Virus record (IMG/VR): IMGVR_UViG_3300026382_000001
Origin: a virus
Taxonomy: Duplodnaviria; Heunggongvirae; Uroviricota; Caudoviricetes
DNA: 64,000 nt
Strand: one strand, 5' to 3'
Shown here: positions 1-64,000 of the stretch, piece by piece
Position numbering within the stretch: position 1 is the stretch's first letter
Layout of the letters: each line of letters begins with the position of its first letter
Notes under the pieces: model-generated
What the model saw: the letters and a program-made list of their open reading frames with translations, nothing else
The model's database searches: none
What the model was told of the DNA's origin: nothing
Position numbers and translations under genes: made by a program

Positions 1-869
1 AATTCCTCTATATTATTAAAATAATATTGTGGTATTCTTATAAGTTTTATATTGTTCTTTCTACAATATTCATTTTTTATAAAATCTCTTTTTTGAATAA
101 TTTTAAAAGTTTTTTCTCCGCCAAAATATTTTATTGGTTTAAAATGTTGTTCTCCATCGAATTCAATAATTACGTTTAAATTTGGTAAATAAAAATCAAA
201 TGGTAAAACTTTTTTAAATTTACAATCTTTAAAAATTTTTTCCTGAATATAATTTATATTATTTTCTTCTAAATAATTTCTTATTTTATTTTCACCAAAC
301 GAATTTTTGCATTTCGGACAACCATTTCCATTTCTATGATTCATCGGCATTTGAAAGAATTTCCCATGTTCCGGACAGATAATTTCTACTTTAGTCGTAG
401 TATTTTCATATTGTACTTTTGAATAATCGTATTTATTCCCATGAACTTTTCTAAAATCTTTTATAACTTTATCTAAGTTTTTTCTAGATTTATCATTAGA
501 ACATTTTTGACAACCATACGATAAATGTCCATTTGGTTGTTGAAAAAAACTTCCATGTATCGTACAAATTATTTCGATCGGTGTTTTGGAATCTTTATAA
601 ATTACTTTCGAGTAATCGTATTTATTCCCATGAACATTTTTAAAATCTTCTATAACTTTATCTAAGTTTTTAAATTTATTAATTTTGGCACATTCTTGAC
701 ATCCATTTCCATACATATGATCTTTAGCCGTTTGTAAAAATTCGCCATGTATTGGACATATTATAATTAATTTATTAAAAATTCCAGTATATTTAGATTT
801 TGAATAATTATATTTATCTCCATGTTTATTTATAGAACGTTTTATAAATATTTTAGTATTTAAAGCCAT
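1..869 (-). CDS. Free-standing homing endonuclease (CPxHG/DUF723-type repeats plus Vsr/PD-(D/E)xK-like nuclease domain), 3' end runs off the window
   Basis: Not in the ORF track; read manually from ATG 869: MALNTKIF...HGDKYNYSK...ICPIHGEFLQ...GCQEC, three such repeats, then PFDFYLPNLNVIIEFDGEQHFKP; no stop before base 1. Confidence 0.85.
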   Translation of the reverse strand, partial: MALNTKIFIKRSINKHGDKYNYSKSKYTGIFNKLIIICPIHGEFLQTAKDHMYGNGCQECAKINKFKNLDKVIEDFKNVHGNKYDYSKVIYKDSKTPIEIICTIHGSFFQQPNGHLSYGCQKCSNDKSRKNLDKVIKDFRKVHGNKYDYSKVQYENTTTKVEIICPEHGKFFQMPMNHRNGNGCPKCKNSFGENKIRNYLEENNINYIQEKIFKDCKFKKVLPFDFYLPNLNVIIEFDGEQHFKPIKYFGGEKTFKIIQKRDFIKNEYCRKNNIKLIRIPQYYFNNIEE

Positions 870-878
870 ACCAGTATC

Positions 879-2093
879 CTATTTAGTAGCGTTATATAAC
901 CCTAATTGACTGTCAGTCTTTACACCCCAATTTTGTATATTTAAATTAGCAGGATTAACGAATTTCGTTTTATTAGTAGCACTAAAATTTTCAGAAGCTT
1001 CTTTAGCTGCTTCTTTAGAAAATAATGCCATTGCCGCTAGGATATCACCATCAGAGTTTTTCAATAATGGTAATCCGTCCAAATAAAAGTTATGAGCATT
1101 ATCATTTTCCATAACTAAATCAACCATTTTTAAATTATCTTGATTTACCTGAACTTTTTCAAATACTATATCAGTACACGGAATTAATTCAATTTCCCCA
1201 GAGTTTATACCAACTGGATCTAAATTATTTTCCATACTTCTAATATCATTTATATCATTATAAAATTTTAAGTACCTGGTTTTAATTTGACCATTTATTA
1301 TAAAATATTTTAAATTTCTAAATTTAAATTGTAAATCTTTTAAAATATCTAACTCATTTTCTTTTATTAATAATTTATATAAGTATGAACTGAACTTATA
1401 TCTTACTATAAAATTTTCATCTTTTTTACGAATACTATAACTAGCTTCCAAAAGATTAAAAATTAAACCAACGCTATATAAATTGATATTTTCTGGTATA
1501 ATTCCAGAATTTTTAAATAATTCTGTTAACCCTAATAAAAATTTATAATTTGAATTTACTAAAATACCTTTGTTAAAACTAACTTTATTATTTTTAAAAG
1601 TTATAAAATTACTTATGAATATTTTTTCAGTCTCGGTAAAATTTTTAGAAAATTGAAATGATTCATCAGAATAAAGTAAATGTATAATAATTTCTTTAGC
1701 AAAAGAATATGTTAATTTAATTTGAAATTCTTTATTATTATTTTTATCTTTAATAATTAAAATTTCATTATTTCTTTTTTGAAACGAGTACTTCCAAAAT
1801 AAAAAATAATTATCTGGATCACGTTGTATTTCTGTAACCGTTGGGGCCTGTAATTCTAAGGTTTCTTTATTAAGAGTGATTATAGATTCTTTTTCAGAAA
1901 TTCTAAAATCGGTTTTTTTATTAAAGAGACCTAAGTTAATTCTATTCTTATGAATTCCAAAATCATTCTTACTTAGGATTCGGTATTGTATTGGTACTTC
2001 GTGGATACTAGTACCAATAATTTCTTGAGTTATATTTTTAGTTTCATGTACTTTATTAATTGTTTCTGTACTTATGACTTTTTTAAAAGACAT
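879..2093 (-). CDS. rpoC: Intein C-terminal fragment (~346 aa) fused to a 58-aa RNA polymerase beta' active-site segment
   Basis: Intein block F/G-like VDLVMENDNAHNFYLDGLPLLKN followed by SDGDILAAMALFSKEAAKEA...NPAN...DSQLGLYNATK, colinear with bacterial beta' FDGDQMAVHVPL..EAQ.EA...SPANG...DVVLGLYYMT; own SD (AAGGA); no intein block A. Confidence 0.8.
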   Translation of the reverse strand: MSFKKVISTETINKVHETKNITQEIIGTSIHEVPIQYRILSKNDFGIHKNRINLGLFNKKTDFRISEKESIITLNKETLELQAPTVTEIQRDPDNYFLFWKYSFQKRNNEILIIKDKNNNKEFQIKLTYSFAKEIIIHLLYSDESFQFSKNFTETEKIFISNFITFKNNKVSFNKGILVNSNYKFLLGLTELFKNSGIIPENINLYSVGLIFNLLEASYSIRKKDENFIVRYKFSSYLYKLLIKENELDILKDLQFKFRNLKYFIINGQIKTRYLKFYNDINDIRSMENNLDPVGINSGEIELIPCTDIVFEKVQVNQDNLKMVDLVMENDNAHNFYLDGLPLLKNSDGDILAAMALFSKEAAKEASENFSATNKTKFVNPANLNIQNWGVKTDSQLGLYNATK

Positions 2094-2151
2094 TTTTGTT
2101 TCCTTTATTTCGTTGTAAAATCTTCTTGTTTCTTATTCATTAATATATCTA

Positions 2152-3045
2152 TTAAGCTGTATATCTACTAGCAGCTACTTGATTATTATTTCCATGTAGT
2201 ATATGTTGACCCTGTCCACCAATAAGTCCAGAAGCTTTCCATAATGATTGATCATTATTTCCAAATACTTTTAAATCATTTCTACGTTTATTAATACTTT
2301 GATTTACTTCTTGAGCGTTTTGTGATTTATAATCAGCTAACCCCACATTTTGTCCATTATTGAAATTATCTACTTCTCTTTGAGTATATAAATTTGCATC
2401 TACCTGTGCTTGTTGAACAGTCGGAGAATTTAATTTTTCCGTCATTGGATTAAATTTTTTATCTTTATTAGCATTTAATAAATTTTTTCTTTGATCATTT
2501 GGCATACTTTCAAAAGATTTTACTCTTTCATTTGTAATTCTGGTATTTGGATCAATTCCTTCTGGTATTTTCTTACCTTGTATTTCGGCATACTTTTTAG
2601 CTGGAATATCAATTGAATTTGAGTATTGTTGTGTTTTCAGAAGTTTTCTTTTTGTATCCTCAATATTTCTATATTTTTCAATATTTTCGCTATGGTCATC
2701 TATTTTAGATTGGATACCTTTCAATACCTTTTCTTTTCTTTTAGAATTTTCGATATTATAAGTTTCGTAATTTTTATTATCTTTACTATATACTGGATCA
2801 TAAGAACTATTTTTTCTAATATTATATTGAGTTTGAATTTTTTTCATATTTTGTTCTGAACTTTTTCTTAATTTCTTTGTACTTAATAAAGATTTAAAAC
2901 CACTTGATAAAGTAGCAGCTAATTTAGAGCGATTTTCATTTTTCACTGGTTTAAGTTTACCTTTAGTACCAACCGTCTTTTTAAACCAAGCTCCCGGCCG
3001 TTGAATTTCTTCAATTAATGAACTTTTATTTATATTTAATATCAT
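2152..3045 (-). CDS. Basic hypothetical protein, possible internal virion protein
   Basis: 297-aa K/N/Q-rich ORF with SD; N-terminal MILNINKSSLIEE motif shared with neighbours. Confidence 0.6.
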   Translation of the reverse strand: MILNINKSSLIEEIQRPGAWFKKTVGTKGKLKPVKNENRSKLAATLSSGFKSLLSTKKLRKSSEQNMKKIQTQYNIRKNSSYDPVYSKDNKNYETYNIENSKRKEKVLKGIQSKIDDHSENIEKYRNIEDTKRKLLKTQQYSNSIDIPAKKYAEIQGKKIPEGIDPNTRITNERVKSFESMPNDQRKNLLNANKDKKFNPMTEKLNSPTVQQAQVDANLYTQREVDNFNNGQNVGLADYKSQNAQEVNQSINKRRNDLKVFGNNDQSLWKASGLIGGQGQHILHGNNNQVAASRYTA

Positions 3046-3100
3046 ATTTTTTTCCTATAATTAATATCCTTTTGTTCTCGTTTTCTATTCGGTTCCTTTA

Positions 3101-3114
3101 TTTAACGACAGGAA
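3101..3114 (-). promoter_or_regulatory. Conserved intergenic motif TTCCTGTCGTTAAA, copy 1
   Basis: Identical 14-mer at 23024 and 56458, each immediately after a hairpin and ahead of a gene. Confidence 0.5.
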
Positions 3115-3143
3115 AATTTGAGGAATTAATTCCTCAAATTTTC
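3112..3143. terminator. Palindromic hairpin, probable intrinsic terminator
   Basis: GAAAATTTGAGG-AATTAATT-CCTCAAATTTTC downstream of ORF 3177..3668. Confidence 0.55.
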
Positions 3144-3176
3144 TATATTCCTTCAATTCCCATAATAAATCCTTTA

Positions 3177-3668
3177 TTATGAAATGGTTGTAAATGAATT
3201 TTTAGAAAAACATATTGGACATAAGAGATCCAAATCATTATCTAAAAAATATTTGTAGGTTTTTTGATAAGCATTTGTGTACTTATCATCCGTAACATCA
3301 TCATTTCCCTGATCATCTTTTGAAACTACTTTACCATCTCTAAATGGATAGAGTTGATTAATATTTGCTTTATAAGCACATGCTTTACAAAAAATAATAT
3401 CAGTATTCTCTTCTAAATCATAAGATGTTAGCCAACTATCGGGGATAGTTATATTAGTGTACATCATATTTTCTGGAAAGAAATCAAACGAAAATTGCTG
3501 TTGAACATTTCCATCTTTGTCATAGTACTGATAAACTTTAAAATCTGTTGGAGTAATTGTTTTACCCCCGTAAGTTCTAAAGAAATTTTCTAGTCTATCT
3601 TCAATACCAGCGCTAATACCTTTAGCGTCTTGAATTAAAGTACTAGTATCTTTTAAAGTTATTTTCAT
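3177..3668 (-). CDS. Hypothetical protein with C-terminal zinc ribbon
   Basis: CKAC...CPIC pair; SD present. Confidence 0.6.
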   Translation of the reverse strand: MKITLKDTSTLIQDAKGISAGIEDRLENFFRTYGGKTITPTDFKVYQYYDKDGNVQQQFSFDFFPENMMYTNITIPDSWLTSYDLEENTDIIFCKACAYKANINQLYPFRDGKVVSKDDQGNDDVTDDKYTNAYQKTYKYFLDNDLDLLCPICFSKNSFTTIS

Positions 3669-3686
3669 AACACTTCCTTCGTTTTA

Positions 3687-4421
3687 TTAATTTATTAAAT
3701 TTAAATAATCTTTTTCAATATATTTTCTAAATAAATTTACAAGTTTTTCTAAATCTGTATTTTGAATAACTGATTTATAAATTTTGTAATAATTATTTTG
3801 GGTATTGACATGATCTTCAAATATATCTCTTGAATCTTCTAAAGTATTTTTCTTACTTAGTTCCATAACTTCATCTATTATATTGATAAAATTACTCATC
3901 TTTTTAATTTTTTTATCTAATTGTTCTAAAAGTAAATCTTTTATTTTATAAATATTATCATTATCGTAATCAAGTACTCTATATAAAATAGTTTCGCTTG
4001 GTGTATTAAAAGTATCTTCTAGTACTAATGAATCACTTGGGTTTAGTGTACTTAACGTATTATAATCTTTTAGAATAGGTTTTAAAATTTCATATGGCAG
4101 TATTTGCATAAAAAATAATATAAATTTTTTGAGAAATATTTTTTTCTCGTATTCGTTTTTATGAGTTAAATAATTTATATCTATATTTAAATAATTTTCG
4201 TTTACTTCGTTAATAAATTTTTCTATTAATTCATTAGAAGCAAATTCAAATTCATCTGGTTGTAGTTTTTCTATGTCACCTTCAAATAAATAATAGTTAA
4301 AATTTTTAATATCCGTATCTAATAAAAATTTACTTTCAGATAGAATATCCTCCAAAGTTGGAAGATATTCTTGAGTTGGCAAATTATTATCAGACGTGTC
4401 TGTATTTGAATAAAATATCAT
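3687..4421 (-). CDS. Hypothetical protein
   Basis: 244-aa ORF, SD AAGGA, upstream TATAGATAT motif. Confidence 0.6.
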   Translation of the reverse strand: MIFYSNTDTSDNNLPTQEYLPTLEDILSESKFLLDTDIKNFNYYLFEGDIEKLQPDEFEFASNELIEKFINEVNENYLNIDINYLTHKNEYEKKIFLKKFILFFMQILPYEILKPILKDYNTLSTLNPSDSLVLEDTFNTPSETILYRVLDYDNDNIYKIKDLLLEQLDKKIKKMSNFINIIDEVMELSKKNTLEDSRDIFEDHVNTQNNYYKIYKSVIQNTDLEKLVNLFRKYIEKDYLNLIN

Positions 4422-4474
4422 AATTGTTCCTTAATTTCTTGTCTGATCATTAACTATATCTATACTTTAATACT

Positions 4475-5002
4475 TTAAGCTACGGATTTTTTTATAGTTT
4501 CTAAATCGACTTCGGTATAATTATGATGTTTATCTTTTAATTTTAAAACGCGTTTATTATTACCTTTTTGTGCTGCAACATGTACCCAACCAGTTGGAAA
4601 ATATTCTCCAATAAGTTCTTTATAATTTAATTCTTTTTCAATGTATTCTAATACATCAAATAAAGAGATACTTTTATTATATGGTTCAATATCAGCAGCT
4701 AAACCATAAGCATGATTACTATGACTATTACTTCCAATAGCCAAACATAGTTCTACACTTCTATACCCTGAATTAATTTTAATTGGACCAAATTTATCTC
4801 TAACTGGTTGAATAACCGTGTCTACCAAATATTGAATTCTTGGAAGATATTCTCTTGGTATATCGTTATCGATACCTTTTCTAAGAGCTGTGCTACTGTA
4901 CATAAATTCGCTTAATTTAAAATTTTTTGATAATTTAATAGTTAAAGCTTCACTATATTTAATAACATCTTTAATATCTAATTCTTTTTCTATATTTACC
5001 AT
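4475..5002 (-). CDS. Peptidase M15-family endolysin
   Basis: LSKNFKLSEF, INSGYRS, SNHAYGLAADI, WVHV motifs. Confidence 0.85.
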   Translation of the reverse strand: MVNIEKELDIKDVIKYSEALTIKLSKNFKLSEFMYSSTALRKGIDNDIPREYLPRIQYLVDTVIQPVRDKFGPIKINSGYRSVELCLAIGSNSHSNHAYGLAADIEPYNKSISLFDVLEYIEKELNYKELIGEYFPTGWVHVAAQKGNNKRVLKLKDKHHNYTEVDLETIKKSVA

Positions 5003-5700
5003 AATGGTTCCTTTAATTCGGTATTTGTTTTATTTTTGTAAAGAGTTTTTCTATAAAAATTACATAATTCATTGGAAATTTTATAATTTATTGGATCTTT
5101 ATTAAATAATGAATTTTCATTATTTAAAAATAAATAACATTCCATATCTTTATCTAAATAAATAATAGTTTTTAAAAATTTAGTTGGAACTGCTATTTTA
5201 TGTTTACCAATTCTTTTAATTGGTTCTTCAAAAAATATATAATTTTCAATTTTTAATTTTTTATAAATTATTACCTGATATCGTACATACGCTTCTAAAT
5301 ATTTCCAAACTTTTCTATTAAGATTTGGTAATTGTGGAGTTATATTTGACATAATATAAACATTTTTTAATACAGTTTGATTATAATCGAATAAGGCATC
5401 TGGTGCCATATGTCCTCTATCGTAACCAGAATGCGTGTAATCCGATGTATAAGATCTATATTTTTTAGGAATTTTTTTATCTGATCTAAATCCTGGACGT
5501 TTCGTAATATTCAATTTATTTGTATTTTCATCAAATATTGTATACTGTACTTTAACTGGTTCTTTATATTTATAGTTGTAATAAATTATATATGGATGTT
5601 CTTTAGTACTTGGGATAATTTGATCATATACTTCCGCATGTATAATAGTTCCCAAAAACATTACTGCAACAAATGGAATAATTTTTAAATATTTTTTCAT
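4996..5700 (-). CDS. Secreted DNA/RNA non-specific endonuclease (NucA/EndoG family)
   Basis: Signal peptide; YDRGHMAP, MSNITPQ..LNR..W..LE, IAVP motifs. Confidence 0.9.
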   Translation of the reverse strand: MKKYLKIIPFVAVMFLGTIIHAEVYDQIIPSTKEHPYIIYYNYKYKEPVKVQYTIFDENTNKLNITKRPGFRSDKKIPKKYRSYTSDYTHSGYDRGHMAPDALFDYNQTVLKNVYIMSNITPQLPNLNRKVWKYLEAYVRYQVIIYKKLKIENYIFFEEPIKRIGKHKIAVPTKFLKTIIYLDKDMECYLFLNNENSLFNKDPINYKISNELCNFYRKTLYKNKTNTELKEPLW

Positions 5701-5702
5701 AA

Positions 5703-6158
5703 TTATCCTTGAACCGATTGTTGGCCAGTTTTAGTCAATGAATAATTTTTAACAGCTTTCTCAACACTTCTACCAACTACATAACCACCAAGACCTATTT
5801 TCAGAAGTGCCCACATATCTGGCGGAATTTCTAAAGCTTGTGCGCCTACACCAAACATACTAAGATATGGATAAATAATATAATTATTAGCGATAATAAA
5901 AACGAATGTTAACATAGTAAGTGGTCTCCAATTTCTAGCTAACCAAGATTCACTTTGGGCTTCTGCTTTAACTATACCACCTTGTTGTTTAATAATTTCA
6001 GTATGATAATTTTGCAAAGATTCCTGCATCTTTAATTGATATTGTTGAATACCTGCTTCCAACTTAGCTTTTTGCTCTGGACTTAAATCTGGGGGAAAAT
6101 AAGATTTAATTAAATCACCACCAGTTTTAATAATGTCCCCAATAAATGGAATTGTCAT
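5703..6158 (-). CDS. Holin (3TM / GTA-holin type)
   Basis: EAQSESWLARNWRP, hydrophobic helices, LGGYVVGRSVEK signature; next to endolysin. Confidence 0.85.
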   Translation of the reverse strand: MTIPFIGDIIKTGGDLIKSYFPPDLSPEQKAKLEAGIQQYQLKMQESLQNYHTEIIKQQGGIVKAEAQSESWLARNWRPLTMLTFVFIIANNYIIYPYLSMFGVGAQALEIPPDMWALLKIGLGGYVVGRSVEKAVKNYSLTKTGQQSVQG

Positions 6159-6476
6159 TTTTGGTTCCTTTATTTATATTCTATTGTATTTATATGAGTT
6201 AGCTCATATCCATAAGAATGATATTCTAAGTATTTATTCTCAAATAATTCTAGAATCTTTTTTTCGGCTTCCCATATATCAAAAGATTCTACATTAATAA
6301 CCAAACTTTGATTATCTTTGCTTATTAGTTTTCCTTGAAATTTCATACCATTTCCTTTTAATTAAATAAATTTGGAATATCAATTAATGGTGTTCCATCT
6401 AAATAAGCACCAAGTACCACAAGGACACTTATCGCAACTACTATTATAATTTTTGTACTAACATTCATATTAATCC

Positions 6477-6797
6477 TTATACCAATATATCTAGTTTTTT
6501 GTATTTTGGTTTTTCTTTTTTAGTTTTTTCTTTTATAGTTTTTTCTTTTATAATTTCTCTAGCCGAGTTAGAGATACCGGAAATAGTCTGTTTATCGAAC
6601 TTAATTATTTTATCTTTTTTAGGTTTAACTTCTTTAGGAGTTCCAATATTATCATTGGTTGATAAACCTTTCATTAATTTTTTTAAATTATTTGGATTAT
6701 CCCTAACTTTTGAAATAACTACTGCTTTAGTAAGAGCTTTTTCTAATCTTCTAGAAGCTTCCTCTAAAATTATTTTTTTATCTATTTTATAAATCAT
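6477..6797 (-). CDS. Lysine-rich hypothetical protein, possible internal virion protein
   Basis: N-terminal MIYKIDKKIILEE motif. Confidence 0.55.
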   Translation of the reverse strand: MIYKIDKKIILEEASRRLEKALTKAVVISKVRDNPNNLKKLMKGLSTNDNIGTPKEVKPKKDKIIKFDKQTISGISNSAREIIKEKTIKEKTKKEKPKYKKLDILV

Positions 6798-7461
6798 TTA
6801 AAATTTCCTTTTCCTTTTTTGCCTTTTTTTGTTGTTGTTTTTCAGCTTTTGCTAAGGCTTTATCAGTTTCAAGATCTTTAATATCACCCATGATTCGTTG
6901 AACTTCATCATTCATATAAGTAAATTTAGGTATCTTTTTTCGTCTTGGGTATAATTCTAAATAATATTTATTTATTTTATTCTGCTCTGATTTTTTAATT
7001 TTAATACGTTTAGGTACTTCATTAGGATGAATATAATAAATATCTGTATTATCATACGTTTCCACATAATCACCATTTTCTAAATAATCAGCAGTATTTC
7101 TTAAAAATTCTGGTAAAGATATTGGATGTTTTGATTCATCCGAACCAAAGTATCTTTTAAAAGCATTTTCCATTTTACCAGCCAAAGCATTTGCTCTAAA
7201 ATCTAAAAAGGTTCTGATAGTACCTTTATTAGGTCCAGGAAAATCTGATTTCAGTTTATGTTTATGGTCTAAAACTGCCTTATCTAAGGGAATTTCTATT
7301 CCAAGAATAGGACAAATTTTATTTTGTCGTTTCCAAATTCTTTCTTTAAGTACTTTAATATCTTTCGATTTCATATAAATTAATTTAATATCATTATCAT
7401 AATCTATAATTTCATTATCTTTAAATTCCGGATTTAGTTTTTGTAATTCTTGATTTGCCAT
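6787..7461 (-). CDS. Recombination endonuclease VII-like (T4 gp49 family)
   Basis: Q...CPILG...VLDHKH...G.IR..L...AN...GK.EN pattern. Confidence 0.75.
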   Translation of the reverse strand: MANQELQKLNPEFKDNEIIDYDNDIKLIYMKSKDIKVLKERIWKRQNKICPILGIEIPLDKAVLDHKHKLKSDFPGPNKGTIRTFLDFRANALAGKMENAFKRYFGSDESKHPISLPEFLRNTADYLENGDYVETYDNTDIYYIHPNEVPKRIKIKKSEQNKINKYYLELYPRRKKIPKFTYMNDEVQRIMGDIKDLETDKALAKAEKQQQKKAKKEKEILNDL

Positions 7462-7491
7462 TTTATTTCCATTTAATTAATTTTTATTATT

Positions 7492-7731
7492 TTATTGGGC
7501 CTGTTTTAGTCTTGGATCGTTTAATGTTTTATATATCGAACCACCTAAAAAAGAACCAGTTATAATACCAGGAACTGCTGTAAATGGCATATAATTACCA
7601 TCATTTAATGCCATCGCTGTACCAACAGTAGCAGCTCCACCAAGTAATGCTCCACCCATATTGGAGGCCATTAAACCTTCTTTATTACCAAGTTCTTCTA
7701 AAACGACTTGTTTATTTATATCTATTTTCAT
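7492..7731 (-). CDS. Small glycine-zipper membrane/virion protein
   Basis: Start moved to ATG 7731 (SD AAGGA); MKIDINKQVVLEE then GGALLGGAATVG. Confidence 0.6.
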   Translation of the reverse strand: MKIDINKQVVLEELGNKEGLMASNMGGALLGGAATVGTAMALNDGNYMPFTAVPGIITGSFLGGSIYKTLNDPRLKQAQ

Positions 7732-7741
7732 ATTATTTTCC

Positions 7742-7945
7742 TTATTTCCAATTACAATCACACTTATTATTAAATACATTATTCCAGTAAATACTTACGT
7801 ATCTTTGACGTAAACGAGTATATTTATATTCATGAAAATTATTTCTATTGTTTATTTTTTCATATTTATCTAATTCTTTTTCTAAACCATAATAAGTTCT
7901 TGGTATTTTTATAAAAATACCGTAAATCTTATTTAAAAAATTCAT
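7742..7945 (-). CDS. Hypothetical protein
   Basis: 67-aa ORF tightly packed in the minus-strand operon. Confidence 0.45.
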   Translation of the reverse strand: MNFLNKIYGIFIKIPRTYYGLEKELDKYEKINNRNNFHEYKYTRLRQRYVSIYWNNVFNNKCDCNWK

Positions 7946-7946
7946 T

Positions 7947-8360
7947 TTAATTTCCTAGAATTGTACTAAGTTTTTCCTGAAGTACTTGTGGAGTAAAGGG
8001 TTTAACTATATAATTATTAACTCCGGCTTTAAGAGCTTGAATAACTGAAGATTTACCACCTTCCGTAGTAATCATTATAATTGGGATATTGCTGTACTGA
8101 TCTGCTTTACGAATTAACTTTACTAATTCTAAACCATTTCTATTTGGCATATTCCAATCTGTCATTATAATATCATAAGGTACTTCTTCTCCAGATGTTA
8201 AATCTAAATGAGGGTTTTGTAATAAATCCCATGCTTCTATACCATCTAAAGCTGTATCAATATTTTCTTTTGGTATACCAACTCTTATTAAAGAATTTGT
8301 AATAATTCTAAGCATCGTTTTAGAATCATCAACTACTAAAATTTTTAAATCTTTATTCAT
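7947..8360 (-). CDS. cheY: CheY-like single-domain response regulator
   Basis: ILVVDDS...TDWNMP..NGLELVK...PIIMITTEGGK..VI.ALKAGVNNYIVKPFTPQVL.EKL, closely resembling epsilonproteobacterial CheY; phospho-acceptor Asp, Thr and Lys retained. Confidence 0.9.
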   Translation of the reverse strand: MNKDLKILVVDDSKTMLRIITNSLIRVGIPKENIDTALDGIEAWDLLQNPHLDLTSGEEVPYDIIMTDWNMPNRNGLELVKLIRKADQYSNIPIIMITTEGGKSSVIQALKAGVNNYIVKPFTPQVLQEKLSTILGN

Positions 8361-8364
8361 TTAA

Positions 8365-8961
8365 TTATCCTGTACTATCTATAAAATTAATTATCGATTG
8401 AGGTATTTTATCAAAGCTATCATAACTTTTAGAGCGGGCTCTATGTGTTGTTATAAAGAACTTTCCTGTTGGTTTACCTCGCTTAAGTTCTTCTTTACAA
8501 CTAAACCCTTTCTTTTCTTTAATACCTGTACATCGTACAATTTGAGACTTTTCTGGTTTACTTTCAGAAGCTTCTGTTAAAACTGTTTTATTTTCGTTTG
8601 GTTTTTTAGAAAATACTTCTTTAAATTTTTCTTTATTTTTAATGGTTGTTGGATGATTATCACCTAATCTTTTATTTTGATTATCCACTGCTTTAATAAG
8701 TTTTCTAGAAATTTTAAAAACTTTAGAAGCTTCTGTAAAATATTTTTTAGATTTATATACTCCTGCAGCTCCACCAAGGGCTGCTCCAACACCAGCACCA
8801 CCAAAAGGATTACCTAGAACTTCACCAGTTAATGCACCAATAGTACCACCAGCTATAGTTGTACCAAGTGTTAGTCCAAGAGCTTTTCCTTGAGCATTTG
8901 GATTTTTTAGATTATTAACATACTCTAAAAAATTTTTTTTATTTAATAATATTTTTGCCAT
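8365..8961 (-). CDS. Glycine-zipper protein, possible virion/ejection protein
   Basis: MAKILLNKKNFLE start; GTTIAGGTIGALTG...GAGVGAALGGAAG. Confidence 0.6.
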   Translation of the reverse strand: MAKILLNKKNFLEYVNNLKNPNAQGKALGLTLGTTIAGGTIGALTGEVLGNPFGGAGVGAALGGAAGVYKSKKYFTEASKVFKISRKLIKAVDNQNKRLGDNHPTTIKNKEKFKEVFSKKPNENKTVLTEASESKPEKSQIVRCTGIKEKKGFSCKEELKRGKPTGKFFITTHRARSKSYDSFDKIPQSIINFIDSTG

Positions 8962-8970
8962 AATTTTACC

Positions 8971-9393
8971 TTATTTATATATACTGTTTTTTTCACCAAT
9001 TACTTTTTTATGAAGATTTGGTAAATGTTTATTAGCCTTATCCGACGTATACCAAGCAGTAGCAATTGCTGGAATAGATGCCGCTAACTTAGAACTATCA
9101 CTATCTATATCCATATCCATACCATTATCAACTGCTATATCCTGAGCTCCTCTGGCTACTCCGTATGCTAAACCACCTAAAGTTAATTTAGTCAAGGCTT
9201 GAGTTCCCATACGTAATCCAAGATCTTGGGCAATTGCTATATCATCTTTACTATATTTTGGCTTTAAAGTTCCTAAATCGCTGTAACTTTTTACGGCAAA
9301 TGTTGGTAAAGGACTTTCGTGAAATCCTTTATTGACTCCTATCATAAAACCAGAACTTTCAAGAAGTTCTTTTTTATTTATATTTATTTTCAT
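8971..9393 (-). CDS. Hypothetical protein, possible virion protein
   Basis: Probable start ATG 9393, MKININKKELLES; Gly/Ala-rich hydrophobic segments. Confidence 0.55.
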   Translation of the reverse strand: MKININKKELLESSGFMIGVNKGFHESPLPTFAVKSYSDLGTLKPKYSKDDIAIAQDLGLRMGTQALTKLTLGGLAYGVARGAQDIAVDNGMDMDIDSDSSKLAASIPAIATAWYTSDKANKHLPNLHKKVIGEKNSIYK

Positions 9394-9721
9394 GGAAAAC
9401 CTTTGTACGTTTTCTTGATTCAATTAACATGTTTTCTCTAGAAAGAGTTTCTAAACTCTTTCTATCAGGTGAAGAAATACTTACTAAATTTGGCTTTTCT
9501 AGAGAATATTTTTGTAATTTAGAAAATGATATTCTTTTAGCTTTATATTTTTCTTTTTTAGAATTAATTTTATTATCTATATAATCAATACCATAATTTA
9601 ATTCAAAAACCATTTCTAATTCTTCTTCTAAACTTTTATTATTATATTTATCTAAATCTAAAATATCTTCCTTTTTAGCCATTTTTAACATAAATGTTAA
9701 ACTATCTTCAATTTTTTTCAT
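9374..9721 (-). CDS. Hypothetical protein
   Basis: 115-aa ORF with SD, directly after the RNAP beta gene. Confidence 0.55.
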   Translation of the reverse strand: MKKIEDSLTFMLKMAKKEDILDLDKYNNKSLEEELEMVFELNYGIDYIDNKINSKKEKYKAKRISFSKLQKYSLEKPNLVSISSPDRKSLETLSRENMLIESRKRTKVFHENKYK

Positions 9722-9737
9722 TATTTTCCTTTAATTT

Positions 9738-12700
9738 TTATAAGTTTGGTTTTAACATAGCGCCGTAAAAATACGTTTCTATAAGTTTTTTAGTTTTAGA
9801 TAATTTTTCTGTTTCCTCATCTAATTCTAAATCATCTTGACTAGGAACTTTACCAGTTTTTAGAATACTATTATTTAATTTATTAGTAGCCACGGCATTA
9901 TCTGATTTCATAAAATGCATTTCTTTTAAAAGAGCTGTACTTTTTCTATAACTTAAACCAAACATATCGTATAATCCAATACGAACTGCCCCATTACCTT
10001 CTTTAGTACCAGAACGTCCCTGTCCAGTTACAGCAGATTTTTTAATATTTACGGAACCACGAACGTTTGCCATAAATTGTGGAATATGTTCTAATAACGC
10101 AATTGGGGCAATACCAACTGGTACTTCTCTTTCGGAAACTGTTCCATCTTCTTCTCGAATAATTACTTTTTCATTTAAAGGTATTTTTAAAAAGGCAGCT
10201 GCTTTTTTAATATCTTCCATAAGTAATTTATTTTTAAATGGAGTTACTAGTATTGGAAAAGCCGGTTTTTGTAAAGGATCGGATTGTTTTACCATAGTAA
10301 TAATTTCTTTTGGCGAATTTTGAAAATAATCTTTTACATATCCAATTAATTCTTTATCTTTAGTTTTATCAAGGAAATACAATGTTTCTAATAATAATTT
10401 TTCAGCCTCTTTCAATCTAGAACTTTCTATAAGTTCTTTTAATTTTTTATTTAAAAAATAAGATATTTTTCCAGTGTACATACTAAGAACTACTGAAATA
10501 TTTTTACGAGATATATTTGAAATAGGAGTTGGTAAAAATTCTATTTTTAAACCGGTTTTTTCTGCAATCGGTTCTTTTCCTTCTGGGATCATATATTGAA
10601 CGGTCCCTTTACCACCAGAACTTCCAAGTAATGTAAACTTAGAACCATTTTGAATAGGATTTGGATACTCGATATACATTTCTATAATTGTTCCATCGAA
10701 TACGTCGTTATTTAATTTATGTCCACCAACAACGGTCGATTTAAGATTATTTATCTGATCTTGACAATTCATTTGTTTTACTGGATCTAATAATTCTTTA
10801 CAATTTTTAATTTTTTTCTGTAATTCTTTATTAAGTAATTTCCATTCACTAAGTAATTTTGAATCAATACTTTGAGAATTAATTAAAATATTAACCGTTT
10901 TAATTTTTCCACCTGGTGAATTATATCTAATATTTCCTTGATGAAAGTTACGTCCAATACTTACATCAAAACCATCTGTAGCTTCCCCATCCATACTTTC
11001 GGTAGCCGATTGAACTAATGCTTCAACTGATTCATTACCTTTAGTACTAGAATATTCTATTAATACATCACCTGGTTTAGTTTCTTGACCGACTTTTATT
11101 TTATATTCTAAAATATTTGATTCTCTATCAATAGGAATTAAAATACGTTTTAATAAAGTATTTTTAAATTTTTTACCTATGCTTTCTGAAACAGCCCAAC
11201 CATCTTCATAGTTCATACCACGATAGGACATTAAAGCAATTACTAGATTTTTACCAACCGCTAACTTACCAGTTTTTAAAGAAGAAGTTGTAGCAAGTAC
11301 CTGACCTTTTCTAACTTTTTCACCATTCTTTACTAAAGGGGTTAATTTAAGTGGTAAGTAAACACCACGTGAAGTTCTAGACATTACATCATCTAAATTA
11401 AAATAATCTTTTGAACCAGATTTATATTTTAATTCCATTTCATGATCTAAACGGATTACTTTACCATCTTCCTTAGCTTTAATAGCAAATCTATCTGAAA
11501 CCAGATGTGGTACAATAGCTTCCATTCCAGTTTGTACTAAAGGTTCGTCTGGGGATTCTATTTGAGTAAATTGGGAAACTTGTTGATTACCCATAATACG
11601 TCTAGTTGTATCATCGTACTCAAAAAATGGACTAAGACTATCAGTAGCACTAAGTAAATCTAAACCATTAATATCATTATCAAATGGACGAACTAAAATA
11701 TTTCCAAATCTATCTTTAATAATAGCTTTATTACTAAGAGTTTGATTAAGTCCAATTCCACTGTACTCATTAGTAGTACTTGGAGAAATAGTTCCAAAAT
11801 AAGATTTATTTAAATCGCGACGCTGCATATTAATCTGTTCTTGTTTAGGATTTCCAACACCTGTTTTAGTAATTTTATTACTAAGAGTAAGTTCTGCTAA
11901 TGGATTAATATTTTGAGAGTACTGTAACATACCACTAGCTTGTAATTCTTTTGAAATAAAATTTGGATCAATATCTAATTTAATATTATATTGTCCTTTA
12001 TTATTTTTCATGTATCCAATACCTTGTTGAAGTACTTTATAAGCAAGATGGGTAATACTTTCAGACATACGAATTCTTAAATTACTTAAATCAGAAATAT
12101 CTTCTATTTTACCATTAATAAGTTTATCCGGCATAAACTTACCAAATACTTCCATAAAATCACTTGGATCTCCTTTAGAAGCAAGAACCTTTTTAGTAGT
12201 AATATCTATAAAATTTGTTTTCGAATTTTTAAGATTTAGGTACTTATTTAAAGAATAATATTTACTAAAATATTTTTCCATAGTTTTAGGATTATCTAAA
12301 TCTTTATCCGAAATCATATGTTCTCCGGATGGAAATAATCTTGTAGCTTCTTTACGAATACCGTTTACTAAGTATTCATCAAATAAAGAATTAGTAAATA
12401 TATTTAAAAATCCTGGTTCATTCCCTTGTTTTATACGAACGCTTAAAAAAGCCGTTCTATCTTTGGTTTTACTTTTAGAATATTTTAATCCATAATATCT
12501 TAATGTTCCAAGAATACCTTTATGAATAAATAATAAAAGAACTAAAGGAAAATTACTAGCAAACATACGAAGACTAAAATAAACAACACTTGTTTTATTT
12601 TTTTTATCCACTCGATTATGTTTCGTTTTTTCGTCTGAAATGTTATTATATAATCCAATAATAAAACTATTTAATTGAGATTTTGGAAAAGTTTTTATAT

Positions 12701-12851
12701 CCTGATCTTGGGTATAATATTGAATATCATCATTACCTGGGGTAATAAAAGCATATTCTAATAATTCCCCACTTTCACTAAACTTTTCGTAAAATCTTAA
12801 TTTACCATCTTTTTCATTCTCAAAATTTATTTTAATTTTTGATTTTGGCAT
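9738..12851 (-). CDS. rpoB: Multisubunit RNA polymerase beta-like subunit (RNAP set 1, probably virion RNAP)
   Basis: DLSNLRIRMSE, NPLAEL, YFGTISP, PFFEYDDTTRRIMGNQQ, GMNYEDG, GSKF...GGKGTV, GQ...G..GAVRIG motifs colinear with RpoB. Confidence 0.92.
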   Translation of the reverse strand: MPKSKIKINFENEKDGKLRFYEKFSESGELLEYAFITPGNDDIQYYTQDQDIKTFPKSQLNSFIIGLYNNISDEKTKHNRVDKKNKTSVVYFSLRMFASNFPLVLLLFIHKGILGTLRYYGLKYSKSKTKDRTAFLSVRIKQGNEPGFLNIFTNSLFDEYLVNGIRKEATRLFPSGEHMISDKDLDNPKTMEKYFSKYYSLNKYLNLKNSKTNFIDITTKKVLASKGDPSDFMEVFGKFMPDKLINGKIEDISDLSNLRIRMSESITHLAYKVLQQGIGYMKNNKGQYNIKLDIDPNFISKELQASGMLQYSQNINPLAELTLSNKITKTGVGNPKQEQINMQRRDLNKSYFGTISPSTTNEYSGIGLNQTLSNKAIIKDRFGNILVRPFDNDINGLDLLSATDSLSPFFEYDDTTRRIMGNQQVSQFTQIESPDEPLVQTGMEAIVPHLVSDRFAIKAKEDGKVIRLDHEMELKYKSGSKDYFNLDDVMSRTSRGVYLPLKLTPLVKNGEKVRKGQVLATTSSLKTGKLAVGKNLVIALMSYRGMNYEDGWAVSESIGKKFKNTLLKRILIPIDRESNILEYKIKVGQETKPGDVLIEYSSTKGNESVEALVQSATESMDGEATDGFDVSIGRNFHQGNIRYNSPGGKIKTVNILINSQSIDSKLLSEWKLLNKELQKKIKNCKELLDPVKQMNCQDQINNLKSTVVGGHKLNNDVFDGTIIEMYIEYPNPIQNGSKFTLLGSSGGKGTVQYMIPEGKEPIAEKTGLKIEFLPTPISNISRKNISVVLSMYTGKISYFLNKKLKELIESSRLKEAEKLLLETLYFLDKTKDKELIGYVKDYFQNSPKEIITMVKQSDPLQKPAFPILVTPFKNKLLMEDIKKAAAFLKIPLNEKVIIREEDGTVSEREVPVGIAPIALLEHIPQFMANVRGSVNIKKSAVTGQGRSGTKEGNGAVRIGLYDMFGLSYRKSTALLKEMHFMKSDNAVATNKLNNSILKTGKVPSQDDLELDEETEKLSKTKKLIETYFYGAMLKPNL

Positions 12852-12951
12852 AGATATTTCCTTTATATTTTTAATATTATTTAGTTAATTTTTAATAATT
12901 TAGATTTTATTTTTGGAGATGAATTAATAACTATTCATAGTGCGTGGTATT

Positions 12952-13159
12952 AATAGTTAACTATTAATAGTTGTTTGTTTTTAAAATCTCTAGCTAACAG
13001 ATTTTAAAATAAACTTAAAATCAAAAACCAAGTCCCCTATTTTCCGGTGTTATAAAGGATTGAAAATTTAACTATTTCTTAAATTTTAGGTTTTAAAATT
13101 TTTTGTCTTTTTGAAATAACTGGCTATAGTAGGTTAGTTGACACTATGACTAGTTATTT
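12952..13159 (+). repeat. 208-bp inverted repeat, copy A (at the strand switch)
   Basis: Reverse complement of 24952..25159 with one mismatch (13150), no indels, by manual alignment. Confidence 0.95.
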
Positions 13160-13213
13160 CATAGTTATAGTTCCATAGATATTATTACTATTAAAATAAA
13201 TTAGGAAAAAAAT

Positions 13214-13912
13214 ATGAAGAAGTCAGTATCAGAACATATAAAAGATTTTAAAAATGTTCATGGTGATAAATACGACTATAGTAAAGTTCAATATAAAAAT
13301 ACTATGACTAAGATAGAAATTATTTGTCCAGAACATGGAAGTTTTTTCCAGAAACCAAATACTCATAAACAAGGACATGGATGTAAAAAATACCAATATA
13401 AAAAATTAAGAAATCCTTTAGAAAAGATAATAAAAGAATTAGAATTAATATATGGAGATAAATATAATTATTCAAAAATAAATTATAAAAATTCTAGATC
13501 ATCCATTATTATTGGATGTCCAATACATGATGATTTTAGAACAACCTTTGACTATTTTCGTCTTGGTTATGGTTGCCCAATATGTAATACTTCAAAAGGG
13601 GAAATAAAAATAGCTAAATTTTTAAAAAATAACACTCTTAATTTTTTATCAGAATATACTTTTAAAAATTGTAAAAAAAACGGAATTTTAAGATTTGATT
13701 TTTATTTACCGGATCATAATATATTAATAGAATTTGATGGAGAACAACATTATAAACCTATAAAATTTTTTGGTGGAGAAAAAGAATTTAAAAAATTACA
13801 AGAACGTGATAAAATTAAAACAGAATATTGTAAAAAAAATAATATTAAACTTATACGAATTCCATACACGGAATTTAATAATATAGAAAAAATACTAAAG
13901 GAAGAAATATGA
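13214..13912 (+). CDS. Homing endonuclease, CPxHG-repeat type
   Basis: HGDKYDYSKV...ICPEHGSFFQ; RFDFYLP...IEFDGEQHY. Confidence 0.85.
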   Translation: MKKSVSEHIKDFKNVHGDKYDYSKVQYKNTMTKIEIICPEHGSFFQKPNTHKQGHGCKKYQYKKLRNPLEKIIKELELIYGDKYNYSKINYKNSRSSIIIGCPIHDDFRTTFDYFRLGYGCPICNTSKGEIKIAKFLKNNTLNFLSEYTFKNCKKNGILRFDFYLPDHNILIEFDGEQHYKPIKFFGGEKEFKKLQERDKIKTEYCKKNNIKLIRIPYTEFNNIEKILKEEI

Positions 13913-15660
13913 ACGAGATAGAAAAAATAAATAATTTACCAAAATTTGAAACTTTTGAAGAAATAGAAAAAATTCTACAATCTAAATTAGATAATTATCC
14001 TCAAATAAATTCAGAGGAAGAATTCTTTAATTTTTCACATTGGGATTTTAAAGATATGAAAAAGGGTATTGATTTAATGGTAAATACTATGTCACAGGGT
14101 AAAAAAATATTTTTTATCCACGATTGTGATGCGGATGGAATGTTTACATATTATTTAACGTATAGATTTTTTTCAAAGCATTTCAATTATCAAAATATTG
14201 AATTAGTATTAACCAAAAGAGCTGATGGGTATGGTTTTTTACCAGTTCATGTATCTGAAAGAGATGTTCAAGAAGGTGATTTATTTATAACAACCGATAA
14301 TGGAATTACTGCTAAAGAGGCTACAGAATATGCTTTACGTGCTGGTGCAAATGTAATTATCAATGATCACCATACTCCAGATTATGATAAGGCTTGGCCA
14401 CTTTGGCAGTCTAATAAACCAGAAGAAGAATCTAGAGTAGCTGTTATAGATCCTTGTCAAACTGATTGTGAGTTTGGTAAAAAGGATATGAATATTTCTG
14501 GAACAGTTGTACTTTACTATATGTTCCAAGCTTTAGCAGAAACTTATAAATTATCGATTGCTGGAAAAGATTTATACGAGGATTTTTTACCAGGTTTAGC
14601 TATTACTACTATTTCAGACGTAATGAAATTAAATCAAGGTATTAGTAGATACTTAGTAAAAGACTTCTTTAATAATGGTAAGTACTTAAATGTTCAAGAT
14701 CAGTTCTTTAAAACTTTTTTAAAAGAAAAAGAAATTGATGGGGAAATAGTTAAAGGAGTTGCTGAAGATATTGGTTTTGGTTTTAGTCCATTATTAAATG
14801 CTTGTAATAGATTAACTTCTGCTAATGACGCGTGTAACTTTTTAGTTCAGGAAACCGAAGAATTTTCTAAACAGTGGTGGGATTATATCAGCCAAATTAA
14901 TGATTCTCGTAAAGAAAAACAACAAAAACTATTGGATTATGTCGAATATAGATTTAAAGATTATATGCCTACTAAAAAAAATGGTTATAAGTTAATTATG
15001 ATTCCTGGTCAATTTAATCAAGAAGCTAAAGGTCTTTTAGGAATCGTTGCTGGAAGATTATCCGATAAATATAAGGTTCCATGTATAGTACTTAATTTGA
15101 ACGAAGAAAAGACTAGTTATTCTGGAAGTGGAAGAAGTGTTGGAACTATAGATATACTAGGTCAATTCCGTAAAGAACATATTCTTAAATTCTTAACACA
15201 TGTTGGTGGTCATAAACAAGCTCTTGGTCTTGGAGTAAAAGCGGACGATTTAGAAGAGTTCTTTTTAACAATTCAGGAAGAATTTAAGAAGATTCCAGAT
15301 CATCAATTCATGAGTGATAAAAAAGCTACTGGATATATTGATCTTAAAAATATCAATGAAGATTTAATACATACTCTAGATAAATTTGAACCATTCGGAC
15401 ATTATTTCTATAAACCTAATTTTGTAACTAAAGCAATTGTTAAAACAAGTACTGAAATTGGTAAACAAAAGAATCATTTAAGCATGACTATTATAGATGA
15501 AAATAATATGTTATCATTCAAAGCTCTTAATTTTTTCCATGAATATACTCCTAAAAAAGGTGATAATATTTATATTCATTTTAAACCAGAATTAGAAACA
15601 TTTAGAGGAAATACAAAAATCGTTTTAAAAGTATCCAGAATTATTCCTATTTTAGAATAG
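13909..15660 (+). CDS. recJ: Single-stranded DNA exonuclease RecJ
   Basis: DCDADG, TTDNG, DHH, TISDV, GSGRS, GGH, FEPFG...P.F motifs. Confidence 0.92.
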   Translation: MNEIEKINNLPKFETFEEIEKILQSKLDNYPQINSEEEFFNFSHWDFKDMKKGIDLMVNTMSQGKKIFFIHDCDADGMFTYYLTYRFFSKHFNYQNIELVLTKRADGYGFLPVHVSERDVQEGDLFITTDNGITAKEATEYALRAGANVIINDHHTPDYDKAWPLWQSNKPEEESRVAVIDPCQTDCEFGKKDMNISGTVVLYYMFQALAETYKLSIAGKDLYEDFLPGLAITTISDVMKLNQGISRYLVKDFFNNGKYLNVQDQFFKTFLKEKEIDGEIVKGVAEDIGFGFSPLLNACNRLTSANDACNFLVQETEEFSKQWWDYISQINDSRKEKQQKLLDYVEYRFKDYMPTKKNGYKLIMIPGQFNQEAKGLLGIVAGRLSDKYKVPCIVLNLNEEKTSYSGSGRSVGTIDILGQFRKEHILKFLTHVGGHKQALGLGVKADDLEEFFLTIQEEFKKIPDHQFMSDKKATGYIDLKNINEDLIHTLDKFEPFGHYFYKPNFVTKAIVKTSTEIGKQKNHLSMTIIDENNMLSFKALNFFHEYTPKKGDNIYIHFKPELETFRGNTKIVLKVSRIIPILE

Positions 15661-15668
15661 GAATAATC

Positions 15669-16367
15669 GTGCCTAGAAAATTAAAACTAGAAGAGGTTTT
15701 AAACTGGTTTAAAGAAGTTCATGGGGATAAATATGACTATTCGAAAGTTAATTATATTAATAATAATACTAAGATAGAAATAATATGTCCAGAACATGGA
15801 AGTTTTTTAGTATATCCAAAATATCATAAAATGGGTAAGAGATGCCGGGAATGTTTTTATAAAGATAATACCTTAACCCAATTGGAAATTATAAAAGATT
15901 TTAAAAATGTTCATGGAAATAAATACGATTACAGTAAGGTTAATTACATAAATAATAAAACAAAAGTAGAAATTATTTGTCCAGAACACGGTAGTTTTTT
16001 TCAAAAACCAAATGATCACAAACAAGGGAATGGTTGTCCAATTTGTGGTAAAAAAAGCAAAGGGGAAGAAAGAATTAAAGAATTTTTAGAAGAAAATAAT
16101 ATAGAATATTTAAGAGAATATAATTTATTTAAAAAATATCGTTTTGATTTTTATTTAAAAGATTTGGATACCGTTATTGAGTACGATGGTATCCAACATT
16201 TTAAACCAATAAATTATTTTGGTGGTGAAAAGGGATTTAAAGAAACCTGTTTTAGAGATAAAGAGAAAGATATATATTGTAAAAAAAACAATATTAATCT
16301 TATTAGAATTTCATATAAAGATTTTAATAAAATAGAAAAAATTCTGAGTAAGAGTACTTTAAAATAA
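15669..16367 (+). CDS. Homing endonuclease, CPxHG-repeat type
   Basis: Two CPEHGSF repeats; RFDFYL...IEYDGIQHF. Confidence 0.85.
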   Translation: MPRKLKLEEVLNWFKEVHGDKYDYSKVNYINNNTKIEIICPEHGSFLVYPKYHKMGKRCRECFYKDNTLTQLEIIKDFKNVHGNKYDYSKVNYINNKTKVEIICPEHGSFFQKPNDHKQGNGCPICGKKSKGEERIKEFLEENNIEYLREYNLFKKYRFDFYLKDLDTVIEYDGIQHFKPINYFGGEKGFKETCFRDKEKDIYCKKNNINLIRISYKDFNKIEKILSKSTLK

Positions 16368-16396
16368 CTATCGTTAAGTATAGATATCTTATAATC
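16355..16396 (+). promoter_or_regulatory. Putative phage promoter TACTTTAAAATAACTAT-N6-GTATAGATATCTTATAATC
   Basis: Identical except for the N6 spacer to 23953..23994; followed directly by a hairpin. Confidence 0.65.
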
Positions 16397-16513
16397 GAGA
16401 AGATAAATAAATACCGAATATGTATTTATTTTTATCTTCGTGTTTTCTTGTCGTTATTGAGGACGTAAGAAAACAAGGATAATCTCAAATTTAAATAAAA
16501 ATGGAGGTGTTTT

Positions 16514-16543
16514 ATGGGAACAGATATTACACCAGGATGCTAA
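16514..16543 (+). CDS. Candidate 9-aa micropeptide MGTDITPGC
   Basis: GGAGG SD 6 nt upstream; lies between the promoter motif and a terminator. Confidence 0.45.
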   Translation: MGTDITPGC

Positions 16544-16545
16544 TC

Positions 16546-16576
16546 AAGAAGAGATTATAATCTCTTCTTTTTTTTC
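16546..16576 (+). terminator. Intrinsic terminator
   Basis: AAGAAGAGAT-TATA-ATCTCTTCTT followed by T-run. Confidence 0.75.
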
Positions 16577-16598
16577 TTAAAAATTAAAAAGGATAAAA

Positions 16599-16829
16599 AT
16601 GGTAATACCGTTTAAATTTGGAAAGTTTTTAGAAGTTTTTCAACCAGGAATATTAAAAAAAACTGTAATCGAAATAAAAGGTTTACGATGTGATAATCCA
16701 AAATGCGATTACGTAAATGATGATATTTTATTCGAGAATTATGTAGTTGGACAACCATGTCCTAAATGTGGAGATAATCTTTTAACACAAGAAGATTATG
16801 ATTTATGCAAACAAGCTTTGGAGGCTTAA
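16599..16829 (+). CDS. Small zinc-ribbon protein
   Basis: CDNPKC...CPKCG. Confidence 0.7.
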   Translation: MVIPFKFGKFLEVFQPGILKKTVIEIKGLRCDNPKCDYVNDDILFENYVVGQPCPKCGDNLLTQEDYDLCKQALEA

Positions 16830-16830
16830 T

Positions 16831-17805
16831 ATGAAAACGTTAAAAACATTAGTAGTATATCATAAAAATTGCGTGGATGGCCTCGGGGCAGCCGCTTCTT
16901 ATAGTATGTTAGAAGAACTTGGCGTTAACATGATATATAAAGCCATTCAACATGGTGAACCAGCTAAAGAAGAGTTCATGAAAAATTTAACAGAAGATGA
17001 AAAAAAATGCACTGACTTAGTCTTTCTGGATTTTAGCTTAGATAAAACTCAAATTTTAGAAGTTTGTGATTGGTTTGAAAATGTTATGATTATAGATCAT
17101 CATAAAACTTCCGAAGCTGATCTTCAAGGTTTAGAAAATATTACCAATTTAGATCTTATCTTCGATATGTCTAAATCAGGAGCAATGCTAACTTGGGAAC
17201 ACGTTAGAACAGAATTAGATGAAATTGGGGATATTATTCCATTTGAATTTATTCAATATATTCAGGATCGTGATCTTTGGGAATGGAAACTTTCACAATC
17301 GAAAGAATTTTCGGAAGGGTTACGAATGGCAATAGATCGTCAAAAAAATAAAATTTATAAGAAAAATATTTATTATTCTTCCGAAGAAGTAGAAATAAAT
17401 GCTTTCTTAACGGTTTGCCAATATCTAGAATTAGAGAATATTATTGAAATTGGTAAAATTCTTTTGGAGAAAACAGAAAGTATGGTTAATTCCAAAATTA
17501 AAATAGACAAATTAAAATCTGTTTGGTTTGGAGATATAGAAGTACTTATGTTAAATGCTACTGAAAATATTTCCGAAATTGGAAATAATATATGTCTTAA
17601 ATATCAAAAACCAGCATGTATGTATTTTATTCTAGAAACCGGTGAAGTAGTTTTTAGCCTTCGCAGCATAAACGATTTACCAGACGTTTCATTAATTGCC
17701 AAAGCTTATGGTGGTGGGGGTCATAGAAACGCATGCGGATTTAAAGGTGATTTAAATCTGTTAAGTACTTTATTATTAAACAAAGACTCAGTAAATGAAA
17801 ACTAA
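16831..17805 (+). CDS. DHH/DHHA1-family phosphoesterase
   Basis: YHKNCVDG, LDFS, IDHH, IQDRDLW, SLRS, GGGGHRNACG; start set to 16831 from GGAGG SD. Confidence 0.9.
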   Translation: MKTLKTLVVYHKNCVDGLGAAASYSMLEELGVNMIYKAIQHGEPAKEEFMKNLTEDEKKCTDLVFLDFSLDKTQILEVCDWFENVMIIDHHKTSEADLQGLENITNLDLIFDMSKSGAMLTWEHVRTELDEIGDIIPFEFIQYIQDRDLWEWKLSQSKEFSEGLRMAIDRQKNKIYKKNIYYSSEEVEINAFLTVCQYLELENIIEIGKILLEKTESMVNSKIKIDKLKSVWFGDIEVLMLNATENISEIGNNICLKYQKPACMYFILETGEVVFSLRSINDLPDVSLIAKAYGGGGHRNACGFKGDLNLLSTLLLNKDSVNEN

Positions 17806-18028
17806 ATTTACCGAGGATGGGTTAATTATCAAACCAGATAAAATTATTAAAAAAAGATTTTATATTGGTGATGGGGTAGATAATGAAAAAGATTTCGCTA
17901 ATCATGGATATGTACACGAAATAAAAAATAAGGAAGAAAAAAAACTTTTAAAAAAAAGAGGTTATATTTTCTTTAAAACTTACAAACGTGCTCAAAATTA
18001 TAGATTAGCTGATATACTAGGAGGTTAA
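17795..18028 (+). CDS. Hypothetical protein
   Basis: Overlapping ORF in operon. Confidence 0.5.
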   Translation: MKTKFTEDGLIIKPDKIIKKRFYIGDGVDNEKDFANHGYVHEIKNKEEKKLLKKRGYIFFKTYKRAQNYRLADILGG

Positions 18029-18029
18029 A

Positions 18030-18317
18030 ATGACAATATCCGAAATAACTCTTAAAGATTTGCGTCGAATTAAAGGAAGATATTGGTATTCTTCTTTTAA
18101 TGGAGTTAAAAATATTTTTTATATTATTCTTGATTGGAGAGATAATATTAAAGAAATAGAACCAGTAGATTTAAGAGAAATGTTAATTGATTTAAGTGAT
18201 AAAGTACCATTTGGAAATAACTTTGTTTCCATAGTAGAATGTTTAAATTTAAATTATTCATTTGAATACGAAGCTAAATTACTTGATGAAGAATTAATGT
18301 ATTCTTTTACATCTTAA
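18030..18317 (+). CDS. Hypothetical protein
   Basis: GGAGG SD. Confidence 0.55.
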   Translation: MTISEITLKDLRRIKGRYWYSSFNGVKNIFYIILDWRDNIKEIEPVDLREMLIDLSDKVPFGNNFVSIVECLNLNYSFEYEAKLLDEELMYSFTS

Positions 18318-18330
18318 TTAAAGGAAAAAT

Positions 18331-18603
18331 ATGAAAAAAATATTGGTATTATGTTTATTAGTGGTTTCTACTTTTGCAGAAACTTCGTATGTTAAAGAAG
18401 TTACTTTAATAAATAAGAATATCGTTGACAGTTTTGGTTTGTGGTCAAGCACTGCGTATATATACACTTATTGTATTGATGGTTATGTTTGGCAAAGATA
18501 CTCTCAAGGACGAGCTGGAAATTTAGTTCAGGTTTTTGAAAATAAGACATATAAAATAAATGATAAAACACTGATAATTTCTAAGGTAAAAACATGTCAA
18601 TAG
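18331..18603 (+). CDS. Small secreted protein
   Basis: Signal peptide MKKILVLCLLVVSTFA; two Cys in the mature part. Confidence 0.65.
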   Translation: MKKILVLCLLVVSTFAETSYVKEVTLINKNIVDSFGLWSSTAYIYTYCIDGYVWQRYSQGRAGNLVQVFENKTYKINDKTLIISKVKTCQ

Positions 18604-18761
18604 AAAAGGAAATAACGAAAAAAGAATTCGATATTTTAGTTGCTAAATATAACATAGCTGTTGAAAACAAAGAGAAATCTTTTATTTTTTTCGGAAATGA
18701 ATTAGTAGTTGATTATGCTAAGTACTTAATAGAATACTTAGCGACAAAAAATTTAAAATAA
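18594..18761 (+). CDS. Small hypothetical protein (55 aa)
   Basis: Not in track; MSIEKEITKKEF...DYAKYLIEYLATKNLK with AAGG SD. Confidence 0.55.
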   Translation: MSIEKEITKKEFDILVAKYNIAVENKEKSFIFFGNELVVDYAKYLIEYLATKNLK

Positions 18762-18775
18762 AAAAAGGAAATGAA

Positions 18776-19081
18776 ATGATATTCGAATTATATTTTGAAA
18801 GTACTTCAGAAGCAGAGAAAGCACAAATGTACCAAAAGCTTAGTAATCTTATTACGGAGTACATAACCGGAGAAAACTGGATAAAAATTGAATTACCAGA
18901 TCTTGGTAAAAGTCCAGAGGATACATTAGGATCACTGATCGAGAACATTTGGGATGGTGATGATAAAGTTGTTTTCGATTTCGTTAGTCCTAGAATGATG
19001 ACTCATATAACAATGTCTTTAAATTATCCAATTAAATTTACTGTATGGGATACGGATAAATTTAAAAAAATAGAATTATAA
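18776..19081 (+). CDS. Hypothetical protein
   Basis: SD AAGGA; 101 aa. Confidence 0.55.
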   Translation: MIFELYFESTSEAEKAQMYQKLSNLITEYITGENWIKIELPDLGKSPEDTLGSLIENIWDGDDKVVFDFVSPRMMTHITMSLNYPIKFTVWDTDKFKKIEL

Positions 19082-19090
19082 GGAAGTAAA

Positions 19091-20563
19091 ATGTGTCAAA
19101 TTATAGTAAAAGAATATACTAAACTTTTCAACGATAGTACCCAAATATTCAAATTTGAAGATGATTATTTAAATAATTTGGATGAGTTTGAAAAACTTTT
19201 AAGTATTAAAGGTGGTAATATTGGGTCAGATGAGGGTTATAGTGTTTTAATAATAATTCAGGGAGTTGATAAATTTAACTCTTCTAGATCACAAAATGTT
19301 TCTTACGATTTTAGTGCCAGTACATTTAAGGAAATTAAAAAAGATATTTTGAAAAATTTTAATAGTTTGTATCGTATTATTAATCCTCATAAAATTGTTT
19401 TCGGATTATTTAGTCGACAGCGTCCAGAAATGGAAGCAGGTGATGTAAATATAAGCCCATATTTTAATAATACCTTAGATAAAATATTTTTCGTACATGG
19501 AACTATTTCGAACGATACTGAAATAGTTAAAGAAATTGGTCAAATTATTACAGTAGATACCGAAATTTTTTCTTTTCTTAAAAAAAAAGATTTTAAAAAA
19601 TTAGAAGGCTTATATAGTTACATTGAAATAGATCAGAATACTTTAGAAGTAAAAATGGTCGATAAAGGTATGGGTAAATATATTGGGTATCATAACGGTA
19701 TTAAAACTTATAGCACTACTAATATTTTTACAAAGAGTGGTAGAAATTTAGCTATGGTTCCAAAAAAGAAAGCTTTAAAGAACAAGACCATTAGTCTTAA
19801 GATAGCTTTTAGTGGAGGAATGGATTCCGTTTTAAACGCGTATAAGATATTTTCTGATTTGGAAAAGAAATTAAATCGTGTCATTATGGATGATAATGAT
19901 TACCAAATAGAAACCGAGTTAACTTATTTTGAGTACGGATGTAACGCTGAAAACGAAGAAATAACTTCAGCTAATAATTTTTTAGATTATTTAAAAGATA
20001 AAAAAATATTTAGAAGTTTAAATATTGATTTATATAGAGAAAATATTTCTGGAATTATAAATAATATTTCTGAAGTAGCTGGAGAAAAATCTAAATTATT
20101 AGATAAAGATGCTGTTGGAGATAAAGCCGAAACCGAAGATACTTTAGCTTATGTACCATTTAGAAATACCTTAATGGCTCAAATTTTAGTAGCTCAATCA
20201 CAGAAAGAATTTGATTATTTGGAAGAGTATCCAAAAGATTATTTAATTATGGTTGGCCTTGGGTTAAATCTTAGTGATGGTCAAGTATATGGTGATAATA
20301 ATATCGCTTGGTTAGAAAGTACTGAGAATATGTTAAAGTACGGTGGTAAACAATTCAATAATGTTAAATTACTTAGTCCATATATTAATCGCACTAAGAT
20401 TAATATGTTAAAAGAATTTAAAAAAGAATTTGGAGAAGATACCCTTCGCGAATTACTTAATATTTCTTTTAGTTGTTATTATCCAGTTAATGGGGAAGCG
20501 TGTGGGGAATGTGGTAGTTGCTTACTTCGAAAAGAAGCGATACATCAAAATATAAAGGATTGA
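19091..20563 (+). CDS. queC: Gat-QueC fusion (class-II glutamine amidotransferase-like domain plus 7-cyano-7-deazaguanine synthase)
   Basis: N-terminal Met-Cys, SRQRPEME, VHGTISND, VDTE (Ntn-Gat-like); AFSGGMDS, YVPFRN, SCY...CGECGSCLLR (QueC). Confidence 0.88.
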   Translation: MCQIIVKEYTKLFNDSTQIFKFEDDYLNNLDEFEKLLSIKGGNIGSDEGYSVLIIIQGVDKFNSSRSQNVSYDFSASTFKEIKKDILKNFNSLYRIINPHKIVFGLFSRQRPEMEAGDVNISPYFNNTLDKIFFVHGTISNDTEIVKEIGQIITVDTEIFSFLKKKDFKKLEGLYSYIEIDQNTLEVKMVDKGMGKYIGYHNGIKTYSTTNIFTKSGRNLAMVPKKKALKNKTISLKIAFSGGMDSVLNAYKIFSDLEKKLNRVIMDDNDYQIETELTYFEYGCNAENEEITSANNFLDYLKDKKIFRSLNIDLYRENISGIINNISEVAGEKSKLLDKDAVGDKAETEDTLAYVPFRNTLMAQILVAQSQKEFDYLEEYPKDYLIMVGLGLNLSDGQVYGDNNIAWLESTENMLKYGGKQFNNVKLLSPYINRTKINMLKEFKKEFGEDTLRELLNISFSCYYPVNGEACGECGSCLLRKEAIHQNIKD

Positions 20564-20564
20564 T

Positions 20565-20978
20565 ATGAGAGAATTAAAAATTCATAAAGTTGGTATTAGA
20601 TTTGGTGATAATGATTTCAGCAAAACTTTTATAGCTTTTTTAAAAGCCGTTGGTTATTATCCAGATTTTAAAGAAGATACTACCGAAGGAATTAAGGACG
20701 CTCTCAATCATATTTATAATCTTTCTATTCTTGGTATGTATATAGCTGGACAAAATAGATTACAATATTCCAATGGATTGTCAATGTCAGAACATTTAGA
20801 GGAAGTTGAAAAGTATTTGGTTAAGGATGAAAAAAATCAAAAGCTTTTTTATATTAATGAAGAAGTGGATGAATTCTTAGAAAAATGCGAAGGAAATGAT
20901 AATGGTGAATTTCATTATGTGGAAATTCTTTTAAATGATTTAGGTGAAGTTCAAGAACCTAAAGTTTATTCAATATAA
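20565..20978 (+). CDS. Hypothetical protein
   Basis: 137-aa ORF with SD. Confidence 0.55.
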   Translation: MRELKIHKVGIRFGDNDFSKTFIAFLKAVGYYPDFKEDTTEGIKDALNHIYNLSILGMYIAGQNRLQYSNGLSMSEHLEEVEKYLVKDEKNQKLFYINEEVDEFLEKCEGNDNGEFHYVEILLNDLGEVQEPKVYSI

Positions 20979-20987
20979 GGAAAATAA

Positions 20988-21251
20988 ATGTGTAAAAAAA
21001 TAAAGACAGATAAGAAGGTAAAAACAAACGAAGATCGTTTATTACGTATACAACAGTTATGTGAAGATCATATTGGATCGGTTAGAAGCGTATCTTTAAA
21101 ACTTAAAGGTACTGCTTGGACATGTACTTTAAAAATGGATCCAGATCAACATTTCGATATTATAGCTAGTACTGATGATGATCCAACAGTGGCTTGTAAA
21201 ATGATTAAGAAACGATTAAAAAAAATAATTAATCGTTACAGCATCGTATAA
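20988..21251 (+). CDS. Hypothetical protein, possibly ribosome-hibernation factor (HPF/RaiA)-like
   Basis: Beta-strand pattern followed by A...DP..A...KKRLKK.I.R helix resembling HPF. Confidence 0.4.
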   Translation: MCKKIKTDKKVKTNEDRLLRIQQLCEDHIGSVRSVSLKLKGTAWTCTLKMDPDQHFDIIASTDDDPTVACKMIKKRLKKIINRYSIV

Positions 21252-21268
21252 TAAATAAAAGGAAAAAA

Positions 21269-21760
21269 ATGTCTAAAAATTTAATTAAAGAAATTAGATT
21301 TCTGTGTAAAGTAAAAAAATTTGATAAAATCAAAGCAAAGGATTATTTTCATAAAGTGGTTTGGTATTTTGATAAATATAAAATTACTAAGATAAATTCT
21401 CATGAGGGCAATCGTTATTATAAAACACTTTCTAAATTTTATGGTAAATCTGTAAAAGAAAATGAGTTCATTGATAAATCGGATGCCTTAAATGCTTTAG
21501 AAACTTGGGATCGTTTATGCGAATTTAAGATGTTTATTTATGCTAAACTTCCAAAAGTAAATGATCGTAAACTTTATTTGGAGCAAATAAAACTCATTCC
21601 AAAAAAAGGAAAAGAGGTTATTTTCTTTAGTACAGAAGCCGAAACAGAAGAACAATTAAAAGATAAAGACCTTTTAAATGAAATCGATGGAGTTAAGGTA
21701 ATTAAAGAACTTGGTGAAGTTTCTTTATATGATATAGCAAAAGAAAAATTATATAAATAA
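21269..21760 (+). CDS. Hypothetical protein, degenerate CYTH-like fold
   Basis: N-terminal EIRFL, YYKTLSK, E.E.I and later E.E pattern. Confidence 0.4.
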   Translation: MSKNLIKEIRFLCKVKKFDKIKAKDYFHKVVWYFDKYKITKINSHEGNRYYKTLSKFYGKSVKENEFIDKSDALNALETWDRLCEFKMFIYAKLPKVNDRKLYLEQIKLIPKKGKEVIFFSTEAETEEQLKDKDLLNEIDGVKVIKELGEVSLYDIAKEKLYK

Positions 21761-21769
21761 GGACAATAA

Positions 21770-21982
21770 ATGTTTCAATTTAGATATTCATTTAAAGAAC
21801 AGGTTCGAGCAGTATTTTCCAATAAGATTAAATATTTAGATATTTGGGTTGGTCGTTTAGAAGACTTTGATAAAATAGAATTTTTCTTCTTTTGGTTAAA
21901 AATTACAATTCAAAAAAATAAAAATAAAAATAAAGAGACCAATCGTAAATGTACTTTTGGTCCAGATGGGAGTTATGTATGA
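21770..21982 (+). CDS. Hypothetical protein
   Basis: SD AAGGA; overlaps next start. Confidence 0.45.
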   Translation: MFQFRYSFKEQVRAVFSNKIKYLDIWVGRLEDFDKIEFFFFWLKITIQKNKNKNKETNRKCTFGPDGSYV

Positions 21983-23010
21983 TAGATAACAGAGCATGGT
22001 TTATGAAATATAAGCCTAATAATATAGAGGAATTAGTATTTCCAAATACCTTAAATGGTAGTCCAGCAAAACCGGAAGATATCAAAGCAATGTTTTCAAA
22101 TGCAGTAACTAATCAATTTATTCCAGGTAACGTGTTAAGCTATGGTCCTGGTGGTTTTGGGAAGAGTTCACTTGCTGATGTACTTGTTAAAAGTATTATC
22201 AAAGAACCAAAAGATTTTCATAGACTTGGTAAAGGTGTTGATGCTGTAGAGGAATTAAAAGCTTGGTTAGTTTCTAAACCTGGTAGAAGTAATCAAAAGA
22301 TTGTTCTTATTGAGGAAGCTGATAAATTAAGTCCACAAGCACAGAATATGCTTAAAGACGGACTTATGGAAAAATATCAAAGTTATGTTTCTTTCATAGC
22401 AAATACAAACCACCCTCATAAATTAGATCCAGCATTAAGAACTCGTTTTAATATGCAGTTAAACTTTAAAGAAATTCAAGCCGAACAAGCATTTTATTAT
22501 ATTATTGGAGTTCTTGATAAAGAAGAAATTCAATATAATAGAGATTATGTTTGGGAATTTGTAAATAAACATATTCAAAAAGGGTTGAGAGTTCTTCTTA
22601 ACAATATTGAAATAAATGTTAAAGATAAAGTACTTATGAATATTGGAGAATTAGAAAGTTCTAGTAATCACGAAGATTATATTTTTGATTTATTAAAATA
22701 TCTTATAGGGTATGCCGAAGCTCAACCAAAAGAAAATCTTGCTAAAATTTTAGAAAATGTTGATAACGATCCACAATTTGCTCAATATTATAAGGCAATT
22801 CTTGATACGACTAAAAGCGATCTTAATTTAGATTACGATTATATTTTTAATATGTTACTAGATGAAAATTTTAGCATAGATATCAAAAACGTTATCATAG
22901 AGAACTATCAAGATATAGATAATAAAAAGTTCCCGAACTTACATTTAGTAAGTACTATTGGAAAACTTTTATTAAATATTTATCAACGTAAGGGAGGTAT
23001 TCCGGAATAA
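21979..23010 (+). CDS. Clamp-loader (RFC / T4 gp44-like) AAA+ subunit
   Basis: WFMKYKP, Walker A GPGGFGKS, Walker B LIEEAD, LRTR; start set to 21979. Confidence 0.88.
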   Translation: MIDNRAWFMKYKPNNIEELVFPNTLNGSPAKPEDIKAMFSNAVTNQFIPGNVLSYGPGGFGKSSLADVLVKSIIKEPKDFHRLGKGVDAVEELKAWLVSKPGRSNQKIVLIEEADKLSPQAQNMLKDGLMEKYQSYVSFIANTNHPHKLDPALRTRFNMQLNFKEIQAEQAFYYIIGVLDKEEIQYNRDYVWEFVNKHIQKGLRVLLNNIEINVKDKVLMNIGELESSSNHEDYIFDLLKYLIGYAEAQPKENLAKILENVDNDPQFAQYYKAILDTTKSDLNLDYDYIFNMLLDENFSIDIKNVIIENYQDIDNKKFPNLHLVSTIGKLLLNIYQRKGGIPE

Positions 23011-23023
23011 GTTCCGGAATCAT

Positions 23024-23037
23024 TTCCTGTCGTTAAA
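23024..23037 (+). promoter_or_regulatory. TTCCTGTCGTTAAA motif, copy 2
   Basis: Follows TTCCGGAA-TAAG-TTCCGGAA hairpin. Confidence 0.5.
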
Positions 23038-23056
23038 AAGAGGTAAAAGAGACGAT

Positions 23057-23467
23057 ATGAGAAGAAAAATAAAAAATGAAATAGATTTTATTTTAAATAG
23101 CTCTAAAAAAAATAATATAGTGTTTATGGAATTTATTGATTTATACCCAGAATTAAAAATGGAAGAATTTGAAAAATTCTTCAATGTTTATAAAAATAGA
23201 AACTATAAATATACAGAACATTTAAAAACCGATGTCGGAGCAATTTTTGATTTTTTCAGACGTGCTGAAACGAATAAAATTTTTAATATACAAAGATTTT
23301 TTAATATAGATACGAATGATTGGGATGATTCTGATTATGGGGAGTATTTTTTTAATCTCAGACACAATTGGAATAGTGTTTATGATAAAATTGGTGCTAA
23401 AAATATAAACTTATTTTGCAATATAAAAGATGTTCCAAAAATAAAAATTAAATTCGAAGGAGAATAG
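23057..23467 (+). CDS. Hypothetical protein with C-terminal KIKIKFEGE tag
   Basis: Shared C-terminal motif. Confidence 0.65.
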   Translation: MRRKIKNEIDFILNSSKKNNIVFMEFIDLYPELKMEEFEKFFNVYKNRNYKYTEHLKTDVGAIFDFFRRAETNKIFNIQRFFNIDTNDWDDSDYGEYFFNLRHNWNSVYDKIGAKNINLFCNIKDVPKIKIKFEGE

Positions 23468-23674
23468 ATGTGTTTTTTTACAGAACGTTTTGGTATTTAT
23501 TTAAGTAGATGGCTACTCAGTGCATTCGTAATGATGATACCATTAGTATTAATAAATAAATATAGTTTAACCAAAAAGTTTGGAAAATATAAAGAATATA
23601 TTGATTTGGTAATAGTTTCTATTATAGGAGCTTTTATATTTTACAACATCGATCAATACATATTTAAACATTAA
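23468..23674 (+). CDS. Small two-TM membrane protein
   Basis: Two hydrophobic helices. Confidence 0.6.
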   Translation: MCFFTERFGIYLSRWLLSAFVMMIPLVLINKYSLTKKFGKYKEYIDLVIVSIIGAFIFYNIDQYIFKH

Positions 23675-23693
23675 AATAAAAAAGGAAAAAGCC

Positions 23694-23900
23694 GTGTTAA
23701 AGAAAAAAATAAATGAAAGTATAGATAAAGCAGAGGAAATGTTCAATTCTATTATTAAAGATATTGAAGAAAATAAACCAGAAATTTATTTAAAATTAGT
23801 AAGTCAAAATAGACATACTTATAGACCAGTATGGCGAGATGAAGTAATGGTTAACCGATCTCACGAAAAGGTTCTAGTTAAATTATTAAACTGGAAATAA
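23694..23900 (+). CDS. Hypothetical protein
   Basis: SD AAGGA, GTG start. Confidence 0.5.
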   Translation: MLKKKINESIDKAEEMFNSIIKDIEENKPEIYLKLVSQNRHTYRPVWRDEVMVNRSHEKVLVKLLNWK

Positions 23901-23952
23901 AGTAAAGATATAAATAAATAAAGAAAAGTTTAAGAATAAAATATTGCACATT

Positions 23953-23994
23953 TACTTTAAAATAACTATATATGTGTATAGATATCTTATAATC
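23953..23994 (+). promoter_or_regulatory. Putative phage promoter, second copy of the 42-bp bipartite motif
   Basis: Matches 16355..16396 except the N6 spacer. Confidence 0.65.
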
Positions 23995-24000
23995 AGAAAA

Positions 24001-24220
24001 GATACAATAAGATGAAAGAAGCTTATTATATCGGGTTACCGGTCAGGCATAGAGCAGTATGGCAGGTGGTATTAGGATTAATACATTATCAATAGTATAT
24101 TGGTACAAGGGATTGTACTAGCGTAAAAGCAAGATATACAATAGATTGATAATGGGATTAATACTTAGTACTACTTGGCTTACTACCTCGAAGCAAGGCG
24201 CGGGACCATTTTATGCTTAC
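24001..24220 (+). ncRNA. Candidate structured ncRNA of unknown class
   Basis: Locally GC-richer with no SD-led ORF; nested stems CAGGTGGTATTAGG/CTTAGTACTACTTG (several G-U pairs), CATTATCAAT/ATTGATAATG, TGGTACAA-GGGA-TTGTACTA (GNRA loop), AGGCATAG/TTATGCTT. Confidence 0.6.
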
Positions 24221-24242
24221 TTAAATTAAAAAAGGAAAATAA

Positions 24243-24614
24243 ATGAATTTAGAAAAACCATACTTAAATGAAGAAATTTGTTTTTTAGAATGGTTAATTA
24301 TTTTTTCTGAAAAAACAGAAGGATACGAATTAGCTTATAAAAATTTTTTACATAATATTTCTTTATTATCCTCATATAAAAAAAAGAGATTATATAATAA
24401 AAATTTACACCCAACCCAATATATAAATTTACATGCTCATTGGAGTAAAACTCAGGAAGGATATAATTATTGGAAAATAGTAAATGATGAATGGAAAACT
24501 GTTTTATACGATATTGAAAATTATGAAGATCACCCGGAATATAACGTAAAAAAAATATTCTTTAATCATTTACCAAATACTAAAAAATTAAAAGTTAAAT
24601 TCGAAGGAGATTAG
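24243..24614 (+). CDS. Paralogous family protein (WxxTxEGYxYW) with KLKVKFEGD tail
   Basis: FLEWL...WSKTQEGYNYWKIVNDEW. Confidence 0.7.
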   Translation: MNLEKPYLNEEICFLEWLIIFSEKTEGYELAYKNFLHNISLLSSYKKKRLYNKNLHPTQYINLHAHWSKTQEGYNYWKIVNDEWKTVLYDIENYEDHPEYNVKKIFFNHLPNTKKLKVKFEGD

Positions 24615-24953
24615 GTGAGAGTAAATATAATAGAATGGTTAACTGATAAGTATAATTTTAATATTAATTTATTAAAAAAAGAAATAAAATTTTCACATAT
24701 GCATAAAAATCTTGGCAATTATTCCAATAAAAAAAATTGTTCTGAGATTAATGGTCTAACGAGAAATAAGAACATAATTGACAGATTGTTTATATGGAAT
24801 CATTCTGATAAAACGTTTTCTAGTAAATTTTTTATTATTGATCAAGATTGGAGATGTTTTTCTGAAATTAATAAATTGTTAGATGAGGATGTATATTACG
24901 ATTTTAATTTTTTTAAAAAAGAAAAATTAAAAATCAAATTCGAAGGGAATTAA
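24615..24953 (+). CDS. Paralogous family protein with KLKIKFEGN tail
   Basis: IIEWL...FIW...F..IDQDW. Confidence 0.65.
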   Translation: MRVNIIEWLTDKYNFNINLLKKEIKFSHMHKNLGNYSNKKNCSEINGLTRNKNIIDRLFIWNHSDKTFSSKFFIIDQDWRCFSEINKLLDEDVYYDFNFFKKEKLKIKFEGN

Positions 24954-25159
24954 ATAACTATTCATAGTGTCAACTAACCTACTATAGCCAGTTATTTCAA
25001 AAAGACAAAAAATTTTAAAACCTAAAATTTAAGAAATAGTTAAATTTTCAATCCTTTATAACACCGGAAAATAGGGGACTTGGTTTTTGATTTTAAGTTT
25101 ATTTTAAAATCTGTTAGCTAGAGATTTTAAAAACAAACAACTATTAATAGTTAACTATT
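24952..25159 (-). repeat. 208-bp inverted repeat, copy B
   Basis: Reverse complement of 12952..13159. Confidence 0.95.
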
Positions 25160-25210
25160 GATAGTTGTTTGAAATAAAAAGATATTAAATTTGATAAATA
25201 AAGGAAAATT

Positions 25211-25555
25211 ATGAAAAGAAAAATAATAACATTATACGAATGGTTAATACAAAATTATTCGTATGATATAGCCAAAAGATTTACTTCGAATTTAAAGTAT
25301 CGTAACTTTTGTTCCAAACTAGACATACCAGGTGGTGATAGTGTGGAATATATTAATTATTCTTTTGAGTGGGAAAGTACTCCAGAAGGCTATAATTTTT
25401 GGTCGTATGTTAATGAATCGTGGCTGAATTATATTAGTAGTTTAGAACGCTTAAAATTAGTTTTAGGAGTTAATTATGAAATTAGTTATGGTAAATTACC
25501 ATTAAATAAAGAAACTAGTGGTTTAAATAATATAACCACTATTGTATTTAATTAA
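25211..25555 (+). CDS. Paralogous family protein (WxxTxEGYxFW)
   Basis: LYEWL...FEWESTPEGYNFWSYVNESW. Confidence 0.7.
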   Translation: MKRKIITLYEWLIQNYSYDIAKRFTSNLKYRNFCSKLDIPGGDSVEYINYSFEWESTPEGYNFWSYVNESWLNYISSLERLKLVLGVNYEISYGKLPLNKETSGLNNITTIVFN

Positions 25556-25572
25556 ATAAAAAAGGAAATAAA

Positions 25573-26301
25573 ATGTCTGAAAAAAAATATATATTTGTAC
25601 TCCCAAGAGAAGTAGAAGATGGTTTAATGAAATTTGAGGAAGTAACTTTTAAAGGTATTGTTTATCAACAAAAATATTTAGAAATTACTAATTCTAGAAT
25701 TGATCATGATTCGATGATGGAACTCCTTCGAAAAGGATATCCAGAGGACTGTTTTGAAGAATTTTTAGACCCAAAGGAAAAATTCAAAAAAAAAATTACT
25801 AAGTATGTTAATAATATTTTTGAAGCTCAAGAAACATACAAAAATATTATTATAAAAGTGTTTGGTAATAATAAAGAATTTTATTTACTTTATGATAAAA
25901 AAGATAAAGTTTTTTACAAGTATACTAATCTTAATCCAGTCCGAACCGGATTAGGTACTGGAAATGAAGAGGGATATCTATACAATTTTTTAAATAATCA
26001 GTATAATATTTTTGGTGAACATTTAGATATTAATGTATTTATACAACCAAAAGAAAATATGAAATTAATATTTACGAAAAAATATAAGTATTATATTACT
26101 TCTAAAAAATGCGTTTGTAAAACAACTGGTTCTGGGGCTGGACAAATTACCGGTTGGATTGATAAATTATCCGATGATAATAAATCAATTAATAAAAAAT
26201 ATAAAAAAATTGATTCGGTTAGATGTATAATTCCGGAAGTTATTAAAGAATTAACTACTGAGAAACATCCAATTAATCATTTAATTAAATCGGAGTATTA
26301 A
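25573..26301 (+). CDS. Hypothetical protein
   Basis: 242-aa ORF with SD. Confidence 0.6.
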   Translation: MSEKKYIFVLPREVEDGLMKFEEVTFKGIVYQQKYLEITNSRIDHDSMMELLRKGYPEDCFEEFLDPKEKFKKKITKYVNNIFEAQETYKNIIIKVFGNNKEFYLLYDKKDKVFYKYTNLNPVRTGLGTGNEEGYLYNFLNNQYNIFGEHLDINVFIQPKENMKLIFTKKYKYYITSKKCVCKTTGSGAGQITGWIDKLSDDNKSINKKYKKIDSVRCIIPEVIKELTTEKHPINHLIKSEY

Positions 26302-26302
26302 G

Positions 26303-27124
26303 ATGCTAGAAAGAAAAGATTTAGAAATATTAAAAGAGATTAATGGAAATACTCGTATAATATCGGATACTCATTTTTTTCATGATAGAGTTTTTCTTTT
26401 TGAAAGATCTAGATTAGATTTAGTTCTCGAACATCCAGAACTTCCAGAAAAGTTTATTAAAGTAATAAAAGATTTCTTGTATCAGGATACAGGAAGAACT
26501 CATAAAAAGTTAGAAAATATTTCTAAAGAATTAATTGAATATCATAATGATATGATAATTAGAAAATGGAATGATGTAATTAAAGACGAGGATCTTATTA
26601 TATGTATGGGTGATTTTGCCTGGAAAGGTATCCAGGAAATTATACCAAAACTTAATGGTAAAAAAATATTAATTCTGGGTAATCATGATAGAAGTGGTTC
26701 AAATTCTTATCCAAATTTTACTGTAATTCGGGGACTGGTTAAAGTTCTATTTTTAGAAAATGGTAAAATGATTATAAGAGAAGTTCCTGGAAAAGATAAA
26801 GACGATTTATTCAGCACTTTAATTATTAATAATTCTATATTTAGTCATTATCCAATTTCGGAGTACGAAAAAGAAGTTTCTAGACGAGGAAAAAATGAAA
26901 ATATAAATCTAAGAATCGATAAGTTAATTCATATTGTAAATAATGATAATACTATTAAATTTAATTTTCATGGTCATACACATTCTAGAAATATAAATCC
27001 GTTTGGAGAAAAATTTAATTTGAAATATTTTAATTGTTCATGTGAAAGAGTAAATTTTACTCCTAAAAAATTATCGGATTTTTTTATAGATAAAGACGAT
27101 TTAGAAATATTCGAAGGAAATTAA
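26303..27124 (+). CDS. Calcineurin-like metallophosphoesterase
   Basis: SDTHF, MGDF, GNHD, SHYP, HGHTH. Confidence 0.9.
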   Translation: MLERKDLEILKEINGNTRIISDTHFFHDRVFLFERSRLDLVLEHPELPEKFIKVIKDFLYQDTGRTHKKLENISKELIEYHNDMIIRKWNDVIKDEDLIICMGDFAWKGIQEIIPKLNGKKILILGNHDRSGSNSYPNFTVIRGLVKVLFLENGKMIIREVPGKDKDDLFSTLIINNSIFSHYPISEYEKEVSRRGKNENINLRIDKLIHIVNNDNTIKFNFHGHTHSRNINPFGEKFNLKYFNCSCERVNFTPKKLSDFFIDKDDLEIFEGN

Positions 27125-27125
27125 T

Positions 27126-27506
27126 ATGGGAATTGTGAAAATATTTGTATATGGTTCTTTAAAAAATAATTTTGAAAATAATGATATTTTAAAGAAAATT
27201 GGTACATATAAGACAAAGGCTAAAACAGTTAAAAAATTTCCAATGGTTATTAATGATAAAAATGGTTTTGTAAAATTTCCATATTTACTAGATCAGGAAA
27301 ACACTGGTTTATTTATTAATGGAGAAGTTTGGGAAATTCATCATACTAAATTAAAAGTATTGGATGATTTTGAATCTGAATTATTTAAACGTGGTATAAT
27401 AAGCGTTATAGATGAAAATGATAAAATATATACAACACAAGTATATTTTAAGAACAAAATTATCGATTTTAAATATGAGGATTTAATTTATGAATGGACA
27501 GAATAA
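27126..27506 (+). CDS. Gamma-glutamylcyclotransferase (AIG2-like)
   Basis: FVYGSLK, GEVW, LDDFE. Confidence 0.85.
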   Translation: MGIVKIFVYGSLKNNFENNDILKKIGTYKTKAKTVKKFPMVINDKNGFVKFPYLLDQENTGLFINGEVWEIHHTKLKVLDDFESELFKRGIISVIDENDKIYTTQVYFKNKIIDFKYEDLIYEWTE

Positions 27507-27521
27507 AAAAAAGGAAGAAAA

Positions 27522-27923
27522 ATGTTAAAAGCACATGAGTTAATGTCTGGTAATGTTGATCATAATATGAGCGTAATCAAACTTATAAAATCTCGTAATT
27601 TTGATCAGGAAAGTAAACAGCTAATTATTAAAAGTTCCGGTACTACTATGAAAAAGAAGTACGGTGGGCCACAATTATATACTGTTAAAGTAGAGGGTCG
27701 AAATGGCGTACCAATAATTACACCAGATACCGAAGTACGGGTGTATTGCAATTGCCATGATTTTATTTTTAGAAGAGCGTATTGTTTAAATCAAGAAGGT
27801 TCTTTATTTATACCAGAAGGATTTGTAGACGCTCCACCAGAAACTACTAATCCAGATTGCCATAAAAAATATTGTAAACATATATCAGCAGCTTTAAAGT
27901 ATCTTATCCAAACAGGTAGATAG
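27522..27923 (+). CDS. SWIM zinc-finger protein
   Basis: CNCHDF...CKH. Confidence 0.75.
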   Translation: MLKAHELMSGNVDHNMSVIKLIKSRNFDQESKQLIIKSSGTTMKKKYGGPQLYTVKVEGRNGVPIITPDTEVRVYCNCHDFIFRRAYCLNQEGSLFIPEGFVDAPPETTNPDCHKKYCKHISAALKYLIQTGR

Positions 27924-28676
27924 ATGATCAACGTGGATGGAGATTTACGAGGCCTAGTTGGAGAAAGAGAACACACGAACAATTTAAATGAATGGAAATT
28001 AAACTATAAATATAACCAAGTTAAAAAATGGTTTGCTTTAAGTTTCCCGACCTTTATAAAAATTTTTTCATTATTTAAATTATCATTTGTATATATAGCA
28101 GATTTTTTAAAATTATATCCACTATATATTTATTATAAATATTTTAAATATGGAATATTTCCAATATTTTATAAACCTTCGGGTGCCTTTAAGTATATTC
28201 ATTTTTTCAAAGTTTTTCGAAATATATTTAAACTTAATCCGGTGCCAAGAGACGACTGGTTATTTTATACTCATTCTAATATTTATTTTTTTAAGATAGA
28301 ATGGAATAATTTATCTAGATTAAACCAAATATCAATATTGTTGAATTATAATATAAGAAAAAAATTTAAAAATGAATTAATAGAAGACTATAAATATTTT
28401 CTTCATCGAGAAGATGGTCCAGCTAAAATTTCAAAAAAATTTTGTAAAATCTGGGCAATATTTGGAGAATATCACCGAGAAGATGGTCCAGCCGTCGAAT
28501 GTAAATATCTAGGTTACCGCCAGTATTTTGTGCATGATAAATTGCACCGAGAAGATGGACCAGCATTGGAATATACAAACAATGTAAAAAAAAATCAATA
28601 TTGGATAAATGGAAAAAAATTAAACAAAAGAGAATTTATATCAAAAACATTTAAATTAAATATTAAATTCGATTAA
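27924..28676 (+). CDS. HREDGPA-repeat protein with KLNIKFD tail
   Basis: Three HREDGPA repeats; YWINGK. Confidence 0.7.
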   Translation: MINVDGDLRGLVGEREHTNNLNEWKLNYKYNQVKKWFALSFPTFIKIFSLFKLSFVYIADFLKLYPLYIYYKYFKYGIFPIFYKPSGAFKYIHFFKVFRNIFKLNPVPRDDWLFYTHSNIYFFKIEWNNLSRLNQISILLNYNIRKKFKNELIEDYKYFLHREDGPAKISKKFCKIWAIFGEYHREDGPAVECKYLGYRQYFVHDKLHREDGPALEYTNNVKKNQYWINGKKLNKREFISKTFKLNIKFD

Positions 28677-28868
28677 ATTAAAAGGAATAAAATAAATAAG
28701 AAAGAATTAATATAGTAATATTAATATTTGAAGAATATTATATAAATTTAATATTAAAAAGTATTTATTTTAATTTTAGATTAGTCGATAAACCATAAAA
28801 TAAAAACTAAATGTAGAGAAACAGTATTATAGATATAATAAATACAGTCTAAAATTCAAAGGAATTAA

Positions 28869-30410
28869 ATGATTACATTAAATTTTAAAGAGTACGAGAG
28901 AGTGGATGAGTTACCCGAAGTAACCAATCCGGCAATATACACAAGTAATAAACACAATATCTTTAGCAAAGATTCATTATATTCCGAACAGATATTTGGA
29001 CCATTGAAAAATTATAAATGCCAATGCGAAAAATTATTTGGAAGAATTAATGCTGGGGAAGTTTGTGATCTTTGTGGAGTTGAATGTGGATTAAGCGATA
29101 AACGTAATTCCCAATTTGCTAAAATATTATTACCCGAAGGTATATATATTATAAACCCAGATTTTAAAAATGCTTTGCAAGAGGTATTTGGTTTTAACGC
29201 TATAAAAAATTTATTAAATAAATTTCAATATAACGCTAATAAAGAAAATCCATATATTTATAGTCTCAGTAAAGAAAAATTATTGAGAACCTCAAAAATA
29301 TCAGAAAAGGAAATTGGTAATTGTTTAGTTGATTTTCCAGTATTTGATATTAATTCATTAAGATTATTATTTAATTTTCTTAAAGATGAATTAAAATCTG
29401 AGTATTACTCGATAAATGAAGAAACCGGAGAAGTAATTGAACATCCAGTTACCGAAGAAGAAAAATTAGAGGAACGTTATAAATTTAGACATTTAATAAC
29501 TGATAAAATTAATTATAAATATATCAAACATATTTTTATTAATTATATTTTAGTAACTCCTCCTGGTTCAAGACAGGTTATTAAAATTTCAAACGTAAAA
29601 ATTATACCACATCCTATTTCAAAAGCTTATATAGAAATACTTAAAAATATTTCTAGAGGTACTAGTATTATGGATAATCTTTATAACGCTAATTCAGATT
29701 TCTTTGGAAATACGGTATATAAATACCAGCAATCAGTTGACGCTATTTATGATGAAATTCTTCAATTTAACTTTCAAAAAACTAAGAATTATGTTAGGGA
29801 ATCATTGACTGGTAAAACAATTGAATTCTCTCAGAGAGCTGTAATTGTTCCTAATCCAGTTCTTAAACCTTATCAAATTGGTCTTCCGGAAGAAAGCGTT
29901 AAGAAATTATTCTTACCTGAGTTACTTAGATATTTATTTCTTAAGTATGAAGAAAACGAAATTGAAATTATAGAAAAAGAGGGGGAAGTTAAATTATTTA
30001 GTATAGTTGAATACATTCAATATGTATATGATAGTTTTGATAAAAACTTTGAAATAGCTATACCAGAAGATGATTTAAGTGATTTTCTTAAAAATTATAT
30101 TTCTGATTTTAAAATGATTGTTGAAAGACAACCAAACTTATATAAGTGGAGTATGTCTGGATATATGTTAGCAAGAGCCTATGGGGATTCTAAAAACGAA
30201 ATTATAGAAATACCGGAATTAGATGGATTATCGGATGATGAAAGATTATTGTATTTTGAAGCACTGCAAGAAGCTCCAGAATATGTTCGAAAAGGTATTT
30301 TAGAGAATAGACCAATGATGAAAATATTTCAAAATAATATGAAATTAGCAGTTACAAAAATTTATAGGGATAAGATAAAGGATATTTATGGAGAAACAAC
30401 TAATTCTTAA
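28869..30410 (+). CDS. rpoC: RNA polymerase beta' N-terminal subunit (RNAP set 2, probably non-virion)
   Basis: LYSEQIFGP..NYKCQC...CDLCGV, PPGSR, RESLTGK...SQRAVIVPNP, ERQPNL. Confidence 0.92.
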   Translation: MITLNFKEYERVDELPEVTNPAIYTSNKHNIFSKDSLYSEQIFGPLKNYKCQCEKLFGRINAGEVCDLCGVECGLSDKRNSQFAKILLPEGIYIINPDFKNALQEVFGFNAIKNLLNKFQYNANKENPYIYSLSKEKLLRTSKISEKEIGNCLVDFPVFDINSLRLLFNFLKDELKSEYYSINEETGEVIEHPVTEEEKLEERYKFRHLITDKINYKYIKHIFINYILVTPPGSRQVIKISNVKIIPHPISKAYIEILKNISRGTSIMDNLYNANSDFFGNTVYKYQQSVDAIYDEILQFNFQKTKNYVRESLTGKTIEFSQRAVIVPNPVLKPYQIGLPEESVKKLFLPELLRYLFLKYEENEIEIIEKEGEVKLFSIVEYIQYVYDSFDKNFEIAIPEDDLSDFLKNYISDFKMIVERQPNLYKWSMSGYMLARAYGDSKNEIIEIPELDGLSDDERLLYFEALQEAPEYVRKGILENRPMMKIFQNNMKLAVTKIYRDKIKDIYGETTNS

Positions 30411-30485
30411 AAAAATATCAAAATACCGATATCGTGGTAAAAATGGTAAGAAAAAAATTTATGAATATGAATGGGAGGAAAAAGA

Positions 30486-30683
30486 ATGAAATTAATAGTT
30501 CTTGAAAAAATAAGTCCAACTGAAGTAAATCCATGTTTGGAAGAGATTGATTTTCCAAATATGGAATCATTTGAATCAAATATAGATGATTCTTGTCCGG
30601 ATACTTATCTAAATATAAAAGAAGCTAAAGAACTTCGAGATGCATTGGATAAATTAATATCCGATATTGAATTGGTAGAATAA
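30486..30683 (+). CDS. Hypothetical protein
   Basis: Start after GGAGG SD. Confidence 0.5.
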   Translation: MKLIVLEKISPTEVNPCLEEIDFPNMESFESNIDDSCPDTYLNIKEAKELRDALDKLISDIELVE

Positions 30684-30904
30684 TGAATATCGAGACCAAA
30701 AAATATTTTATAGAGACTTTTTCAAATGGAGATGGTATAACCATAACGGTTGATAAAAAATGGGCACTTGATAAAAAACATGATTTTTATTGGAATCCAA
30801 TTACTAATATTCTTTTAATAGAATATATTTTTGGTAATAAAAGTAAAACAATAAAAACAACCTGTGAAAATTTTGGTTGTATAAATATAAAAGGAATAAC
30901 ATGA
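30683..30904 (+). CDS. Hypothetical protein
   Basis: Coupled ORF. Confidence 0.5.
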   Translation: MNIETKKYFIETFSNGDGITITVDKKWALDKKHDFYWNPITNILLIEYIFGNKSKTIKTTCENFGCINIKGIT

Positions 30905-31149
30905 CAGATGCTATTTATGTAATAGATGGAAAAGAATATCCATTTAGTATTAGAGAAAATCTCGAATTAAAATCAGGTCATTTATATTTAAATGATAAAA
31001 AAGTATTTGATACATTTAGACGAGGTAGTAATATTATAAACAATATTGTTACTTTTAATGATGTTGATATAACAAGTTACGGAAGAGAATTATTTAATAT
31101 CCCAGAGGATTATAATAATCACTTCGTTAGAGTGAGTATAAGAGCTTAA
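30901..31149 (+). CDS. Hypothetical protein
   Basis: Start 30901 after AAGGA. Confidence 0.5.
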   Translation: MTDAIYVIDGKEYPFSIRENLELKSGHLYLNDKKVFDTFRRGSNIINNIVTFNDVDITSYGRELFNIPEDYNNHFVRVSIRA

Positions 31150-31150
31150 T

Positions 31151-31645
31151 ATGAAACAGGACAATACTTTAAATAAATGGACACGCGAATTTATTTCGTG
31201 GAGTTTTATAATACTGGTCATTTATTTTTGGACGGTATCGTTGGCTATTTTATTTGGTTTAGTGATTATTTTTGGTATTCTTTTTTATGGAATATATAAA
31301 TTATTCAATCATATTTTAAACTTCCAAAATTTTGAATTAGCCAGAAAAAATAAACCAAAATGGTTTATTTTTGGAAATAAACTCTATAATAAAATAGTGG
31401 ATTATATAGAGCAAAAAGTTAAAGAAAAATCAAAAATTTCAAAAAATGAAATTATTTCGGCTATGGAGTTTTATGATTTTTATGAAATAGAAGAAGTTAC
31501 TAAATATGAAATAAAATATAGATGGAAAGAAGTACAAAAAATATGCCATCCCGATTCTGGAATTAGACCAAACGTTGAGAAAAGTCAATTGGCTAATAAG
31601 TATAAAGATATATTATTAGAGGCGGTAAAACAACGAAATGATTAA
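31151..31645 (+). CDS. Membrane-anchored J-domain protein
   Basis: N-terminal TM helices; EIKYRWK...CHPD...Q..N..KD.L. Confidence 0.75.
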   Translation: MKQDNTLNKWTREFISWSFIILVIYFWTVSLAILFGLVIIFGILFYGIYKLFNHILNFQNFELARKNKPKWFIFGNKLYNKIVDYIEQKVKEKSKISKNEIISAMEFYDFYEIEEVTKYEIKYRWKEVQKICHPDSGIRPNVEKSQLANKYKDILLEAVKQRND

Positions 31646-32009
31646 CAATATAAACCATAATAAAAAAAGATTGTTGAATTTAATACCTGATGATAAATTA
31701 GAAAATTTTATTAAATTTACAGATCGTAATGGGGACTTTGTTCCACGATATTTAAAATTAATTAAAAATGATTGTGATTTAGTTCAGGAAATTAAATTAT
31801 ATTGGGATGAAAATATTAGTTGGTTAGATGATGAAATATTTAATAATATATATAATGATCTTTTTCAATTGAAATGTATATGTTATTTTTTTGAGTACTC
31901 GTTAGACGATTTACAATGTAATAATAAAATATGTGAAAATTTAGTTTGGCTTAAACATAATATTCCTGAGAGTTATTGTTCTAGTAATTGTAGAAAAGTG
32001 ATGAGATAA
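31638..32009 (+). CDS. Hypothetical protein with zinc-binding motif
   Basis: DDLQC...C...YCSSNC, similar to the N-terminus of the next ORF. Confidence 0.55.
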   Translation: MINNINHNKKRLLNLIPDDKLENFIKFTDRNGDFVPRYLKLIKNDCDLVQEIKLYWDENISWLDDEIFNNIYNDLFQLKCICYFFEYSLDDLQCNNKICENLVWLKHNIPESYCSSNCRKVMR

Positions 32010-32021
32010 AAAGGAGAGTAA

Positions 32022-33479
32022 GTGAACTACACCTTTGAAAAATATTTTGATAAACGTGGAATATTAAATTCCAGTTTATTAAAAAATATAACAATTGAGG
32101 AAAAAGAAACGGTTGAAAATTATTTTACCGAATTAAAATTAAATGAAATTCAAGATATAAAAACTGATATCCGTTCAAAAGTTTCATTTTATTTAAATCA
32201 ATATTCTAAAGATGATTTACAATGTAAAGGAGACAATTGTAATAAAATGGTAAATTTAGCTAATTCTCGTCCTGGAAGTTTCTGTAGTTTAAATTGCAAA
32301 AAGGGAAGTTCTTATTTAGCTAATATTGGTAAAGAAAAATTCTCAGATGCAAGTAGATATAAACAAACCGAGACTAAGTTAAAAAAACTCTATGGAGAAA
32401 ATGCCAAGTATCTATTAAATAAGGAATTATTTATAAAAGAATTTTTAATAGAAAAGGATGGGACTAATGAGTGCGATTATACAAAAATAGAAAATATTCT
32501 TGGTATAAAAAAAGGAACTGCTCAAAAATATATAAGAAGGTTTGGGTTGGATGTAAAGACAACCCTTGGTAATCCTGGAACAACCGAACAAGTAATACAG
32601 GATATTTTAAATAATAGTATAAAAGCAACTATTTTAAAAAATAGTCGCAAAATACTTTCTAATGGAACTGAATTAGATTTTTACTTACCAGATTATAATT
32701 TTGCTATAGAAACTAATGGAGTATATTGGCATAGTTATGGAGGAGAAGATAATAAACAACATCAGTTATCAAGACATTCTATTAAGGTAGAGGAATCTTA
32801 TAAAAAAAATATTCATTTATTTCAAATAAATGAAAATGAATTATCAGATGAAAATTTAAAAAGTATATGGGAATCTAAAATATTATTAAAATTAGGTTTA
32901 TTTTCAAGAAAAATATTTGCTCGAAAATGTAAAATAAAAGAAATTTCCTCTAAAATAGCCAAACAATTTTTAGAGGAAAATCATTTACAAGGGTATGCAT
33001 ATTCTAATATTAAATTAGGATTATATTTTGAAAACGAATTAGTTTCCATTATGACGTTTGGAAAACCTCGATTTAATAAGAAAATTGATTGGGAATTAAT
33101 TCGGTCAGCTTCTTTAAAAAATACCTTAATTGTTGGTGGAGCTAGTAAACTATTTAAATATTTTATTAGACACTATAATCCTAGAAATATATTAACATAT
33201 GGTAATTGTAGATGGGTAAATAAAAATAATATTTATGATATCCTTAATTTTTCTTTTATTGAAAAAACTAAACCAAGTTATTATTATTTTAAACCATCCG
33301 ATTGGAAATTACATATGATACATAGGAGTCAGTTTCAAAAACATAAACTAAAAAACTTGGAAGAATTTAAAGAAAATTATTCGGATGATTTGACGGAAGA
33401 AGAAATTGTTTTAAATAGCGGCTATAGAAAAATCTGGGATGCAGGACATCTTAAATATATTTGGACAAAGGAAAATTAA
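32022..33479 (+). CDS. Putative homing endonuclease (Hef-like type) between the two beta' genes
   Basis: ELDFYLP...AIETNGVYWHS; IFARKC...FLEENHLQG...WELIR...GGASKL...KIWDAG. Confidence 0.75.
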   Translation: MNYTFEKYFDKRGILNSSLLKNITIEEKETVENYFTELKLNEIQDIKTDIRSKVSFYLNQYSKDDLQCKGDNCNKMVNLANSRPGSFCSLNCKKGSSYLANIGKEKFSDASRYKQTETKLKKLYGENAKYLLNKELFIKEFLIEKDGTNECDYTKIENILGIKKGTAQKYIRRFGLDVKTTLGNPGTTEQVIQDILNNSIKATILKNSRKILSNGTELDFYLPDYNFAIETNGVYWHSYGGEDNKQHQLSRHSIKVEESYKKNIHLFQINENELSDENLKSIWESKILLKLGLFSRKIFARKCKIKEISSKIAKQFLEENHLQGYAYSNIKLGLYFENELVSIMTFGKPRFNKKIDWELIRSASLKNTLIVGGASKLFKYFIRHYNPRNILTYGNCRWVNKNNIYDILNFSFIEKTKPSYYYFKPSDWKLHMIHRSQFQKHKLKNLEEFKENYSDDLTEEEIVLNSGYRKIWDAGHLKYIWTKEN

Positions 33480-35527
33480 TGGAAATACGAAAAAATAGAG
33501 TAATGGAGTTATCTAACTTAACATCAGTGCTTCACAACCATGATTATGATGGTGATAATGTTATTGCAGCGGCTTTACATTCCGAAGAAGCAAAGCACGA
33601 TTTTGCACATATGTTTGTAAATAACAATATTGAATTTGAACAAAGAGATTCGTTATTATTTGATTTCGAACATGAAGCTATATATGCTAGTTATATGTAT
33701 ACAAAAGTGGCATATCAAAATATAGGATATAATTTTGATACTGATTTTGGAGAAAATGCTTTAGCTTTGGGAGAAATAGAAGTAATTGTAAAAGACTTCG
33801 CTGAACTTAGAGAAAAATATATAAATTTCGATAGTATTAAAGAAAATAATTTAGTAATATCAATTGATAATTTAGATATAACTCTTACTTTATCTGATTG
33901 GTTAATTAATAGATGTTTACATCCTGCCGATTGGGACGAAACCTCAGATGACTTTATCATTTACCATAGTTTTGAAATTTTAAATAAAAAAAATCTTACT
34001 AAATTACTGTGGAGATTTTATAAAGATTTGAAAGCGAATGGTAGATCAGACGAATTATGGAATCTTGGACATGAATTAGATAAATTTTTAATGGAGATTG
34101 GGACAACTATAGATTATTGTAACCCTAGTTTTAATTTAAATGACTTTGCTGTAAATTCTGAAAAAATTACAGAATATAAAAAGAATCTTATTCAGAACGA
34201 ACCGTATTTAGCTTTTCATCAAAATATGGTACTATTCGAAGATTATGTTGGACCAGAAGTTAAAAAGAATCCAGATAATATTCTTCATCGTGTTTCAGAT
34301 TCTGGAGCAAGATTGAAATCAGTTCAATTATTAAAAGCAGCGAGTAATACGGGAATTCCTACCAATATCTATGGTAAAGCTATTCCAAGAAATATCGAGC
34401 ATTCCTTGCTTGATGGTTTAACTCAAAAAGAATATTATGAAACTGGAGATAGTGCAAGATTAGCATTAATGCAGAGACAAGATAGTATTCCTAGAGGTGG
34501 CGAACTTCAAAGAAAATTTTTCTTCAGTACTGGTATTTTACATTTTGAATATGATATTGAAGATTGTCAAGCTGAAGTTCCAATAGATGAACGTAAAACA
34601 ATAGATATCGAAATTAAAGATAAGGATCATCTTAAATCATTAAATCATCGTTGGTTTATAAATGAAGAAACAAAAAAAGATTTTTATATCGATATAGAAA
34701 CAGAGTGTAAAGATTGGAGAGATTATTTTAGTGAAATGATTGGACAAAGTTGGAGAATGTATTCACCGCGAAAATGTCAAGTACCGACATTCGGTATTTG
34801 TAAAAAATGTTTTGGTAAGAAAACTCCTACTTCTAAACATGTTGGAGCAAGTCTTGGTAGTTATATAGCAGAGGGTATTATTCAATCTGTTCTTAGAGCG
34901 CACCACTTTGGTGGAGCTTTTATTACGGAATTAAATTATAAAGTTTTAGATATTTTAAAAGATTCTAAAATTATAGCTAAACCAGATGAAACCATAATTG
35001 AAACAGCTAAGGAAAATACAGAAGTACTTATAGAATATTTATTTACTAAATATAACGAAAGTGATTTAGAAATAACTACAACTGATTATAAAGATACTGA
35101 AAAAGGAGAATATACTTCGTTAGTATTAAAAGTAATTAACTTACCATATAATGATGACTCTGTAAAAATTCTTACCAGTATTGTATCACTTATAGATAAA
35201 AATAGAAAAGATGACAAATTTATAGTTCCTAGTGAAATCTATAATTCTTTAGTAGAAGTAATTACACAAAATGATTTACTTAGTGTTTATTTTGAAATGA
35301 TTCTTAGTCTTATTTTTTATGACGAAGATGGTAATATATGTAAGTATTCTGATAAACCAGCAACTACACAAATTGCTTTAAAAAATATTATTGAAAAACT
35401 TGATCCAAAATTATCAATATTTTATAATTTTAGTAATAGAGCCATTGCTAATGTTTATAAAAATGAAAATTCTAGTACTGATGGAACCGGACATATGTAC
35501 AATGAACTACTAGAGATGTATTATTAG
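33479..35527 (+). CDS. rpoC: RNA polymerase beta' catalytic/C-terminal subunit (RNAP set 2)
   Basis: NHDYDGD active-site motif, SGAR, SLLDGL...Y...AR, C...GICKKCFG, Q.VLRAHHFGG; start set to 33479. Confidence 0.93.
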   Translation: MEIRKNRVMELSNLTSVLHNHDYDGDNVIAAALHSEEAKHDFAHMFVNNNIEFEQRDSLLFDFEHEAIYASYMYTKVAYQNIGYNFDTDFGENALALGEIEVIVKDFAELREKYINFDSIKENNLVISIDNLDITLTLSDWLINRCLHPADWDETSDDFIIYHSFEILNKKNLTKLLWRFYKDLKANGRSDELWNLGHELDKFLMEIGTTIDYCNPSFNLNDFAVNSEKITEYKKNLIQNEPYLAFHQNMVLFEDYVGPEVKKNPDNILHRVSDSGARLKSVQLLKAASNTGIPTNIYGKAIPRNIEHSLLDGLTQKEYYETGDSARLALMQRQDSIPRGGELQRKFFFSTGILHFEYDIEDCQAEVPIDERKTIDIEIKDKDHLKSLNHRWFINEETKKDFYIDIETECKDWRDYFSEMIGQSWRMYSPRKCQVPTFGICKKCFGKKTPTSKHVGASLGSYIAEGIIQSVLRAHHFGGAFITELNYKVLDILKDSKIIAKPDETIIETAKENTEVLIEYLFTKYNESDLEITTTDYKDTEKGEYTSLVLKVINLPYNDDSVKILTSIVSLIDKNRKDDKFIVPSEIYNSLVEVITQNDLLSVYFEMILSLIFYDEDGNICKYSDKPATTQIALKNIIEKLDPKLSIFYNFSNRAIANVYKNENSSTDGTGHMYNELLEMYY

Positions 35528-35561
35528 TACTTCTTTCAATGATTTAGATATTCTTTTAAAA

Positions 35562-35753
35562 ATGGTATCTCCGGAAGGTTCATTAAATGATAGAATATCG
35601 ATGCTTAAAAATGTAGATATGGAACAGGCAACACAAGAACAAAGACGAATTATGCTAGATATGGCTATTGATATAATACAAAAAGATCCAGTTTCTTTTT
35701 TAGGAAAACCTGAAATAAAAAAAGGGAAAATTGATATTAAGTTCGATAGCTAA
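35562..35753 (+). CDS. Small protein with KIDIKFDS tail
   Basis: Shared C-terminal motif. Confidence 0.5.
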   Translation: MVSPEGSLNDRISMLKNVDMEQATQEQRRIMLDMAIDIIQKDPVSFLGKPEIKKGKIDIKFDS

Positions 35754-35790
35754 AGATAGTTAACTATTCATAGTGGTACTATGAATAGTT
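35745..35790. repeat. 46-bp AACTAT/ATAGTT palindromic element
   Basis: Same as 63087..63132 except the 3-nt loop (GGT vs ACG) of a 13-bp stem. Confidence 0.85.
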
Positions 35791-35814
35791 ATTTAAATAA
35801 AAAAAGGATTATAT

Positions 35815-36147
35815 ATGGGAGAGAACATATATTTTATGGATTATATTATACACCATTTTTCAAATTTAGAGGTTTTAAGAAGAATTTTAATTGAAGGAGG
35901 CGATTATAATAATAATATAACATTAGAACAGATATTTGAAAAGGTTAATAATAATTCGGATATTGGTGAAATTTTTAATACTCATATAAATTGGAGTAAT
36001 AAATATGAAAGATTGGGTTTTATAAAATCAATTGAATTACACGCAGTCCACAGGGAATGGAGAAGTATTGTTGGAAAATGTAAAAACGATGGTGGTAAAA
36101 TACTTTTTAAAAAAAACATATATAAGTTAAAAATTAAATTTGACTAA
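35815..36147 (+). CDS. Paralogous family protein with KLKIKFD tail
   Basis: FMDYI...INWS...VHREW; shared tail. Confidence 0.6.
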   Translation: MGENIYFMDYIIHHFSNLEVLRRILIEGGDYNNNITLEQIFEKVNNNSDIGEIFNTHINWSNKYERLGFIKSIELHAVHREWRSIVGKCKNDGGKILFKKNIYKLKIKFD

Positions 36148-36168
36148 TTAAAAACCAAAGGATAAGAA

Positions 36169-37095
36169 ATGGTATTTAGAATTACAAATTATTGTAATAT
36201 GGGATGCATGCATTGTATGCAAGATAGCACTACTAAGGGTAAGCATGCTACAATGGAAATTATAGATAAAATGATTAGATTTGCTGAATTAGCGCCCCTA
36301 ACGACTACTATTCAATTAAGTGGTGGTGAACCGACAGAACATCCGGAATTTATTAAAATTCTTAAAAAAGTTTTAAAAGCTTTTAGTCCAAGACCAATTA
36401 CTATTATTACGAATGGTGATGGTTTTTATAATAAGGAACAATTAAAAAAAGTTTTAAAACTTATGCAAAAATATCCAAATCTTTTAATTCAACTTACATC
36501 AGTAAAAGGAATTTATAAAGATCATGATGAAAGAGTTAAGTTTCTAAATAAAAAATTTGATAAAATTAAAAAAAAATATGGAGATGATGTAGAAAGTCGT
36601 ATGGTATTATGTGAAACTTTGGATCATGGTATTATACCAGTTGGTAGAGCTTTAAAAAATATTGATAAGATAAAAGAAGTTTCTTTTATCGCTCAGCGAA
36701 AAAGCCCCGCATGTTTTAATATGTATAATTCATTAAGTGAGTATAATGGAGAATTATTTAAAGCCATCGATTATGTTAAAACTCATAGTTTGACTAGTTT
36801 TTGTAAGCCATTGATTAAAGAGGATGGTAAAGTAGTTTTTGGAGAATATGATGCATGCAGTACTATTATAGATTTGGCCGAAATTTCTATAGAAAATATG
36901 GAAAATATGAATAGTATGAAAGTAGATATTAGCCAAGTGCTTGGACCATGTAGAAGTTGCGTAAATAATCAAAATATGGAATCGGTTATAGACCAATACC
37001 TATATAAATTTAAACAACCCGAAAAAATTTTAAATATTAAAGATAAAACTAAATTAGAAGCTTTGGAGGCAATTAAAAAATTAAAAGGAGATTAA
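36169..37095 (+). CDS. Radical SAM protein
   Basis: CNMGCMHC, SGGEPTEHP, TNG; additional C-terminal Cys. Confidence 0.9.
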   Translation: MVFRITNYCNMGCMHCMQDSTTKGKHATMEIIDKMIRFAELAPLTTTIQLSGGEPTEHPEFIKILKKVLKAFSPRPITIITNGDGFYNKEQLKKVLKLMQKYPNLLIQLTSVKGIYKDHDERVKFLNKKFDKIKKKYGDDVESRMVLCETLDHGIIPVGRALKNIDKIKEVSFIAQRKSPACFNMYNSLSEYNGELFKAIDYVKTHSLTSFCKPLIKEDGKVVFGEYDACSTIIDLAEISIENMENMNSMKVDISQVLGPCRSCVNNQNMESVIDQYLYKFKQPEKILNIKDKTKLEALEAIKKLKGD

Positions 37096-37503
37096 ATGCA
37101 GGATGGTGGAATAGATCGATCCAAATTTTTTGATATTTATCAGCAATGGTCCAATCTTATAAATAATAATGATATTGATCAAAATGGTGGGGTAATCGCT
37201 TCGAATAAAAATGGAAGAATGTATTCGGAACATACGATAAAAAAAATGATATTAAATAGTACATATGGTTCAGGTATTGGAATAAATACTAGTACCATTA
37301 GACCAACTTCTTCAATACGATCTTATAATAGAGGGTTAAGTCCAAATTTTATAGCACTAGATGAGGTTGAAATAACTCCAGAAACATCTGACTTAAATCA
37401 ATTTATTTCTATCGAATTTAAATTACCCGAGAGTTTATTATCGGATAAATCAGAAAAACCAAAGAAATTAAAAATTAATTTTGAGGAGGATGCATATGAA
37501 TGA
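37096..37503 (+). CDS. Hypothetical protein carrying short enzyme-like motifs and KLKINFEED tail
   Basis: KKMILNSTYG, GIGINTSTIRP, RGLSPNFIALDE. Confidence 0.6.
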   Translation: MQDGGIDRSKFFDIYQQWSNLINNNDIDQNGGVIASNKNGRMYSEHTIKKMILNSTYGSGIGINTSTIRPTSSIRSYNRGLSPNFIALDEVEITPETSDLNQFISIEFKLPESLLSDKSEKPKKLKINFEEDAYE

Positions 37504-37768
37504 TTATACAAATTTAGATGAATCAGATACCTCTAAAATATTAGAAGGTATTATAGACAGTGTTCAAAATAAAGTAAATTTCTTAAATTTTGAAACATAT
37601 CGAGGAGAGTGGGATAATAACTGGTTTAATGAAAATAATGATTATGGTATTAAAACTATGTATTATAAAAAAATGTATTGGAAGAGCGATGAAAATAGGG
37701 TTAAAAAACCAACCAAATTAAAGGACATGATTTCACCTGGTATTAATTTTGAGGAGGATGCAATATGA
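37496..37768 (+). CDS. Hypothetical protein with INFEED tail
   Basis: Start after GAGGAGG. Confidence 0.55.
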   Translation: MNDYTNLDESDTSKILEGIIDSVQNKVNFLNFETYRGEWDNNWFNENNDYGIKTMYYKKMYWKSDENRVKKPTKLKDMISPGINFEEDAI

Positions 37769-37926
37769 ACCCGGAATATCCAGGAGAAAATTATTATGGT
37801 ATAAATAGTATATCTAAAGTTATTTCTGCAAGATTAATTTCTGAAAAACAACAGATTAAAATATTAGAGGAATCTTTAAAAAAAAGAAAAAATAAAAAAT
37901 TGGATGTTAAATTCGAAGGAGATTAA
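37765..37926 (+). CDS. Small protein (53 aa) with KLDVKFEGD tail
   Basis: Not in track; MNPEYPGENYYG...KKLDVKFEGD, GAGGAGG SD. Confidence 0.65.
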   Translation: MNPEYPGENYYGINSISKVISARLISEKQQIKILEESLKKRKNKKLDVKFEGD

Positions 37927-38063
37927 ATGGATGTAGGTGGTGTAGGTTTTGGAGCGTTAATTATATACGCTTGGAGAAAAGATATAGAGGAATACCTAGT
38001 TAGAGTAGGAAGAAGAATTCTAGATAAGAATTTTAATCCAAGTATAAATAATGAGGAGAATTA

Positions 38064-39266
38064 ATGAACTTAGTAAGTTTCAGTAAATACGACACAAGAG
38101 AAGATAATGAAGAATTATTAATTAAAGAATTTAGAAAACATGATTTAGGTAAATTAGAGGTAATTTTAATAGATCTATTTTCAAAGATTCACGAACTTAA
38201 TCCAGATTATAATTTTACATTAACTAAGGAGGATGTTCAACCAGGGTATATAAATAAAGATAATTCGTTTATGGATAATTATATTGTCACCCAACGATAT
38301 AAAGAATTCGATAATAAAATCGAAATTTATGTACCAAAGTTAATAAAAGATAATTTCTTTATTTTAAATAATATGGTTTATGTACCATTGTTATTTTTAG
38401 AAAAAGCCCCTATTGATAGAATAGACGTTGAATCAGATAAAGAGCAAAAAATATTTGCTAATATTAACCCAGTTTATAACTTTACTTTTATTTTTAATGA
38501 TGAAAAGATAATTCAATTTAAAAATAAAAAAATAGATATGCTTTTATTTTTAAAAATATTTTTTAATAAAGATGAAGAATATTTGGAATATTTGGCAGAG
38601 CATGGATTAATACATAAGAAAACTGGAGAAAATCCATTTAGATTTACAAAAGAAGAATTAAAGAAAGTAATTGATTTCTTTGGTTTTCATAAAACCGATT
38701 TCTTTTATGAGGTCTTTGAAAAAGAAGGAACTATAACAGATTTCTTCGACAAGTTTTTAATGCTTGAATACTACAGAGATATTTTTGATAATTATTATGG
38801 AGTGCGAACACTTCCAGAAATATTTAAAAAAATTATTGAGTTGTATTTAAATGAAACTCCAATTGATATGGCCGATCCAGATAATAGAAGAATTGTTCTT
38901 TTGGAATATTTAGTCAGACCAGTTTTTGAAATTTACGTAAGATTACTTTATGGAGCGATTGATAAAGCTAATCAAAACTTTTTGGCAAGTATGAATAAAA
39001 ACAGTATTATGACAAAAGGTTTCAATAAGAATTTACACCGAGGTAACTTATATGATTTAAGTCTTCCTTACCCATCTTCATTAATACATAAGATATCTCA
39101 AGATATTAGTATTATTACGGATGGTCGTTTACCAAAATCATGGACTGAGAATCATCCAAAAACCTTTGGAAAGATTTGTCCAATTTCGGTTTCAGCTGAT
39201 AAAACAGCATTGAATTTAGTACTCACTAGTACTACAAAAGTTAATTTATTTGGGAAAATATTATGA
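38064..39266 (+). CDS. rpoB: RNA polymerase beta N-terminal subunit (RNAP set 2)
   Basis: YVPKL...FFILN, D..DPDNRRI, HPKTFGKICPIS matching RpoB regions. Confidence 0.8.
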   Translation: MNLVSFSKYDTREDNEELLIKEFRKHDLGKLEVILIDLFSKIHELNPDYNFTLTKEDVQPGYINKDNSFMDNYIVTQRYKEFDNKIEIYVPKLIKDNFFILNNMVYVPLLFLEKAPIDRIDVESDKEQKIFANINPVYNFTFIFNDEKIIQFKNKKIDMLLFLKIFFNKDEEYLEYLAEHGLIHKKTGENPFRFTKEELKKVIDFFGFHKTDFFYEVFEKEGTITDFFDKFLMLEYYRDIFDNYYGVRTLPEIFKKIIELYLNETPIDMADPDNRRIVLLEYLVRPVFEIYVRLLYGAIDKANQNFLASMNKNSIMTKGFNKNLHRGNLYDLSLPYPSSLIHKISQDISIITDGRLPKSWTENHPKTFGKICPISVSADKTALNLVLTSTTKVNLFGKIL

Positions 39267-39321
39267 CACGTTGGGAAAATATTATGACACGTTGGGAAAA
39301 TATTATGACACGTTGGGAAAA
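39250..39321 (+). repeat. 21-bp tandem repeat, about 3.4 copies (TTGGGAAAATATTATGACACG)
   Basis: Seen directly; produces the (MTRWENI)n start of the next ORF. Confidence 0.9.
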
Positions 39322-39811
39322 GATTAAAGCATTTATAAGTTCGGATACCTATAATAAAGCAATGGTTTGGTATATGTTTATAATTGGTACTTTTATTTTA
39401 GTATCTACCGAAACTAATTTTGAGTATGGGTTAGTAATTTTTAATTATTTATTAGGTTTTTTATTATGGTATATATTAATATTAGCAGGACGAAGTAGGA
39501 ATTCATTACAAAGATTATTAAACTATATTAATATTTATAATACTTTACCACCAGAATCAATTACGGAAAAAGAAAAAGAATTATACAATATTGAAAAAAG
39601 GTTATTAATAGAAAACTACACCTGTTTATTTAATAGACATGATGTAATTGTATATTGTGTTACTAATCCTGGAACAGAGTTAGCTAAATATTTTGAAAGG
39701 AATAATGAAATTTTAAACATATATTTTTTTAAAGATAAATTTATAGTGATAACAGATTCTGAAGAATTATATACATTTAAAAAACAATTCGAAAAGGAAG
39801 TAAAAATATGA
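39263..39811 (+). CDS. Two-TM membrane protein
   Basis: Two hydrophobic helices; three alternative in-frame ATGs. Confidence 0.6.
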   Translation: MTRWENIMTRWENIMTRWEKIKAFISSDTYNKAMVWYMFIIGTFILVSTETNFEYGLVIFNYLLGFLLWYILILAGRSRNSLQRLLNYINIYNTLPPESITEKEKELYNIEKRLLIENYTCLFNRHDVIVYCVTNPGTELAKYFERNNEILNIYFFKDKFIVITDSEELYTFKKQFEKEVKI

Positions 39812-40239
39812 ATGAGTTGGATATTTTTCAAAGCACCCGTGAAAAAATAAATATCTTCTTAGATTTTGAATTGTTCGATTCCGAAGAATCTTTAGATCAA
39901 ACGGAAAGATATATGTATATAGGAGAATACTTAATACATTTATCAGATGATCCAAAGGATATTTATATGGATTTTGTCTTAGCCGAAGCAAAGATTCCCG
40001 ATCCAGAAATCGAAGAAAAAGAAATACCAGTATTTGAAAAAATACAATTAAGTTATTTAGATATGCAATCTAAAATTAATTGGTATAAAGAACATGTTAT
40101 AAAACAAACTTGTCAATTATTTGAGGAGATTTATATACATGAAGATAATATTCAAAGAAATATTAAAAAGATAGGATATCTTAGTAAAATACAAACGGTC
40201 CTAGATGAAGAAAAATTTAATAAAATGAAAAGGAGATAA
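39808..40239 (+). CDS. Hypothetical protein
   Basis: Coupled ORF with SD. Confidence 0.55.
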   Translation: MNELDIFQSTREKINIFLDFELFDSEESLDQTERYMYIGEYLIHLSDDPKDIYMDFVLAEAKIPDPEIEEKEIPVFEKIQLSYLDMQSKINWYKEHVIKQTCQLFEEIYIHEDNIQRNIKKIGYLSKIQTVLDEEKFNKMKRR

Positions 40240-40240
40240 A

Positions 40241-40636
40241 ATGAATCAATTATATACTGGGGAAATAACCGCGTGTTATTTAAATATGTCTAAGCAAAAT
40301 AAAGAGTACTCCGTCGGGTACATTAGCTTACCGGATGAAACTGGAACTTTTCAAACTTATAAGTTCTTAGTTTTTAAATCGGATATAGTATCTAAAATTA
40401 AAGATTTTGGACCAGAAAATTTAAAAGGTAAAACTATTGGATTAGTTGGAGTATTTGCACAGAATACTTATAATGGAACAACGGAATTTCAATTAACGGT
40501 ACATGATATTCAATTAGAAAATGCAGTTGTACCAGCAGAACAGATTCCGACGAATCAACCAACTACACAACAACCACAAATGGGAATACCTGAACCAGTG
40601 AATGAGTTAAATATTCCAACTGTACCAACGTTCTAA
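40241..40636 (+). CDS. OB-fold protein, SSB-like
   Basis: Y.F.VF...LKGK.I...G....N.YNG..EFQL.V..I plus Pro/Gln tail. Confidence 0.65.
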   Translation: MNQLYTGEITACYLNMSKQNKEYSVGYISLPDETGTFQTYKFLVFKSDIVSKIKDFGPENLKGKTIGLVGVFAQNTYNGTTEFQLTVHDIQLENAVVPAEQIPTNQPTTQQPQMGIPEPVNELNIPTVPTF

Positions 40637-40676
40637 TCCTTCGAGGATTAGAAAAAATAAATAAAAAAGGATCAAT

Positions 40677-42245
40677 ATGACACACACAAAAAATATTATA
40701 AAATATTTGGACAATATTAAAAATTCGAATAGAACTACTAGAAAAAAAACTATTTTATTACAATTATATAAATTAGATAAAAAAAATATTACTAGATTTT
40801 TTCAATATATTTATAGTCCATATATAATTTTTAATATTACGCATCCAAAAGAAGAAGATTTATCAATAATTGACGATTATTTTAAAATACCTGTAAACGA
40901 TTTAGGTACTTTATTAAATAGAATTGAGGACTTATTTCTAGTTAAAAAATTACGTGGAAACGCTGGTAAAAAAGCATTGATACAACTTCACGATTCATGT
41001 AATCAAGATATAAAGGTATTTCTTAAAATGATTTTGGATAGAGATCTAGATATTGGATTAGGAGTACGATTAATTAATCAAGTTATCCCAAAATGTATTC
41101 CAACTGCAGATTATATGGGAGCCGTCGGATTTAATGGTTTCATCGACTTAATTAATAGAGTAAGTTCATATCAAAACATAGAACATATGAATGATAACGA
41201 AATATTTGGATTAGCTCAAGAAAAAGCCGATGGTTTATTTGCATTTGCTAATTTAAGTACTGGGCAATTTATTAGCCGTAGACTAAAAGAAATTATGTTC
41301 CAAGATAAAAAAATTTTAAAACAACTTAAAGATTTTAGAATATTTTTGGAAAAAAATAATTTCATTTCTAAAAAAGATATTATAACGTTACATGGTGAAC
41401 TAACCGTGGATGGTTATCCAAACCGTCTAGAAGCAAATGGTATTTTTAAAGCTTTAACTACTTTAAATATTAAAGAAAAAGAAAATCCAAAAGAACTTAA
41501 GAAATACAAGGATGAGTTTAAAAAGGTTTTTGGTATTTCTGATGCCGAAATGAGAAAAAAAATTAGATATACCATTTGGGATCTTACTACCAATCATGAT
41601 TTTTCAGCTCAGCCGGATAATGGTTCTCGTTTTTATAAATTAGAAAATGCTTTGAATTCTTTTAAAGAAGTTAATACTGGCGAATTAATTCAATTGATAA
41701 ATACAAAAACTATTTCGAAATCTAATTTTGAAACAGTAATTGATTTTTTCGAAGAACAATTGCGAGAAGGAAAAGAAGGTATTATCTTTAAAGTTACTAA
41801 AGCTCCTTTTGAAATAGGACATTCGGTAAATTGTATTAAATTTAAAAATATTTTTGATTTTGATTTACGAGTAGTTGGTTTCGAAGAAGGTAAAAGAAAA
41901 GATACGTTAGGAGCGTTGGTTTGCGAATCCGAAGATGGTTTAGTTAAGACTAATTTGTCCGGAATTGATAAAGATCTTAAAAAAGAGATTTGGGAAAATC
42001 AAGAAAGATATTTAGGTAAAATTTGCGAAGGCGAAGCAAATGATATTACTAAATCGGATAAAAATGAATATTATAGTTTAATGCATCCTCGTTTTATTAC
42101 ATTTAGAGATGATAAAACAGAAGCCGATAATTTAAATAAAATTATGCGTTCTAGAGATTCTTTTAAAATGATTTATAAATTAAGAGAAGATTTGAGAAAG
42201 GCAGTTGACGAAAAAAAGTTATTCTGTGAAGATTGTAGTATATAA
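40677..42245 (+). CDS. ATP-dependent DNA ligase
   Basis: QEKADG, LHGEL, IWDL, EGIIFK, KFK, SLMHPRF..FRDDK. Confidence 0.92.
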   Translation: MTHTKNIIKYLDNIKNSNRTTRKKTILLQLYKLDKKNITRFFQYIYSPYIIFNITHPKEEDLSIIDDYFKIPVNDLGTLLNRIEDLFLVKKLRGNAGKKALIQLHDSCNQDIKVFLKMILDRDLDIGLGVRLINQVIPKCIPTADYMGAVGFNGFIDLINRVSSYQNIEHMNDNEIFGLAQEKADGLFAFANLSTGQFISRRLKEIMFQDKKILKQLKDFRIFLEKNNFISKKDIITLHGELTVDGYPNRLEANGIFKALTTLNIKEKENPKELKKYKDEFKKVFGISDAEMRKKIRYTIWDLTTNHDFSAQPDNGSRFYKLENALNSFKEVNTGELIQLINTKTISKSNFETVIDFFEEQLREGKEGIIFKVTKAPFEIGHSVNCIKFKNIFDFDLRVVGFEEGKRKDTLGALVCESEDGLVKTNLSGIDKDLKKEIWENQERYLGKICEGEANDITKSDKNEYYSLMHPRFITFRDDKTEADNLNKIMRSRDSFKMIYKLREDLRKAVDEKKLFCEDCSI

Positions 42246-42257
42246 TAAGGAACATAA

Positions 42258-44276
42258 ATGAGTAATATTAATCAAGATGAGAAAGACGTAGTTTTATTTA
42301 GTCCAGTCGTTGAAGTGTTTTGTCCATTCGCATCGAGTGTCGATGCGTCTAGACTCAATATGGAAAATAAGCAAATGGGGCAATTGGTTATTTCTAATAA
42401 AACAGAAACCCCATTTATTATAGATAAAAATTATAAAGATTTAACAACTGTTCAATCACCGTATCAAGAAATTGCTGAAGATGATGGAATAGTTATTTTT
42501 AGAAAAGATGAACTACTTATTATTTATTATACTACTAAAAAGAATATGGAATTAAAACATATTCCAATGTATAAAAAATTAATTAATAATAGTCTTTCGT
42601 TAAAATATTGTGTTACTGAAGGAACGTCTTTTAAAAAGAATGATGTTCTTTTTGATTACAGTAATTATATTCCAGAAAGTCAACTACCCAGAGTTGGTTA
42701 CCGAGCCGATATTTTATTTAGTACTTTCTTTGGATTTAATGCCGATGATGCAATCGCTATTTCAGAAAGCTTTGCTAAGAAAACTGAAATTGAATACAGT
42801 GAAAAGATTTTTATACCAATTACTAAATTCATGAAGTTTATTAAAAATAAAAAAAGTGAATCTTATTTTCCATTAATTGGTGAAACTTTAGATGATACTG
42901 ATAAAATAGCTAAGTACTATAATATTGATATGGAAGATTTCTTCTTAACTGAATTAATTAATATTGATGAAAGTACTGAGTCTAAGTATTATACCAAAGG
43001 CATTGAAGGTATTAAAAATGGAAAAATTGAAAGAATTAAAGTTCACAAATTAACCAACGATTCTTTTAATGATAAAAGAAAAGAGTATTTTTATACTTCG
43101 GAACTTATAACAGAACTCGAGTATTATTATAATATTCAACTTAAAGATATAGAAAATCTTCGTTTAAAATTTAGATCTCTTGGTTTAAAAGAAGAAGATG
43201 TTGAGGAATATGTTAATAATATAGAATCTCAATATTTTCAAATGAAAAACCCAAGTAAAATTATGATAGAAGAATTTAGTATGAGATACAATACTGATCC
43301 AGAATTTTTAGATTATATAGTAGAGCTTGATATTTCATATGTTACTGGAACTACTAAAGGAGATAAATTTAGTAATCTTTATGCCGGTAAAGGAACGGTT
43401 GCTTTAATAGTGCCGGATGAACTTATGCCTAAAAACCCGGATACTAAATTACCATTCGATGTGGTATTTAACCCACTTGGTATCTTTGGTCGTAATAACT
43501 GGGGGAGTATCTACGAATTAAATCTAAGTAAAATTATTAGAGATGTTGAAAGATCTGATAATAAAACAAGATTAGAAAAACTTAAGTACATAAACGAAAC
43601 TTTTATTAAATACACGGACGAAGATTATTACAATACCGTTTCACATATGTTATCCGATGATAAGGTATTCCAAACACTTTGTGAAAATATCGATAAAGAT
43701 GGTCTTTATTTATTTTTTAGTAATTTTGCTAATATTCCATATTACGAATTTATGAAAATTGTAAATGATTACGAAGATTTATTTAAAGTAAATATTACTT
43801 CTAAAAAAGATATTACTTTTACTGGAGCATTTACTACTTATTTAAGAGCTTTCCTAAATTTAGAAAATACTATTTTTAGAAAGAATGATATTAAAAGTTA
43901 TTATGAAACTACTGCTAATTTACAATACGGTGAAAATTATTTAATCAAATTGTATCACACTAGTAACTCAAAATATAATGCGGTATCATTTGCTAATAAT
44001 TATAGTAAAACTACTGGGCAACCAGCTAAAGGTAGAAAAGTGGAAGGTGGTCAACATTTAAGTTGGCAAAGTACAGCTTCATTATTATCACATAGACATA
44101 ATAATGCCGTACTAAAAGAATTATATACTTTTAAATCCGATTCTCAAGAAGATAAGGAAACTTTCTTAATGAAAATTATTAAAGATGGTAAATACAATAT
44201 GAAGCAAAAATACCAAAGTGTTACTAAAAAAACTATTAACACTGCTTTAAAAATAATTGGTATGGAATTTACTTAG
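42258..44276 (+). CDS. rpoB: RNA polymerase beta C-terminal subunit (RNAP set 2)
   Basis: PFASSVDASRLNM..KQ..Q, GFNADDAI.IS, GDKFSNLYAGKG, NPLGIFGRNN, GQPAKGRKVEGGQ. Confidence 0.92.
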   Translation: MSNINQDEKDVVLFSPVVEVFCPFASSVDASRLNMENKQMGQLVISNKTETPFIIDKNYKDLTTVQSPYQEIAEDDGIVIFRKDELLIIYYTTKKNMELKHIPMYKKLINNSLSLKYCVTEGTSFKKNDVLFDYSNYIPESQLPRVGYRADILFSTFFGFNADDAIAISESFAKKTEIEYSEKIFIPITKFMKFIKNKKSESYFPLIGETLDDTDKIAKYYNIDMEDFFLTELINIDESTESKYYTKGIEGIKNGKIERIKVHKLTNDSFNDKRKEYFYTSELITELEYYYNIQLKDIENLRLKFRSLGLKEEDVEEYVNNIESQYFQMKNPSKIMIEEFSMRYNTDPEFLDYIVELDISYVTGTTKGDKFSNLYAGKGTVALIVPDELMPKNPDTKLPFDVVFNPLGIFGRNNWGSIYELNLSKIIRDVERSDNKTRLEKLKYINETFIKYTDEDYYNTVSHMLSDDKVFQTLCENIDKDGLYLFFSNFANIPYYEFMKIVNDYEDLFKVNITSKKDITFTGAFTTYLRAFLNLENTIFRKNDIKSYYETTANLQYGENYLIKLYHTSNSKYNAVSFANNYSKTTGQPAKGRKVEGGQHLSWQSTASLLSHRHNNAVLKELYTFKSDSQEDKETFLMKIIKDGKYNMKQKYQSVTKKTINTALKIIGMEFT

Positions 44277-44322
44277 GAGCCGAGGCTCCTAAGTATTCAT
44301 GTCTTTAAAATAAGGACATGAA
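44270..44322 (+). terminator. Tandem hairpins after the rpoB C-terminal gene
   Basis: TACTTAGGAGC-CGAG-GCTCCTAAGTA and TTCATGTCTT...AGGACATGAA. Confidence 0.55.
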
Positions 44323-44324
44323 AC

Positions 44325-44373
44325 TATAGATATCTTAATATCAGATAAATATAAACTACGGTTTATATTTATC
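44325..44373 (+). promoter_or_regulatory. TATAGATATC promoter-like motif plus 5' hairpin with cUACGg loop
   Basis: TATAGATATCTTAATATC then GATAAATATAAAC-TACG-GTTTATATTTATC. Confidence 0.55.
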
Positions 44374-44430
44374 ATTTTTTCTTTATTTTTAGTAAAAAAA
44401 TAAAAAATTAAATTAAAAAAAGGAGACGTA

Positions 44431-45690
44431 ATGTCTACACAAGAATTAAATTCAACACCAACTTCGGAGTTCGAGGATGGAATAAATGAACAAGAAAGAA
44501 TAAGAAGAGAAGAAGTAAATGAGGCAGAGATTAATATTGGCCAACGTATTATCCAACGAAATGTACAAGGTGATCAAATAACGCCTGACAATAGTGTTAG
44601 AACTGAAGAAGTGGCCGATAGAAGTTTAACGCGAGAAGAAGGTTTAACAGTTGACGCAGCCTATAGAGATAGAGATTATTCTGAATCACGACAAGTAAGT
44701 ATTTCGGAAGAAGATATTATAGCAAAGATTAAGGATTTTGAAAGAGATATCTATACTTATGATGAAAGCGTTTCTTTATTTCAAAATCAAGAACGAGGTA
44801 AAGCTAAAATTCAAGAAATGGGTCAATACTTAAGACCATTTGGTGAACTCACTCCAAGAATTCTTGAAGCAGTAAAACGTATTAATATTAATCGTATTAA
44901 ACCACCACGTAATTCAATTATGGTTAATAATTTACTTACTTCTAAAGTTCAATCAGCTAAAATTTCTGGAGATTCATATATGAGTATTTTTAAAGCTCAA
45001 AAATATCTTTTAAATATTCAGCAGGATATTACCGAGATTAAAAACTTCTTTTATGTGATTGATAAAAATAACGCGAGTATTCTTCTTAAAAATTTTAAAG
45101 ATAATAAACAGGCGTTAATTAATATTATCGTTGGTTTAGTAAAAATCGCGTTTGCTTATAAAAGCATTACTATTAAATACGAAAGAAGTTACGATTTGAT
45201 TTATAAAAATCAAACATTCGATAATGTAGTATTTGATTTTGATTCTTATAAAGCTTTTGGAGATTACGTATTTCTTAAAAAAATTGTAACCGATATACAA
45301 AGCGAAGATGGAGAAATTGAGCAAAATATAAATATTGTTAAAATTAGATTGCTTTCTGAAGATTTTAAAAGAGTTGATCTTAAAGTAAAAAATGAAAACG
45401 CAAGAAGTACTGAAAATATGGTAGTTGCCGAAGTACCAGAGGAATTTGAATTAGAAGTATTTGAATCTAAAGACTACGAATCAGCTGAAAATTTAGAATT
45501 CTCAAAAGAGATACTAGAAGCATTTATTAAAAATGATGAATTCAAAAATAAAATTTTTGATTTTATCAATGGGGCATTTTTAATTTATCCAGAGATTTTA
45601 GAACATCTCCCTGAGAATATAATTCTTAAAAGAGAAGATTTTAAAATTTTTGATTATTTAGAATCCCAAAATAATTCGCAGGTGGTTTAA
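44431..45690 (+). CDS. Hypothetical protein
   Basis: 419 aa, AAGGAG SD, acidic disordered N-terminus. Confidence 0.7.
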   Translation: MSTQELNSTPTSEFEDGINEQERIRREEVNEAEINIGQRIIQRNVQGDQITPDNSVRTEEVADRSLTREEGLTVDAAYRDRDYSESRQVSISEEDIIAKIKDFERDIYTYDESVSLFQNQERGKAKIQEMGQYLRPFGELTPRILEAVKRININRIKPPRNSIMVNNLLTSKVQSAKISGDSYMSIFKAQKYLLNIQQDITEIKNFFYVIDKNNASILLKNFKDNKQALINIIVGLVKIAFAYKSITIKYERSYDLIYKNQTFDNVVFDFDSYKAFGDYVFLKKIVTDIQSEDGEIEQNINIVKIRLLSEDFKRVDLKVKNENARSTENMVVAEVPEEFELEVFESKDYESAENLEFSKEILEAFIKNDEFKNKIFDFINGAFLIYPEILEHLPENIILKREDFKIFDYLESQNNSQVV

Positions 45691-45709
45691 TTTAAGTAAA
45701 GGAGATAAC

Positions 45710-46615
45710 ATGATCGATATCAGATTATGTTCATCATATGAACAAGCCGTAAATGTTTCGAAAACTATGACTGATGTCGTAGCTATAGAAACGGAATATG
45801 GAGATGAATATTTCGGTAAGAAAGATGGAGCAGTTTTAGAACTACTCCATCATGGAAAATTATCGGATAATAAACCAGCAAGCACTATTTTAATTCCTAA
45901 TAATTATGAAAATGTTAATTATAAATATAATAATTTTATAATTAGTCATATTGATTTAGATACTGTATTTGGAATTATGTGGGCAGGAGGTTATCTAAAA
46001 AATACTAAAACTGCTAGAGTAATTAGCGAATTAGTTGGATATTTAGATATAAACGGATTTTATAAATTCAAAAATGAATTACTTGATTATAATAATCCAG
46101 ATCATATTAAACTTTTAGCGATTACAAGTTTAATTAATTTTTGGAAAATTAATCTAAATAGTTTATCGAAAGATATTCATAAGTTAATACTTCGTATTAG
46201 AGATTATATTATTCTTGGTGTTCCAGAAAGTATTAAAAAATATCTTTTACAAGGAATTAATGAAAATGATTTTTTAAAAGAAATTACCGAATTGGAGTTA
46301 AGTATTCCAAAAATACTAGTAACTTATATTAGTAATACCTCCGTAACAGACCGTTATTTAAATAATGGTTTGGAATATGATATGATATTACAATATAATA
46401 CTGGTAGCAATAGCATTACTTTAGCTTGTCAAAACGAAGAACTGGCCAAAAAATATTTTGGATCAAATGGAGTTATAGAACCATTACAAGCATTCTTTGG
46501 TAAGAAAGCGGGTGGTCATAAAAGTATTGGTGGTTCACCAAGAGGAAAAAAATTACAAATAGAATATCTAGAAGCTTTTTTAAAGTTTTTAAAAAGAAAT
46601 TATTTTAACATATAG
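45710..46615 (+). CDS. DHH-like phosphoesterase
   Basis: HHG, SHIDLD, GGH..IGGSPRG. Confidence 0.55.
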   Translation: MIDIRLCSSYEQAVNVSKTMTDVVAIETEYGDEYFGKKDGAVLELLHHGKLSDNKPASTILIPNNYENVNYKYNNFIISHIDLDTVFGIMWAGGYLKNTKTARVISELVGYLDINGFYKFKNELLDYNNPDHIKLLAITSLINFWKINLNSLSKDIHKLILRIRDYIILGVPESIKKYLLQGINENDFLKEITELELSIPKILVTYISNTSVTDRYLNNGLEYDMILQYNTGSNSITLACQNEELAKKYFGSNGVIEPLQAFFGKKAGGHKSIGGSPRGKKLQIEYLEAFLKFLKRNYFNI

Positions 46616-46623
46616 GAAATTTT

Positions 46624-46962
46624 ATGGAATACAATATAAATTTTAATTACAGTAAAGATACTTTAAAATTCTTTAGACTTATTTCAAAATATGGTATTAG
46701 TCCAGTTGATTGGGTAGATCAAATGAAACCATATAAACAAGGTTGGGGAAGTTATAAACCACAACATAGGAATCCAGAATGGACACCAGAAGAATTTTTT
46801 GACAAAGCTCCTAAAAAAATTTGGGCCTTATCATCATTTTATATTTCATCTGGAAGATTTGATACGAAAACTATTATACAAATCAATAATGAATGGAAAA
46901 AAGAAATAAGTTCGTTAAATATACCTAGAAATAGTAAATTGAATATAATATTCGATACCTAA
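46624..46962 (+). CDS. Hypothetical protein with KLNIIFDT tail
   Basis: INNEW motif and shared tail. Confidence 0.6.
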   Translation: MEYNINFNYSKDTLKFFRLISKYGISPVDWVDQMKPYKQGWGSYKPQHRNPEWTPEEFFDKAPKKIWALSSFYISSGRFDTKTIIQINNEWKKEISSLNIPRNSKLNIIFDT

Positions 46963-46990
46963 TACAAACATATATTATAAAGGAGGAAAC

Positions 46991-47404
46991 ATGATAATAC
47001 AAAGAATAAAAAAAGATTGCCGAATAAAATTATACAGATTAAAATATACAAATATAGGCATCAATGAAAAAATTCCTTCGTACTTAGGCAAAACTGGTAA
47101 AATTAAAGAAAATTACAAAAATTTAAATTTTTGTGCTAATAATGTTTTAATTGAAATGGAGGATGGTTTTTCATTCTGGGTATCATATAAAGATTTAATT
47201 GATTTATCAATTGGAGTAAATATGACGTTTAATGAAATACAAAAAATTTTAAATGGTATTCACTCAGGACAAGATACCGTAAAAATGGCTTTAAATATTT
47301 ATTATGATTTTTTAAAAGGTGTTCCTGAAAAGGAAATAGCTAGTAAATATAAGATAGATATATGTTTAATACCAGAAATATATTTTTTATTTAAAAATTA
47401 CTAA
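46991..47404 (+). CDS. Hypothetical protein with possible C-terminal HTH
   Basis: G..EKEIASKY.I. Confidence 0.5.
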   Translation: MIIQRIKKDCRIKLYRLKYTNIGINEKIPSYLGKTGKIKENYKNLNFCANNVLIEMEDGFSFWVSYKDLIDLSIGVNMTFNEIQKILNGIHSGQDTVKMALNIYYDFLKGVPEKEIASKYKIDICLIPEIYFLFKNY

Positions 47405-47413
47405 AGGAGTGAT

Positions 47414-48391
47414 ATGGAAGATATTAGAGATATTGGGGTTAAAGCAGCAGAACACCATAATGAAATATTCGTAATAGATTTTATTAGTACTATTGAAAAA
47501 CATCCAAATTTACTTTACGCAGATACTGATAGTTCGTATAATTATTTTAAAGTACCTTTTAATAAGTACGATGATATACATAGAACCGTCGATTATTCTC
47601 AAAAAGTGGCTAAGGATTGTAATATTAAATACAGAAATGTTTTTGATACTATTCTAAAAGAAAGAGCTAATATAGATCCAAAATGGAATTATATGGATTT
47701 TAAATCGGAAGTAATTGCTACTCGTGGTTTTTTTAATACTAAAAAATTCTATGCTTTGGCCAAGATTTGGATGGAAGGAACTTTTTACGAAGATTTAGAA
47801 ATTAAAAAAACTGGTGGTCAAATACTTAAAGCAGATACGTCTGTAGTTACATTAGGCTTTTTAAAAGAAATTTATAATGTATTAACGATTCAAGTAGAAT
47901 TTGATACTTTAGAAAAAATTAGATATCAGATTTACACGATTATAAAAAAGAAATATATTGATTTAATTACACAAAACATTAATGATTTTAATTTTAAAGA
48001 ATTCGTTATTCCAAAAAAATGGCCAACTAAAGCGACTAAAACAGTTCCTACTCATATTCAAGGAGCAATGTTTTATAATCTTATTTTTGATGATCAATTA
48101 AGACCGGGTGATAGTTTATTAATGGTTCCGGTAATTATTAATAAAAATTTGGTATATAAAAAATATCAACATTATCAACGAAGTCCTTATCAATTACCAA
48201 ATGATTTTATAAAAGATAAATTAAATATTATTTCTTTCCCATCGGATTTAGAATTTACAGACGAGAAAAAACAGGAAATTATTTTAAAATTACAACAACT
48301 TGATATACGTATAGATTTTGATAGAATTCTTAATTTTAATATAGATATGAAGTTAGCTGCTTTTGATAAATTATTTCCCAAAGGTGTATAA
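47414..48391 (+). CDS. Family-B DNA polymerase, C-terminal palm/thumb fragment
   Basis: Motif C YADTDS, FKSE, KKFYA, KKTG. Confidence 0.88.
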   Translation: MEDIRDIGVKAAEHHNEIFVIDFISTIEKHPNLLYADTDSSYNYFKVPFNKYDDIHRTVDYSQKVAKDCNIKYRNVFDTILKERANIDPKWNYMDFKSEVIATRGFFNTKKFYALAKIWMEGTFYEDLEIKKTGGQILKADTSVVTLGFLKEIYNVLTIQVEFDTLEKIRYQIYTIIKKKYIDLITQNINDFNFKEFVIPKKWPTKATKTVPTHIQGAMFYNLIFDDQLRPGDSLLMVPVIINKNLVYKKYQHYQRSPYQLPNDFIKDKLNIISFPSDLEFTDEKKQEIILKLQQLDIRIDFDRILNFNIDMKLAAFDKLFPKGV

Positions 48392-49474
48392 ATGAGACCA
48401 GAAGATTTAGTTGGAATACCATATCCAAAAAAGGAAATCGAGAATTTTTTATATCGAAAATCATTAAAACATTATCAATTTTATAATGTTGATTTTAACC
48501 CTAATGCTTATGCGTTCCATAATTTTAAACGATTGGGTTATGAAGAGGCAGCTTATGATAAAAAAGTTCTTAATAAGACTTATTATGATATTGAAGTATT
48601 TATTGAACCAGGTGTTTTCCCAGATTCGGAAACGGCAGATAGACCAATAAATGCTATAGCGGTATACAATAATATGACTAATATTAGCACTATTTATTAT
48701 TTAAAGCAAGTGCAGGTAGTGGAGAGTGGGCGATTGGTAACACATACTCCAAAAATTAACGATCAAAATCAATTACAACAATTGGTAGAAGAAGGTTATA
48801 AAAAGTTATGTGACGATGATCCAAATTATATAGTACCAGATTTAAAAATAAAAGTACTTGGTTTTGATTCGGAAGTTGATTTATTAAGAACTTTTTTTAG
48901 AGATCGTTTAATGGAGGAAACTTTATTTTTAATCGGTTTTAATAGTAATCTTTTTGATAATCCATATATATTTAACAGATTTATAAATCTTACTAATAAA
49001 GAGGATACTGCAAATTATGTTTCCCAATTTGGAGAATTATCGAATAATGGTAAATATTTTAAATTGCCCGATTATTTATTAATAGATTTATTGGAAATGT
49101 ATAAACCCGTTGATCAAGGTGGAGGAGGATTTGGTAAGTCTTTACCAAATTTTAAACTTCAGACAATTATTCAAAAAGAATTAAAAATGTCTAAATTAGA
49201 TTTGCCCGGTGGCTTTAATGAAAATTATTTAGGAAATTTACCTAATTATCTATTGTATAATATGATAGATGTTATTCCAATTTTTAAATTGGATACTAAG
49301 TTACAATTCCTAGAGTTACAATGGTCATTAAATTCTTATAATAATAGTATTATGTCTGCTACTACTGGTGGTAGATCGTTAATGTACACTTTTAGAAATA
49401 ATCTTCATTATGTTATGAATGATCAATTACTGAGATATACTAAATTAAATAAAGAGATTCATTTCGAGGTTTAA
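48392..49474 (+). CDS. Family-B DNA polymerase, 3'-5' exonuclease fragment
   Basis: ExoI YYDIEV, ExoII GFNSNLFDNPY, ExoIII YNMIDV. Confidence 0.88.
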   Translation: MRPEDLVGIPYPKKEIENFLYRKSLKHYQFYNVDFNPNAYAFHNFKRLGYEEAAYDKKVLNKTYYDIEVFIEPGVFPDSETADRPINAIAVYNNMTNISTIYYLKQVQVVESGRLVTHTPKINDQNQLQQLVEEGYKKLCDDDPNYIVPDLKIKVLGFDSEVDLLRTFFRDRLMEETLFLIGFNSNLFDNPYIFNRFINLTNKEDTANYVSQFGELSNNGKYFKLPDYLLIDLLEMYKPVDQGGGGFGKSLPNFKLQTIIQKELKMSKLDLPGGFNENYLGNLPNYLLYNMIDVIPIFKLDTKLQFLELQWSLNSYNNSIMSATTGGRSLMYTFRNNLHYVMNDQLLRYTKLNKEIHFEV

Positions 49475-49475
49475 T

Positions 49476-50204
49476 ATGGATTCACGAAAATATTCCTTAG
49501 AAAAAATTAAAAATTGTATAAACAATTTTCAAAAATTAGATAAATATTATTATTGTATTAATAAGTATTGGTATGATCAATATTATAAAAATCTTAGTAC
49601 TAAAATGATAATTTTATGTCCAATACATGGTATAGTTATTCAAAAAATTGGAAGCGCCGTTGCTGGAAAGGGATGTAGATATTGTGCTAAAAATGCAAAA
49701 TTAACTTTCGAAGATTTAAAAAATCGTTTAACTACTAAATACACTTATCCAGATTTTTCTAAAATCTGGTTTGATAATAATTATAGTAGTACTCAAAAAA
49801 CAAAATTAAAAATTATTTGTCCAATACATGGAGAATTTTTACAAACGGTTTTTGCTCATATAAATGGTTCTGGGTGCCCAAAATGCTCTGAATCTAAAGG
49901 AGAAAGAAAAGTTAGAGAATTTCTAGAATCCAAGAATATTAAGTACTCTCAAGAAGTTAAACTCTTTGATAATTATAGATTTGATTTTTATTTAGAGGAT
50001 TTAAATACTGTCATTGAGTACGATGGTAGACAACATTATGAAAGTGATTCTTATTTTGGAGGTTTAGAAGGATTCTTAAAGACTCAAGAACGTGATAAAA
50101 TTAAAACTGAGTATTGTATTAAAAACGATATAAGAATTATTCGAATAGGATATTTTGAAGACATTGAAGAAGTTTTAAACAAAGAAGCTTATTTCAAGGT
50201 TTAA
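49476..50204 (+). CDS. Homing endonuclease, CPxHG-repeat type
   Basis: CPIHG x2; RFDFYL...IEYDGRQHY. Confidence 0.85.
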   Translation: MDSRKYSLEKIKNCINNFQKLDKYYYCINKYWYDQYYKNLSTKMIILCPIHGIVIQKIGSAVAGKGCRYCAKNAKLTFEDLKNRLTTKYTYPDFSKIWFDNNYSSTQKTKLKIICPIHGEFLQTVFAHINGSGCPKCSESKGERKVREFLESKNIKYSQEVKLFDNYRFDFYLEDLNTVIEYDGRQHYESDSYFGGLEGFLKTQERDKIKTEYCIKNDIRIIRIGYFEDIEEVLNKEAYFKV

Positions 50205-50223
50205 ATCTTTAAAGGAGGATTAA

Positions 50224-50412
50224 ATGAAAATAGGAAAAATGGATTTTTTTACTGGAAAATTCGATGGTGTATTAAGCACTAAAGAAACCATTAATGATAA
50301 CCGAATTACTACTTGGATAGGAGTAATAGATAATTACGAATATAAAATTTACGTTTTTTTATTCTTACGGGTACTTGTTCGTAAAAAAATGGATTCTAAT
50401 TATGTTTGGTAA
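50224..50412 (+). CDS. Hypothetical protein
   Basis: GGAGG SD. Confidence 0.5.
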   Translation: MKIGKMDFFTGKFDGVLSTKETINDNRITTWIGVIDNYEYKIYVFLFLRVLVRKKMDSNYVW

Positions 50413-50716
50413 TATTATTAGATTCTTTAGTAATTTAAAATATTATTATAATTTTTTAAAAGAAGATAAAGATAATGATTTTATTTATATAAATAAATTA
50501 CTCTTATTGAAATTAAAAAAGATGGAATTAATTTGGGGTACCGAAACTAATTACGTCGGTGATTATAATGATAAAGAAAAACTCAAAGAATTAATTCAGG
50601 AGTTAGAAAAAGTTATTGAATTTCAAGAAATATCCGAAGATGAACGAGAAAATAAAAAACGCAATTTTAAAATTTATGGTAAACTTGGAAATTTTTTACC
50701 TAAGCTTTGGAATTAG
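50402..50716 (+). CDS. Hypothetical protein
   Basis: Coupled ORF; start set to 50402. Confidence 0.5.
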   Translation: MFGNIIRFFSNLKYYYNFLKEDKDNDFIYINKLLLLKLKKMELIWGTETNYVGDYNDKEKLKELIQELEKVIEFQEISEDERENKKRNFKIYGKLGNFLPKLWN

Positions 50717-50725
50717 GAGATTAAT

Positions 50726-51301
50726 ATGTTACCGTGGTATAAACTCATATCAAGTGGGGGTAGATATTCGACCATTGAGGAAATTCGATTAAGTGAGGTA
50801 AGAGATAAATTAGTAAAGATAGAGTTATTTACTTTATCTGAGTTAATAAAAATATATCCTAATTTTAAAAAAGCTGGTGAATATATTATTTTTGGAGAAG
50901 ATTTATTCTTTAATTATAAAAATTATGCCTTATTCGAAAACGATCGAGGCTTTGGTGGAGAAGGTAGTATAACTACTTTTACTACTATTCAAGAATACGA
51001 TATAATACGTGGAAATACTTTTCAATTATGTACTTTTTTAAAGTATCCATTTGAAGATATGTATATTCAATCCGGAATATATATTTATAATTGGATGGTA
51101 AAAAGTATTTCTATTTATCCGGCGATACAGGTAAATAATAGAAGAGTTGAATCTTCTAGACCAAGATTAAGATCAGTAATTGATTGTTTGGTTAATCGAA
51201 GGATAAAATTAGTTAAGGATAAATCATTTTATCCTAAAATGTTAAAATATAGAACCGAACCAGTTATAGAAACCGAGGAAGGTTTTATATTTAATTGGTA
51301 A
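50726..51301 (+). CDS. Hypothetical protein
   Basis: AGGAG SD. Confidence 0.55.
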   Translation: MLPWYKLISSGGRYSTIEEIRLSEVRDKLVKIELFTLSELIKIYPNFKKAGEYIIFGEDLFFNYKNYALFENDRGFGGEGSITTFTTIQEYDIIRGNTFQLCTFLKYPFEDMYIQSGIYIYNWMVKSISIYPAIQVNNRRVESSRPRLRSVIDCLVNRRIKLVKDKSFYPKMLKYRTEPVIETEEGFIFNW

Positions 51302-51314
51302 GAAAGGAGAATAT

Positions 51315-51854
51315 GTGGGAAACGAAATACAAAAAGTATATATTAAAGAACAGACATTATTTAATGGAGCAGTTGATATTAAAGAAGCTTTAGTTGAACG
51401 TGATTTAGAAGATGTTTTAGTTGTTGGTATTGCTAGAGGTGGTTTAAACTTAGCCCAGATGTTATCATATGGACTAAATTGTTCAGTAGAAACAATAAGT
51501 ATTCAATTACGTGATTGTAAAACTGAAAATGATCCAGAAGCATTATATCATAAAATTTTCAATTATTTTAGTACATTGATTAACGAACGTACTTATAAAA
51601 ATATTATTTTTACAGATGATTTAATTGATTCTGGAGAAACAATTGACTTAATTAAAACAGTTTTTAAAGATGTTTTAAAAATAAATAAAAATGAGACTAA
51701 TTTAAATATTCATTTTGCAGTTTCTTTTATGGATAAAAACTATCTTCAAAAATTAAAAGAAGAAACTTTTACTGATCAAGAACTCATGTTTAGTTATTAT
51801 TATGGAAATCTTAAACCTGAAGGTTGGCTAGTTTTTCCTTGGGATATTATATAA
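51315..51854 (+). CDS. Purine phosphoribosyltransferase (Gpt-like)
   Basis: VGIARGG, PRPP loop FTDDLIDSGET, WLVFPWD. Confidence 0.88.
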   Translation: MGNEIQKVYIKEQTLFNGAVDIKEALVERDLEDVLVVGIARGGLNLAQMLSYGLNCSVETISIQLRDCKTENDPEALYHKIFNYFSTLINERTYKNIIFTDDLIDSGETIDLIKTVFKDVLKINKNETNLNIHFAVSFMDKNYLQKLKEETFTDQELMFSYYYGNLKPEGWLVFPWDII

Positions 51855-51912
51855 TGAATACGAATGGTAGTTATTATAGATATTATAATCAAACTACAAA
51901 TAAGGCAAAAAT

Positions 51913-52758
51913 ATGAGATATTCATTAGAACATGAAAAAGAAGCGAATGATAAAAAAAAATTACATTTTGGAACATTAAGCAATATGCCAACTATTAGTG
52001 AATGGTTTGTTTCTCTCGAAGGAGAAGGAAACAGTATTGGCGAACCAAGTCTTTATATTAGACTTAATGGTTGTTATTCAGCAAAATGCTCTTGGTGTGA
52101 TTCTAAATATTCTTGGTATTCCGATGAAGGACAAGAATTAGAAAAACTTGGTAAAGAGATTAAGGCCGAGATTAAAGATAAAGAAATTAAAAGACTTACT
52201 ATTACTGGTGGTGAACCATTACATTTTATAGCAAGTCTTAATAAAATTATCGATTGGTTAGCTGATAATGATATTCATTTTGATTTCATTGGTATTGAAA
52301 GTAATGGTAATCTTTTACAAGATAAAAAAATTGTAATGGAAACTATTAAAACTTTTAATATTATTGAAAGACAATGTGGAACTTTACCAACCTTAACTAT
52401 TAGTCCAAAATTAGATGCGGAAGCTTGTTATGGTGGGGAATTATCCCAAGATCAAGTTTGGGATATGTATACTAAAGTTATTGATAATTGTATGAATTAT
52501 TTTAATAAAAGTCATTTGTATTTTAAATTTGTGTGGGAAGCAGATAAAAAAAATCTAGATAATCTTATTTTTATTAACAGATTAAAAGGATTTAATCTTG
52601 GTAGAAAACATATTATGCTAATGCCTTGGACGCCTGATGAACCACATGGTAAAGATATAGAACTTTGGAAAAATTCTCAACATACTGCTTCCAGAGAGGC
52701 GCTTAAACTAGGTATTAAATATTCACCAAGATTACATATAGATATCGAAATGGATTAA
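51913..52758 (+). CDS. queE: 7-carboxy-7-deazaguanine synthase (radical SAM)
   Basis: F.SLEGEG...G.P.L.IRL.GC...C.WCDS.Y, TGGEP, ESNG, TISPKL, SPRLH. Confidence 0.9.
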   Translation: MRYSLEHEKEANDKKKLHFGTLSNMPTISEWFVSLEGEGNSIGEPSLYIRLNGCYSAKCSWCDSKYSWYSDEGQELEKLGKEIKAEIKDKEIKRLTITGGEPLHFIASLNKIIDWLADNDIHFDFIGIESNGNLLQDKKIVMETIKTFNIIERQCGTLPTLTISPKLDAEACYGGELSQDQVWDMYTKVIDNCMNYFNKSHLYFKFVWEADKKNLDNLIFINRLKGFNLGRKHIMLMPWTPDEPHGKDIELWKNSQHTASREALKLGIKYSPRLHIDIEMD

Positions 52759-52768
52759 AGGATAGAGA

Positions 52769-54094
52769 ATGGCAGATGCTCCAAAATCTATAAATTATTC
52801 CAATTATAGTTTAAATATTGAAATAAAACCAGATAGTACCTTACCTACAGTTAATAAAGTAAATTTAACAAACTGTAGTATTTTTTCTGGTGCTAGAATT
52901 CAATCATTTCGAGTTGCTAAAAATTGTTACGATACTAATTTTATTCCAATTAATAGATTAATACTTACTGATATCAACGAACAGGAATTTTTTAATTTAT
53001 CGAATATGTTGGTATTGTTAGAAATAACTTTAGTTATAAATGGAAAAAGTATTTATAAAAATATTTATAAAATAACGAAAGCCGAAGAAATATCAGCGGT
53101 TAGTCAAACTGGTACTGGTGACAATGCTATGGTTTTATTATTAGATTCCTATTTGACTTCAGGATTAAAAAATGATAATAATTTCTATAGTATTTCTAAA
53201 CTTAATAAACCTAATTTTTATAATATGGATATTTTTCATAGTATGAATGAATTGGCCATAAAAAAATATGGAAATAGTTTAGGTATCAGTAATAGTATAT
53301 CCAATAAAAGCATATCTACATTTAATAATTATATATTTAATCCAAATACCTCAAATTTAGATAATTATTTTGAATTAGTATATGTAAATAAAGTGTCCCT
53401 AGATCCAATTATATTTGGTTTTGATGAATTTTTTTCATCTGTTTCGGATACTGTTAATACTCCATCTGTTACTACTGGTACAATAACGGAATTAATATTA
53501 GCAGATTTATTGGATATAGATGATATAAGTTATGTAAATAATTACGTTAGTAATTTTTTAAAAGATACTTCTTATAAAATATCCAACGCACAATTTATAG
53601 AACCTTATTATAGTGTTAAATTTATTAAGGATAAATTGCAATCTGTTTACAGATATAAAAATTTATTTACTAATAATGTTGATGAATTACCTCCTTTAAT
53701 AAATACTGGATTAATACTAGATAAAAGCGATGCTTTACCAAGTGTATCGTATGCTACTTCACCAATATCTAATTATTACGAGGATGAAGGAAATTTATCT
53801 ATTAATGATGTACAAGCGATTCGAGAAAATATCTTAAAATTTTTGAAATTAAATCCAAAAATATATAGAATATATATTGATAAAGCGCCAGTAGATATTT
53901 TTAAACTTGGTAGAAAAATAAATATTGGAAATTTACAAGGTAATTCGATTACGGTTGCTGCCGAAATCGAATTCAATTATGAACCAGATATTGCTTTAGA
54001 ACCAGGAGAAGTACAAAATACTTCAAATCACGTTTGTTCTGGATCAGTTTATGTTTTAAATTGGAATAAAGATGAAAATACCACATTGGTATAA
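52769..54094 (+). CDS. Hypothetical protein, possibly structural (baseplate-hub-like)
   Basis: 441 aa, N/S/I-rich, beta-strand pattern; fold guess only. Confidence 0.5.
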   Translation: MADAPKSINYSNYSLNIEIKPDSTLPTVNKVNLTNCSIFSGARIQSFRVAKNCYDTNFIPINRLILTDINEQEFFNLSNMLVLLEITLVINGKSIYKNIYKITKAEEISAVSQTGTGDNAMVLLLDSYLTSGLKNDNNFYSISKLNKPNFYNMDIFHSMNELAIKKYGNSLGISNSISNKSISTFNNYIFNPNTSNLDNYFELVYVNKVSLDPIIFGFDEFFSSVSDTVNTPSVTTGTITELILADLLDIDDISYVNNYVSNFLKDTSYKISNAQFIEPYYSVKFIKDKLQSVYRYKNLFTNNVDELPPLINTGLILDKSDALPSVSYATSPISNYYEDEGNLSINDVQAIRENILKFLKLNPKIYRIYIDKAPVDIFKLGRKINIGNLQGNSITVAAEIEFNYEPDIALEPGEVQNTSNHVCSGSVYVLNWNKDENTTLV

Positions 54095-54144
54095 TTCAGT
54101 TCTTGGCCGAAGCCGAGAACTTTAAATATAAAAGGAAAAATAAA

Positions 54145-54570
54145 ATGTTACATACAAAAATTAAGGATCTATTATTAACAAAGGTTCCTAATATTACAAA
54201 CTTTTTAAAAGATATGGAATTACCATTATCTTATTTAGGTATTAGATATTTCTTATCTGGGAAACAAGATAAAATTGGAGAAAAGGGCTTAGATAAAATC
54301 ATAGATAAACTTGGTTATGAAATGATTTTAGTTCCAGTAAAAACAGCGGAAGACAGACAAGAAGCTATAGAATTACAAAATAAATTTGTAGTTGATTTTG
54401 ATCAATATCTAGATAAATTTAAAGGCGATAGAAAAACAACACGAAGAACTTCAGAAAATACTGGACCAATGGCAATAGAAGGTATTTTAACTGATTTAGA
54501 TACATCTCGTCCAACTACTGACGACGGTATAGTTATTGATTTAGGAATTACTACCGACGATTTATTTTAA
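54145..54570 (+). CDS. Putative XRE-like HTH DNA-binding protein
   Basis: RYFLSGK..KIG..GLDKI.D.LGYE..LVP; start after AAGGA. Confidence 0.5.
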   Translation: MLHTKIKDLLLTKVPNITNFLKDMELPLSYLGIRYFLSGKQDKIGEKGLDKIIDKLGYEMILVPVKTAEDRQEAIELQNKFVVDFDQYLDKFKGDRKTTRRTSENTGPMAIEGILTDLDTSRPTTDDGIVIDLGITTDDLF

Positions 54571-54579
54571 AGGATCGAA

Positions 54580-54975
54580 ATGAATTTATTAAATATTCTC
54601 GAAGAAAATGAACATGAAGCGTCTAAAGAAGAAATAAGAAAGCATAATATAATAATTAATTTAGTTAAACGATTATACCATGATTTGGATATTTATTCAA
54701 AATCCCTTATTTATATTTGGCAAGACGATAACCGTATCAAAATTAATATGGATGGTGGTCAAGAAACTTTTCATATTAAAAATGGTACAAAATATTTTCA
54801 CAGTGCTAGTGTTACTACGGAAACTCTAGTTCTAAGAGAACATATTGAAAACCAAATAAAAGAGTTTTTGAAAATAAGAGGATTGGAAATATATGGTTTT
54901 TATATGGATCCGAGAAAAATTATTTTTAAAATAAAAGCTTTTAAAAAGGTGGATTTGGAAAAATGTCTTTATTAA
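54580..54975 (+). CDS. Hypothetical protein
   Basis: SD AAGGA. Confidence 0.55.
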   Translation: MNLLNILEENEHEASKEEIRKHNIIINLVKRLYHDLDIYSKSLIYIWQDDNRIKINMDGGQETFHIKNGTKYFHSASVTTETLVLREHIENQIKEFLKIRGLEIYGFYMDPRKIIFKIKAFKKVDLEKCLY

Positions 54976-55895
54976 CGTATTCTAAAAATCAAGTAAAAGA
55001 ATATCAAAAAAAATACAATGTAAAATTTCAAAACGAATTTCCTGAGGATTTTTTAAGAGGTATCTATGCTTTTAAAAATGAACCAGTAAATATTCACAAT
55101 AATATAAAACATGAAATTTTATATAATAGTATTCTTAATATGTTTAATTATAATTTTTGGCCAAAGAATGGTATTAATTATGCTAGAAGTAAAGAATTAA
55201 ATGATCTTTTAATATCAAGAATATATCCAGAAATTGATTTATTACTAACTGATAGAAAACTGTTTTTAAAAAAACTAAAAACGGTTTTATTATTAAAAAA
55301 TTTTAAAATGATTGATTGGTATATCGAGGATGTAAATAAATTATTTATTATTGATACTACTGATTTCGAAAAAGATTTATACAAAATCGAATTTGAACTT
55401 GGTCAATTAAAATTTGTAAATAGATCATCGGCTGATTATAAGTTAAATTATTTAAGCATATATAGAAGATACTATAAATTTTTAAAAAGATATTTTAGTA
55501 GTTATGGACAGGATAAATTTCAAAAACGTGAAATACTTGCTTGGAATTTAATTACTGAAAATATTGGATTAGATAGATCCAAGTTATTGGAAATCGATAA
55601 ATGTTTTATTCCAATTGATTATAGAATACCTAGTATTTTAAAACATGCCAGAGTATTAAAACTTCCAATTCAATTTGATAAATATTTTCTTAATAAAGAA
55701 ATATTATCAGCAGAAGATGAAAAAGTTTTAAGATGTTTTACTTATTTAACTTTACAAAAGTTAAAAAAAAATCTTAAACGGTTTGGAAATGGACTTACAG
55801 ATTATGAATTAGATAAAACTTTATTTAATATGTATTCTCAATATCGAAATGTTTATGGCGAAAGCCATTTCAAATATAATACAACGGCTTATTAA
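54963..55895 (+). CDS. Queuosine-salvage glycosylase-like protein (DUF2419/Qng1 family)
   Basis: NYNFW, FQKR.I, PIDYRIP.IL...VL, E..LR, LD..LF, C-terminal HF..NTTAY match the family pattern. Confidence 0.7.
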   Translation: MSLLTYSKNQVKEYQKKYNVKFQNEFPEDFLRGIYAFKNEPVNIHNNIKHEILYNSILNMFNYNFWPKNGINYARSKELNDLLISRIYPEIDLLLTDRKLFLKKLKTVLLLKNFKMIDWYIEDVNKLFIIDTTDFEKDLYKIEFELGQLKFVNRSSADYKLNYLSIYRRYYKFLKRYFSSYGQDKFQKREILAWNLITENIGLDRSKLLEIDKCFIPIDYRIPSILKHARVLKLPIQFDKYFLNKEILSAEDEKVLRCFTYLTLQKLKKNLKRFGNGLTDYELDKTLFNMYSQYRNVYGESHFKYNTTAY

Positions 55896-55906
55896 AGGAA
55901 AATAAA

Positions 55907-56440
55907 ATGAGAAAAGTAGAAGATTTACCAGAAATTAAAAGTGGTTTAAATTGGGCAAATGATAAAAAAGTATATACTATTATCGAAGTAAATGAAGATG
56001 AAGTACAACACTTAGTAAATAAACCGGGTAAAAGTGCTAAAATAAAAACAAAACATATCGATAAGATTATAAAAATGTTATTAAAGGCTACTGATATTTT
56101 TTCGGAAACTTCGGAAAATAAAAAAATTCAAATAAAGGGTGTTTTAATTAATGTCCGAGAATTAACTTTAAGAGACTTACCTCTAAAGCAAATGTTATCA
56201 GATGGAACTGAATCAATTTACTGTTTTTCGTTAAATGGTAAAGAAGGTAAAATGCTAATTGGTAAAACTAGAATGGATACTAATCCTATATGGATGAGCT
56301 TAGAAAATACTTTCAAAATAGTAGATGAAGATTTTCTTATAGGTATTTCCAAAGGTTCTGTTGATTTCGAATCGAATGATACTGAAAAAGATATGCGTAA
56401 AAAAGCATTAGAAGCTATTAAAAATCTTAAGAATAAATAG
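55907..56440 (+). CDS. Hypothetical protein
   Basis: SD AAGGA; followed by hairpin. Confidence 0.6.
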   Translation: MRKVEDLPEIKSGLNWANDKKVYTIIEVNEDEVQHLVNKPGKSAKIKTKHIDKIIKMLLKATDIFSETSENKKIQIKGVLINVRELTLRDLPLKQMLSDGTESIYCFSLNGKEGKMLIGKTRMDTNPIWMSLENTFKIVDEDFLIGISKGSVDFESNDTEKDMRKKALEAIKNLKNK

Positions 56441-56457
56441 ATCTAACGATCTATTTA

Positions 56458-56493
56458 TTCCTGTCGTTAAATTAATGTCTTGGCCGAAGCCAA
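56458..56493 (+). promoter_or_regulatory. TTCCTGTCGTTAAA motif (copy 3) plus TTGGC-CGAA-GCCAA hairpin upstream of the Ubl-like operon
   Basis: Both motifs recur in other intergenic regions. Confidence 0.5.
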
Positions 56494-56542
56494 AAAATAA
56501 AAAAAATTTAAATAAAAAACTTAAATAAAAAAGGAAGTCCAA

Positions 56543-57283
56543 ATGGCAACAATTATCTCAAATACTAATACAACTAATATCTTAACTATGGCTAAATCAG
56601 GAGCAACCTCTTTAGATGCTTTACTTCAAGAAGCAGTTCAAAGTTCAGGAAGTGCTACAAGTACATCTGGAACATCTGGAACATCATCTGATTCTGGTAC
56701 TAGTAATACTGATTCTGGTATTTCAATTAGTACTGCCGATACAGCTAGTATTCAAGCAACTGCTAAATCAGGAGCATCTTCTTTAGATGCTTTACTTCAA
56801 GAAGCAGTTCAAAGTTCAGGAAGTGCTACAAGTACATCTGGAACATCATCTGATTCTGGTACTAGTAATACTGATTCTGGTATTTCAATTAGTACTGCCG
56901 ATACAACTAGTATTCAAGCAACTGCTAAATCAGGAGCATCTTCTTTAGATGCTTTACTTCAAGAAGCAGTTCAAAGTTCAGGAAGTGCTACAAGTACATC
57001 TGGAACATCTGGAACATCATCTGATTCTGGTACTAGTAATACTGATTCTGGTATTTCAATTAGTACTGCCGATACAGCTAGTATTCAAGCAACTGCTAAA
57101 TCAGGAGCATCTTCTTTAGATGCTTTACTTCAAGAAGCAGTTCAAAGTTCAGGAAGTGCTACAAGTACATCTGGAACATCTGGAACATCATCTGATTCTG
57201 GTACTAGTAATACTGATTCTGGTATTTCAATTAGTACTGCCGATACAGCTAGTATTCAAGCAACTGCTAAATCAGGTAAATAA
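56543..57283 (+). CDS. Tandem-repeat protein, candidate polyubiquitin-like modifier precursor
   Basis: 20-aa leader plus 4 units (57/54/57/57 aa), all ending AKSG, then one terminal K. Confidence 0.7.
   Translation: MATIISNTNTTNILTMAKSGATSLDALLQEAVQSSGSATSTSGTSGTSSDSGTSNTDSGISISTADTASIQATAKSGASSLDALLQEAVQSSGSATSTSGTSSDSGTSNTDSGISISTADTTSIQATAKSGASSLDALLQEAVQSSGSATSTSGTSGTSSDSGTSNTDSGISISTADTASIQATAKSGASSLDALLQEAVQSSGSATSTSGTSGTSSDSGTSNTDSGISISTADTASIQATAKSGK
56590..57275 (+). repeat. Coding tandem repeat, 171/162/171/171-bp units
   Basis: Near-identical DNA units; a 9-bp internal sub-repeat is missing in unit 2. Confidence 0.95.
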
Positions 57284-57302
57284 AAGTCAACTGGAGATAG
57301 TT

Positions 57303-57330
57303 AACTATCAATAGTTAACTATTGATAGTT
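57303..57330. repeat. Perfect 28-bp palindrome AACTATCAATAGTTAACTATTGATAGTT
   Basis: Two tandem AACTATNNATAGTT units; related copy at 25139..25166. Confidence 0.85.
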
Positions 57331-57376
57331 TTTACAAAATAAATAAAAAAATAACTTAAATAAAAAAGGCAATTAA

Positions 57377-58435
57377 ATGGCAAACAATACTACAGTAAAT
57401 GTAATGGAAAAAATCCAAGAAGAAATTAGACACCGTTATGCAGATTCAAGCATTATTAAACATGCGTTGGATAATGACGTAATTAGTAAATTAGGTAAAA
57501 GTAATTTTAGATTACTTAAAAGATTTACGACATATATGAATCCTAATCTTCTTATTCTTAACCCAAGTCTTACAAATACTTTTCCAATTTCTTATAATGG
57601 TAATAAAAGCAAAACAATTTATTTTAATGATACTATAAAACAATATTGTACTGATATTATTGGATACGATCCAACAACTCCAGAGGGAAAAGCCAAGGTA
57701 CACGAATTACTAGATTCAATTGCTCAGAAAAATCTTAAAATATGTGTAGTTGGTTATGGTGGTGCAATGATTAACTTTTTATGGAATACTTATCTTCTTG
57801 CTTTCATAAGTTCGTATAACGATCCAATTTTCGAAGAAATTATAATTTTTGAAAAAGATAGTATTAGTCTTACAAATATTCTTAGAATTAGTAAACCAGT
57901 TATTCTAGATTCGTTTCTAAATATTCATTGTAATGATGATGGATCCCTTCCAAAGATTAGACTTATTAAAGAAGAGTTTCAACTTACTAAAAAGATGGGT
58001 CTCTTTAAAAGATATCTAGAAGATGAAAAAGAAGTAAAACAATTAGTAAAAGATGGATTTGTATTTATTGGTGCTCCAAATTTCGAAGCTCGTGTTCTTT
58101 TGAATAACGCTCCCTTTTATTTCTTAGGGCATGCGAACAATGAATTAGAAATTTTCTATCAACCATTAGTAAATACAGAGTTAACTTTTGAAAGCTATGG
58201 TAGTATCGATGTTCCAGTGCTTCTAGCTAATCTTGCCGTAGGTACTATTAAAATGTTAGAAATCTTTAACGAAATTCCAATACAAGGTAAAAAGAATTTA
58301 CCAAAACCAACTCATATACAAAGTGAAAGTTTATTTAGAGTTGATTATGGTGAAGTGTATTCCTTATATCCGGAAGAGTCCACCGAGGAAACCTCAGAAA
58401 ATGTTGAAAGAAGTAATACGGAACCAGATTGGTAA
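57377..58435 (+). CDS. ThiF/E1-like adenylating enzyme
   Basis: ICVVGYGG nucleotide loop, IFEKDSISLTNILR (cf. D.D.V..SNL.R), K, G..NFEAR (cf. D.TDNF.AR). Confidence 0.65.
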   Translation: MANNTTVNVMEKIQEEIRHRYADSSIIKHALDNDVISKLGKSNFRLLKRFTTYMNPNLLILNPSLTNTFPISYNGNKSKTIYFNDTIKQYCTDIIGYDPTTPEGKAKVHELLDSIAQKNLKICVVGYGGAMINFLWNTYLLAFISSYNDPIFEEIIIFEKDSISLTNILRISKPVILDSFLNIHCNDDGSLPKIRLIKEEFQLTKKMGLFKRYLEDEKEVKQLVKDGFVFIGAPNFEARVLLNNAPFYFLGHANNELEIFYQPLVNTELTFESYGSIDVPVLLANLAVGTIKMLEIFNEIPIQGKKNLPKPTHIQSESLFRVDYGEVYSLYPEESTEETSENVERSNTEPDW

Positions 58436-58543
58436 ACCGTATTAAAAATAAAAATAAAGAAAAAGTTATATTAAGACCGAAGTCTTAATATAACTTAAAA
58501 TAAAAATAAAAATAAAAAAAATATTAAATAAAAAAGGAAAAAT

Positions 58544-59683
58544 ATGAAAGCAATTAGCGTATTTCATTTAGCAATTAAAGAAGAAGTAAAAGATATTATC
58601 GAATCGGAAACTCAAATAGTTGAGGAATCTGATAATGCCTATGGAGATAACGATGGAAATCTTTATTTCCCATTAAGTTCAGACGATATTTTACGAGATA
58701 ACGATGCCATTTTTAGATATGATGGTTCTGTAACTTCTTCGGTAAGTTCTCATTCAAGTAAAAATAAATTAAGAGATAAATTAAAATCTCAAATTAAATC
58801 GATAAAGTATGATTTATCAAAAAATTTCGATATTATGGCATTTTTAGAAAATGTTCATAATGTTCCAGAAATTTATGGAGTGCTTATTAAATCAGATTCT
58901 CGCACCCAGTATTTAATTAATCCATTGCATCCCTTAACCGCATTAGCGATTAAACTTGGACAAATTAAAATTCCCGAAAAAGGAACTATTATTATCTACG
59001 AATATAATTACGATTCTATGAATTCGAGTGAAATAGATGCTACCACTGTTGATAAGGGGTATAATATAAACTATGAAAAATCTTGGGTTTCTTATATTTC
59101 ACAATCAAAATATTTTATCAATACCGAAACAGTACAGAGAAATCTAAATCAAAATTTAGATACATATTTTACAGAACTTGAATTTTTAAGCACGTTGGAG
59201 CAAATTGATCAATTTGCTCCATTACAATTTAAAGAGGATGTTGTAAGCTCAACTATTCCAAAAGCTTTAATGGTACCTCTTCAAATGATTGTAGATAGTA
59301 TAGCTACTCCATATTACGGAATGATTCTTTTAAAGAATCCAACCCGAAGTAATTCTGTTGGTTATAATACGGGAATAATGATTTCTGGTAATATAGATCA
59401 TAGACATGGCTCCGATTATATTATGGGAGATGGTGCTGGTAAAATTTGTACAGGAAGTCTTCCAAAAGAACGTGCTAGTGGTTGGTTAACTTTAAATAGA
59501 GTTTACTTGAGTAGTATGTGGTTTGATGGTATTTTGACAAACAATAATAAAAAATGGATTAGTATGGCAACAACCGCTAAAAAAATAGCATGTGATTTTT
59601 ATAAAGTTCCTACTAAAGAAGAAGCCGCTGAAAGTCAAGAAACTGAATCAACTTCAACAGGAGAATCAAATGGAGAATGGTAA
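58544..59683 (+). CDS. Putative prokaryotic E2-like protein
   Basis: C-terminal TPYYG...SGNI...GKICTG, resembling the PN(V/I)...G.IC E2 active-site pattern; adjacent to ThiF-like gene. Confidence 0.45.
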   Translation: MKAISVFHLAIKEEVKDIIESETQIVEESDNAYGDNDGNLYFPLSSDDILRDNDAIFRYDGSVTSSVSSHSSKNKLRDKLKSQIKSIKYDLSKNFDIMAFLENVHNVPEIYGVLIKSDSRTQYLINPLHPLTALAIKLGQIKIPEKGTIIIYEYNYDSMNSSEIDATTVDKGYNINYEKSWVSYISQSKYFINTETVQRNLNQNLDTYFTELEFLSTLEQIDQFAPLQFKEDVVSSTIPKALMVPLQMIVDSIATPYYGMILLKNPTRSNSVGYNTGIMISGNIDHRHGSDYIMGDGAGKICTGSLPKERASGWLTLNRVYLSSMWFDGILTNNNKKWISMATTAKKIACDFYKVPTKEEAAESQETESTSTGESNGEW

Positions 59684-59945
59684 TATTCCAACAGCAGTTG
59701 CAGAAGGCGTAGTAATTCATAATAGTAATCTCATTATTGATAAAAAAGTTATTCGAAATACCGTTTTACTAATGAAGGTATGGAATGATATATTTAATAA
59801 ATTAAATATATTAGATAAAAAATATGATATAAACAATATTCTTAAAACGAATAATGATTTATTACATAATTTGGATTTTGGTAATTTAACTACTACATTA
59901 AAAGAATGTTTAAATGATTTAAACATTAATTTAATTTTAAATTAA
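59670..59945 (+). CDS. Hypothetical protein
   Basis: Start 59670 after AGGAG. Confidence 0.5.
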   Translation: MENGNIPTAVAEGVVIHNSNLIIDKKVIRNTVLLMKVWNDIFNKLNILDKKYDINNILKTNNDLLHNLDFGNLTTTLKECLNDLNINLILN

Positions 59946-59954
59946 AGGAGATTT

Positions 59955-60392
59955 ATGGTAGAAGTAGCATTAGATAAAGATACTTTTTTAAGATATAATA
60001 AAACGTTAGTTCATGAGGAAATGATTATTTTAAAAATTATTCCACCGGAAAAAACATTTAAAGAAGAAGAACTTAACGATGAAGAACTTAATGAAAGAAA
60101 CGAAATCGATAATAATTTTAATATTGACGCACTGGTACTTTTAGAAAACACTATTCTAAAAGTACCTTTCGAATTTCATGGGAAAAATACAAAAACATTT
60201 CAAGTTCCAAATCAGGTAGAGGAAATTAAAAAAATTTATCAAAGTTATTTAGTAACTCTTCATGAATATAGTTTAAGATCAGATACTTTATCCGAAGATG
60301 AAAAATTGGTCTTAGGTCTTTTAAAAGGTAGAATAGCTTTTTATTCAAATATGATTAAGCAATTAGATTTGCTTTCACAAATTAATTTATAA
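59955..60392 (+). CDS. Hypothetical protein
   Basis: AAGGAG SD. Confidence 0.55.
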   Translation: MVEVALDKDTFLRYNKTLVHEEMIILKIIPPEKTFKEEELNDEELNERNEIDNNFNIDALVLLENTILKVPFEFHGKNTKTFQVPNQVEEIKKIYQSYLVTLHEYSLRSDTLSEDEKLVLGLLKGRIAFYSNMIKQLDLLSQINL

Positions 60393-60401
60393 GGAATTAT
60401 T

Positions 60402-60737
60402 ATGGAAATTTTAGAACAACTGCAAAAAGACTTTGCAAAACTTGAGACTATTGAAATAGACCTCCTGACACAAATGGAAAAACATTTGGAATTATCGCAT
60501 AAAGTAGATAGTTACATCGCTGATAAAATGGATACCGAATCTAGAACATCACAGGAGAAACAAGTACTTGCCCTTAGATCAACAGATGAAAATTTTAATA
60601 ATGAAGTTCTTGAAATGAATTTAGCTAAACATAGAATTGATTTATTAAAAAATCAACTTTCTATTGTTAGTACGAGACAACGTTTAGCAGATACTATTAA
60701 TAGATATGCCGGAACACCTAATTTAATAGAGGGATAA
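60402..60737 (+). CDS. Coiled-coil hypothetical protein
   Basis: Heptad pattern; SD. Confidence 0.55.
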   Translation: MEILEQLQKDFAKLETIEIDLLTQMEKHLELSHKVDSYIADKMDTESRTSQEKQVLALRSTDENFNNEVLEMNLAKHRIDLLKNQLSIVSTRQRLADTINRYAGTPNLIEG

Positions 60738-60739
60738 AT

Positions 60740-61984
60740 ATGCAGTATATACCAGTAACAGGACTAAGTCCAGTTTCCGAAGTAAAAAATATTATTATTA
60801 ATCACTTTAACGCCGCTTTAATTAGTATTGCGGAACCAACCACTTCCCGTGGTTGGAGTATTCATCAAGTTTATCGACAGATGGATAAACTTTTTAAAAA
60901 TTTTAATGAAATCACTGATCCAAATTTGAAAACATTATTGTTAGATAGTGGTGGTTTCCAAATTCTTATGGGGTATATTTCTAAAAATAGACTTCGGGAA
61001 TATATAGATACCTATCACTTTCTTCTAAAGAAATTTCATAACAATTTTGAAAATGAAAATATTGAAACTTTGATATTTTCATTAGACGTTCTTAATAAAA
61101 ATTTATCAAAAGATGAAATTTTTAAATATAATAAACATAGTATTGAATCTAGTTTAAAAATATTTGAAAAATTTCCAAAACTTAGAGATAAACAATTATT
61201 TATTGTTCAGAGTAGATTTCCGGAAACATTAGAAATTTGGAAAAAGATTATGGAAGATAATAAAGTATTTGATATTTATTCAAGATATTCTTTTGGAGGT
61301 TTAGTAGGTCTTAAAAAAGAGACAAATGCCAAATTTAATCATTTTACTCCAATGTTATTCTGGTTAATGGGTTATGCGAAATATCTTGGAAAAGATGGTG
61401 TAATTAAACATGTACATATGTTGGGACAAAGTTCTAGATTAGCTATTATTACGGCTGTAATTTTAGAAGAAATAGTAGGTTTTGAAATTACAATGGATTC
61501 GAGCGAAATCTTAAGATTTAGTCCGATACAGGCAAAGCTTCCATTAATATATAGAAATGCCTTAAATGATAATGAATTCGAAATGGCTAGAGATATAGAT
61601 CATTTAGCAATTATGTTAGAAAACAACGTTTCATTAAAAAAAGTTGATTATAATATAGAAGAAGCATTAGAAACTTTGAAAAAAACTGGAAAAGTTTCTA
61701 ATCCGGACTTTGTAGAAATAGTTTGTCAAGGGGTTGAAAGTACATTAGCATTTGCTAATAAATTCCGGGATGATAATATGGATAAAATTCAAGATCGAAG
61801 TATTTTAGATTGGACAATACAAGATTTACAATTATACAATCCTATTTTTAAACAAGGTCGGTTAGCTCAAGAATTAGTAAATAATTTTAGATTAGCTAAA
61901 AAAGGATTAAAGCATTATGAAGATGGAACTTTTGAAGAGTACCATCAAGAAGTACATGCTTTAATTGAAGATTATTATAAATAG
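60740..61984 (+). CDS. dpdA: TGT-fold DNA 7-deazaguanine transglycosylase (DpdA-like)
   Basis: LLDSGGFQ, SLDV, FGGLVG, HVHMLG, TMDSS; co-occurs with QueC and QueE. Confidence 0.78.
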   Translation: MQYIPVTGLSPVSEVKNIIINHFNAALISIAEPTTSRGWSIHQVYRQMDKLFKNFNEITDPNLKTLLLDSGGFQILMGYISKNRLREYIDTYHFLLKKFHNNFENENIETLIFSLDVLNKNLSKDEIFKYNKHSIESSLKIFEKFPKLRDKQLFIVQSRFPETLEIWKKIMEDNKVFDIYSRYSFGGLVGLKKETNAKFNHFTPMLFWLMGYAKYLGKDGVIKHVHMLGQSSRLAIITAVILEEIVGFEITMDSSEILRFSPIQAKLPLIYRNALNDNEFEMARDIDHLAIMLENNVSLKKVDYNIEEALETLKKTGKVSNPDFVEIVCQGVESTLAFANKFRDDNMDKIQDRSILDWTIQDLQLYNPIFKQGRLAQELVNNFRLAKKGLKHYEDGTFEEYHQEVHALIEDYYK

Positions 61985-62016
61985 TTAATTAGATATTATT
62001 TCCATAAGGAAATAAT

Positions 62017-63087
62017 ATGCGTAAATTATCCCAAGAAGAAGTTATAACTAGATGTAAAAAAATTCATCCAAATTATGATTATTCTAAATCGGTATATATT
62101 AACCGTCGTACTAAAATGGAAATTATTTGTCCAGTACATGGTAGTTTTTGGCAGCGGCCAAATATGCATTTAAATGGTTCCGGGTGTCCCAGATGTTCCG
62201 GACGGATTAAAACCACTTTTGAAATTATAGATAACTTTAATAAAATTCATAAAAATAAATACGATTATTCAAAAATGAATTATAAAGGTTCCATGAAAGA
62301 AATTGAAATTATTTGCAGGATTGATAAACATGGTAGTTTTTTCCAAACTCCAAATAGTCATTTAAAAAGTGGTTGCCCTAGATGCGGCGGAACTAAAAAA
62401 TTATCAAAAACCGAATGGATTGAAAAAGCTAAATTAAAACATGGTTTAAAATATAATTATACTAAGGTAGAATATATAAATAGTATGTCAAAAGTTGAAA
62501 TTATCTGTCCAAAGCATGGGAGTTTTTTCCAAATTGCTATTAACCATATTAATCGTCAGGCTTCTGGTTGTCCGGAGTGCGTTAGAAAATCAATTTACGA
62601 ACATATAGATGATTTCAATAAGGCGCATTTTAATAAATTTAAATACATCGAAGAAACTTTTGTAAATGTTGATACTAAAATGGAAATTATTTGTCCGGTA
62701 CATGGTAGTTTTTGGCAATTACCAAGTAATCATAAATCTGGAGCAGGTTGCCCAATATGTTCTCAATCAAAAGGGGAAAGAAAAATATTAAATTTTTTAA
62801 AAGAAAATAATATAGTTTTCTTTTCCGAATATCGTTTTAAAGATTGTAAATATAAAAATACACTTCCATTTGATTTTTATTTACCAGATTATAATCTGTT
62901 GATAGAGTATGATGGAGAACAGCATTTTAAACCAATAAAGTGTTTTGGTGGCGAGAAAGAATTTAAATTAAGACGATTAAAAGATAATATAAAAACAAAG
63001 TATGCCATTAAAAATAATATATTGTTAGTGCGTTTAAGTTATCTAGATTTAGATATAATTAATGATATATTAAAAGGATTATTATAG
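62017..63087 (+). CDS. Homing endonuclease, CPxHG-repeat type (4 repeats)
   Basis: CPVHGSFWQ repeats; PFDFYLP...IEYDGEQHF. Confidence 0.88.
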   Translation: MRKLSQEEVITRCKKIHPNYDYSKSVYINRRTKMEIICPVHGSFWQRPNMHLNGSGCPRCSGRIKTTFEIIDNFNKIHKNKYDYSKMNYKGSMKEIEIICRIDKHGSFFQTPNSHLKSGCPRCGGTKKLSKTEWIEKAKLKHGLKYNYTKVEYINSMSKVEIICPKHGSFFQIAINHINRQASGCPECVRKSIYEHIDDFNKAHFNKFKYIEETFVNVDTKMEIICPVHGSFWQLPSNHKSGAGCPICSQSKGERKILNFLKENNIVFFSEYRFKDCKYKNTLPFDFYLPDYNLLIEYDGEQHFKPIKCFGGEKEFKLRRLKDNIKTKYAIKNNILLVRLSYLDLDIINDILKGLL

Positions 63088-63132
63088 ATAGCTAAAGATA
63101 GTTAACTATTCATAGTACGACTATGAATAGTT
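63087..63132. repeat. 46-bp AACTAT/ATAGTT palindromic element, second copy
   Basis: Matches 35745..35790. Confidence 0.85.
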
Positions 63133-63290
63133 TTCTCAATAAATATAAAAAGGAAGACCATACCTTTTAAATTAATTGGCCGAAGCCAAAATACTAAAAG
63201 TCTATATACAGATAATATAGATATATTTTGGTATAGTTAAAAATTCTTGGCCGAAGCCAGAATTAAACGTTTAATTTAAAGGAAATACAA

Positions 63291-64000
63291 ATGGCAGTAA
63301 ATACAAATCTCCAAGTGAATCAAGTTCTTATTCAATGGCCTTTCTTAGAAAGAGTAAATGAAACATCAAACAAGTTTAGTTTCGAATGTGTAATCCCAAT
63401 GGATCATCCACAAGCTCAAGAAATTATAGATACTTGTAATAATACTTGGGCTCAGGTTTCTGGTGGTACTAATAATCCACAAAGTATGGGATATACCGTA
63501 TTCCAACCAGGCGATCTTTCCAGAATTGCTCAAGCTCTTCATCCAATGGTAGATCCTTCTAAGAGTCATGTGATTTTTAAAGGTGTTCAAAATGCTGATA
63601 CACAATATCCAATTAAGGTTTATGATTCTCAATCTAATGAAGTACCAAACGTTGGTATCGTTGGAGAAGGAACACTAGCTAATGTTGGTGTAGTTGTATC
63701 TGGTTATGATAAACCACAACGTGGTGTTAAAATGTTTGGAAACTGGATTCAGATTCTAAGATTAGAAAAAAATAAATATACTGGTGGACATGCTCCAGCT
63801 CCAGCAGCAATCGACGGTGGTTATGTAGCTGATCAAGAAGCTATGGCTGCTCCAAGTATGCCAGCACAAGCTGCTCCAAGTATGCCAGCTGCTCCAAGTA
63901 TGCCAGCTGCTCCAGCACAAGCTGCTCCAAGTATGCCAGCTGCTCCAGCACAAGCTGCTCCAAGTATGCCAGCTGCTCCAGCACAAGCTGCTCCAAGTAT
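63291..64000 (+). CDS. Phage SSB (T7 gp2.5 / DUF2815-like) with Ala/Pro repeat tail, truncated by window end
   Basis: Not in track; ATG 63291 after AAGGA; WPFLERVNE..NKFS...IP.D.P, GVKMFGNWIQILRL, then (AAPSMP/AAPAQ)n. Confidence 0.75.
   Translation, partial: MAVNTNLQVNQVLIQWPFLERVNETSNKFSFECVIPMDHPQAQEIIDTCNNTWAQVSGGTNNPQSMGYTVFQPGDLSRIAQALHPMVDPSKSHVIFKGVQNADTQYPIKVYDSQSNEVPNVGIVGEGTLANVGVVVSGYDKPQRGVKMFGNWIQILRLEKNKYTGGHAPAPAAIDGGYVADQEAMAAPSMPAQAAPSMPAAPSMPAAPAQAAPSMPAAPAQAAPSMPAAPAQAAPS
63846..64000 (+). repeat. Low-complexity coding tandem repeats (GCTGCTCCAAGTATGCCA / GCTGCTCCAGCACAA)
   Basis: Seen directly. Confidence 0.9.

Follow-up and report, generated by a model that had tools for sequence, protein, structure and literature searches.

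The gene on the minus strand at positions 879-2093 of the window (the whole 64,000-nucleotide stretch of caudoviral DNA that was analysed) very probably encodes the C-terminal half (IntC) of a class-1-like intein, naturally split and inserted in the Mg2+-binding DxDGD loop of a phage RNA polymerase β′ subunit, the halves of which would be joined by trans-splicing. The phage is an uncultured jumbo phage with two multisubunit RNA polymerases, and it is the β′ subunit of the first set (set 1) that carries the split intein. The N-terminal half (IntN) is encoded by a separate gene outside the window, behind a β′ fragment that ends on the first Asp of the motif. The intein uses no cysteine, is atypically split ahead of block B, and has ExxS in place of TxxH.

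The first-pass annotation had described a stand-alone gene with its own SD sequence and upstream motif, and this description holds: an AAGGA stands 7 nt ahead of the IntC start codon (ATG, 2093-2091; stop codon TAG, 881-879), and farther upstream is a copy of ATAGATAT, a putative promoter motif with 24 copies in the window (10.7 expected), a count reached by none of 100 shuffled sequences. The intein part of the 404-aa protein closes with ...MVDLVMENDNAHNFYLDGLPLLKN, and the β′ tail that follows it opens on Ser347-DGD, again as had been described (Table 1).

Table 1. Features of the IntC gene and of the gene next to it (coordinates are those of the window)
Feature	Position	Strand	Description
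IntC precursor gene	879..2093	-	346-aa C-terminal intein fragment plus 58-aa β′ C-extein, 404 aa in all (from the ORF list and the sequence)
Putative translation/transcription signals of the IntC gene	2101..2152	-	AAGGA at 2101-2105; ATAGATAT at 2145-2152
C-extein	882..1055	-	Ser347 (+1 nucleophile, codon 1053-1055); Asp348-Gly-Asp350, the last two Asp of DxDGD; 58 aa of β′ ending LGLYNATK
IntC, residues 1-346	1056..2093	-	Hint fold without its first strand(s); inserted degenerate LAGLIDADG-like domain at about residues 125-290
His31 codon	2001..2003	-	Invariant; candidate "motif NX" histidine of Ser1 inteins
Block B-like segment, E67-K-E-S70 in RISEKESIITL	1884..1895	-	ExxS instead of the canonical TxxH; Ser70 invariant; probable assignment
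Blocks F and G	1056..1121	-	Asp325 (codon 1119-1121) to the terminal Lys345-Asn346 (Asn codon 1056-1058)
Free-standing homing-endonuclease gene	3..869, running off the window	-	Follows the IntC gene directly on its downstream side; the full-length product in the genome has 295 aa

The intein had been regarded as an orphan, a label that does not fit a family with contiguous alleles and 74 full-length, stand-alone homologues of the IntC gene, the number of clusters that an exhaustive HMM search likewise returned. Across these 74 sequences, with identity down to 30%, N346, S347, D348, G349, D350, H31, S70 and D325 are invariant, and the N/SDGD junction (the slash marks the splice point) is kept in 74 of 74. 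Asn335 is also invariant, the invariant Asp325 sits within V-D-L, and the family consensus around His31 is K-H. The penultimate residue, correctly read as Lys, is K in 57 of the 74, H in 7, S in 4, and something else in the remainder. A tblastn search of 50,697 deposited phage genomes with the IntC gene gave no match. The MSF at the start of the ORF was considered as a vestigial block A and rejected, because the N-terminus is not conserved and varies among relatives.

That the first 346 residues form an intein devoid of block A, as first proposed, is borne out by structural comparison. The AF2 model of IntC (pLDDT 83.7, pTM 0.80) predicts an endonuclease-bearing Hint/intein fold: the top 16 Foldseek matches in the PDB are all endonuclease inteins (best E 3e-6), and VIA aligns the model with PI-SceI (Z 11.9, rmsd 4.4 Å, 267 residues aligned, from PI-SceI residue 16-21), the AceL NrdHF split intein (Z 11.8, rmsd 2.8 Å, 128 residues), the Aes123 PolB1 split intein (Z 11.0) and Npu DnaE (Z 9.5, rmsd 2.5 Å, 113 residues); I-DmoI reaches a Z of only 2.8. 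The alignments begin at residue 16-25 of the known inteins, and block A is therefore missing from the IntC ORF. At the level of sequence, the Hint-domain match that had been anticipated did not materialize, as Pfam reports no Hint, intein or LAGLIDADG match in the 404-aa protein and nothing in the 81-aa IntN region, and PHROGs gives no intein match for the 404-aa protein, its sole match being phrog_1377 (E 0.04). Two relatives contain sub-threshold matches to PF14890 (24.7-26.8 bits against a cut-off of 35.8), of which positions 25-137 map onto residues 21-276 of relative P0056.

Profile searches of the PDB with the whole family, with the N-terminal 125 aa, and with the contiguous intein of P0170 yielded no intein and spurious matches only (ITPase, TrkB), so that block B and motif NX are not placeable residue by residue on a solved intein. 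The segment RISEKESIITL had been named as block B, and the position agrees with an alignment to contiguous alleles; the block has no His, E67-K-E-S70 containing neither Thr nor His. Judged by that alignment, the residue pattern and the secondary structure, this segment probably occupies the block B position, and His31 is a candidate for an NX-type histidine. The LAGLIDADG-like domain has kept its fold, as seen in the 267 residues aligned with PI-SceI, and is catalytically decayed, as had been suspected: motif 2 of P0170, LIDSDAS, aligns with LLEASYS in IntC, so the catalytic Asp is replaced by Ser, and relatives have S, T, K, Y, F, A or N where IntC has its other acidic residue, E191. The MAFFT alignment, VIA and the PF14890 mapping place the block B-like segment, the LAGLIDADG-like domain, and blocks F and G all within IntC. 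The split point thus lies upstream of block B and not at the site of endonuclease insertion.

The first Asp of the motif had been predicted to reside on a separate, non-adjacent gene beyond the window, consisting of a β′ fragment and an IntN, and a search of the genome located such a gene on the same strand, 5,430 bp downstream of the IntC gene (G000:C1:68576-70015, equivalent to L003:8577-10016). Its 479-aa product comprises β′ residues 1-399, ending ...PIGGD, and then Ser400, which opens an IntN of 80 aa; IntN ranges from about 35 to 80 aa among relatives and, contrary to expectation, is not very short. The partner matches structures of RNA polymerase β′ (profile E 3.4e-14, to the β′N of the AR9 nvRNAP, 7s00_d) and also PF04997, and its best cultured relatives, from Listeria phage LPJP1 and phiKZ-like phages, are about 26% identical. 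The β′ homology stops at an invariant P395-x-G-G-D399 followed by an invariant S400, the first-residue nucleophile, and GGD/S is kept in 37 of 37 partner homologues. Complementary intein fragments, attached to consecutive extein parts, are encoded by two genes that start and stop independently of each other, and the joined exteins read GGD-SDGD, in which DSDGD is a DxDGD motif.

The two intein fragments are also predicted to associate. Complex models of IntC with the partner gave ipSAE values of 0.88, 0.88 and 0.85 (best control 0.00), a mark that is reached by 58 of 80 solved complexes and by 2 of 110 mismatched pairs; this result may partly reflect likeness to known structures because split-intein complexes have already been solved. 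The runs share at least 60% of contacts, with a partner pLDDT of at least 65. The modelled interface includes both junctions (residues 397-409 of chain 2 and 344-347 of chain 1), D325 (residues 322-326) and residues 68-70.

Contiguous alleles at the same β′ site connect the two genes. Uncharacterised metagenomic proteins at the weak end of the exhaustive HMM search are single-chain versions, reading ...GGD/C...N/SDGD... in P0167, P0169 and P0170 and N/CDGD in P0171. P0170 matches LAGLIDADG_3 (E 6.8e-12) and Rpb1_2, PF00623, and in the single-chain relatives PF00623 extends up to the GGD. In BLASTP the two split halves match P0170 at 7e-23 and 6e-8 across both junctions, the latter match running through N/SDGD, and when joined end to end the halves align colinearly with the contiguous alleles. 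Both forms share an insertion point directly after the first Asp of DxDGD and ahead of the x, a block B variant of the type [EDN]xxS (the block B-like segment aligns to ISENKS, ISETNS and SDENS), an equivalent of His31 (in WSIH), the terminal Asn and a β′ chain ending ...YNATK. Unlike the split form, the contiguous alleles are single polypeptides that would splice in cis, have Cys1 for Ser1, and lack a 20-aa insert, LSKNDFG...RIN; all but P0170, whose two-motif LAGLIDADG domain is intact, are mini-inteins. Among homologues of the split family itself, a search turned up no longer, fused version, which is weak evidence.

Under trans-splicing, the two products would dock, with IntN supplying the missing first strand(s) together with Ser1. 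An N-O acyl shift at Asp399/Ser400 would be followed by transesterification to Ser347, cyclisation of Asn346, and an O-N shift, and the product would be a 457-aa β′ N-subunit with a GGD-SDGD loop and the junction ...APIGGD-SDGDILAAMALFSK. In a more specific version of this scheme the intein would be a distinct Ser1 kind that splices without the His and Thr of block B, by means of His31 (as an NX-type residue) and of a dead LAGLIDADG domain that docks the unusually long IntN, and obligatory trans-splicing would act as a checkpoint that needs both separately transcribed halves; this version is conceivable, if rather doubtful, and the role in assembly or timing control that had been suggested at the outset is unsupported.

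Two features speak against splicing, namely a block B without Thr and His and a penultimate Lys for His. Loss of the block B Thr/His and a non-His penultimate residue weaken splicing in many studied inteins. These features, and the side-by-side position of both junctions in the complex model, would suit halves that only dock non-covalently, with splicing lost and the intein retained as a permanent dimerisation module that unites the three Asp without a peptide bond. Such an arrangement is unlikely, as a pure docking module needs none of Ser1, Asn346 and Ser+1, and yet these are invariant (37 and 74 sequences) while their neighbours vary. The contiguous alleles at the same site must excise, or 200-500 aa would stay inside the catalytic loop. 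The DxDGD loop is buried at the active centre in RNA polymerase structures, where an appendage of 426 aa would be hard to fit. In addition, PolB16, a Ser1 intein, does not need its block B His to splice (PMC10189870).

The arrangement might instead be the decaying remnant of a rearranged, intein-bearing β′ gene, capable of C-terminal cleavage at most, with a set-1 polymerase that is non-functional or is made whole by a further copy outside the sequenced part of the genome. The permuted gene order and the decayed LAGLIDADG domain would agree with this, as would the completeness of the contig, which CheckV puts at only about 59% of the genome, so that a further set-1 β′ copy could lie elsewhere. 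The remnant reading is nonetheless highly improbable because a pseudogene would not keep its frames and junction residues in this way: at least 74 clusters, down to 30% identity, preserve the arrangement, both frames and all the junction residues, as does a syntenic genome at 38% identity, purifying selection is seen across the family, and all other set-1 β′ pieces flank the IntN gene. Within the contig, the only other [DN]xDGD in an RNA polymerase frame is the DYDGD of the second polymerase set, and the intact set-1 motif that would have spoken against a split active site did not turn up there.

It is less credible still that the gene encodes an ordinary RNA polymerase subunit with an N-terminal accessory domain and no intein chemistry, in which NSDGD, readable as a D-x-D-G-D variant, is a degenerate motif with Asp changed to Asn; Pfam indeed sees no intein, but the fold is that of endonuclease-bearing inteins, the partner stops exactly at the first Asp and continues into a tail that opens with Ser and, by prediction, completes the Hint fold, and in single-chain relatives a bona fide LAGLIDADG intein holds GGD and N/SDGD apart. 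Joining at the RNA level, as by a group I intron, need not be invoked because neither gene lacks a start or a stop and the residues at the junctions are those used in protein splicing.

It also counts against the trans-splicing reading that a profile of the 58-aa C-extein by itself matched no RNA polymerase structure in the PDB; the β′ identity of the C-extein is supported by the DGD motif, by homology to the PF00623 single-chain proteins, and by the fit between the flanking β′ pieces. The next β′ piece is a separate 387-aa product of 70015-71178 with Rpb1_4 and Rpb1_5.

Several characterised inteins share individual traits with this one. The PolB16 OarG split intein from a sheep-gut metagenome (Pasch et al. 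2023) is natural and atypically split, with an IntN that lacks block B, and it follows a cysteine-independent class-1 chemistry with Ser1 and Ser+1, in which splicing does not need the N3 His but depends critically on a distinct NX His farther upstream, with Lys or Arg before it (PMC10189870). The atypical split and the Ser1/Ser+1 pair recur here, and the K-H around His31 recalls the NX His. The two differ in host protein (a PolB DNA polymerase versus RNA polymerase β′), in IntN (15 aa versus 80 aa), in IntC (a 168-aa mini-intein versus 346 aa with a LAGLIDADG-like domain), and in the N3 His, which PolB16 OarG retains and an invariant Ser replaces here; profiles of the split family against the PDB detected no sequence similarity to PolB16 OarG. 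AceL-TerL and GOS-TerL are phage-derived and naturally split near the N-terminus (IntN of 25 and 37 aa), GOS-TerL with Ser1, but they are mini-inteins without an endonuclease domain, interrupt the terminase large subunit, and have Cys at +1 (PMC11766414).

"Fractured genes" (Dassa et al. 2009, PMC2677866, via PMC6892783) and the split PolB intein of jumbo phage MIJ3 are comparable in that the break in the host gene falls inside the intein and is accompanied by a free-standing endonuclease gene, as an HNH/treble-clef gene follows the IntC gene here. Their halves are neighbours in the usual order, parted by the endonuclease gene, whereas here the order is permuted, with the IntC gene ahead, 5.4 kb and a primase gene lie between the halves, the endonuclease gene is optional, and a decayed LAGLIDADG domain remains in IntC. 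Inteins at conserved sites of multisubunit RNA polymerase large subunits are known from archaeal Mja rPol A′ and A″ and Nph rPol A″ and from eukaryotic RPB2, RPA2 and RPC2, all of them contiguous and cellular or from eukaryotic viruses (PMC1635734). A literature search, the exact Mja rPol A′ site aside, found no description of an intein in the DxDGD loop or of a split intein in a phage RNA polymerase.

If the trans-splicing reading is true, either gene alone encodes a dead enzyme, and provided that the Asp triad forms only after trans-splicing, the splice has to be allowed for whenever RNA polymerases of this jumbo-phage clade are annotated, produced recombinantly or studied structurally. With at least 74 clusters, the family would be a natural split intein of wide distribution that combines traits rarely found together: a split ahead of block B, no catalytic cysteine, no block B His, an endonuclease-like domain kept in IntC, and halves that are permuted and kilobases apart. 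Cysteine-less split inteins are sought in protein engineering (PMC10189870). Because contiguous alleles occupy the same site, and one of them has an intact endonuclease, a series is at hand that begins with a mobile cis-intein and ends with a split intein that has become fixed.

The permuted order, with the IntC gene followed by a primase and then the IntN gene, is repeated in L004 (38% identity) as IntC gene, (ORF), primase, β′N-IntN, and next β′ piece, and in L006 a primase likewise follows the IntC gene. The endonuclease gene directly downstream of the IntC gene matches phrog_559 "HNH endonuclease" (E 2.3e-73) and the Pfam family DUF4379, a treble clef; it is missing from this position in L006 and is replaced by another ORF in L004, and it has 11 paralogues in the contig.

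The product of the IntC gene, which carries the C-terminal intein fragment, runs as ...MVDLVMENDNAHNFYLDGLPLLKN to residue 346, continues from Ser347 as SDGDILAAMALFSK... and ends in LGLYNATK(404), confirming the intein end, serine and C-terminal tail read in the first-pass annotation. The gene start has an AAGGA 7 nt ahead of it and, further upstream, the motif ATAGATAT. The window corresponds to G000:C1:24-64023 (-), within a 167,008-bp IMG/VR viral contig of 26% G+C and 59% CheckV completeness, and tblastn against 50,697 deposited phage genomes gave no match to the IntC gene.

Pfam searches of the 404-aa protein, including the proposed check for a Hint domain, returned no match, and two relatives gave sub-threshold matches only, to PF14890. 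The evidence from the AF2 model (pLDDT 83.7, pTM 0.80) is clear, its predicted fold identifying residues 1-346 as an intein fragment. The best 16 Foldseek matches in the PDB are all endonuclease-bearing inteins, including PhoVMA (E 3e-6), TliVMA, PI-PfuI and PI-SceI, and VIA-align paired the model with PI-SceI (Z 11.9, rmsd 4.4 A, 267 aligned residues), the AceL NrdHF split intein (Z 11.8, 2.8 A, 128 residues), the Aes123 PolB1 split intein (Z 11.0, 2.9 A, 127 residues) and Npu DnaE (Z 9.5, 2.5 A, 113 residues). Solved inteins align only from their own residue 16-25 onward, so the first strand(s), including block A and residue 1, are missing from the IntC ORF.

These strands would be provided by the Ser-initiated tail of a second gene. 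A separate beta' gene bearing the N-terminal fragment (IntN) had been predicted, and it was found in the genome outside the window as a 479-aa ORF with profile similarity to beta' chains of known structure (E 3.4e-14), AR9 nvRNAP beta'N among them. Its beta' similarity stops at ...KRDPGW...LIVPSLIYAPIGGD(399), and the final 80 residues start SFSSNYII. Joining Asp399 of this partner to Ser347 gives GGD-SDGD, the DxDGD motif. As regards the speculative timing control of the first-pass annotation, the two genes share a strand, and ATAGATAT stands directly upstream of the IntC gene only. When the contig was translated in six frames, the one further [DN]xDGD, besides two unrelated matches outside RNAP genes, was HNHDYDGD, which belongs to a second polymerase set. 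The two beta' parts of that set are ~3 kb apart, with a natural break ~20 residues before the catalytic loop and no intein.

Coordinates of features in the window and on its source contig (G000:C1)
Feature	Window (strand)	Genome (strand)	Remarks
IntC precursor gene	879-2093 (-)	61931-63145 (+)	first of the locus order; 404 codons, ATG 2093-2091, TAG 881-879
ATAGATAT upstream of IntC gene	2145-2152 (-)
Free-standing HNH/treble-clef homing endonuclease	3-869 (-)	63155-64042 (+)	phrog_559, E 2.3e-73
Primase-helicase		64075-67071 (+)	DUF5906 + CHC2 zinc finger
298-aa ORF		67653-68549 (+)
479-aa beta' N-part (IntN)		68576-70015 (+)	PF04997
387-aa beta' piece		70015-71178 (+)	Rpb1_4, Rpb1_5
Second-set beta' N-part	28869-30407 (+)		513 aa, PF00623 positions 1-118
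Second-set beta' C-part	33479-35524 (+)		intact HNHDYDGD, PF00623 positions 119-163
phrog_559 paralogues, first part	3-869 (-)	63155-64042 (+); others at about 949-2016, 13847-14506, 47678-48337, 50124-50804
phrog_559 paralogues, second part		about 71265-72308, 72888-73937, 74013-75071, 77193-78116, 126620-127471, 135106-135810
N-terminal tag	3007-3045 (-), 6759-6797 (-), 7693-7731 (-)	67653 (+)
137-aa ORF	7947-8360 (-)
Tandem repeat		1-100	outside window

The weak end of an exhaustive search held three uncharacterised metagenomic single-chain phage beta' proteins with a contiguous Cys1 intein at the same site: P0167 (604 aa), P0169 (632 aa, on a 102-kb contig) and P0170 (915 aa, on a Logan contig of 4.8 kb). 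They read ...LGP[LI]GGD/C...N/SDGD...YNATK (slashes at the intein ends); P0171, a fragment, has N/CDGD. In P0170, PF00623 reaches GGD and the two-motif LAGLIDADG domain is intact (PF14528, E 6.8e-12). The phage beta'N matches P0170 at E 7e-23, unbroken across APIGGDS and GPLGGDC, and residues 309-403 of the IntC ORF match it at E 6e-8 across LLKNSDGD and ILQCNSDGD. The concatenated halves are colinear with the contiguous proteins in a MAFFT alignment, and P0167, P0169 and P0170 probably represent the mobile ancestry from which the split intein arose.

The IntN/IntC break falls ~60 residues into the contiguous intein in the MAFFT alignment, upstream of a conserved histidine (His31; WSIH in the contiguous alleles) and of the segment RISEKES / ITISENKS. 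This segment was judged to occupy the expected place of block B from its aligned position and the strand-turn-strand pattern of the model, which supports the earlier block B assignment and also the lack of a block B histidine: the segment reads [E/D/N]xxS instead of TxxH. Because the break precedes block B, the split is atypical. The family belongs with the naturally, atypically split cysteine-less inteins, and it combines a long IntN, an IntC that bears a LAGLIDADG-like domain, genes that are distant and in permuted order, and the ExxS block B. One of the atypically split inteins is that of PolB16, with Ser1 and Ser+1, in which the block B histidine is dispensable and a previously unnoticed upstream 'NX' histidine, preceded by Lys or Arg and conserved only in Ser1 inteins, is critical (Pasch et al. 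2023, PMC10189870). The invariant His31 likewise lies ahead of the block B-like segment, with Lys just before it in the consensus of the family, and is proposed as a candidate NX histidine. In the alignment, LLEASYS of IntC stands opposite LIDSDAS, the second P0170 LAGLIDADG motif, and relatives show free variation at the other acidic position. The endonuclease has thus probably lost its activity, though its fold is conserved. Literature searches turned up no intein in a DxDGD loop and no phage RNA polymerase with a split intein. Where reviews on jumbo phages and their RNAPs speak of inteins, other genes carry them, and the known inteins of RNAPs are contiguous, of cellular or eukaryotic-virus origin (PMC1635734).

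Sequence comparison indicates that the split-gene arrangement is conserved and not accidental. A word-indexed search returned 74 homologues of the 404-aa protein (30-94% identity), all stand-alone and ~380-460 aa long, and an exhaustive HMM search over 1.84 billion representatives again gave 74 clusters. N/SDGD is kept in 74/74 aligned sequences, in which H31, S70, D325, N335 and N346 to D350 do not vary. Across 37 homologues of the partner, P-x-G-G-D-S is invariant and followed by tails of ~35-80 residues. The gene order (IntC gene, one ORF, primase, beta'N-IntN, next beta' piece) recurs in a 290-kb NCBI contig with an IntC protein of only 38% identity, where beta'N ends GGD/SMNTNF with an IntN of 53 aa. 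In a third lineage the primase gene directly follows the IntC gene, and the adjoining endonuclease gene is therefore optional.

Complex prediction from the IntC ORF and partner residues 372-479, with family alignments, supports binding of the halves: ipSAE was 0.88, 0.88 and 0.85 against 0.00 in all three controls, a mark attained by 58/80 solved complexes and 2/110 mismatched pairs, and the score may partly reflect likeness to split-intein complexes that have been solved. The runs share at least 60% of contacts, with partner pLDDT of at least 65. The confident interface holds both splice junctions (partner 397-409, IntC 344-347), Asp325 and IntC residues 68-70 and 30-31, and in the model IntN strands 426-430 and 441-444 pair with IntC 112-117 and 176-180, the latter bordering the LAGLIDADG-like domain.

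We infer a trans-splicing mechanism in which the two precursors would dock, Ser400 would attack the Asp399 carbonyl, the acyl group would move to Ser347, Asn346 would cyclise, and an O-N shift would give a beta' N-subunit of 457 aa whose loop reads DSDGD. That the halves merely dock non-covalently, without splicing, is very improbable, as this would leave the invariant Ser1, Asn and Ser+1 and the contiguous alleles unexplained and would burden the buried catalytic loop with a 426-aa body. Conservation and synteny contradict a pseudogene remnant, and the fold and the single-chain relatives contradict an ordinary subunit in which NSDGD is a degenerate motif.

The contig carries 11 scattered paralogues of the phrog_559 'HNH' free-standing homing-endonuclease gene (42-55% mutual identity), with repeated treble-clef modules and a C-terminal nuclease; four follow one another just after the beta' genes of set-1, the polymerase with the split loop. 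The window holds 24 copies of ATAGATAT where 10.7 would be expected, about twofold (0/100 shuffles reach 24), often shortly upstream of gene starts. This motif, a candidate phage promoter element, stands before the IntC and primase genes of the genome, not before the beta'N-IntN gene. An N-terminal tag, M-x-[IL]-x-[IL]-[ND]-K-x-x-[IL]-[IL]-E-E, recurs in several proteins that are otherwise unrelated (for example MILNINKSSLIEE, MIYKIDKKIILEE, MKIDINKQVVLEE and MKLELNKKLLLED) and may act as a signal for capsid targeting or for the prohead protease; tag-bearing genes include those directly upstream of both intein-half genes. By eye, a 137-aa ORF that starts MNKDLKILVVDDSKTMLRII... resembles a receiver domain of the CheY response-regulator type, an unusual feature for a phage. 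The contig itself begins within a ~33-bp tandem repeat (CAGCTTGTGCTGGAGCAGCTGGCATACTTGGAG).

What the first reader, a model, noticed from the sequence alone, without database searches (positions are those of the whole stretch)
23057..46962. Shared C-terminal tag K-[LI]-x-[IV]-x-F-[DE] on about 10 otherwise different small proteins
Seen endings: KIKIKFEGE (23467), KLKVKFEGD (24614), KLKIKFEGN (24953), KLNIKFD (28676), KIDIKFDS (35753), KLKIKFD (36147), KLKINFEED (37503), GINFEED (37768), KLDVKFEGD (37926), KLNIIFDT (46962). Weaker cases are TTIVFN, LEIFEGN and KEIHFEV on the Pol exonuclease. The same string opens the RNAP beta at 12851 (KSKIKINFE). The EG(D/E) part is explained by an overlapping SD (GAAGGAG), but the alternating KxKxKF core persists where no gene is coupled and varies synonymously. 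Most copies use TTC-GA despite the AT bias, which hints at a shared ancestral tail module. Inference: a portable beta-strand docking or localisation signal recruiting diverse effectors to one hub (clamp, RNAP, a phage compartment or a protease adaptor).
Basis: partly seen in the sequence, partly recalled or inferred. Interest (0 to 1): 0.72.

Follow-up and report, generated by a model that had tools for sequence, protein, structure and literature searches.

The report
Shared beta-strand tail on phage proteins
Eleven small proteins of an uncultured hydrothermal-vent jumbo phage end in the same short K-L-K-I-K-F-D/E peptide; six are diverged copies of one gene family and five are unrelated proteins onto which the peptide was grafted, so it behaves like a portable handle whose reader is still unknown.

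Summary
K-[LI]-x-[IV]-x-F-[DE] lies within 6 residues of the C-terminus in 9 proteins, against 0.027 expected from composition (Fisher p = 5e-13). All nine sit at 23-47 kb of the window; none occurs elsewhere in the 167-kb record. Two degenerate copies (GINFEEDAI, TTIVFN) also belong.

"Otherwise different" is only half right. Six carriers are diverged paralogues of one unannotated ~115-aa helical family (50 clusters among 1.84 billion representatives), and most members keep the tail. Five carriers (250, 135, 95, 63 and 53 aa) share nothing with the family except the tail. For four of them, orthologues in a related phage keep it. The 250-aa carrier belongs to the large PF20530 repeat family, and of its 120 best homologues only the four from this phage group carry the tail.

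The residues after the Phe (E-G-D, E-E-D-A-x) are the ribosome-binding site of the next gene. The K-L-K-I-K-F core persists without coupling, varies synonymously and conservatively, is strongly amphipathic as a beta-strand, is unstructured in an AlphaFold model, and follows variable-length linkers.

My best reading (0.45) is a tethered docking epitope, analogous to the T4 clamp-binding tails. No partner was identified. The scan has reported analogous shared tails in other phages.

The parts
23057..23467 (+). Family member, 136 aa, directly after the gp44-type clamp loader. Tail core KIKIKFE at 23438-23458, extension GE.
   Evidence: core HMM 5e-13. The stop abuts the next start.
24243..24614 (+). 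Family member, 123 aa. Tail core KLKVKFE at 24585-24605, extension GD.
   Evidence: AlphaFold2 model: helical core with pLDDT 82-93, last ~15 residues unstructured with pLDDT 60-72.
24615..24953 (+). Family member, 112 aa. Tail core KLKIKFE at 24924-24944, extension GN. Not coupled to a downstream gene.
   Evidence: The SD is decayed (GGGAAT). A 215-nt inverted-repeat arm starts at 24949.
25211..25555 (+). Family member, 114 aa, with a degenerate tail ITTIVFN (25532-25552).
   Evidence: The tail-less core HMM finds it at E = 2e-5. Its orthologue in L016 ends KIEIQFHD.
27924..28676 (+). Non-family carrier, 250 aa: hydrophobic N-terminal part, PF20530 (YwqK/MORN-like HREDGPA) repeats, then tail core KLNIKFD at 28653-28673. 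Uncoupled.
   Evidence: Only the 4 orthologues from this phage group carry the tail, out of the 120 best homologues.
35562..35753 (+). Non-family carrier, 63 aa. Tail core KIDIKFD at 35727-35747, extension S. Last gene before a hairpin element.
   Evidence: No clear SD and no orthologue in L002, so this is the least certain gene.
35815..36147 (+). Family member, 110 aa. Tail core KLKIKFD at 36124-36144. Uncoupled.
   Evidence: Its L002 orthologue ends KKLKINFN.
37096..37503 (+). Non-family carrier, 135 aa, with a PolB motif-B-like K-MIL-NS-T-YG at residues 50-58 and a low-complexity linker. Tail core KLKINFE at 37465-37485, extension EDAYE.
   Evidence: The extension is the SD GAGGAGG plus the overlapping start of the next gene. 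In the orthologue the linker differs in length (PEK repeats) while KLKINFE is invariant. hhalign against the family aligns the tail only.
37481..37768 (+). Non-family carrier, up to 95 aa (likely start is the ATG at 37496). Tail SPGINFE at 37733-37753, extension EDAI.
   Evidence: The orthologue ends ISPGIKFDENEDIK. hhalign against the family aligns 5 tail columns only.
37765..37926 (+). Non-family carrier, 53 aa. Tail core KLDVKFE at 37897-37917, extension GD.
   Evidence: The orthologue ends KDILVKFEGD, with indels in the linker.
46624..46962 (+). Family member, 112 aa. Tail core KLNIIFD at 46936-46956, extension T. Uncoupled.
   Evidence: core HMM 1e-21.

Best explanation
The tail is a protein-level module: a tethered, C-terminal, amphipathic beta-strand epitope of the form (K/R)-hydrophobic-x-hydrophobic-x-Phe-(Asp/Glu/Asn). 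It was inherited within one fast-evolving family of ~115-aa helical proteins and was additionally grafted onto at least five unrelated proteins of the replication and early-gene block of this jumbo-phage lineage.

Most likely it hangs free on a flexible, length-variable linker and docks by beta-strand addition on one common partner. The Leu/Ile/Phe face would be buried and the Lys face left for charge contacts. Carriers would thereby be gathered at the same place, plausibly the replication or transcription machinery, since the array starts right behind the gp44-type clamp loader.

Shown: enrichment; protein-level conservation; portability; strand amphipathicity; lack of intramolecular structure in one model; and that the residues after the Phe are dictated by the downstream ribosome-binding site.

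For: 1. Enrichment and confinement to one gene block: 9 terminal hits against 0.027 expected, Fisher p = 5e-13.

2. Codons vary synonymously and conservatively (TTA/TTG, ATT/ATA/ATC/GTT, AAA/AAG, GAA/GAT/GAC/GAG) while the residue pattern holds. The motif is found only in the coding frame.

3. The core persists in uncoupled genes, which end F-D, F-DS, F-DT, F-N or F-HD. E-G-[DEN] and E-E-D-A-x go with an abutting or overlapping start codon.

4. Portability. Five carriers do not match the tail-less family HMM. For the two that were profile-compared, only the tail aligns. Orthologues of four of them keep the tail. Of the 120 best homologues of the PF20530 repeat protein, only the 4 orthologues have it; the sampled others (e.g. 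P0066, P0074) end near L-x-E-x-E-F.

5. Family-wide retention: 22 of 39 aligned family members from metagenomes end in hydrophobic-x-F-acid. Multi-repeat and longer members lack any tail, so core and tail are separable.

6. The tail looks like a free epitope. In the AlphaFold2 model the helical core has pLDDT 82-93, while the last ~15 residues have no secondary structure and pLDDT 60-72. Linkers differ in length between orthologues while the tail stays invariant, e.g. PEK repeats before KLKINFE; see also the indels.

7. The beta hydrophobic moment is 1.07-1.24 for 8 of 9 tails, against a proteome 99th percentile of 0.92. The helical moment is 0.2-0.4.

8. Precedent: the T4 gp43, gp55 and gp33 C-terminal epitopes sit behind divergent linkers, are interchangeable, and bind one clamp (PMC2988020). 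The clamp loader here is gp44-type, and the arrays begin directly after it in two phages.
Against: No partner was found.
- No gp45, PCNA or DnaN clamp is detectable in the record, which is only 59% complete.
- The clamp-sized neighbour 25573-26301 is not a clamp.
- The phage's own PolB C-terminal piece ends AAFDKLFPKGV, not in this tail.
- The tail is basic rather than hydrophobic-acidic as in T4.
- Six of eleven carriers share it by descent, so the number of independent acquisitions is small, and neighbouring genes could have obtained it by local recombination.
- Only one model was made, so a role as the last strand of a small sheet, within or between subunits, is not excluded.
Confidence: 0.45

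Rival explanations
1. Structural or self-assembly strand. The tail is the last strand of a small beta-sheet. It either completes each carrier's own fold, pairing with the conserved penultimate I-x-F strand and the N-terminal Y-F-L-D-W strand, or zips carriers to each other into homo- or hetero-oligomers. In this reading there is no separate hub.
For: In family members the tail is preceded by a conserved I-x-F strand and a short turn, a hairpin-like arrangement. In the model that penultimate strand pairs with the N-terminal strand, leaving an open sheet edge. Extreme beta amphipathicity is typical of strands that pack on a core or self-associate. The PF20530 repeats are expected to be beta-hairpin units (my own knowledge of MORN-like repeats), which an extra hairpin could cap.
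Against: AlphaFold2 did not place the tail on the core. Linkers vary in length and include low-complexity PEK repeats, which is unusual for an integral strand. The 53- and 63-aa carriers have little body for the tail to pack against.
Confidence: 0.25
2. Shared degradation or chaperone handle. An exposed hydrophobic-basic strand recognised by a host AAA+ protease (Lon-, ClpX- or FtsH-type) or by a chaperone, giving all carriers the same short lifetime or handling during infection.
For: The segment is exposed, unstructured and hydrophobic-aromatic at the C-terminus of many small early-block proteins. A subgroup of family members ends in a basic tract plus a terminal hydrophobic residue, e.g. KLKVKNLKI. 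From my own knowledge this recalls basic C-terminal ClpX signals such as that of MuA.
Against: The distance from the Phe to the free C-terminus varies from 1 to 7 residues, which argues against readers that need a fixed terminal carboxylate. Nothing in the record points to a matching protease. It is unclear why a PolB-motif protein and a repeat protein would need the same degron.
Confidence: 0.1
3. Nucleic-acid or membrane tether. The Lys face of the strand binds DNA, RNA or anionic lipid non-specifically, concentrating carriers on the replicating genome or on a membrane.
For: Alternating Lys and hydrophobic residues and a basic linker. Carriers lie in the DNA-metabolism block.
Against: The invariant Phe followed by an acidic or amide residue, and the tolerance of N, D, I or T at the 'Lys' positions (KLNIIFD, KIDIKFD), fit a specific pocket better than electrostatic binding.
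Confidence: 0.08
4. Nucleotide-level by-product. The conserved 3' end is a gene-junction cassette (A/T-rich leader, SD and start codon of the next gene) spread by duplication and recombination, and the peptide has no function of its own.
For: The E-G-D and E-E-D-A-x parts are indeed the SD and spacer of the next gene. In L001 the junctions of recent tandem duplicates are near-identical. TTC is over-used for the Phe (11 of 24 tails in three phages against about 21%). Orthologous KLKINF tails are identical at the DNA level.
Against: Five uncoupled genes keep the core without any SD behind it. Third positions and conservative replacements vary while the residue pattern holds. Ordinary intergenic ribosome-binding sites in this genome look different (AAAGGAAA-type). 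The tail on the PF20530 protein is conserved in four orthologues at 51-64% identity, with I/V, K/N/A/I and D/N changes.
Confidence: 0.07

Closest known systems
Sliding-clamp-binding C-terminal epitopes of phage T4 gp43, gp55 and gp33 (Geiduschek and Kassavetis 2010, PMC2988020)
   Same: A short conserved peptide at the extreme C-terminus of functionally different proteins of one phage. It sits behind a divergent, variable-length linker, is interchangeable between carriers, and is read by one hub. A gp44-type clamp loader is encoded next to the first carrier here.
   Different: The T4 epitopes are hydrophobic and acidic; this tail alternates Lys with hydrophobic residues. No gp45-type clamp was found in the (incomplete) record. 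The phage's own PolB piece ends in a different, more T4-like FDKLF motif. There are about 11 carriers, mostly tiny ORFans rather than known replisome or transcription factors.
Bacterial beta-clamp-binding motifs QL[SD]LF / QLxLxL (my own knowledge; the term occurs in PMC4564189, which I did not read in detail)
   Same: The hydrophobic pattern x-L-x-[LI]-x-[LF], often at a protein terminus, used by many unrelated clients of one ring.
   Different: The leading Gln is replaced by Lys/Arg. An acidic or amide residue follows the Phe. Lys occupies the x positions. The host and its DnaN are unknown, so nothing could be tested.
Acidic C-terminal tails of T7 gp2.5 and gp4 that dock on T7 DNA polymerase (my own knowledge)
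   Same: A shared terminal peptide with a critical aromatic residue, used by several phage proteins to reach one partner.
   Different: The T7 tails are acidic runs ending exactly in Phe. Here the tail is basic and the Phe is followed by 1 to 7 further residues.
Other shared C-terminal tails on small phage proteins reported earlier by this scan (e1-173140, e1-831089, e1-4772764, e1-5985799, e1-3433680, e1-5890014)
   Different: The sequence class differs (an amphipathic basic beta-strand). About half of the carriers here are demonstrable paralogues. The part after the key residue doubles as the next gene's ribosome-binding site.

Membership tests
T4-type clamp-binding C-terminal epitope | Conserved peptide at the extreme C-terminus behind a divergent, variable-length linker, shared by different proteins of one phage | tested here: met
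   Description of the T4 case taken from PMC2988020.
T4-type clamp-binding C-terminal epitope | Hydrophobic and acidic composition | tested here: not met
   The core is K-hydrophobic-K-hydrophobic-K-F. The only acidic residues follow the Phe, and most of those are SD-encoded.
T4-type clamp-binding C-terminal epitope | The phage DNA polymerase carries the same epitope | tested here: not met
   The PolB motif-C/thumb piece 47414-48391 ends AAFDKLFPKGV. Only a 135-aa protein with a motif-B-like segment carries the tail.
T4-type clamp-binding C-terminal epitope | A gp45-type clamp is encoded and binds the peptide | tested here: inconclusive
   A gp44-type loader is present. No hit for PF09116, PF02916, PF00705 or PF00712, nor for P-HM2 gp45, but the record is 59% complete. 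Binding is not testable here.
Bacterial beta-clamp-binding motif (QLxLxL / QL[SD]LF) | Gln-Leu start and hydrophobic residues at positions 2, 4 and 6 (or 5), binding the DnaN cleft | tested here: inconclusive
   The hydrophobic spacing fits, but Gln is absent (Lys/Arg instead). The host is unknown, so binding is not testable.
Ubiquitin-like C-terminal tail (Gly plus one residue, processed and activated by a JAB/E1 cassette) | Conserved terminal Gly, and resemblance to the modifier encoded by the cassette at 56543-59683 | tested here: not met
   Gly occurs only in SD-coupled tails and is absent from F-D, F-DS, F-DT and F-N tails. The modifier repeats end ...AKSG and are unlike the tail.
Translational-coupling by-product (SD overlapping the 3' end) | The conserved residues are those encoded by the SD and spacer of an abutting downstream gene | tested here: not met
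   This holds for the extension E-G-[DEN] / E-E-D-A-x. It does not hold for the K-L-x-I-x-F core, which persists in five uncoupled genes.
One paralogous protein family (unannotated YFLDW...W helical family, A1/A2) | Similarity outside the tail, detectable with a tail-less profile | tested here: met
   Met for six carriers (23057, 24243, 24615, 25211, 35815, 46624). Not met for the other five: 27924, 35562, 37096, 37481, 37765. For 37096 and 37481 profile comparison aligns the tail only. 27924 belongs to another family, PF20530.
T4 gp62-type small clamp-loader subunit (considered for the family because of position and size) | Sequence or profile similarity to gp62 | tested here: inconclusive
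   hhalign of A2 against P-HM2 gp62 gives probability about 1%. No gp62 hit in the genome. No clamp-loader PHROG among 39 members. VIA and Foldseek searches gave no significant fold match.
ssrA/ClpX-type C-terminal degron | Recognition residues at a fixed distance from the free carboxylate | tested here: not met
   The distance from Phe to the C-terminus varies from 1 to 7 residues. Degradation itself is not testable here.

The most novel reading that the evidence does not exclude
The tail is a true address label. One receptor, phage- or host-encoded, reads K-L-K-I-K-F-D/E on about a quarter of the proteins of the early/replication block and delivers or holds them at one site, such as a replication factory, a phage-built compartment or the phage RNA polymerase. 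In that case this lineage would use a simple linear targeting signal of a kind not described for jumbo phages. The related basic tail (…KLKVKNLKI) in another branch of the family would be the same label re-tuned to a different receptor.
Probability: 0.12. Interest if true: 0.85.

Novelty: new variant of a known kind. Interest (0 to 1): 0.5.

Why it matters
Shared terminal peptides are how phages such as T4 and T7 wire several proteins to one hub. Here a different peptide class, a basic amphipathic beta-strand ending in Phe plus an acidic or amide residue, marks about eleven mostly uncharacterised proteins of an uncultured vent jumbo phage that has its own RNA polymerases and a heavily fragmented replication apparatus.

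If one reader exists, the tail gives an experimental handle in two ways: fish with the peptide to find the hub, and list the carriers to define a functional group among ORFans that are otherwise impossible to annotate. The case also shows one stretch of DNA under double duty, coding both a peptide motif and the next gene's ribosome-binding site, and a clear instance of a tail being grafted onto a member of a widespread repeat family.

If the tail proves to be only a structural strand of a fast-evolving family, the finding reduces to a new small protein family.

Tried and rejected
1. Sliding clamp as reader. No gp45, PCNA or DnaN was found: Pfam models and P-HM2 gp45 gave nothing. The clamp-sized neighbour 25573-26301 was modelled (pLDDT 72.6) and has no clamp-like or other significant match. 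The idea is neither shown nor excluded, because the record is 59% complete.

2. Family equals gp62. No support.

3. Ubiquitin-like reading (Gly plus one residue). Rejected.

4. Fold of the family core. Foldseek against PDB, BFVD and the VIA wide search gave no significant match. Atlas gave no usable hit. Pfam and PHROGs gave nothing informative.

5. More relatives.
- The search for related loci with the family alignment failed for lack of conserved columns, and with single members it gave one locus.
- Strict and loose DNA patterns for the tail found only the two known relatives plus one probable chance hit in a complete 136.7-kb phage that has no family member.
- The single metagenome scan returned the same contig as L002.
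- No cultured phage encodes a family member.

6. Complex prediction.

7. Sequencing runs. Vent metagenomes hold the phage, and no RNA holder is listed. The laid contigs were too noisy in this AT-rich DNA to score tail variation.

8. Charge-complementary strand search. It gave a few sites, e.g. EFELEVFE in 44431-45690 and the C-terminal LHIDIEMD of 51913-52758, but nothing testable.

9. Literature searches for a described equivalent found none.

10. RNAP N-terminal KIKINFE: chance level.

11. TTCGAA as a site: 77 sites against 65 expected, not special.

Full report
**Setting**

The window is 26% G+C and densely coded. It is part of a 167-kb viral record estimated to be 59% complete. Identical proteins also occur on a 281-kb contig, and the DNA is held by hydrothermal-vent metagenomes.

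The + strand block from 13 to 56 kb carries replication, nucleotide and transcription genes:
- RecJ
- a gp44-type clamp loader (28% identical to cyanomyophage gp44)
- an Mre11-like phosphoesterase
- an ATP-dependent ligase
- pieces of multisubunit RNA polymerase
- radical-SAM enzymes
- a split family-B DNA polymerase

**Observation**

The strict pattern K-[LI]-x-[IV]-x-F-[DE] lies within six residues of the C-terminus in nine proteins.
- Composition predicts 0.027 such cases in the whole record and 0.94 internal ones; two internal ones are seen. Fisher p = 5e-13.
- Random 13-mers drawn from each protein gave at most one hit in any of 300 rounds.
- In six-frame translation the terminal hits are confined to the coding strand.
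- No carrier lies outside 23-47 kb of the window.

Two degenerate copies also belong. GINFEEDAI (37768) has an orthologue ending GIKFDENEDIK. TTIVFN (25555) sits on a protein that the tail-less family profile recovers at E = 2e-5, and its orthologue ends KIEIQFHD.

I do not count LEIFEGN on the Mre11-like protein, because its orthologue reads LEILEGN. KEIHFEV on the PolB exo piece could not be checked. MPKSKIKINFE at the start of an RNAP subunit is within chance expectation.

**What the carriers are**

With the last 14 residues removed, BLAST and a profile HMM still link 23057-23467, 24243-24614, 24615-24953, 25211-25555, 35815-36147 and 46624-46962 to one another. They also link them to seven tandem genes that follow the clamp loader in a related viral contig, L001.

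A profile search of 1.84 billion representative proteins finds only 50 members at E <= 0.001. None has a Pfam family or an informative PHROG, and none lies in a cultured phage.

An AlphaFold2 model built from 39 sequences gives a confident four-helix core (pLDDT 82-93). An N-terminal strand (the conserved Y-F-L-D-W segment) pairs with a penultimate I-x-F strand. The last ~15 residues, which hold the motif, have no secondary structure and pLDDT 60-72. The core has no significant structural neighbour in PDB, BFVD or a Foldseek-independent search.

So 'otherwise different' fails for six carriers: they share the tail by descent.

The other five carriers are different proteins:
- 27924-28676, 250 aa
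- 37096-37503, 135 aa
- 37481-37768, about 90 aa
- 35562-35753, 63 aa
- 37765-37926, 53 aa

None matches the tail-less profile. Profile-profile comparison of the family with the 135-aa and 95-aa orthologue pairs aligns only the tail, 11 and 5 columns.

The 250-aa protein belongs to the very large PF20530 (YwqK/MORN-like) repeat family. Of its 120 best homologues, only the four orthologues from this phage group end in the tail (KTFKLNIKFD, KTFKLNVNFD, KTFKLNVAFD, KTFKLDVIFN). Sampled others (P0066, P0074) stop about a dozen residues earlier, near L-x-E-x-E-F. That is a clean case of grafting.

In the syntenic relative L002/L016, the orthologues of four of the five non-family carriers keep the tail: FKLDVIFN, KLKINFEGDPNE, GIKFDENEDIK and ILVKFEGD. 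The orthologue of family member 35815-36147 there ends KLKINFN. The 63-aa gene has no orthologue there and no clear ribosome-binding site, so it is the weakest member.

**Protein signal or DNA signal**

The DNA consensus is AAA TTA AAA ATT AAA TTC GAA GGA GAT TAA ATG. What follows the Phe tracks gene coupling exactly:
- E-G-[DEN] occurs when the next start abuts the stop.
- E-E-D-A-Y-E and E-E-D-A-I are GAGGAGG, a spacer and an overlapping ATG.
- Uncoupled genes end F-D, F-DS, F-DT, F-N or F-HD.

The exception in the window is 24953, which ends EGN without a partner. Its SD has decayed to GGGAAT, and a 215-nt, 99% inverted-repeat arm begins at 24949, so the coupling was probably lost by a rearrangement. 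Two L001 genes (ending at 11430 and 12758) likewise keep EGD without an abutting start.

The core persists in the five uncoupled genes. It varies at third positions and by conservative replacements (I/V, D/E/N, K/N). It is not the sequence of ordinary ribosome-binding sites in this genome. I therefore read the core as selected at the protein level and the extension as the neighbour's SD.

TTC is over-used for the Phe: 7 of 11 tails here and 11 of 24 across the three phages, against 15% genome-wide and 21% before GA. It is not universal, and TTCGAA is not unusual in the genome. Selection for accurate decoding of an invariant residue, or shared ancestry, would both explain it; this is inference.

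**How it probably works**

- The seven-residue cores have beta-strand hydrophobic moments of 1.07-1.24 in eight of nine tails, against a proteome 99th percentile of 0.92. Their helical moments are only 0.2-0.4. One face is Leu/Ile/Phe and the other is Lys.
- Linkers in front of the tail differ in length between orthologues and paralogues. The clearest case is the 135-aa protein: SDKSEKPK in the window against a run of PEK repeats in L002, followed in both by an invariant KLKINFE.
- This is the arrangement described for the clamp-binding epitopes of T4 gp55, gp33 and gp43: conserved termini behind divergent linkers, interchangeable, all read by gp45 (PMC2988020).
- Family members that are tandem repeats of the core, or that carry other extensions, lack the tail. 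One branch carries a related basic tail ending in a hydrophobic residue. Tail type is clustered on a poorly resolved tree: 10 changes against 14.4 in shuffles, with 0 of 200 shuffles as low.

Taken together, the best-supported reading is a tethered docking epitope that adds a strand to a partner's sheet or groove.

I could not name the partner. No gp45, PCNA or DnaN clamp was detectable, and the clamp-sized conserved neighbour is not a clamp. The polymerase's own C-terminus (…AAFDKLFPKGV) looks more like a T4-type clamp tail (from my memory of the T4 and RB69 sequences) than this motif does, which weakens the clamp idea.

**Rivals**

- An integral or oligomerising strand is the main rival (0.25). 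The hairpin-like I-x-F, turn, tail arrangement and the open sheet edge in the model speak for it. The variable low-complexity linkers and the tiny carriers speak against it.
- A shared degron or chaperone handle (0.10) fits an exposed hydrophobic tail. It does not fit the variable distance to the carboxylate.
- A DNA or membrane tether (0.08) fits the lysines less well than a pocket fits the invariant Phe plus acid or amide.
- A pure junction-cassette by-product (0.07) explains the extension but not the core.
- A ubiquitin-like reading, prompted by the E1/E2-like cassette at 56.5-59.7 kb and by an earlier scan note, is rejected. The Gly is SD-encoded and absent from uncoupled tails, and the modifier repeats (…AKSG) are unlike the tail.

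**Comparison and verdict**

The closest known systems are the T4 clamp-binding termini and, more loosely, bacterial clamp-binding motifs and the T7 acidic tails. The principle of one terminal peptide on many carriers is known, and this scan has reported analogous tails in other phages.

What is new here:
- the peptide class;
- its confinement to uncultured vent jumbo phages;
- the mixture of descent (six carriers) and grafting (five);
- the dual coding with the downstream ribosome-binding site.

I rate it a new variant of a known kind, with interest 0.5.

Noticed in passing
window 12928-13156, 24955-25166, 35761-35791, 57303-57330, 63103-63133: The intergenic word TAACTATTCATAGTG, often in inverted pairs that form hairpins, occurs 12 times (up to 2 mismatches) against 0.42 expected. 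It marks operon borders.
   Followed up: partly
window 12948-13162 and 24949-25163: 215-nt inverted repeat, 99% complementary, flanking an 11.8-kb block that runs from the strand switch to the stop of tagged gene 24615-24953. A possible inversion or insertion scar.
   Followed up: partly
window 47414-49474 and 37096-37503: The family-B DNA polymerase is in pieces and permuted. The motif-C/thumb piece (47414-48391) is encoded before the exo piece (48392-49474), followed by a DUF723/HNH-like gene. Motif B (KxxxNSxYG) occurs only in the tagged 135-aa protein and is conserved in its 42%-identical orthologue. Motif A was not found in the record.
   Followed up: partly
window 13214-13912 and 15669-16367: Two paralogous HNH homing-endonuclease genes (phrog_559, E about 1e-60) flank the RecJ gene.
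   Followed up: no
window 25573-26301: A conserved 242-aa protein (orthologues at 43-88% identity, many invariant residues including Cys60, Gly-x-Gly-Thr-Gly and Trp195). It has no Pfam, PHROG or PDB match and no significant fold neighbour. The weak top Foldseek rows are cysteine-protease/deubiquitinase-like.
   Followed up: partly
L001 5948-6625; L002 582-1292; L016 4349-5059: Relatives encode ~230-aa proteins ending in long Ser/Cys runs (…SSSSCSSCSSCSS). These are absent from the corresponding place in the window.
   Followed up: no
proteins P0008, P0011, P0025 (metagenomic): Some members of the tagged family are 346-572-aa proteins made of 4-5 tandem copies of the helical core, without the tail. 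P0033 joins the N-terminal half of the core to a thymidylate-kinase segment.
   Followed up: no
proteins P0012, P0013, P0017, P0019, P0023, P0024, P0026, P0028 (metagenomic): One branch of the family ends in a different basic, alternating tail that finishes with a hydrophobic residue (…KLKVKNLKI, …KIKNRKIKI). It may be a second version of the same device.
   Followed up: partly
window 51913-52758 and 44431-45690: The radical-SAM protein ends in an acidic amphipathic strand, LHIDIEMD. The acidic 419-aa protein contains EFELEVFE. Both are charge-complementary to the basic tails, but this is untested.
   Followed up: no
window 36169-37095: The radical-SAM gene just upstream of the tagged trio ends …KKLKGD-stop-ATG. 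This shows the SD-encoded G-D ending without the I-x-F core, a useful internal control for the coupling effect.
   Followed up: yes
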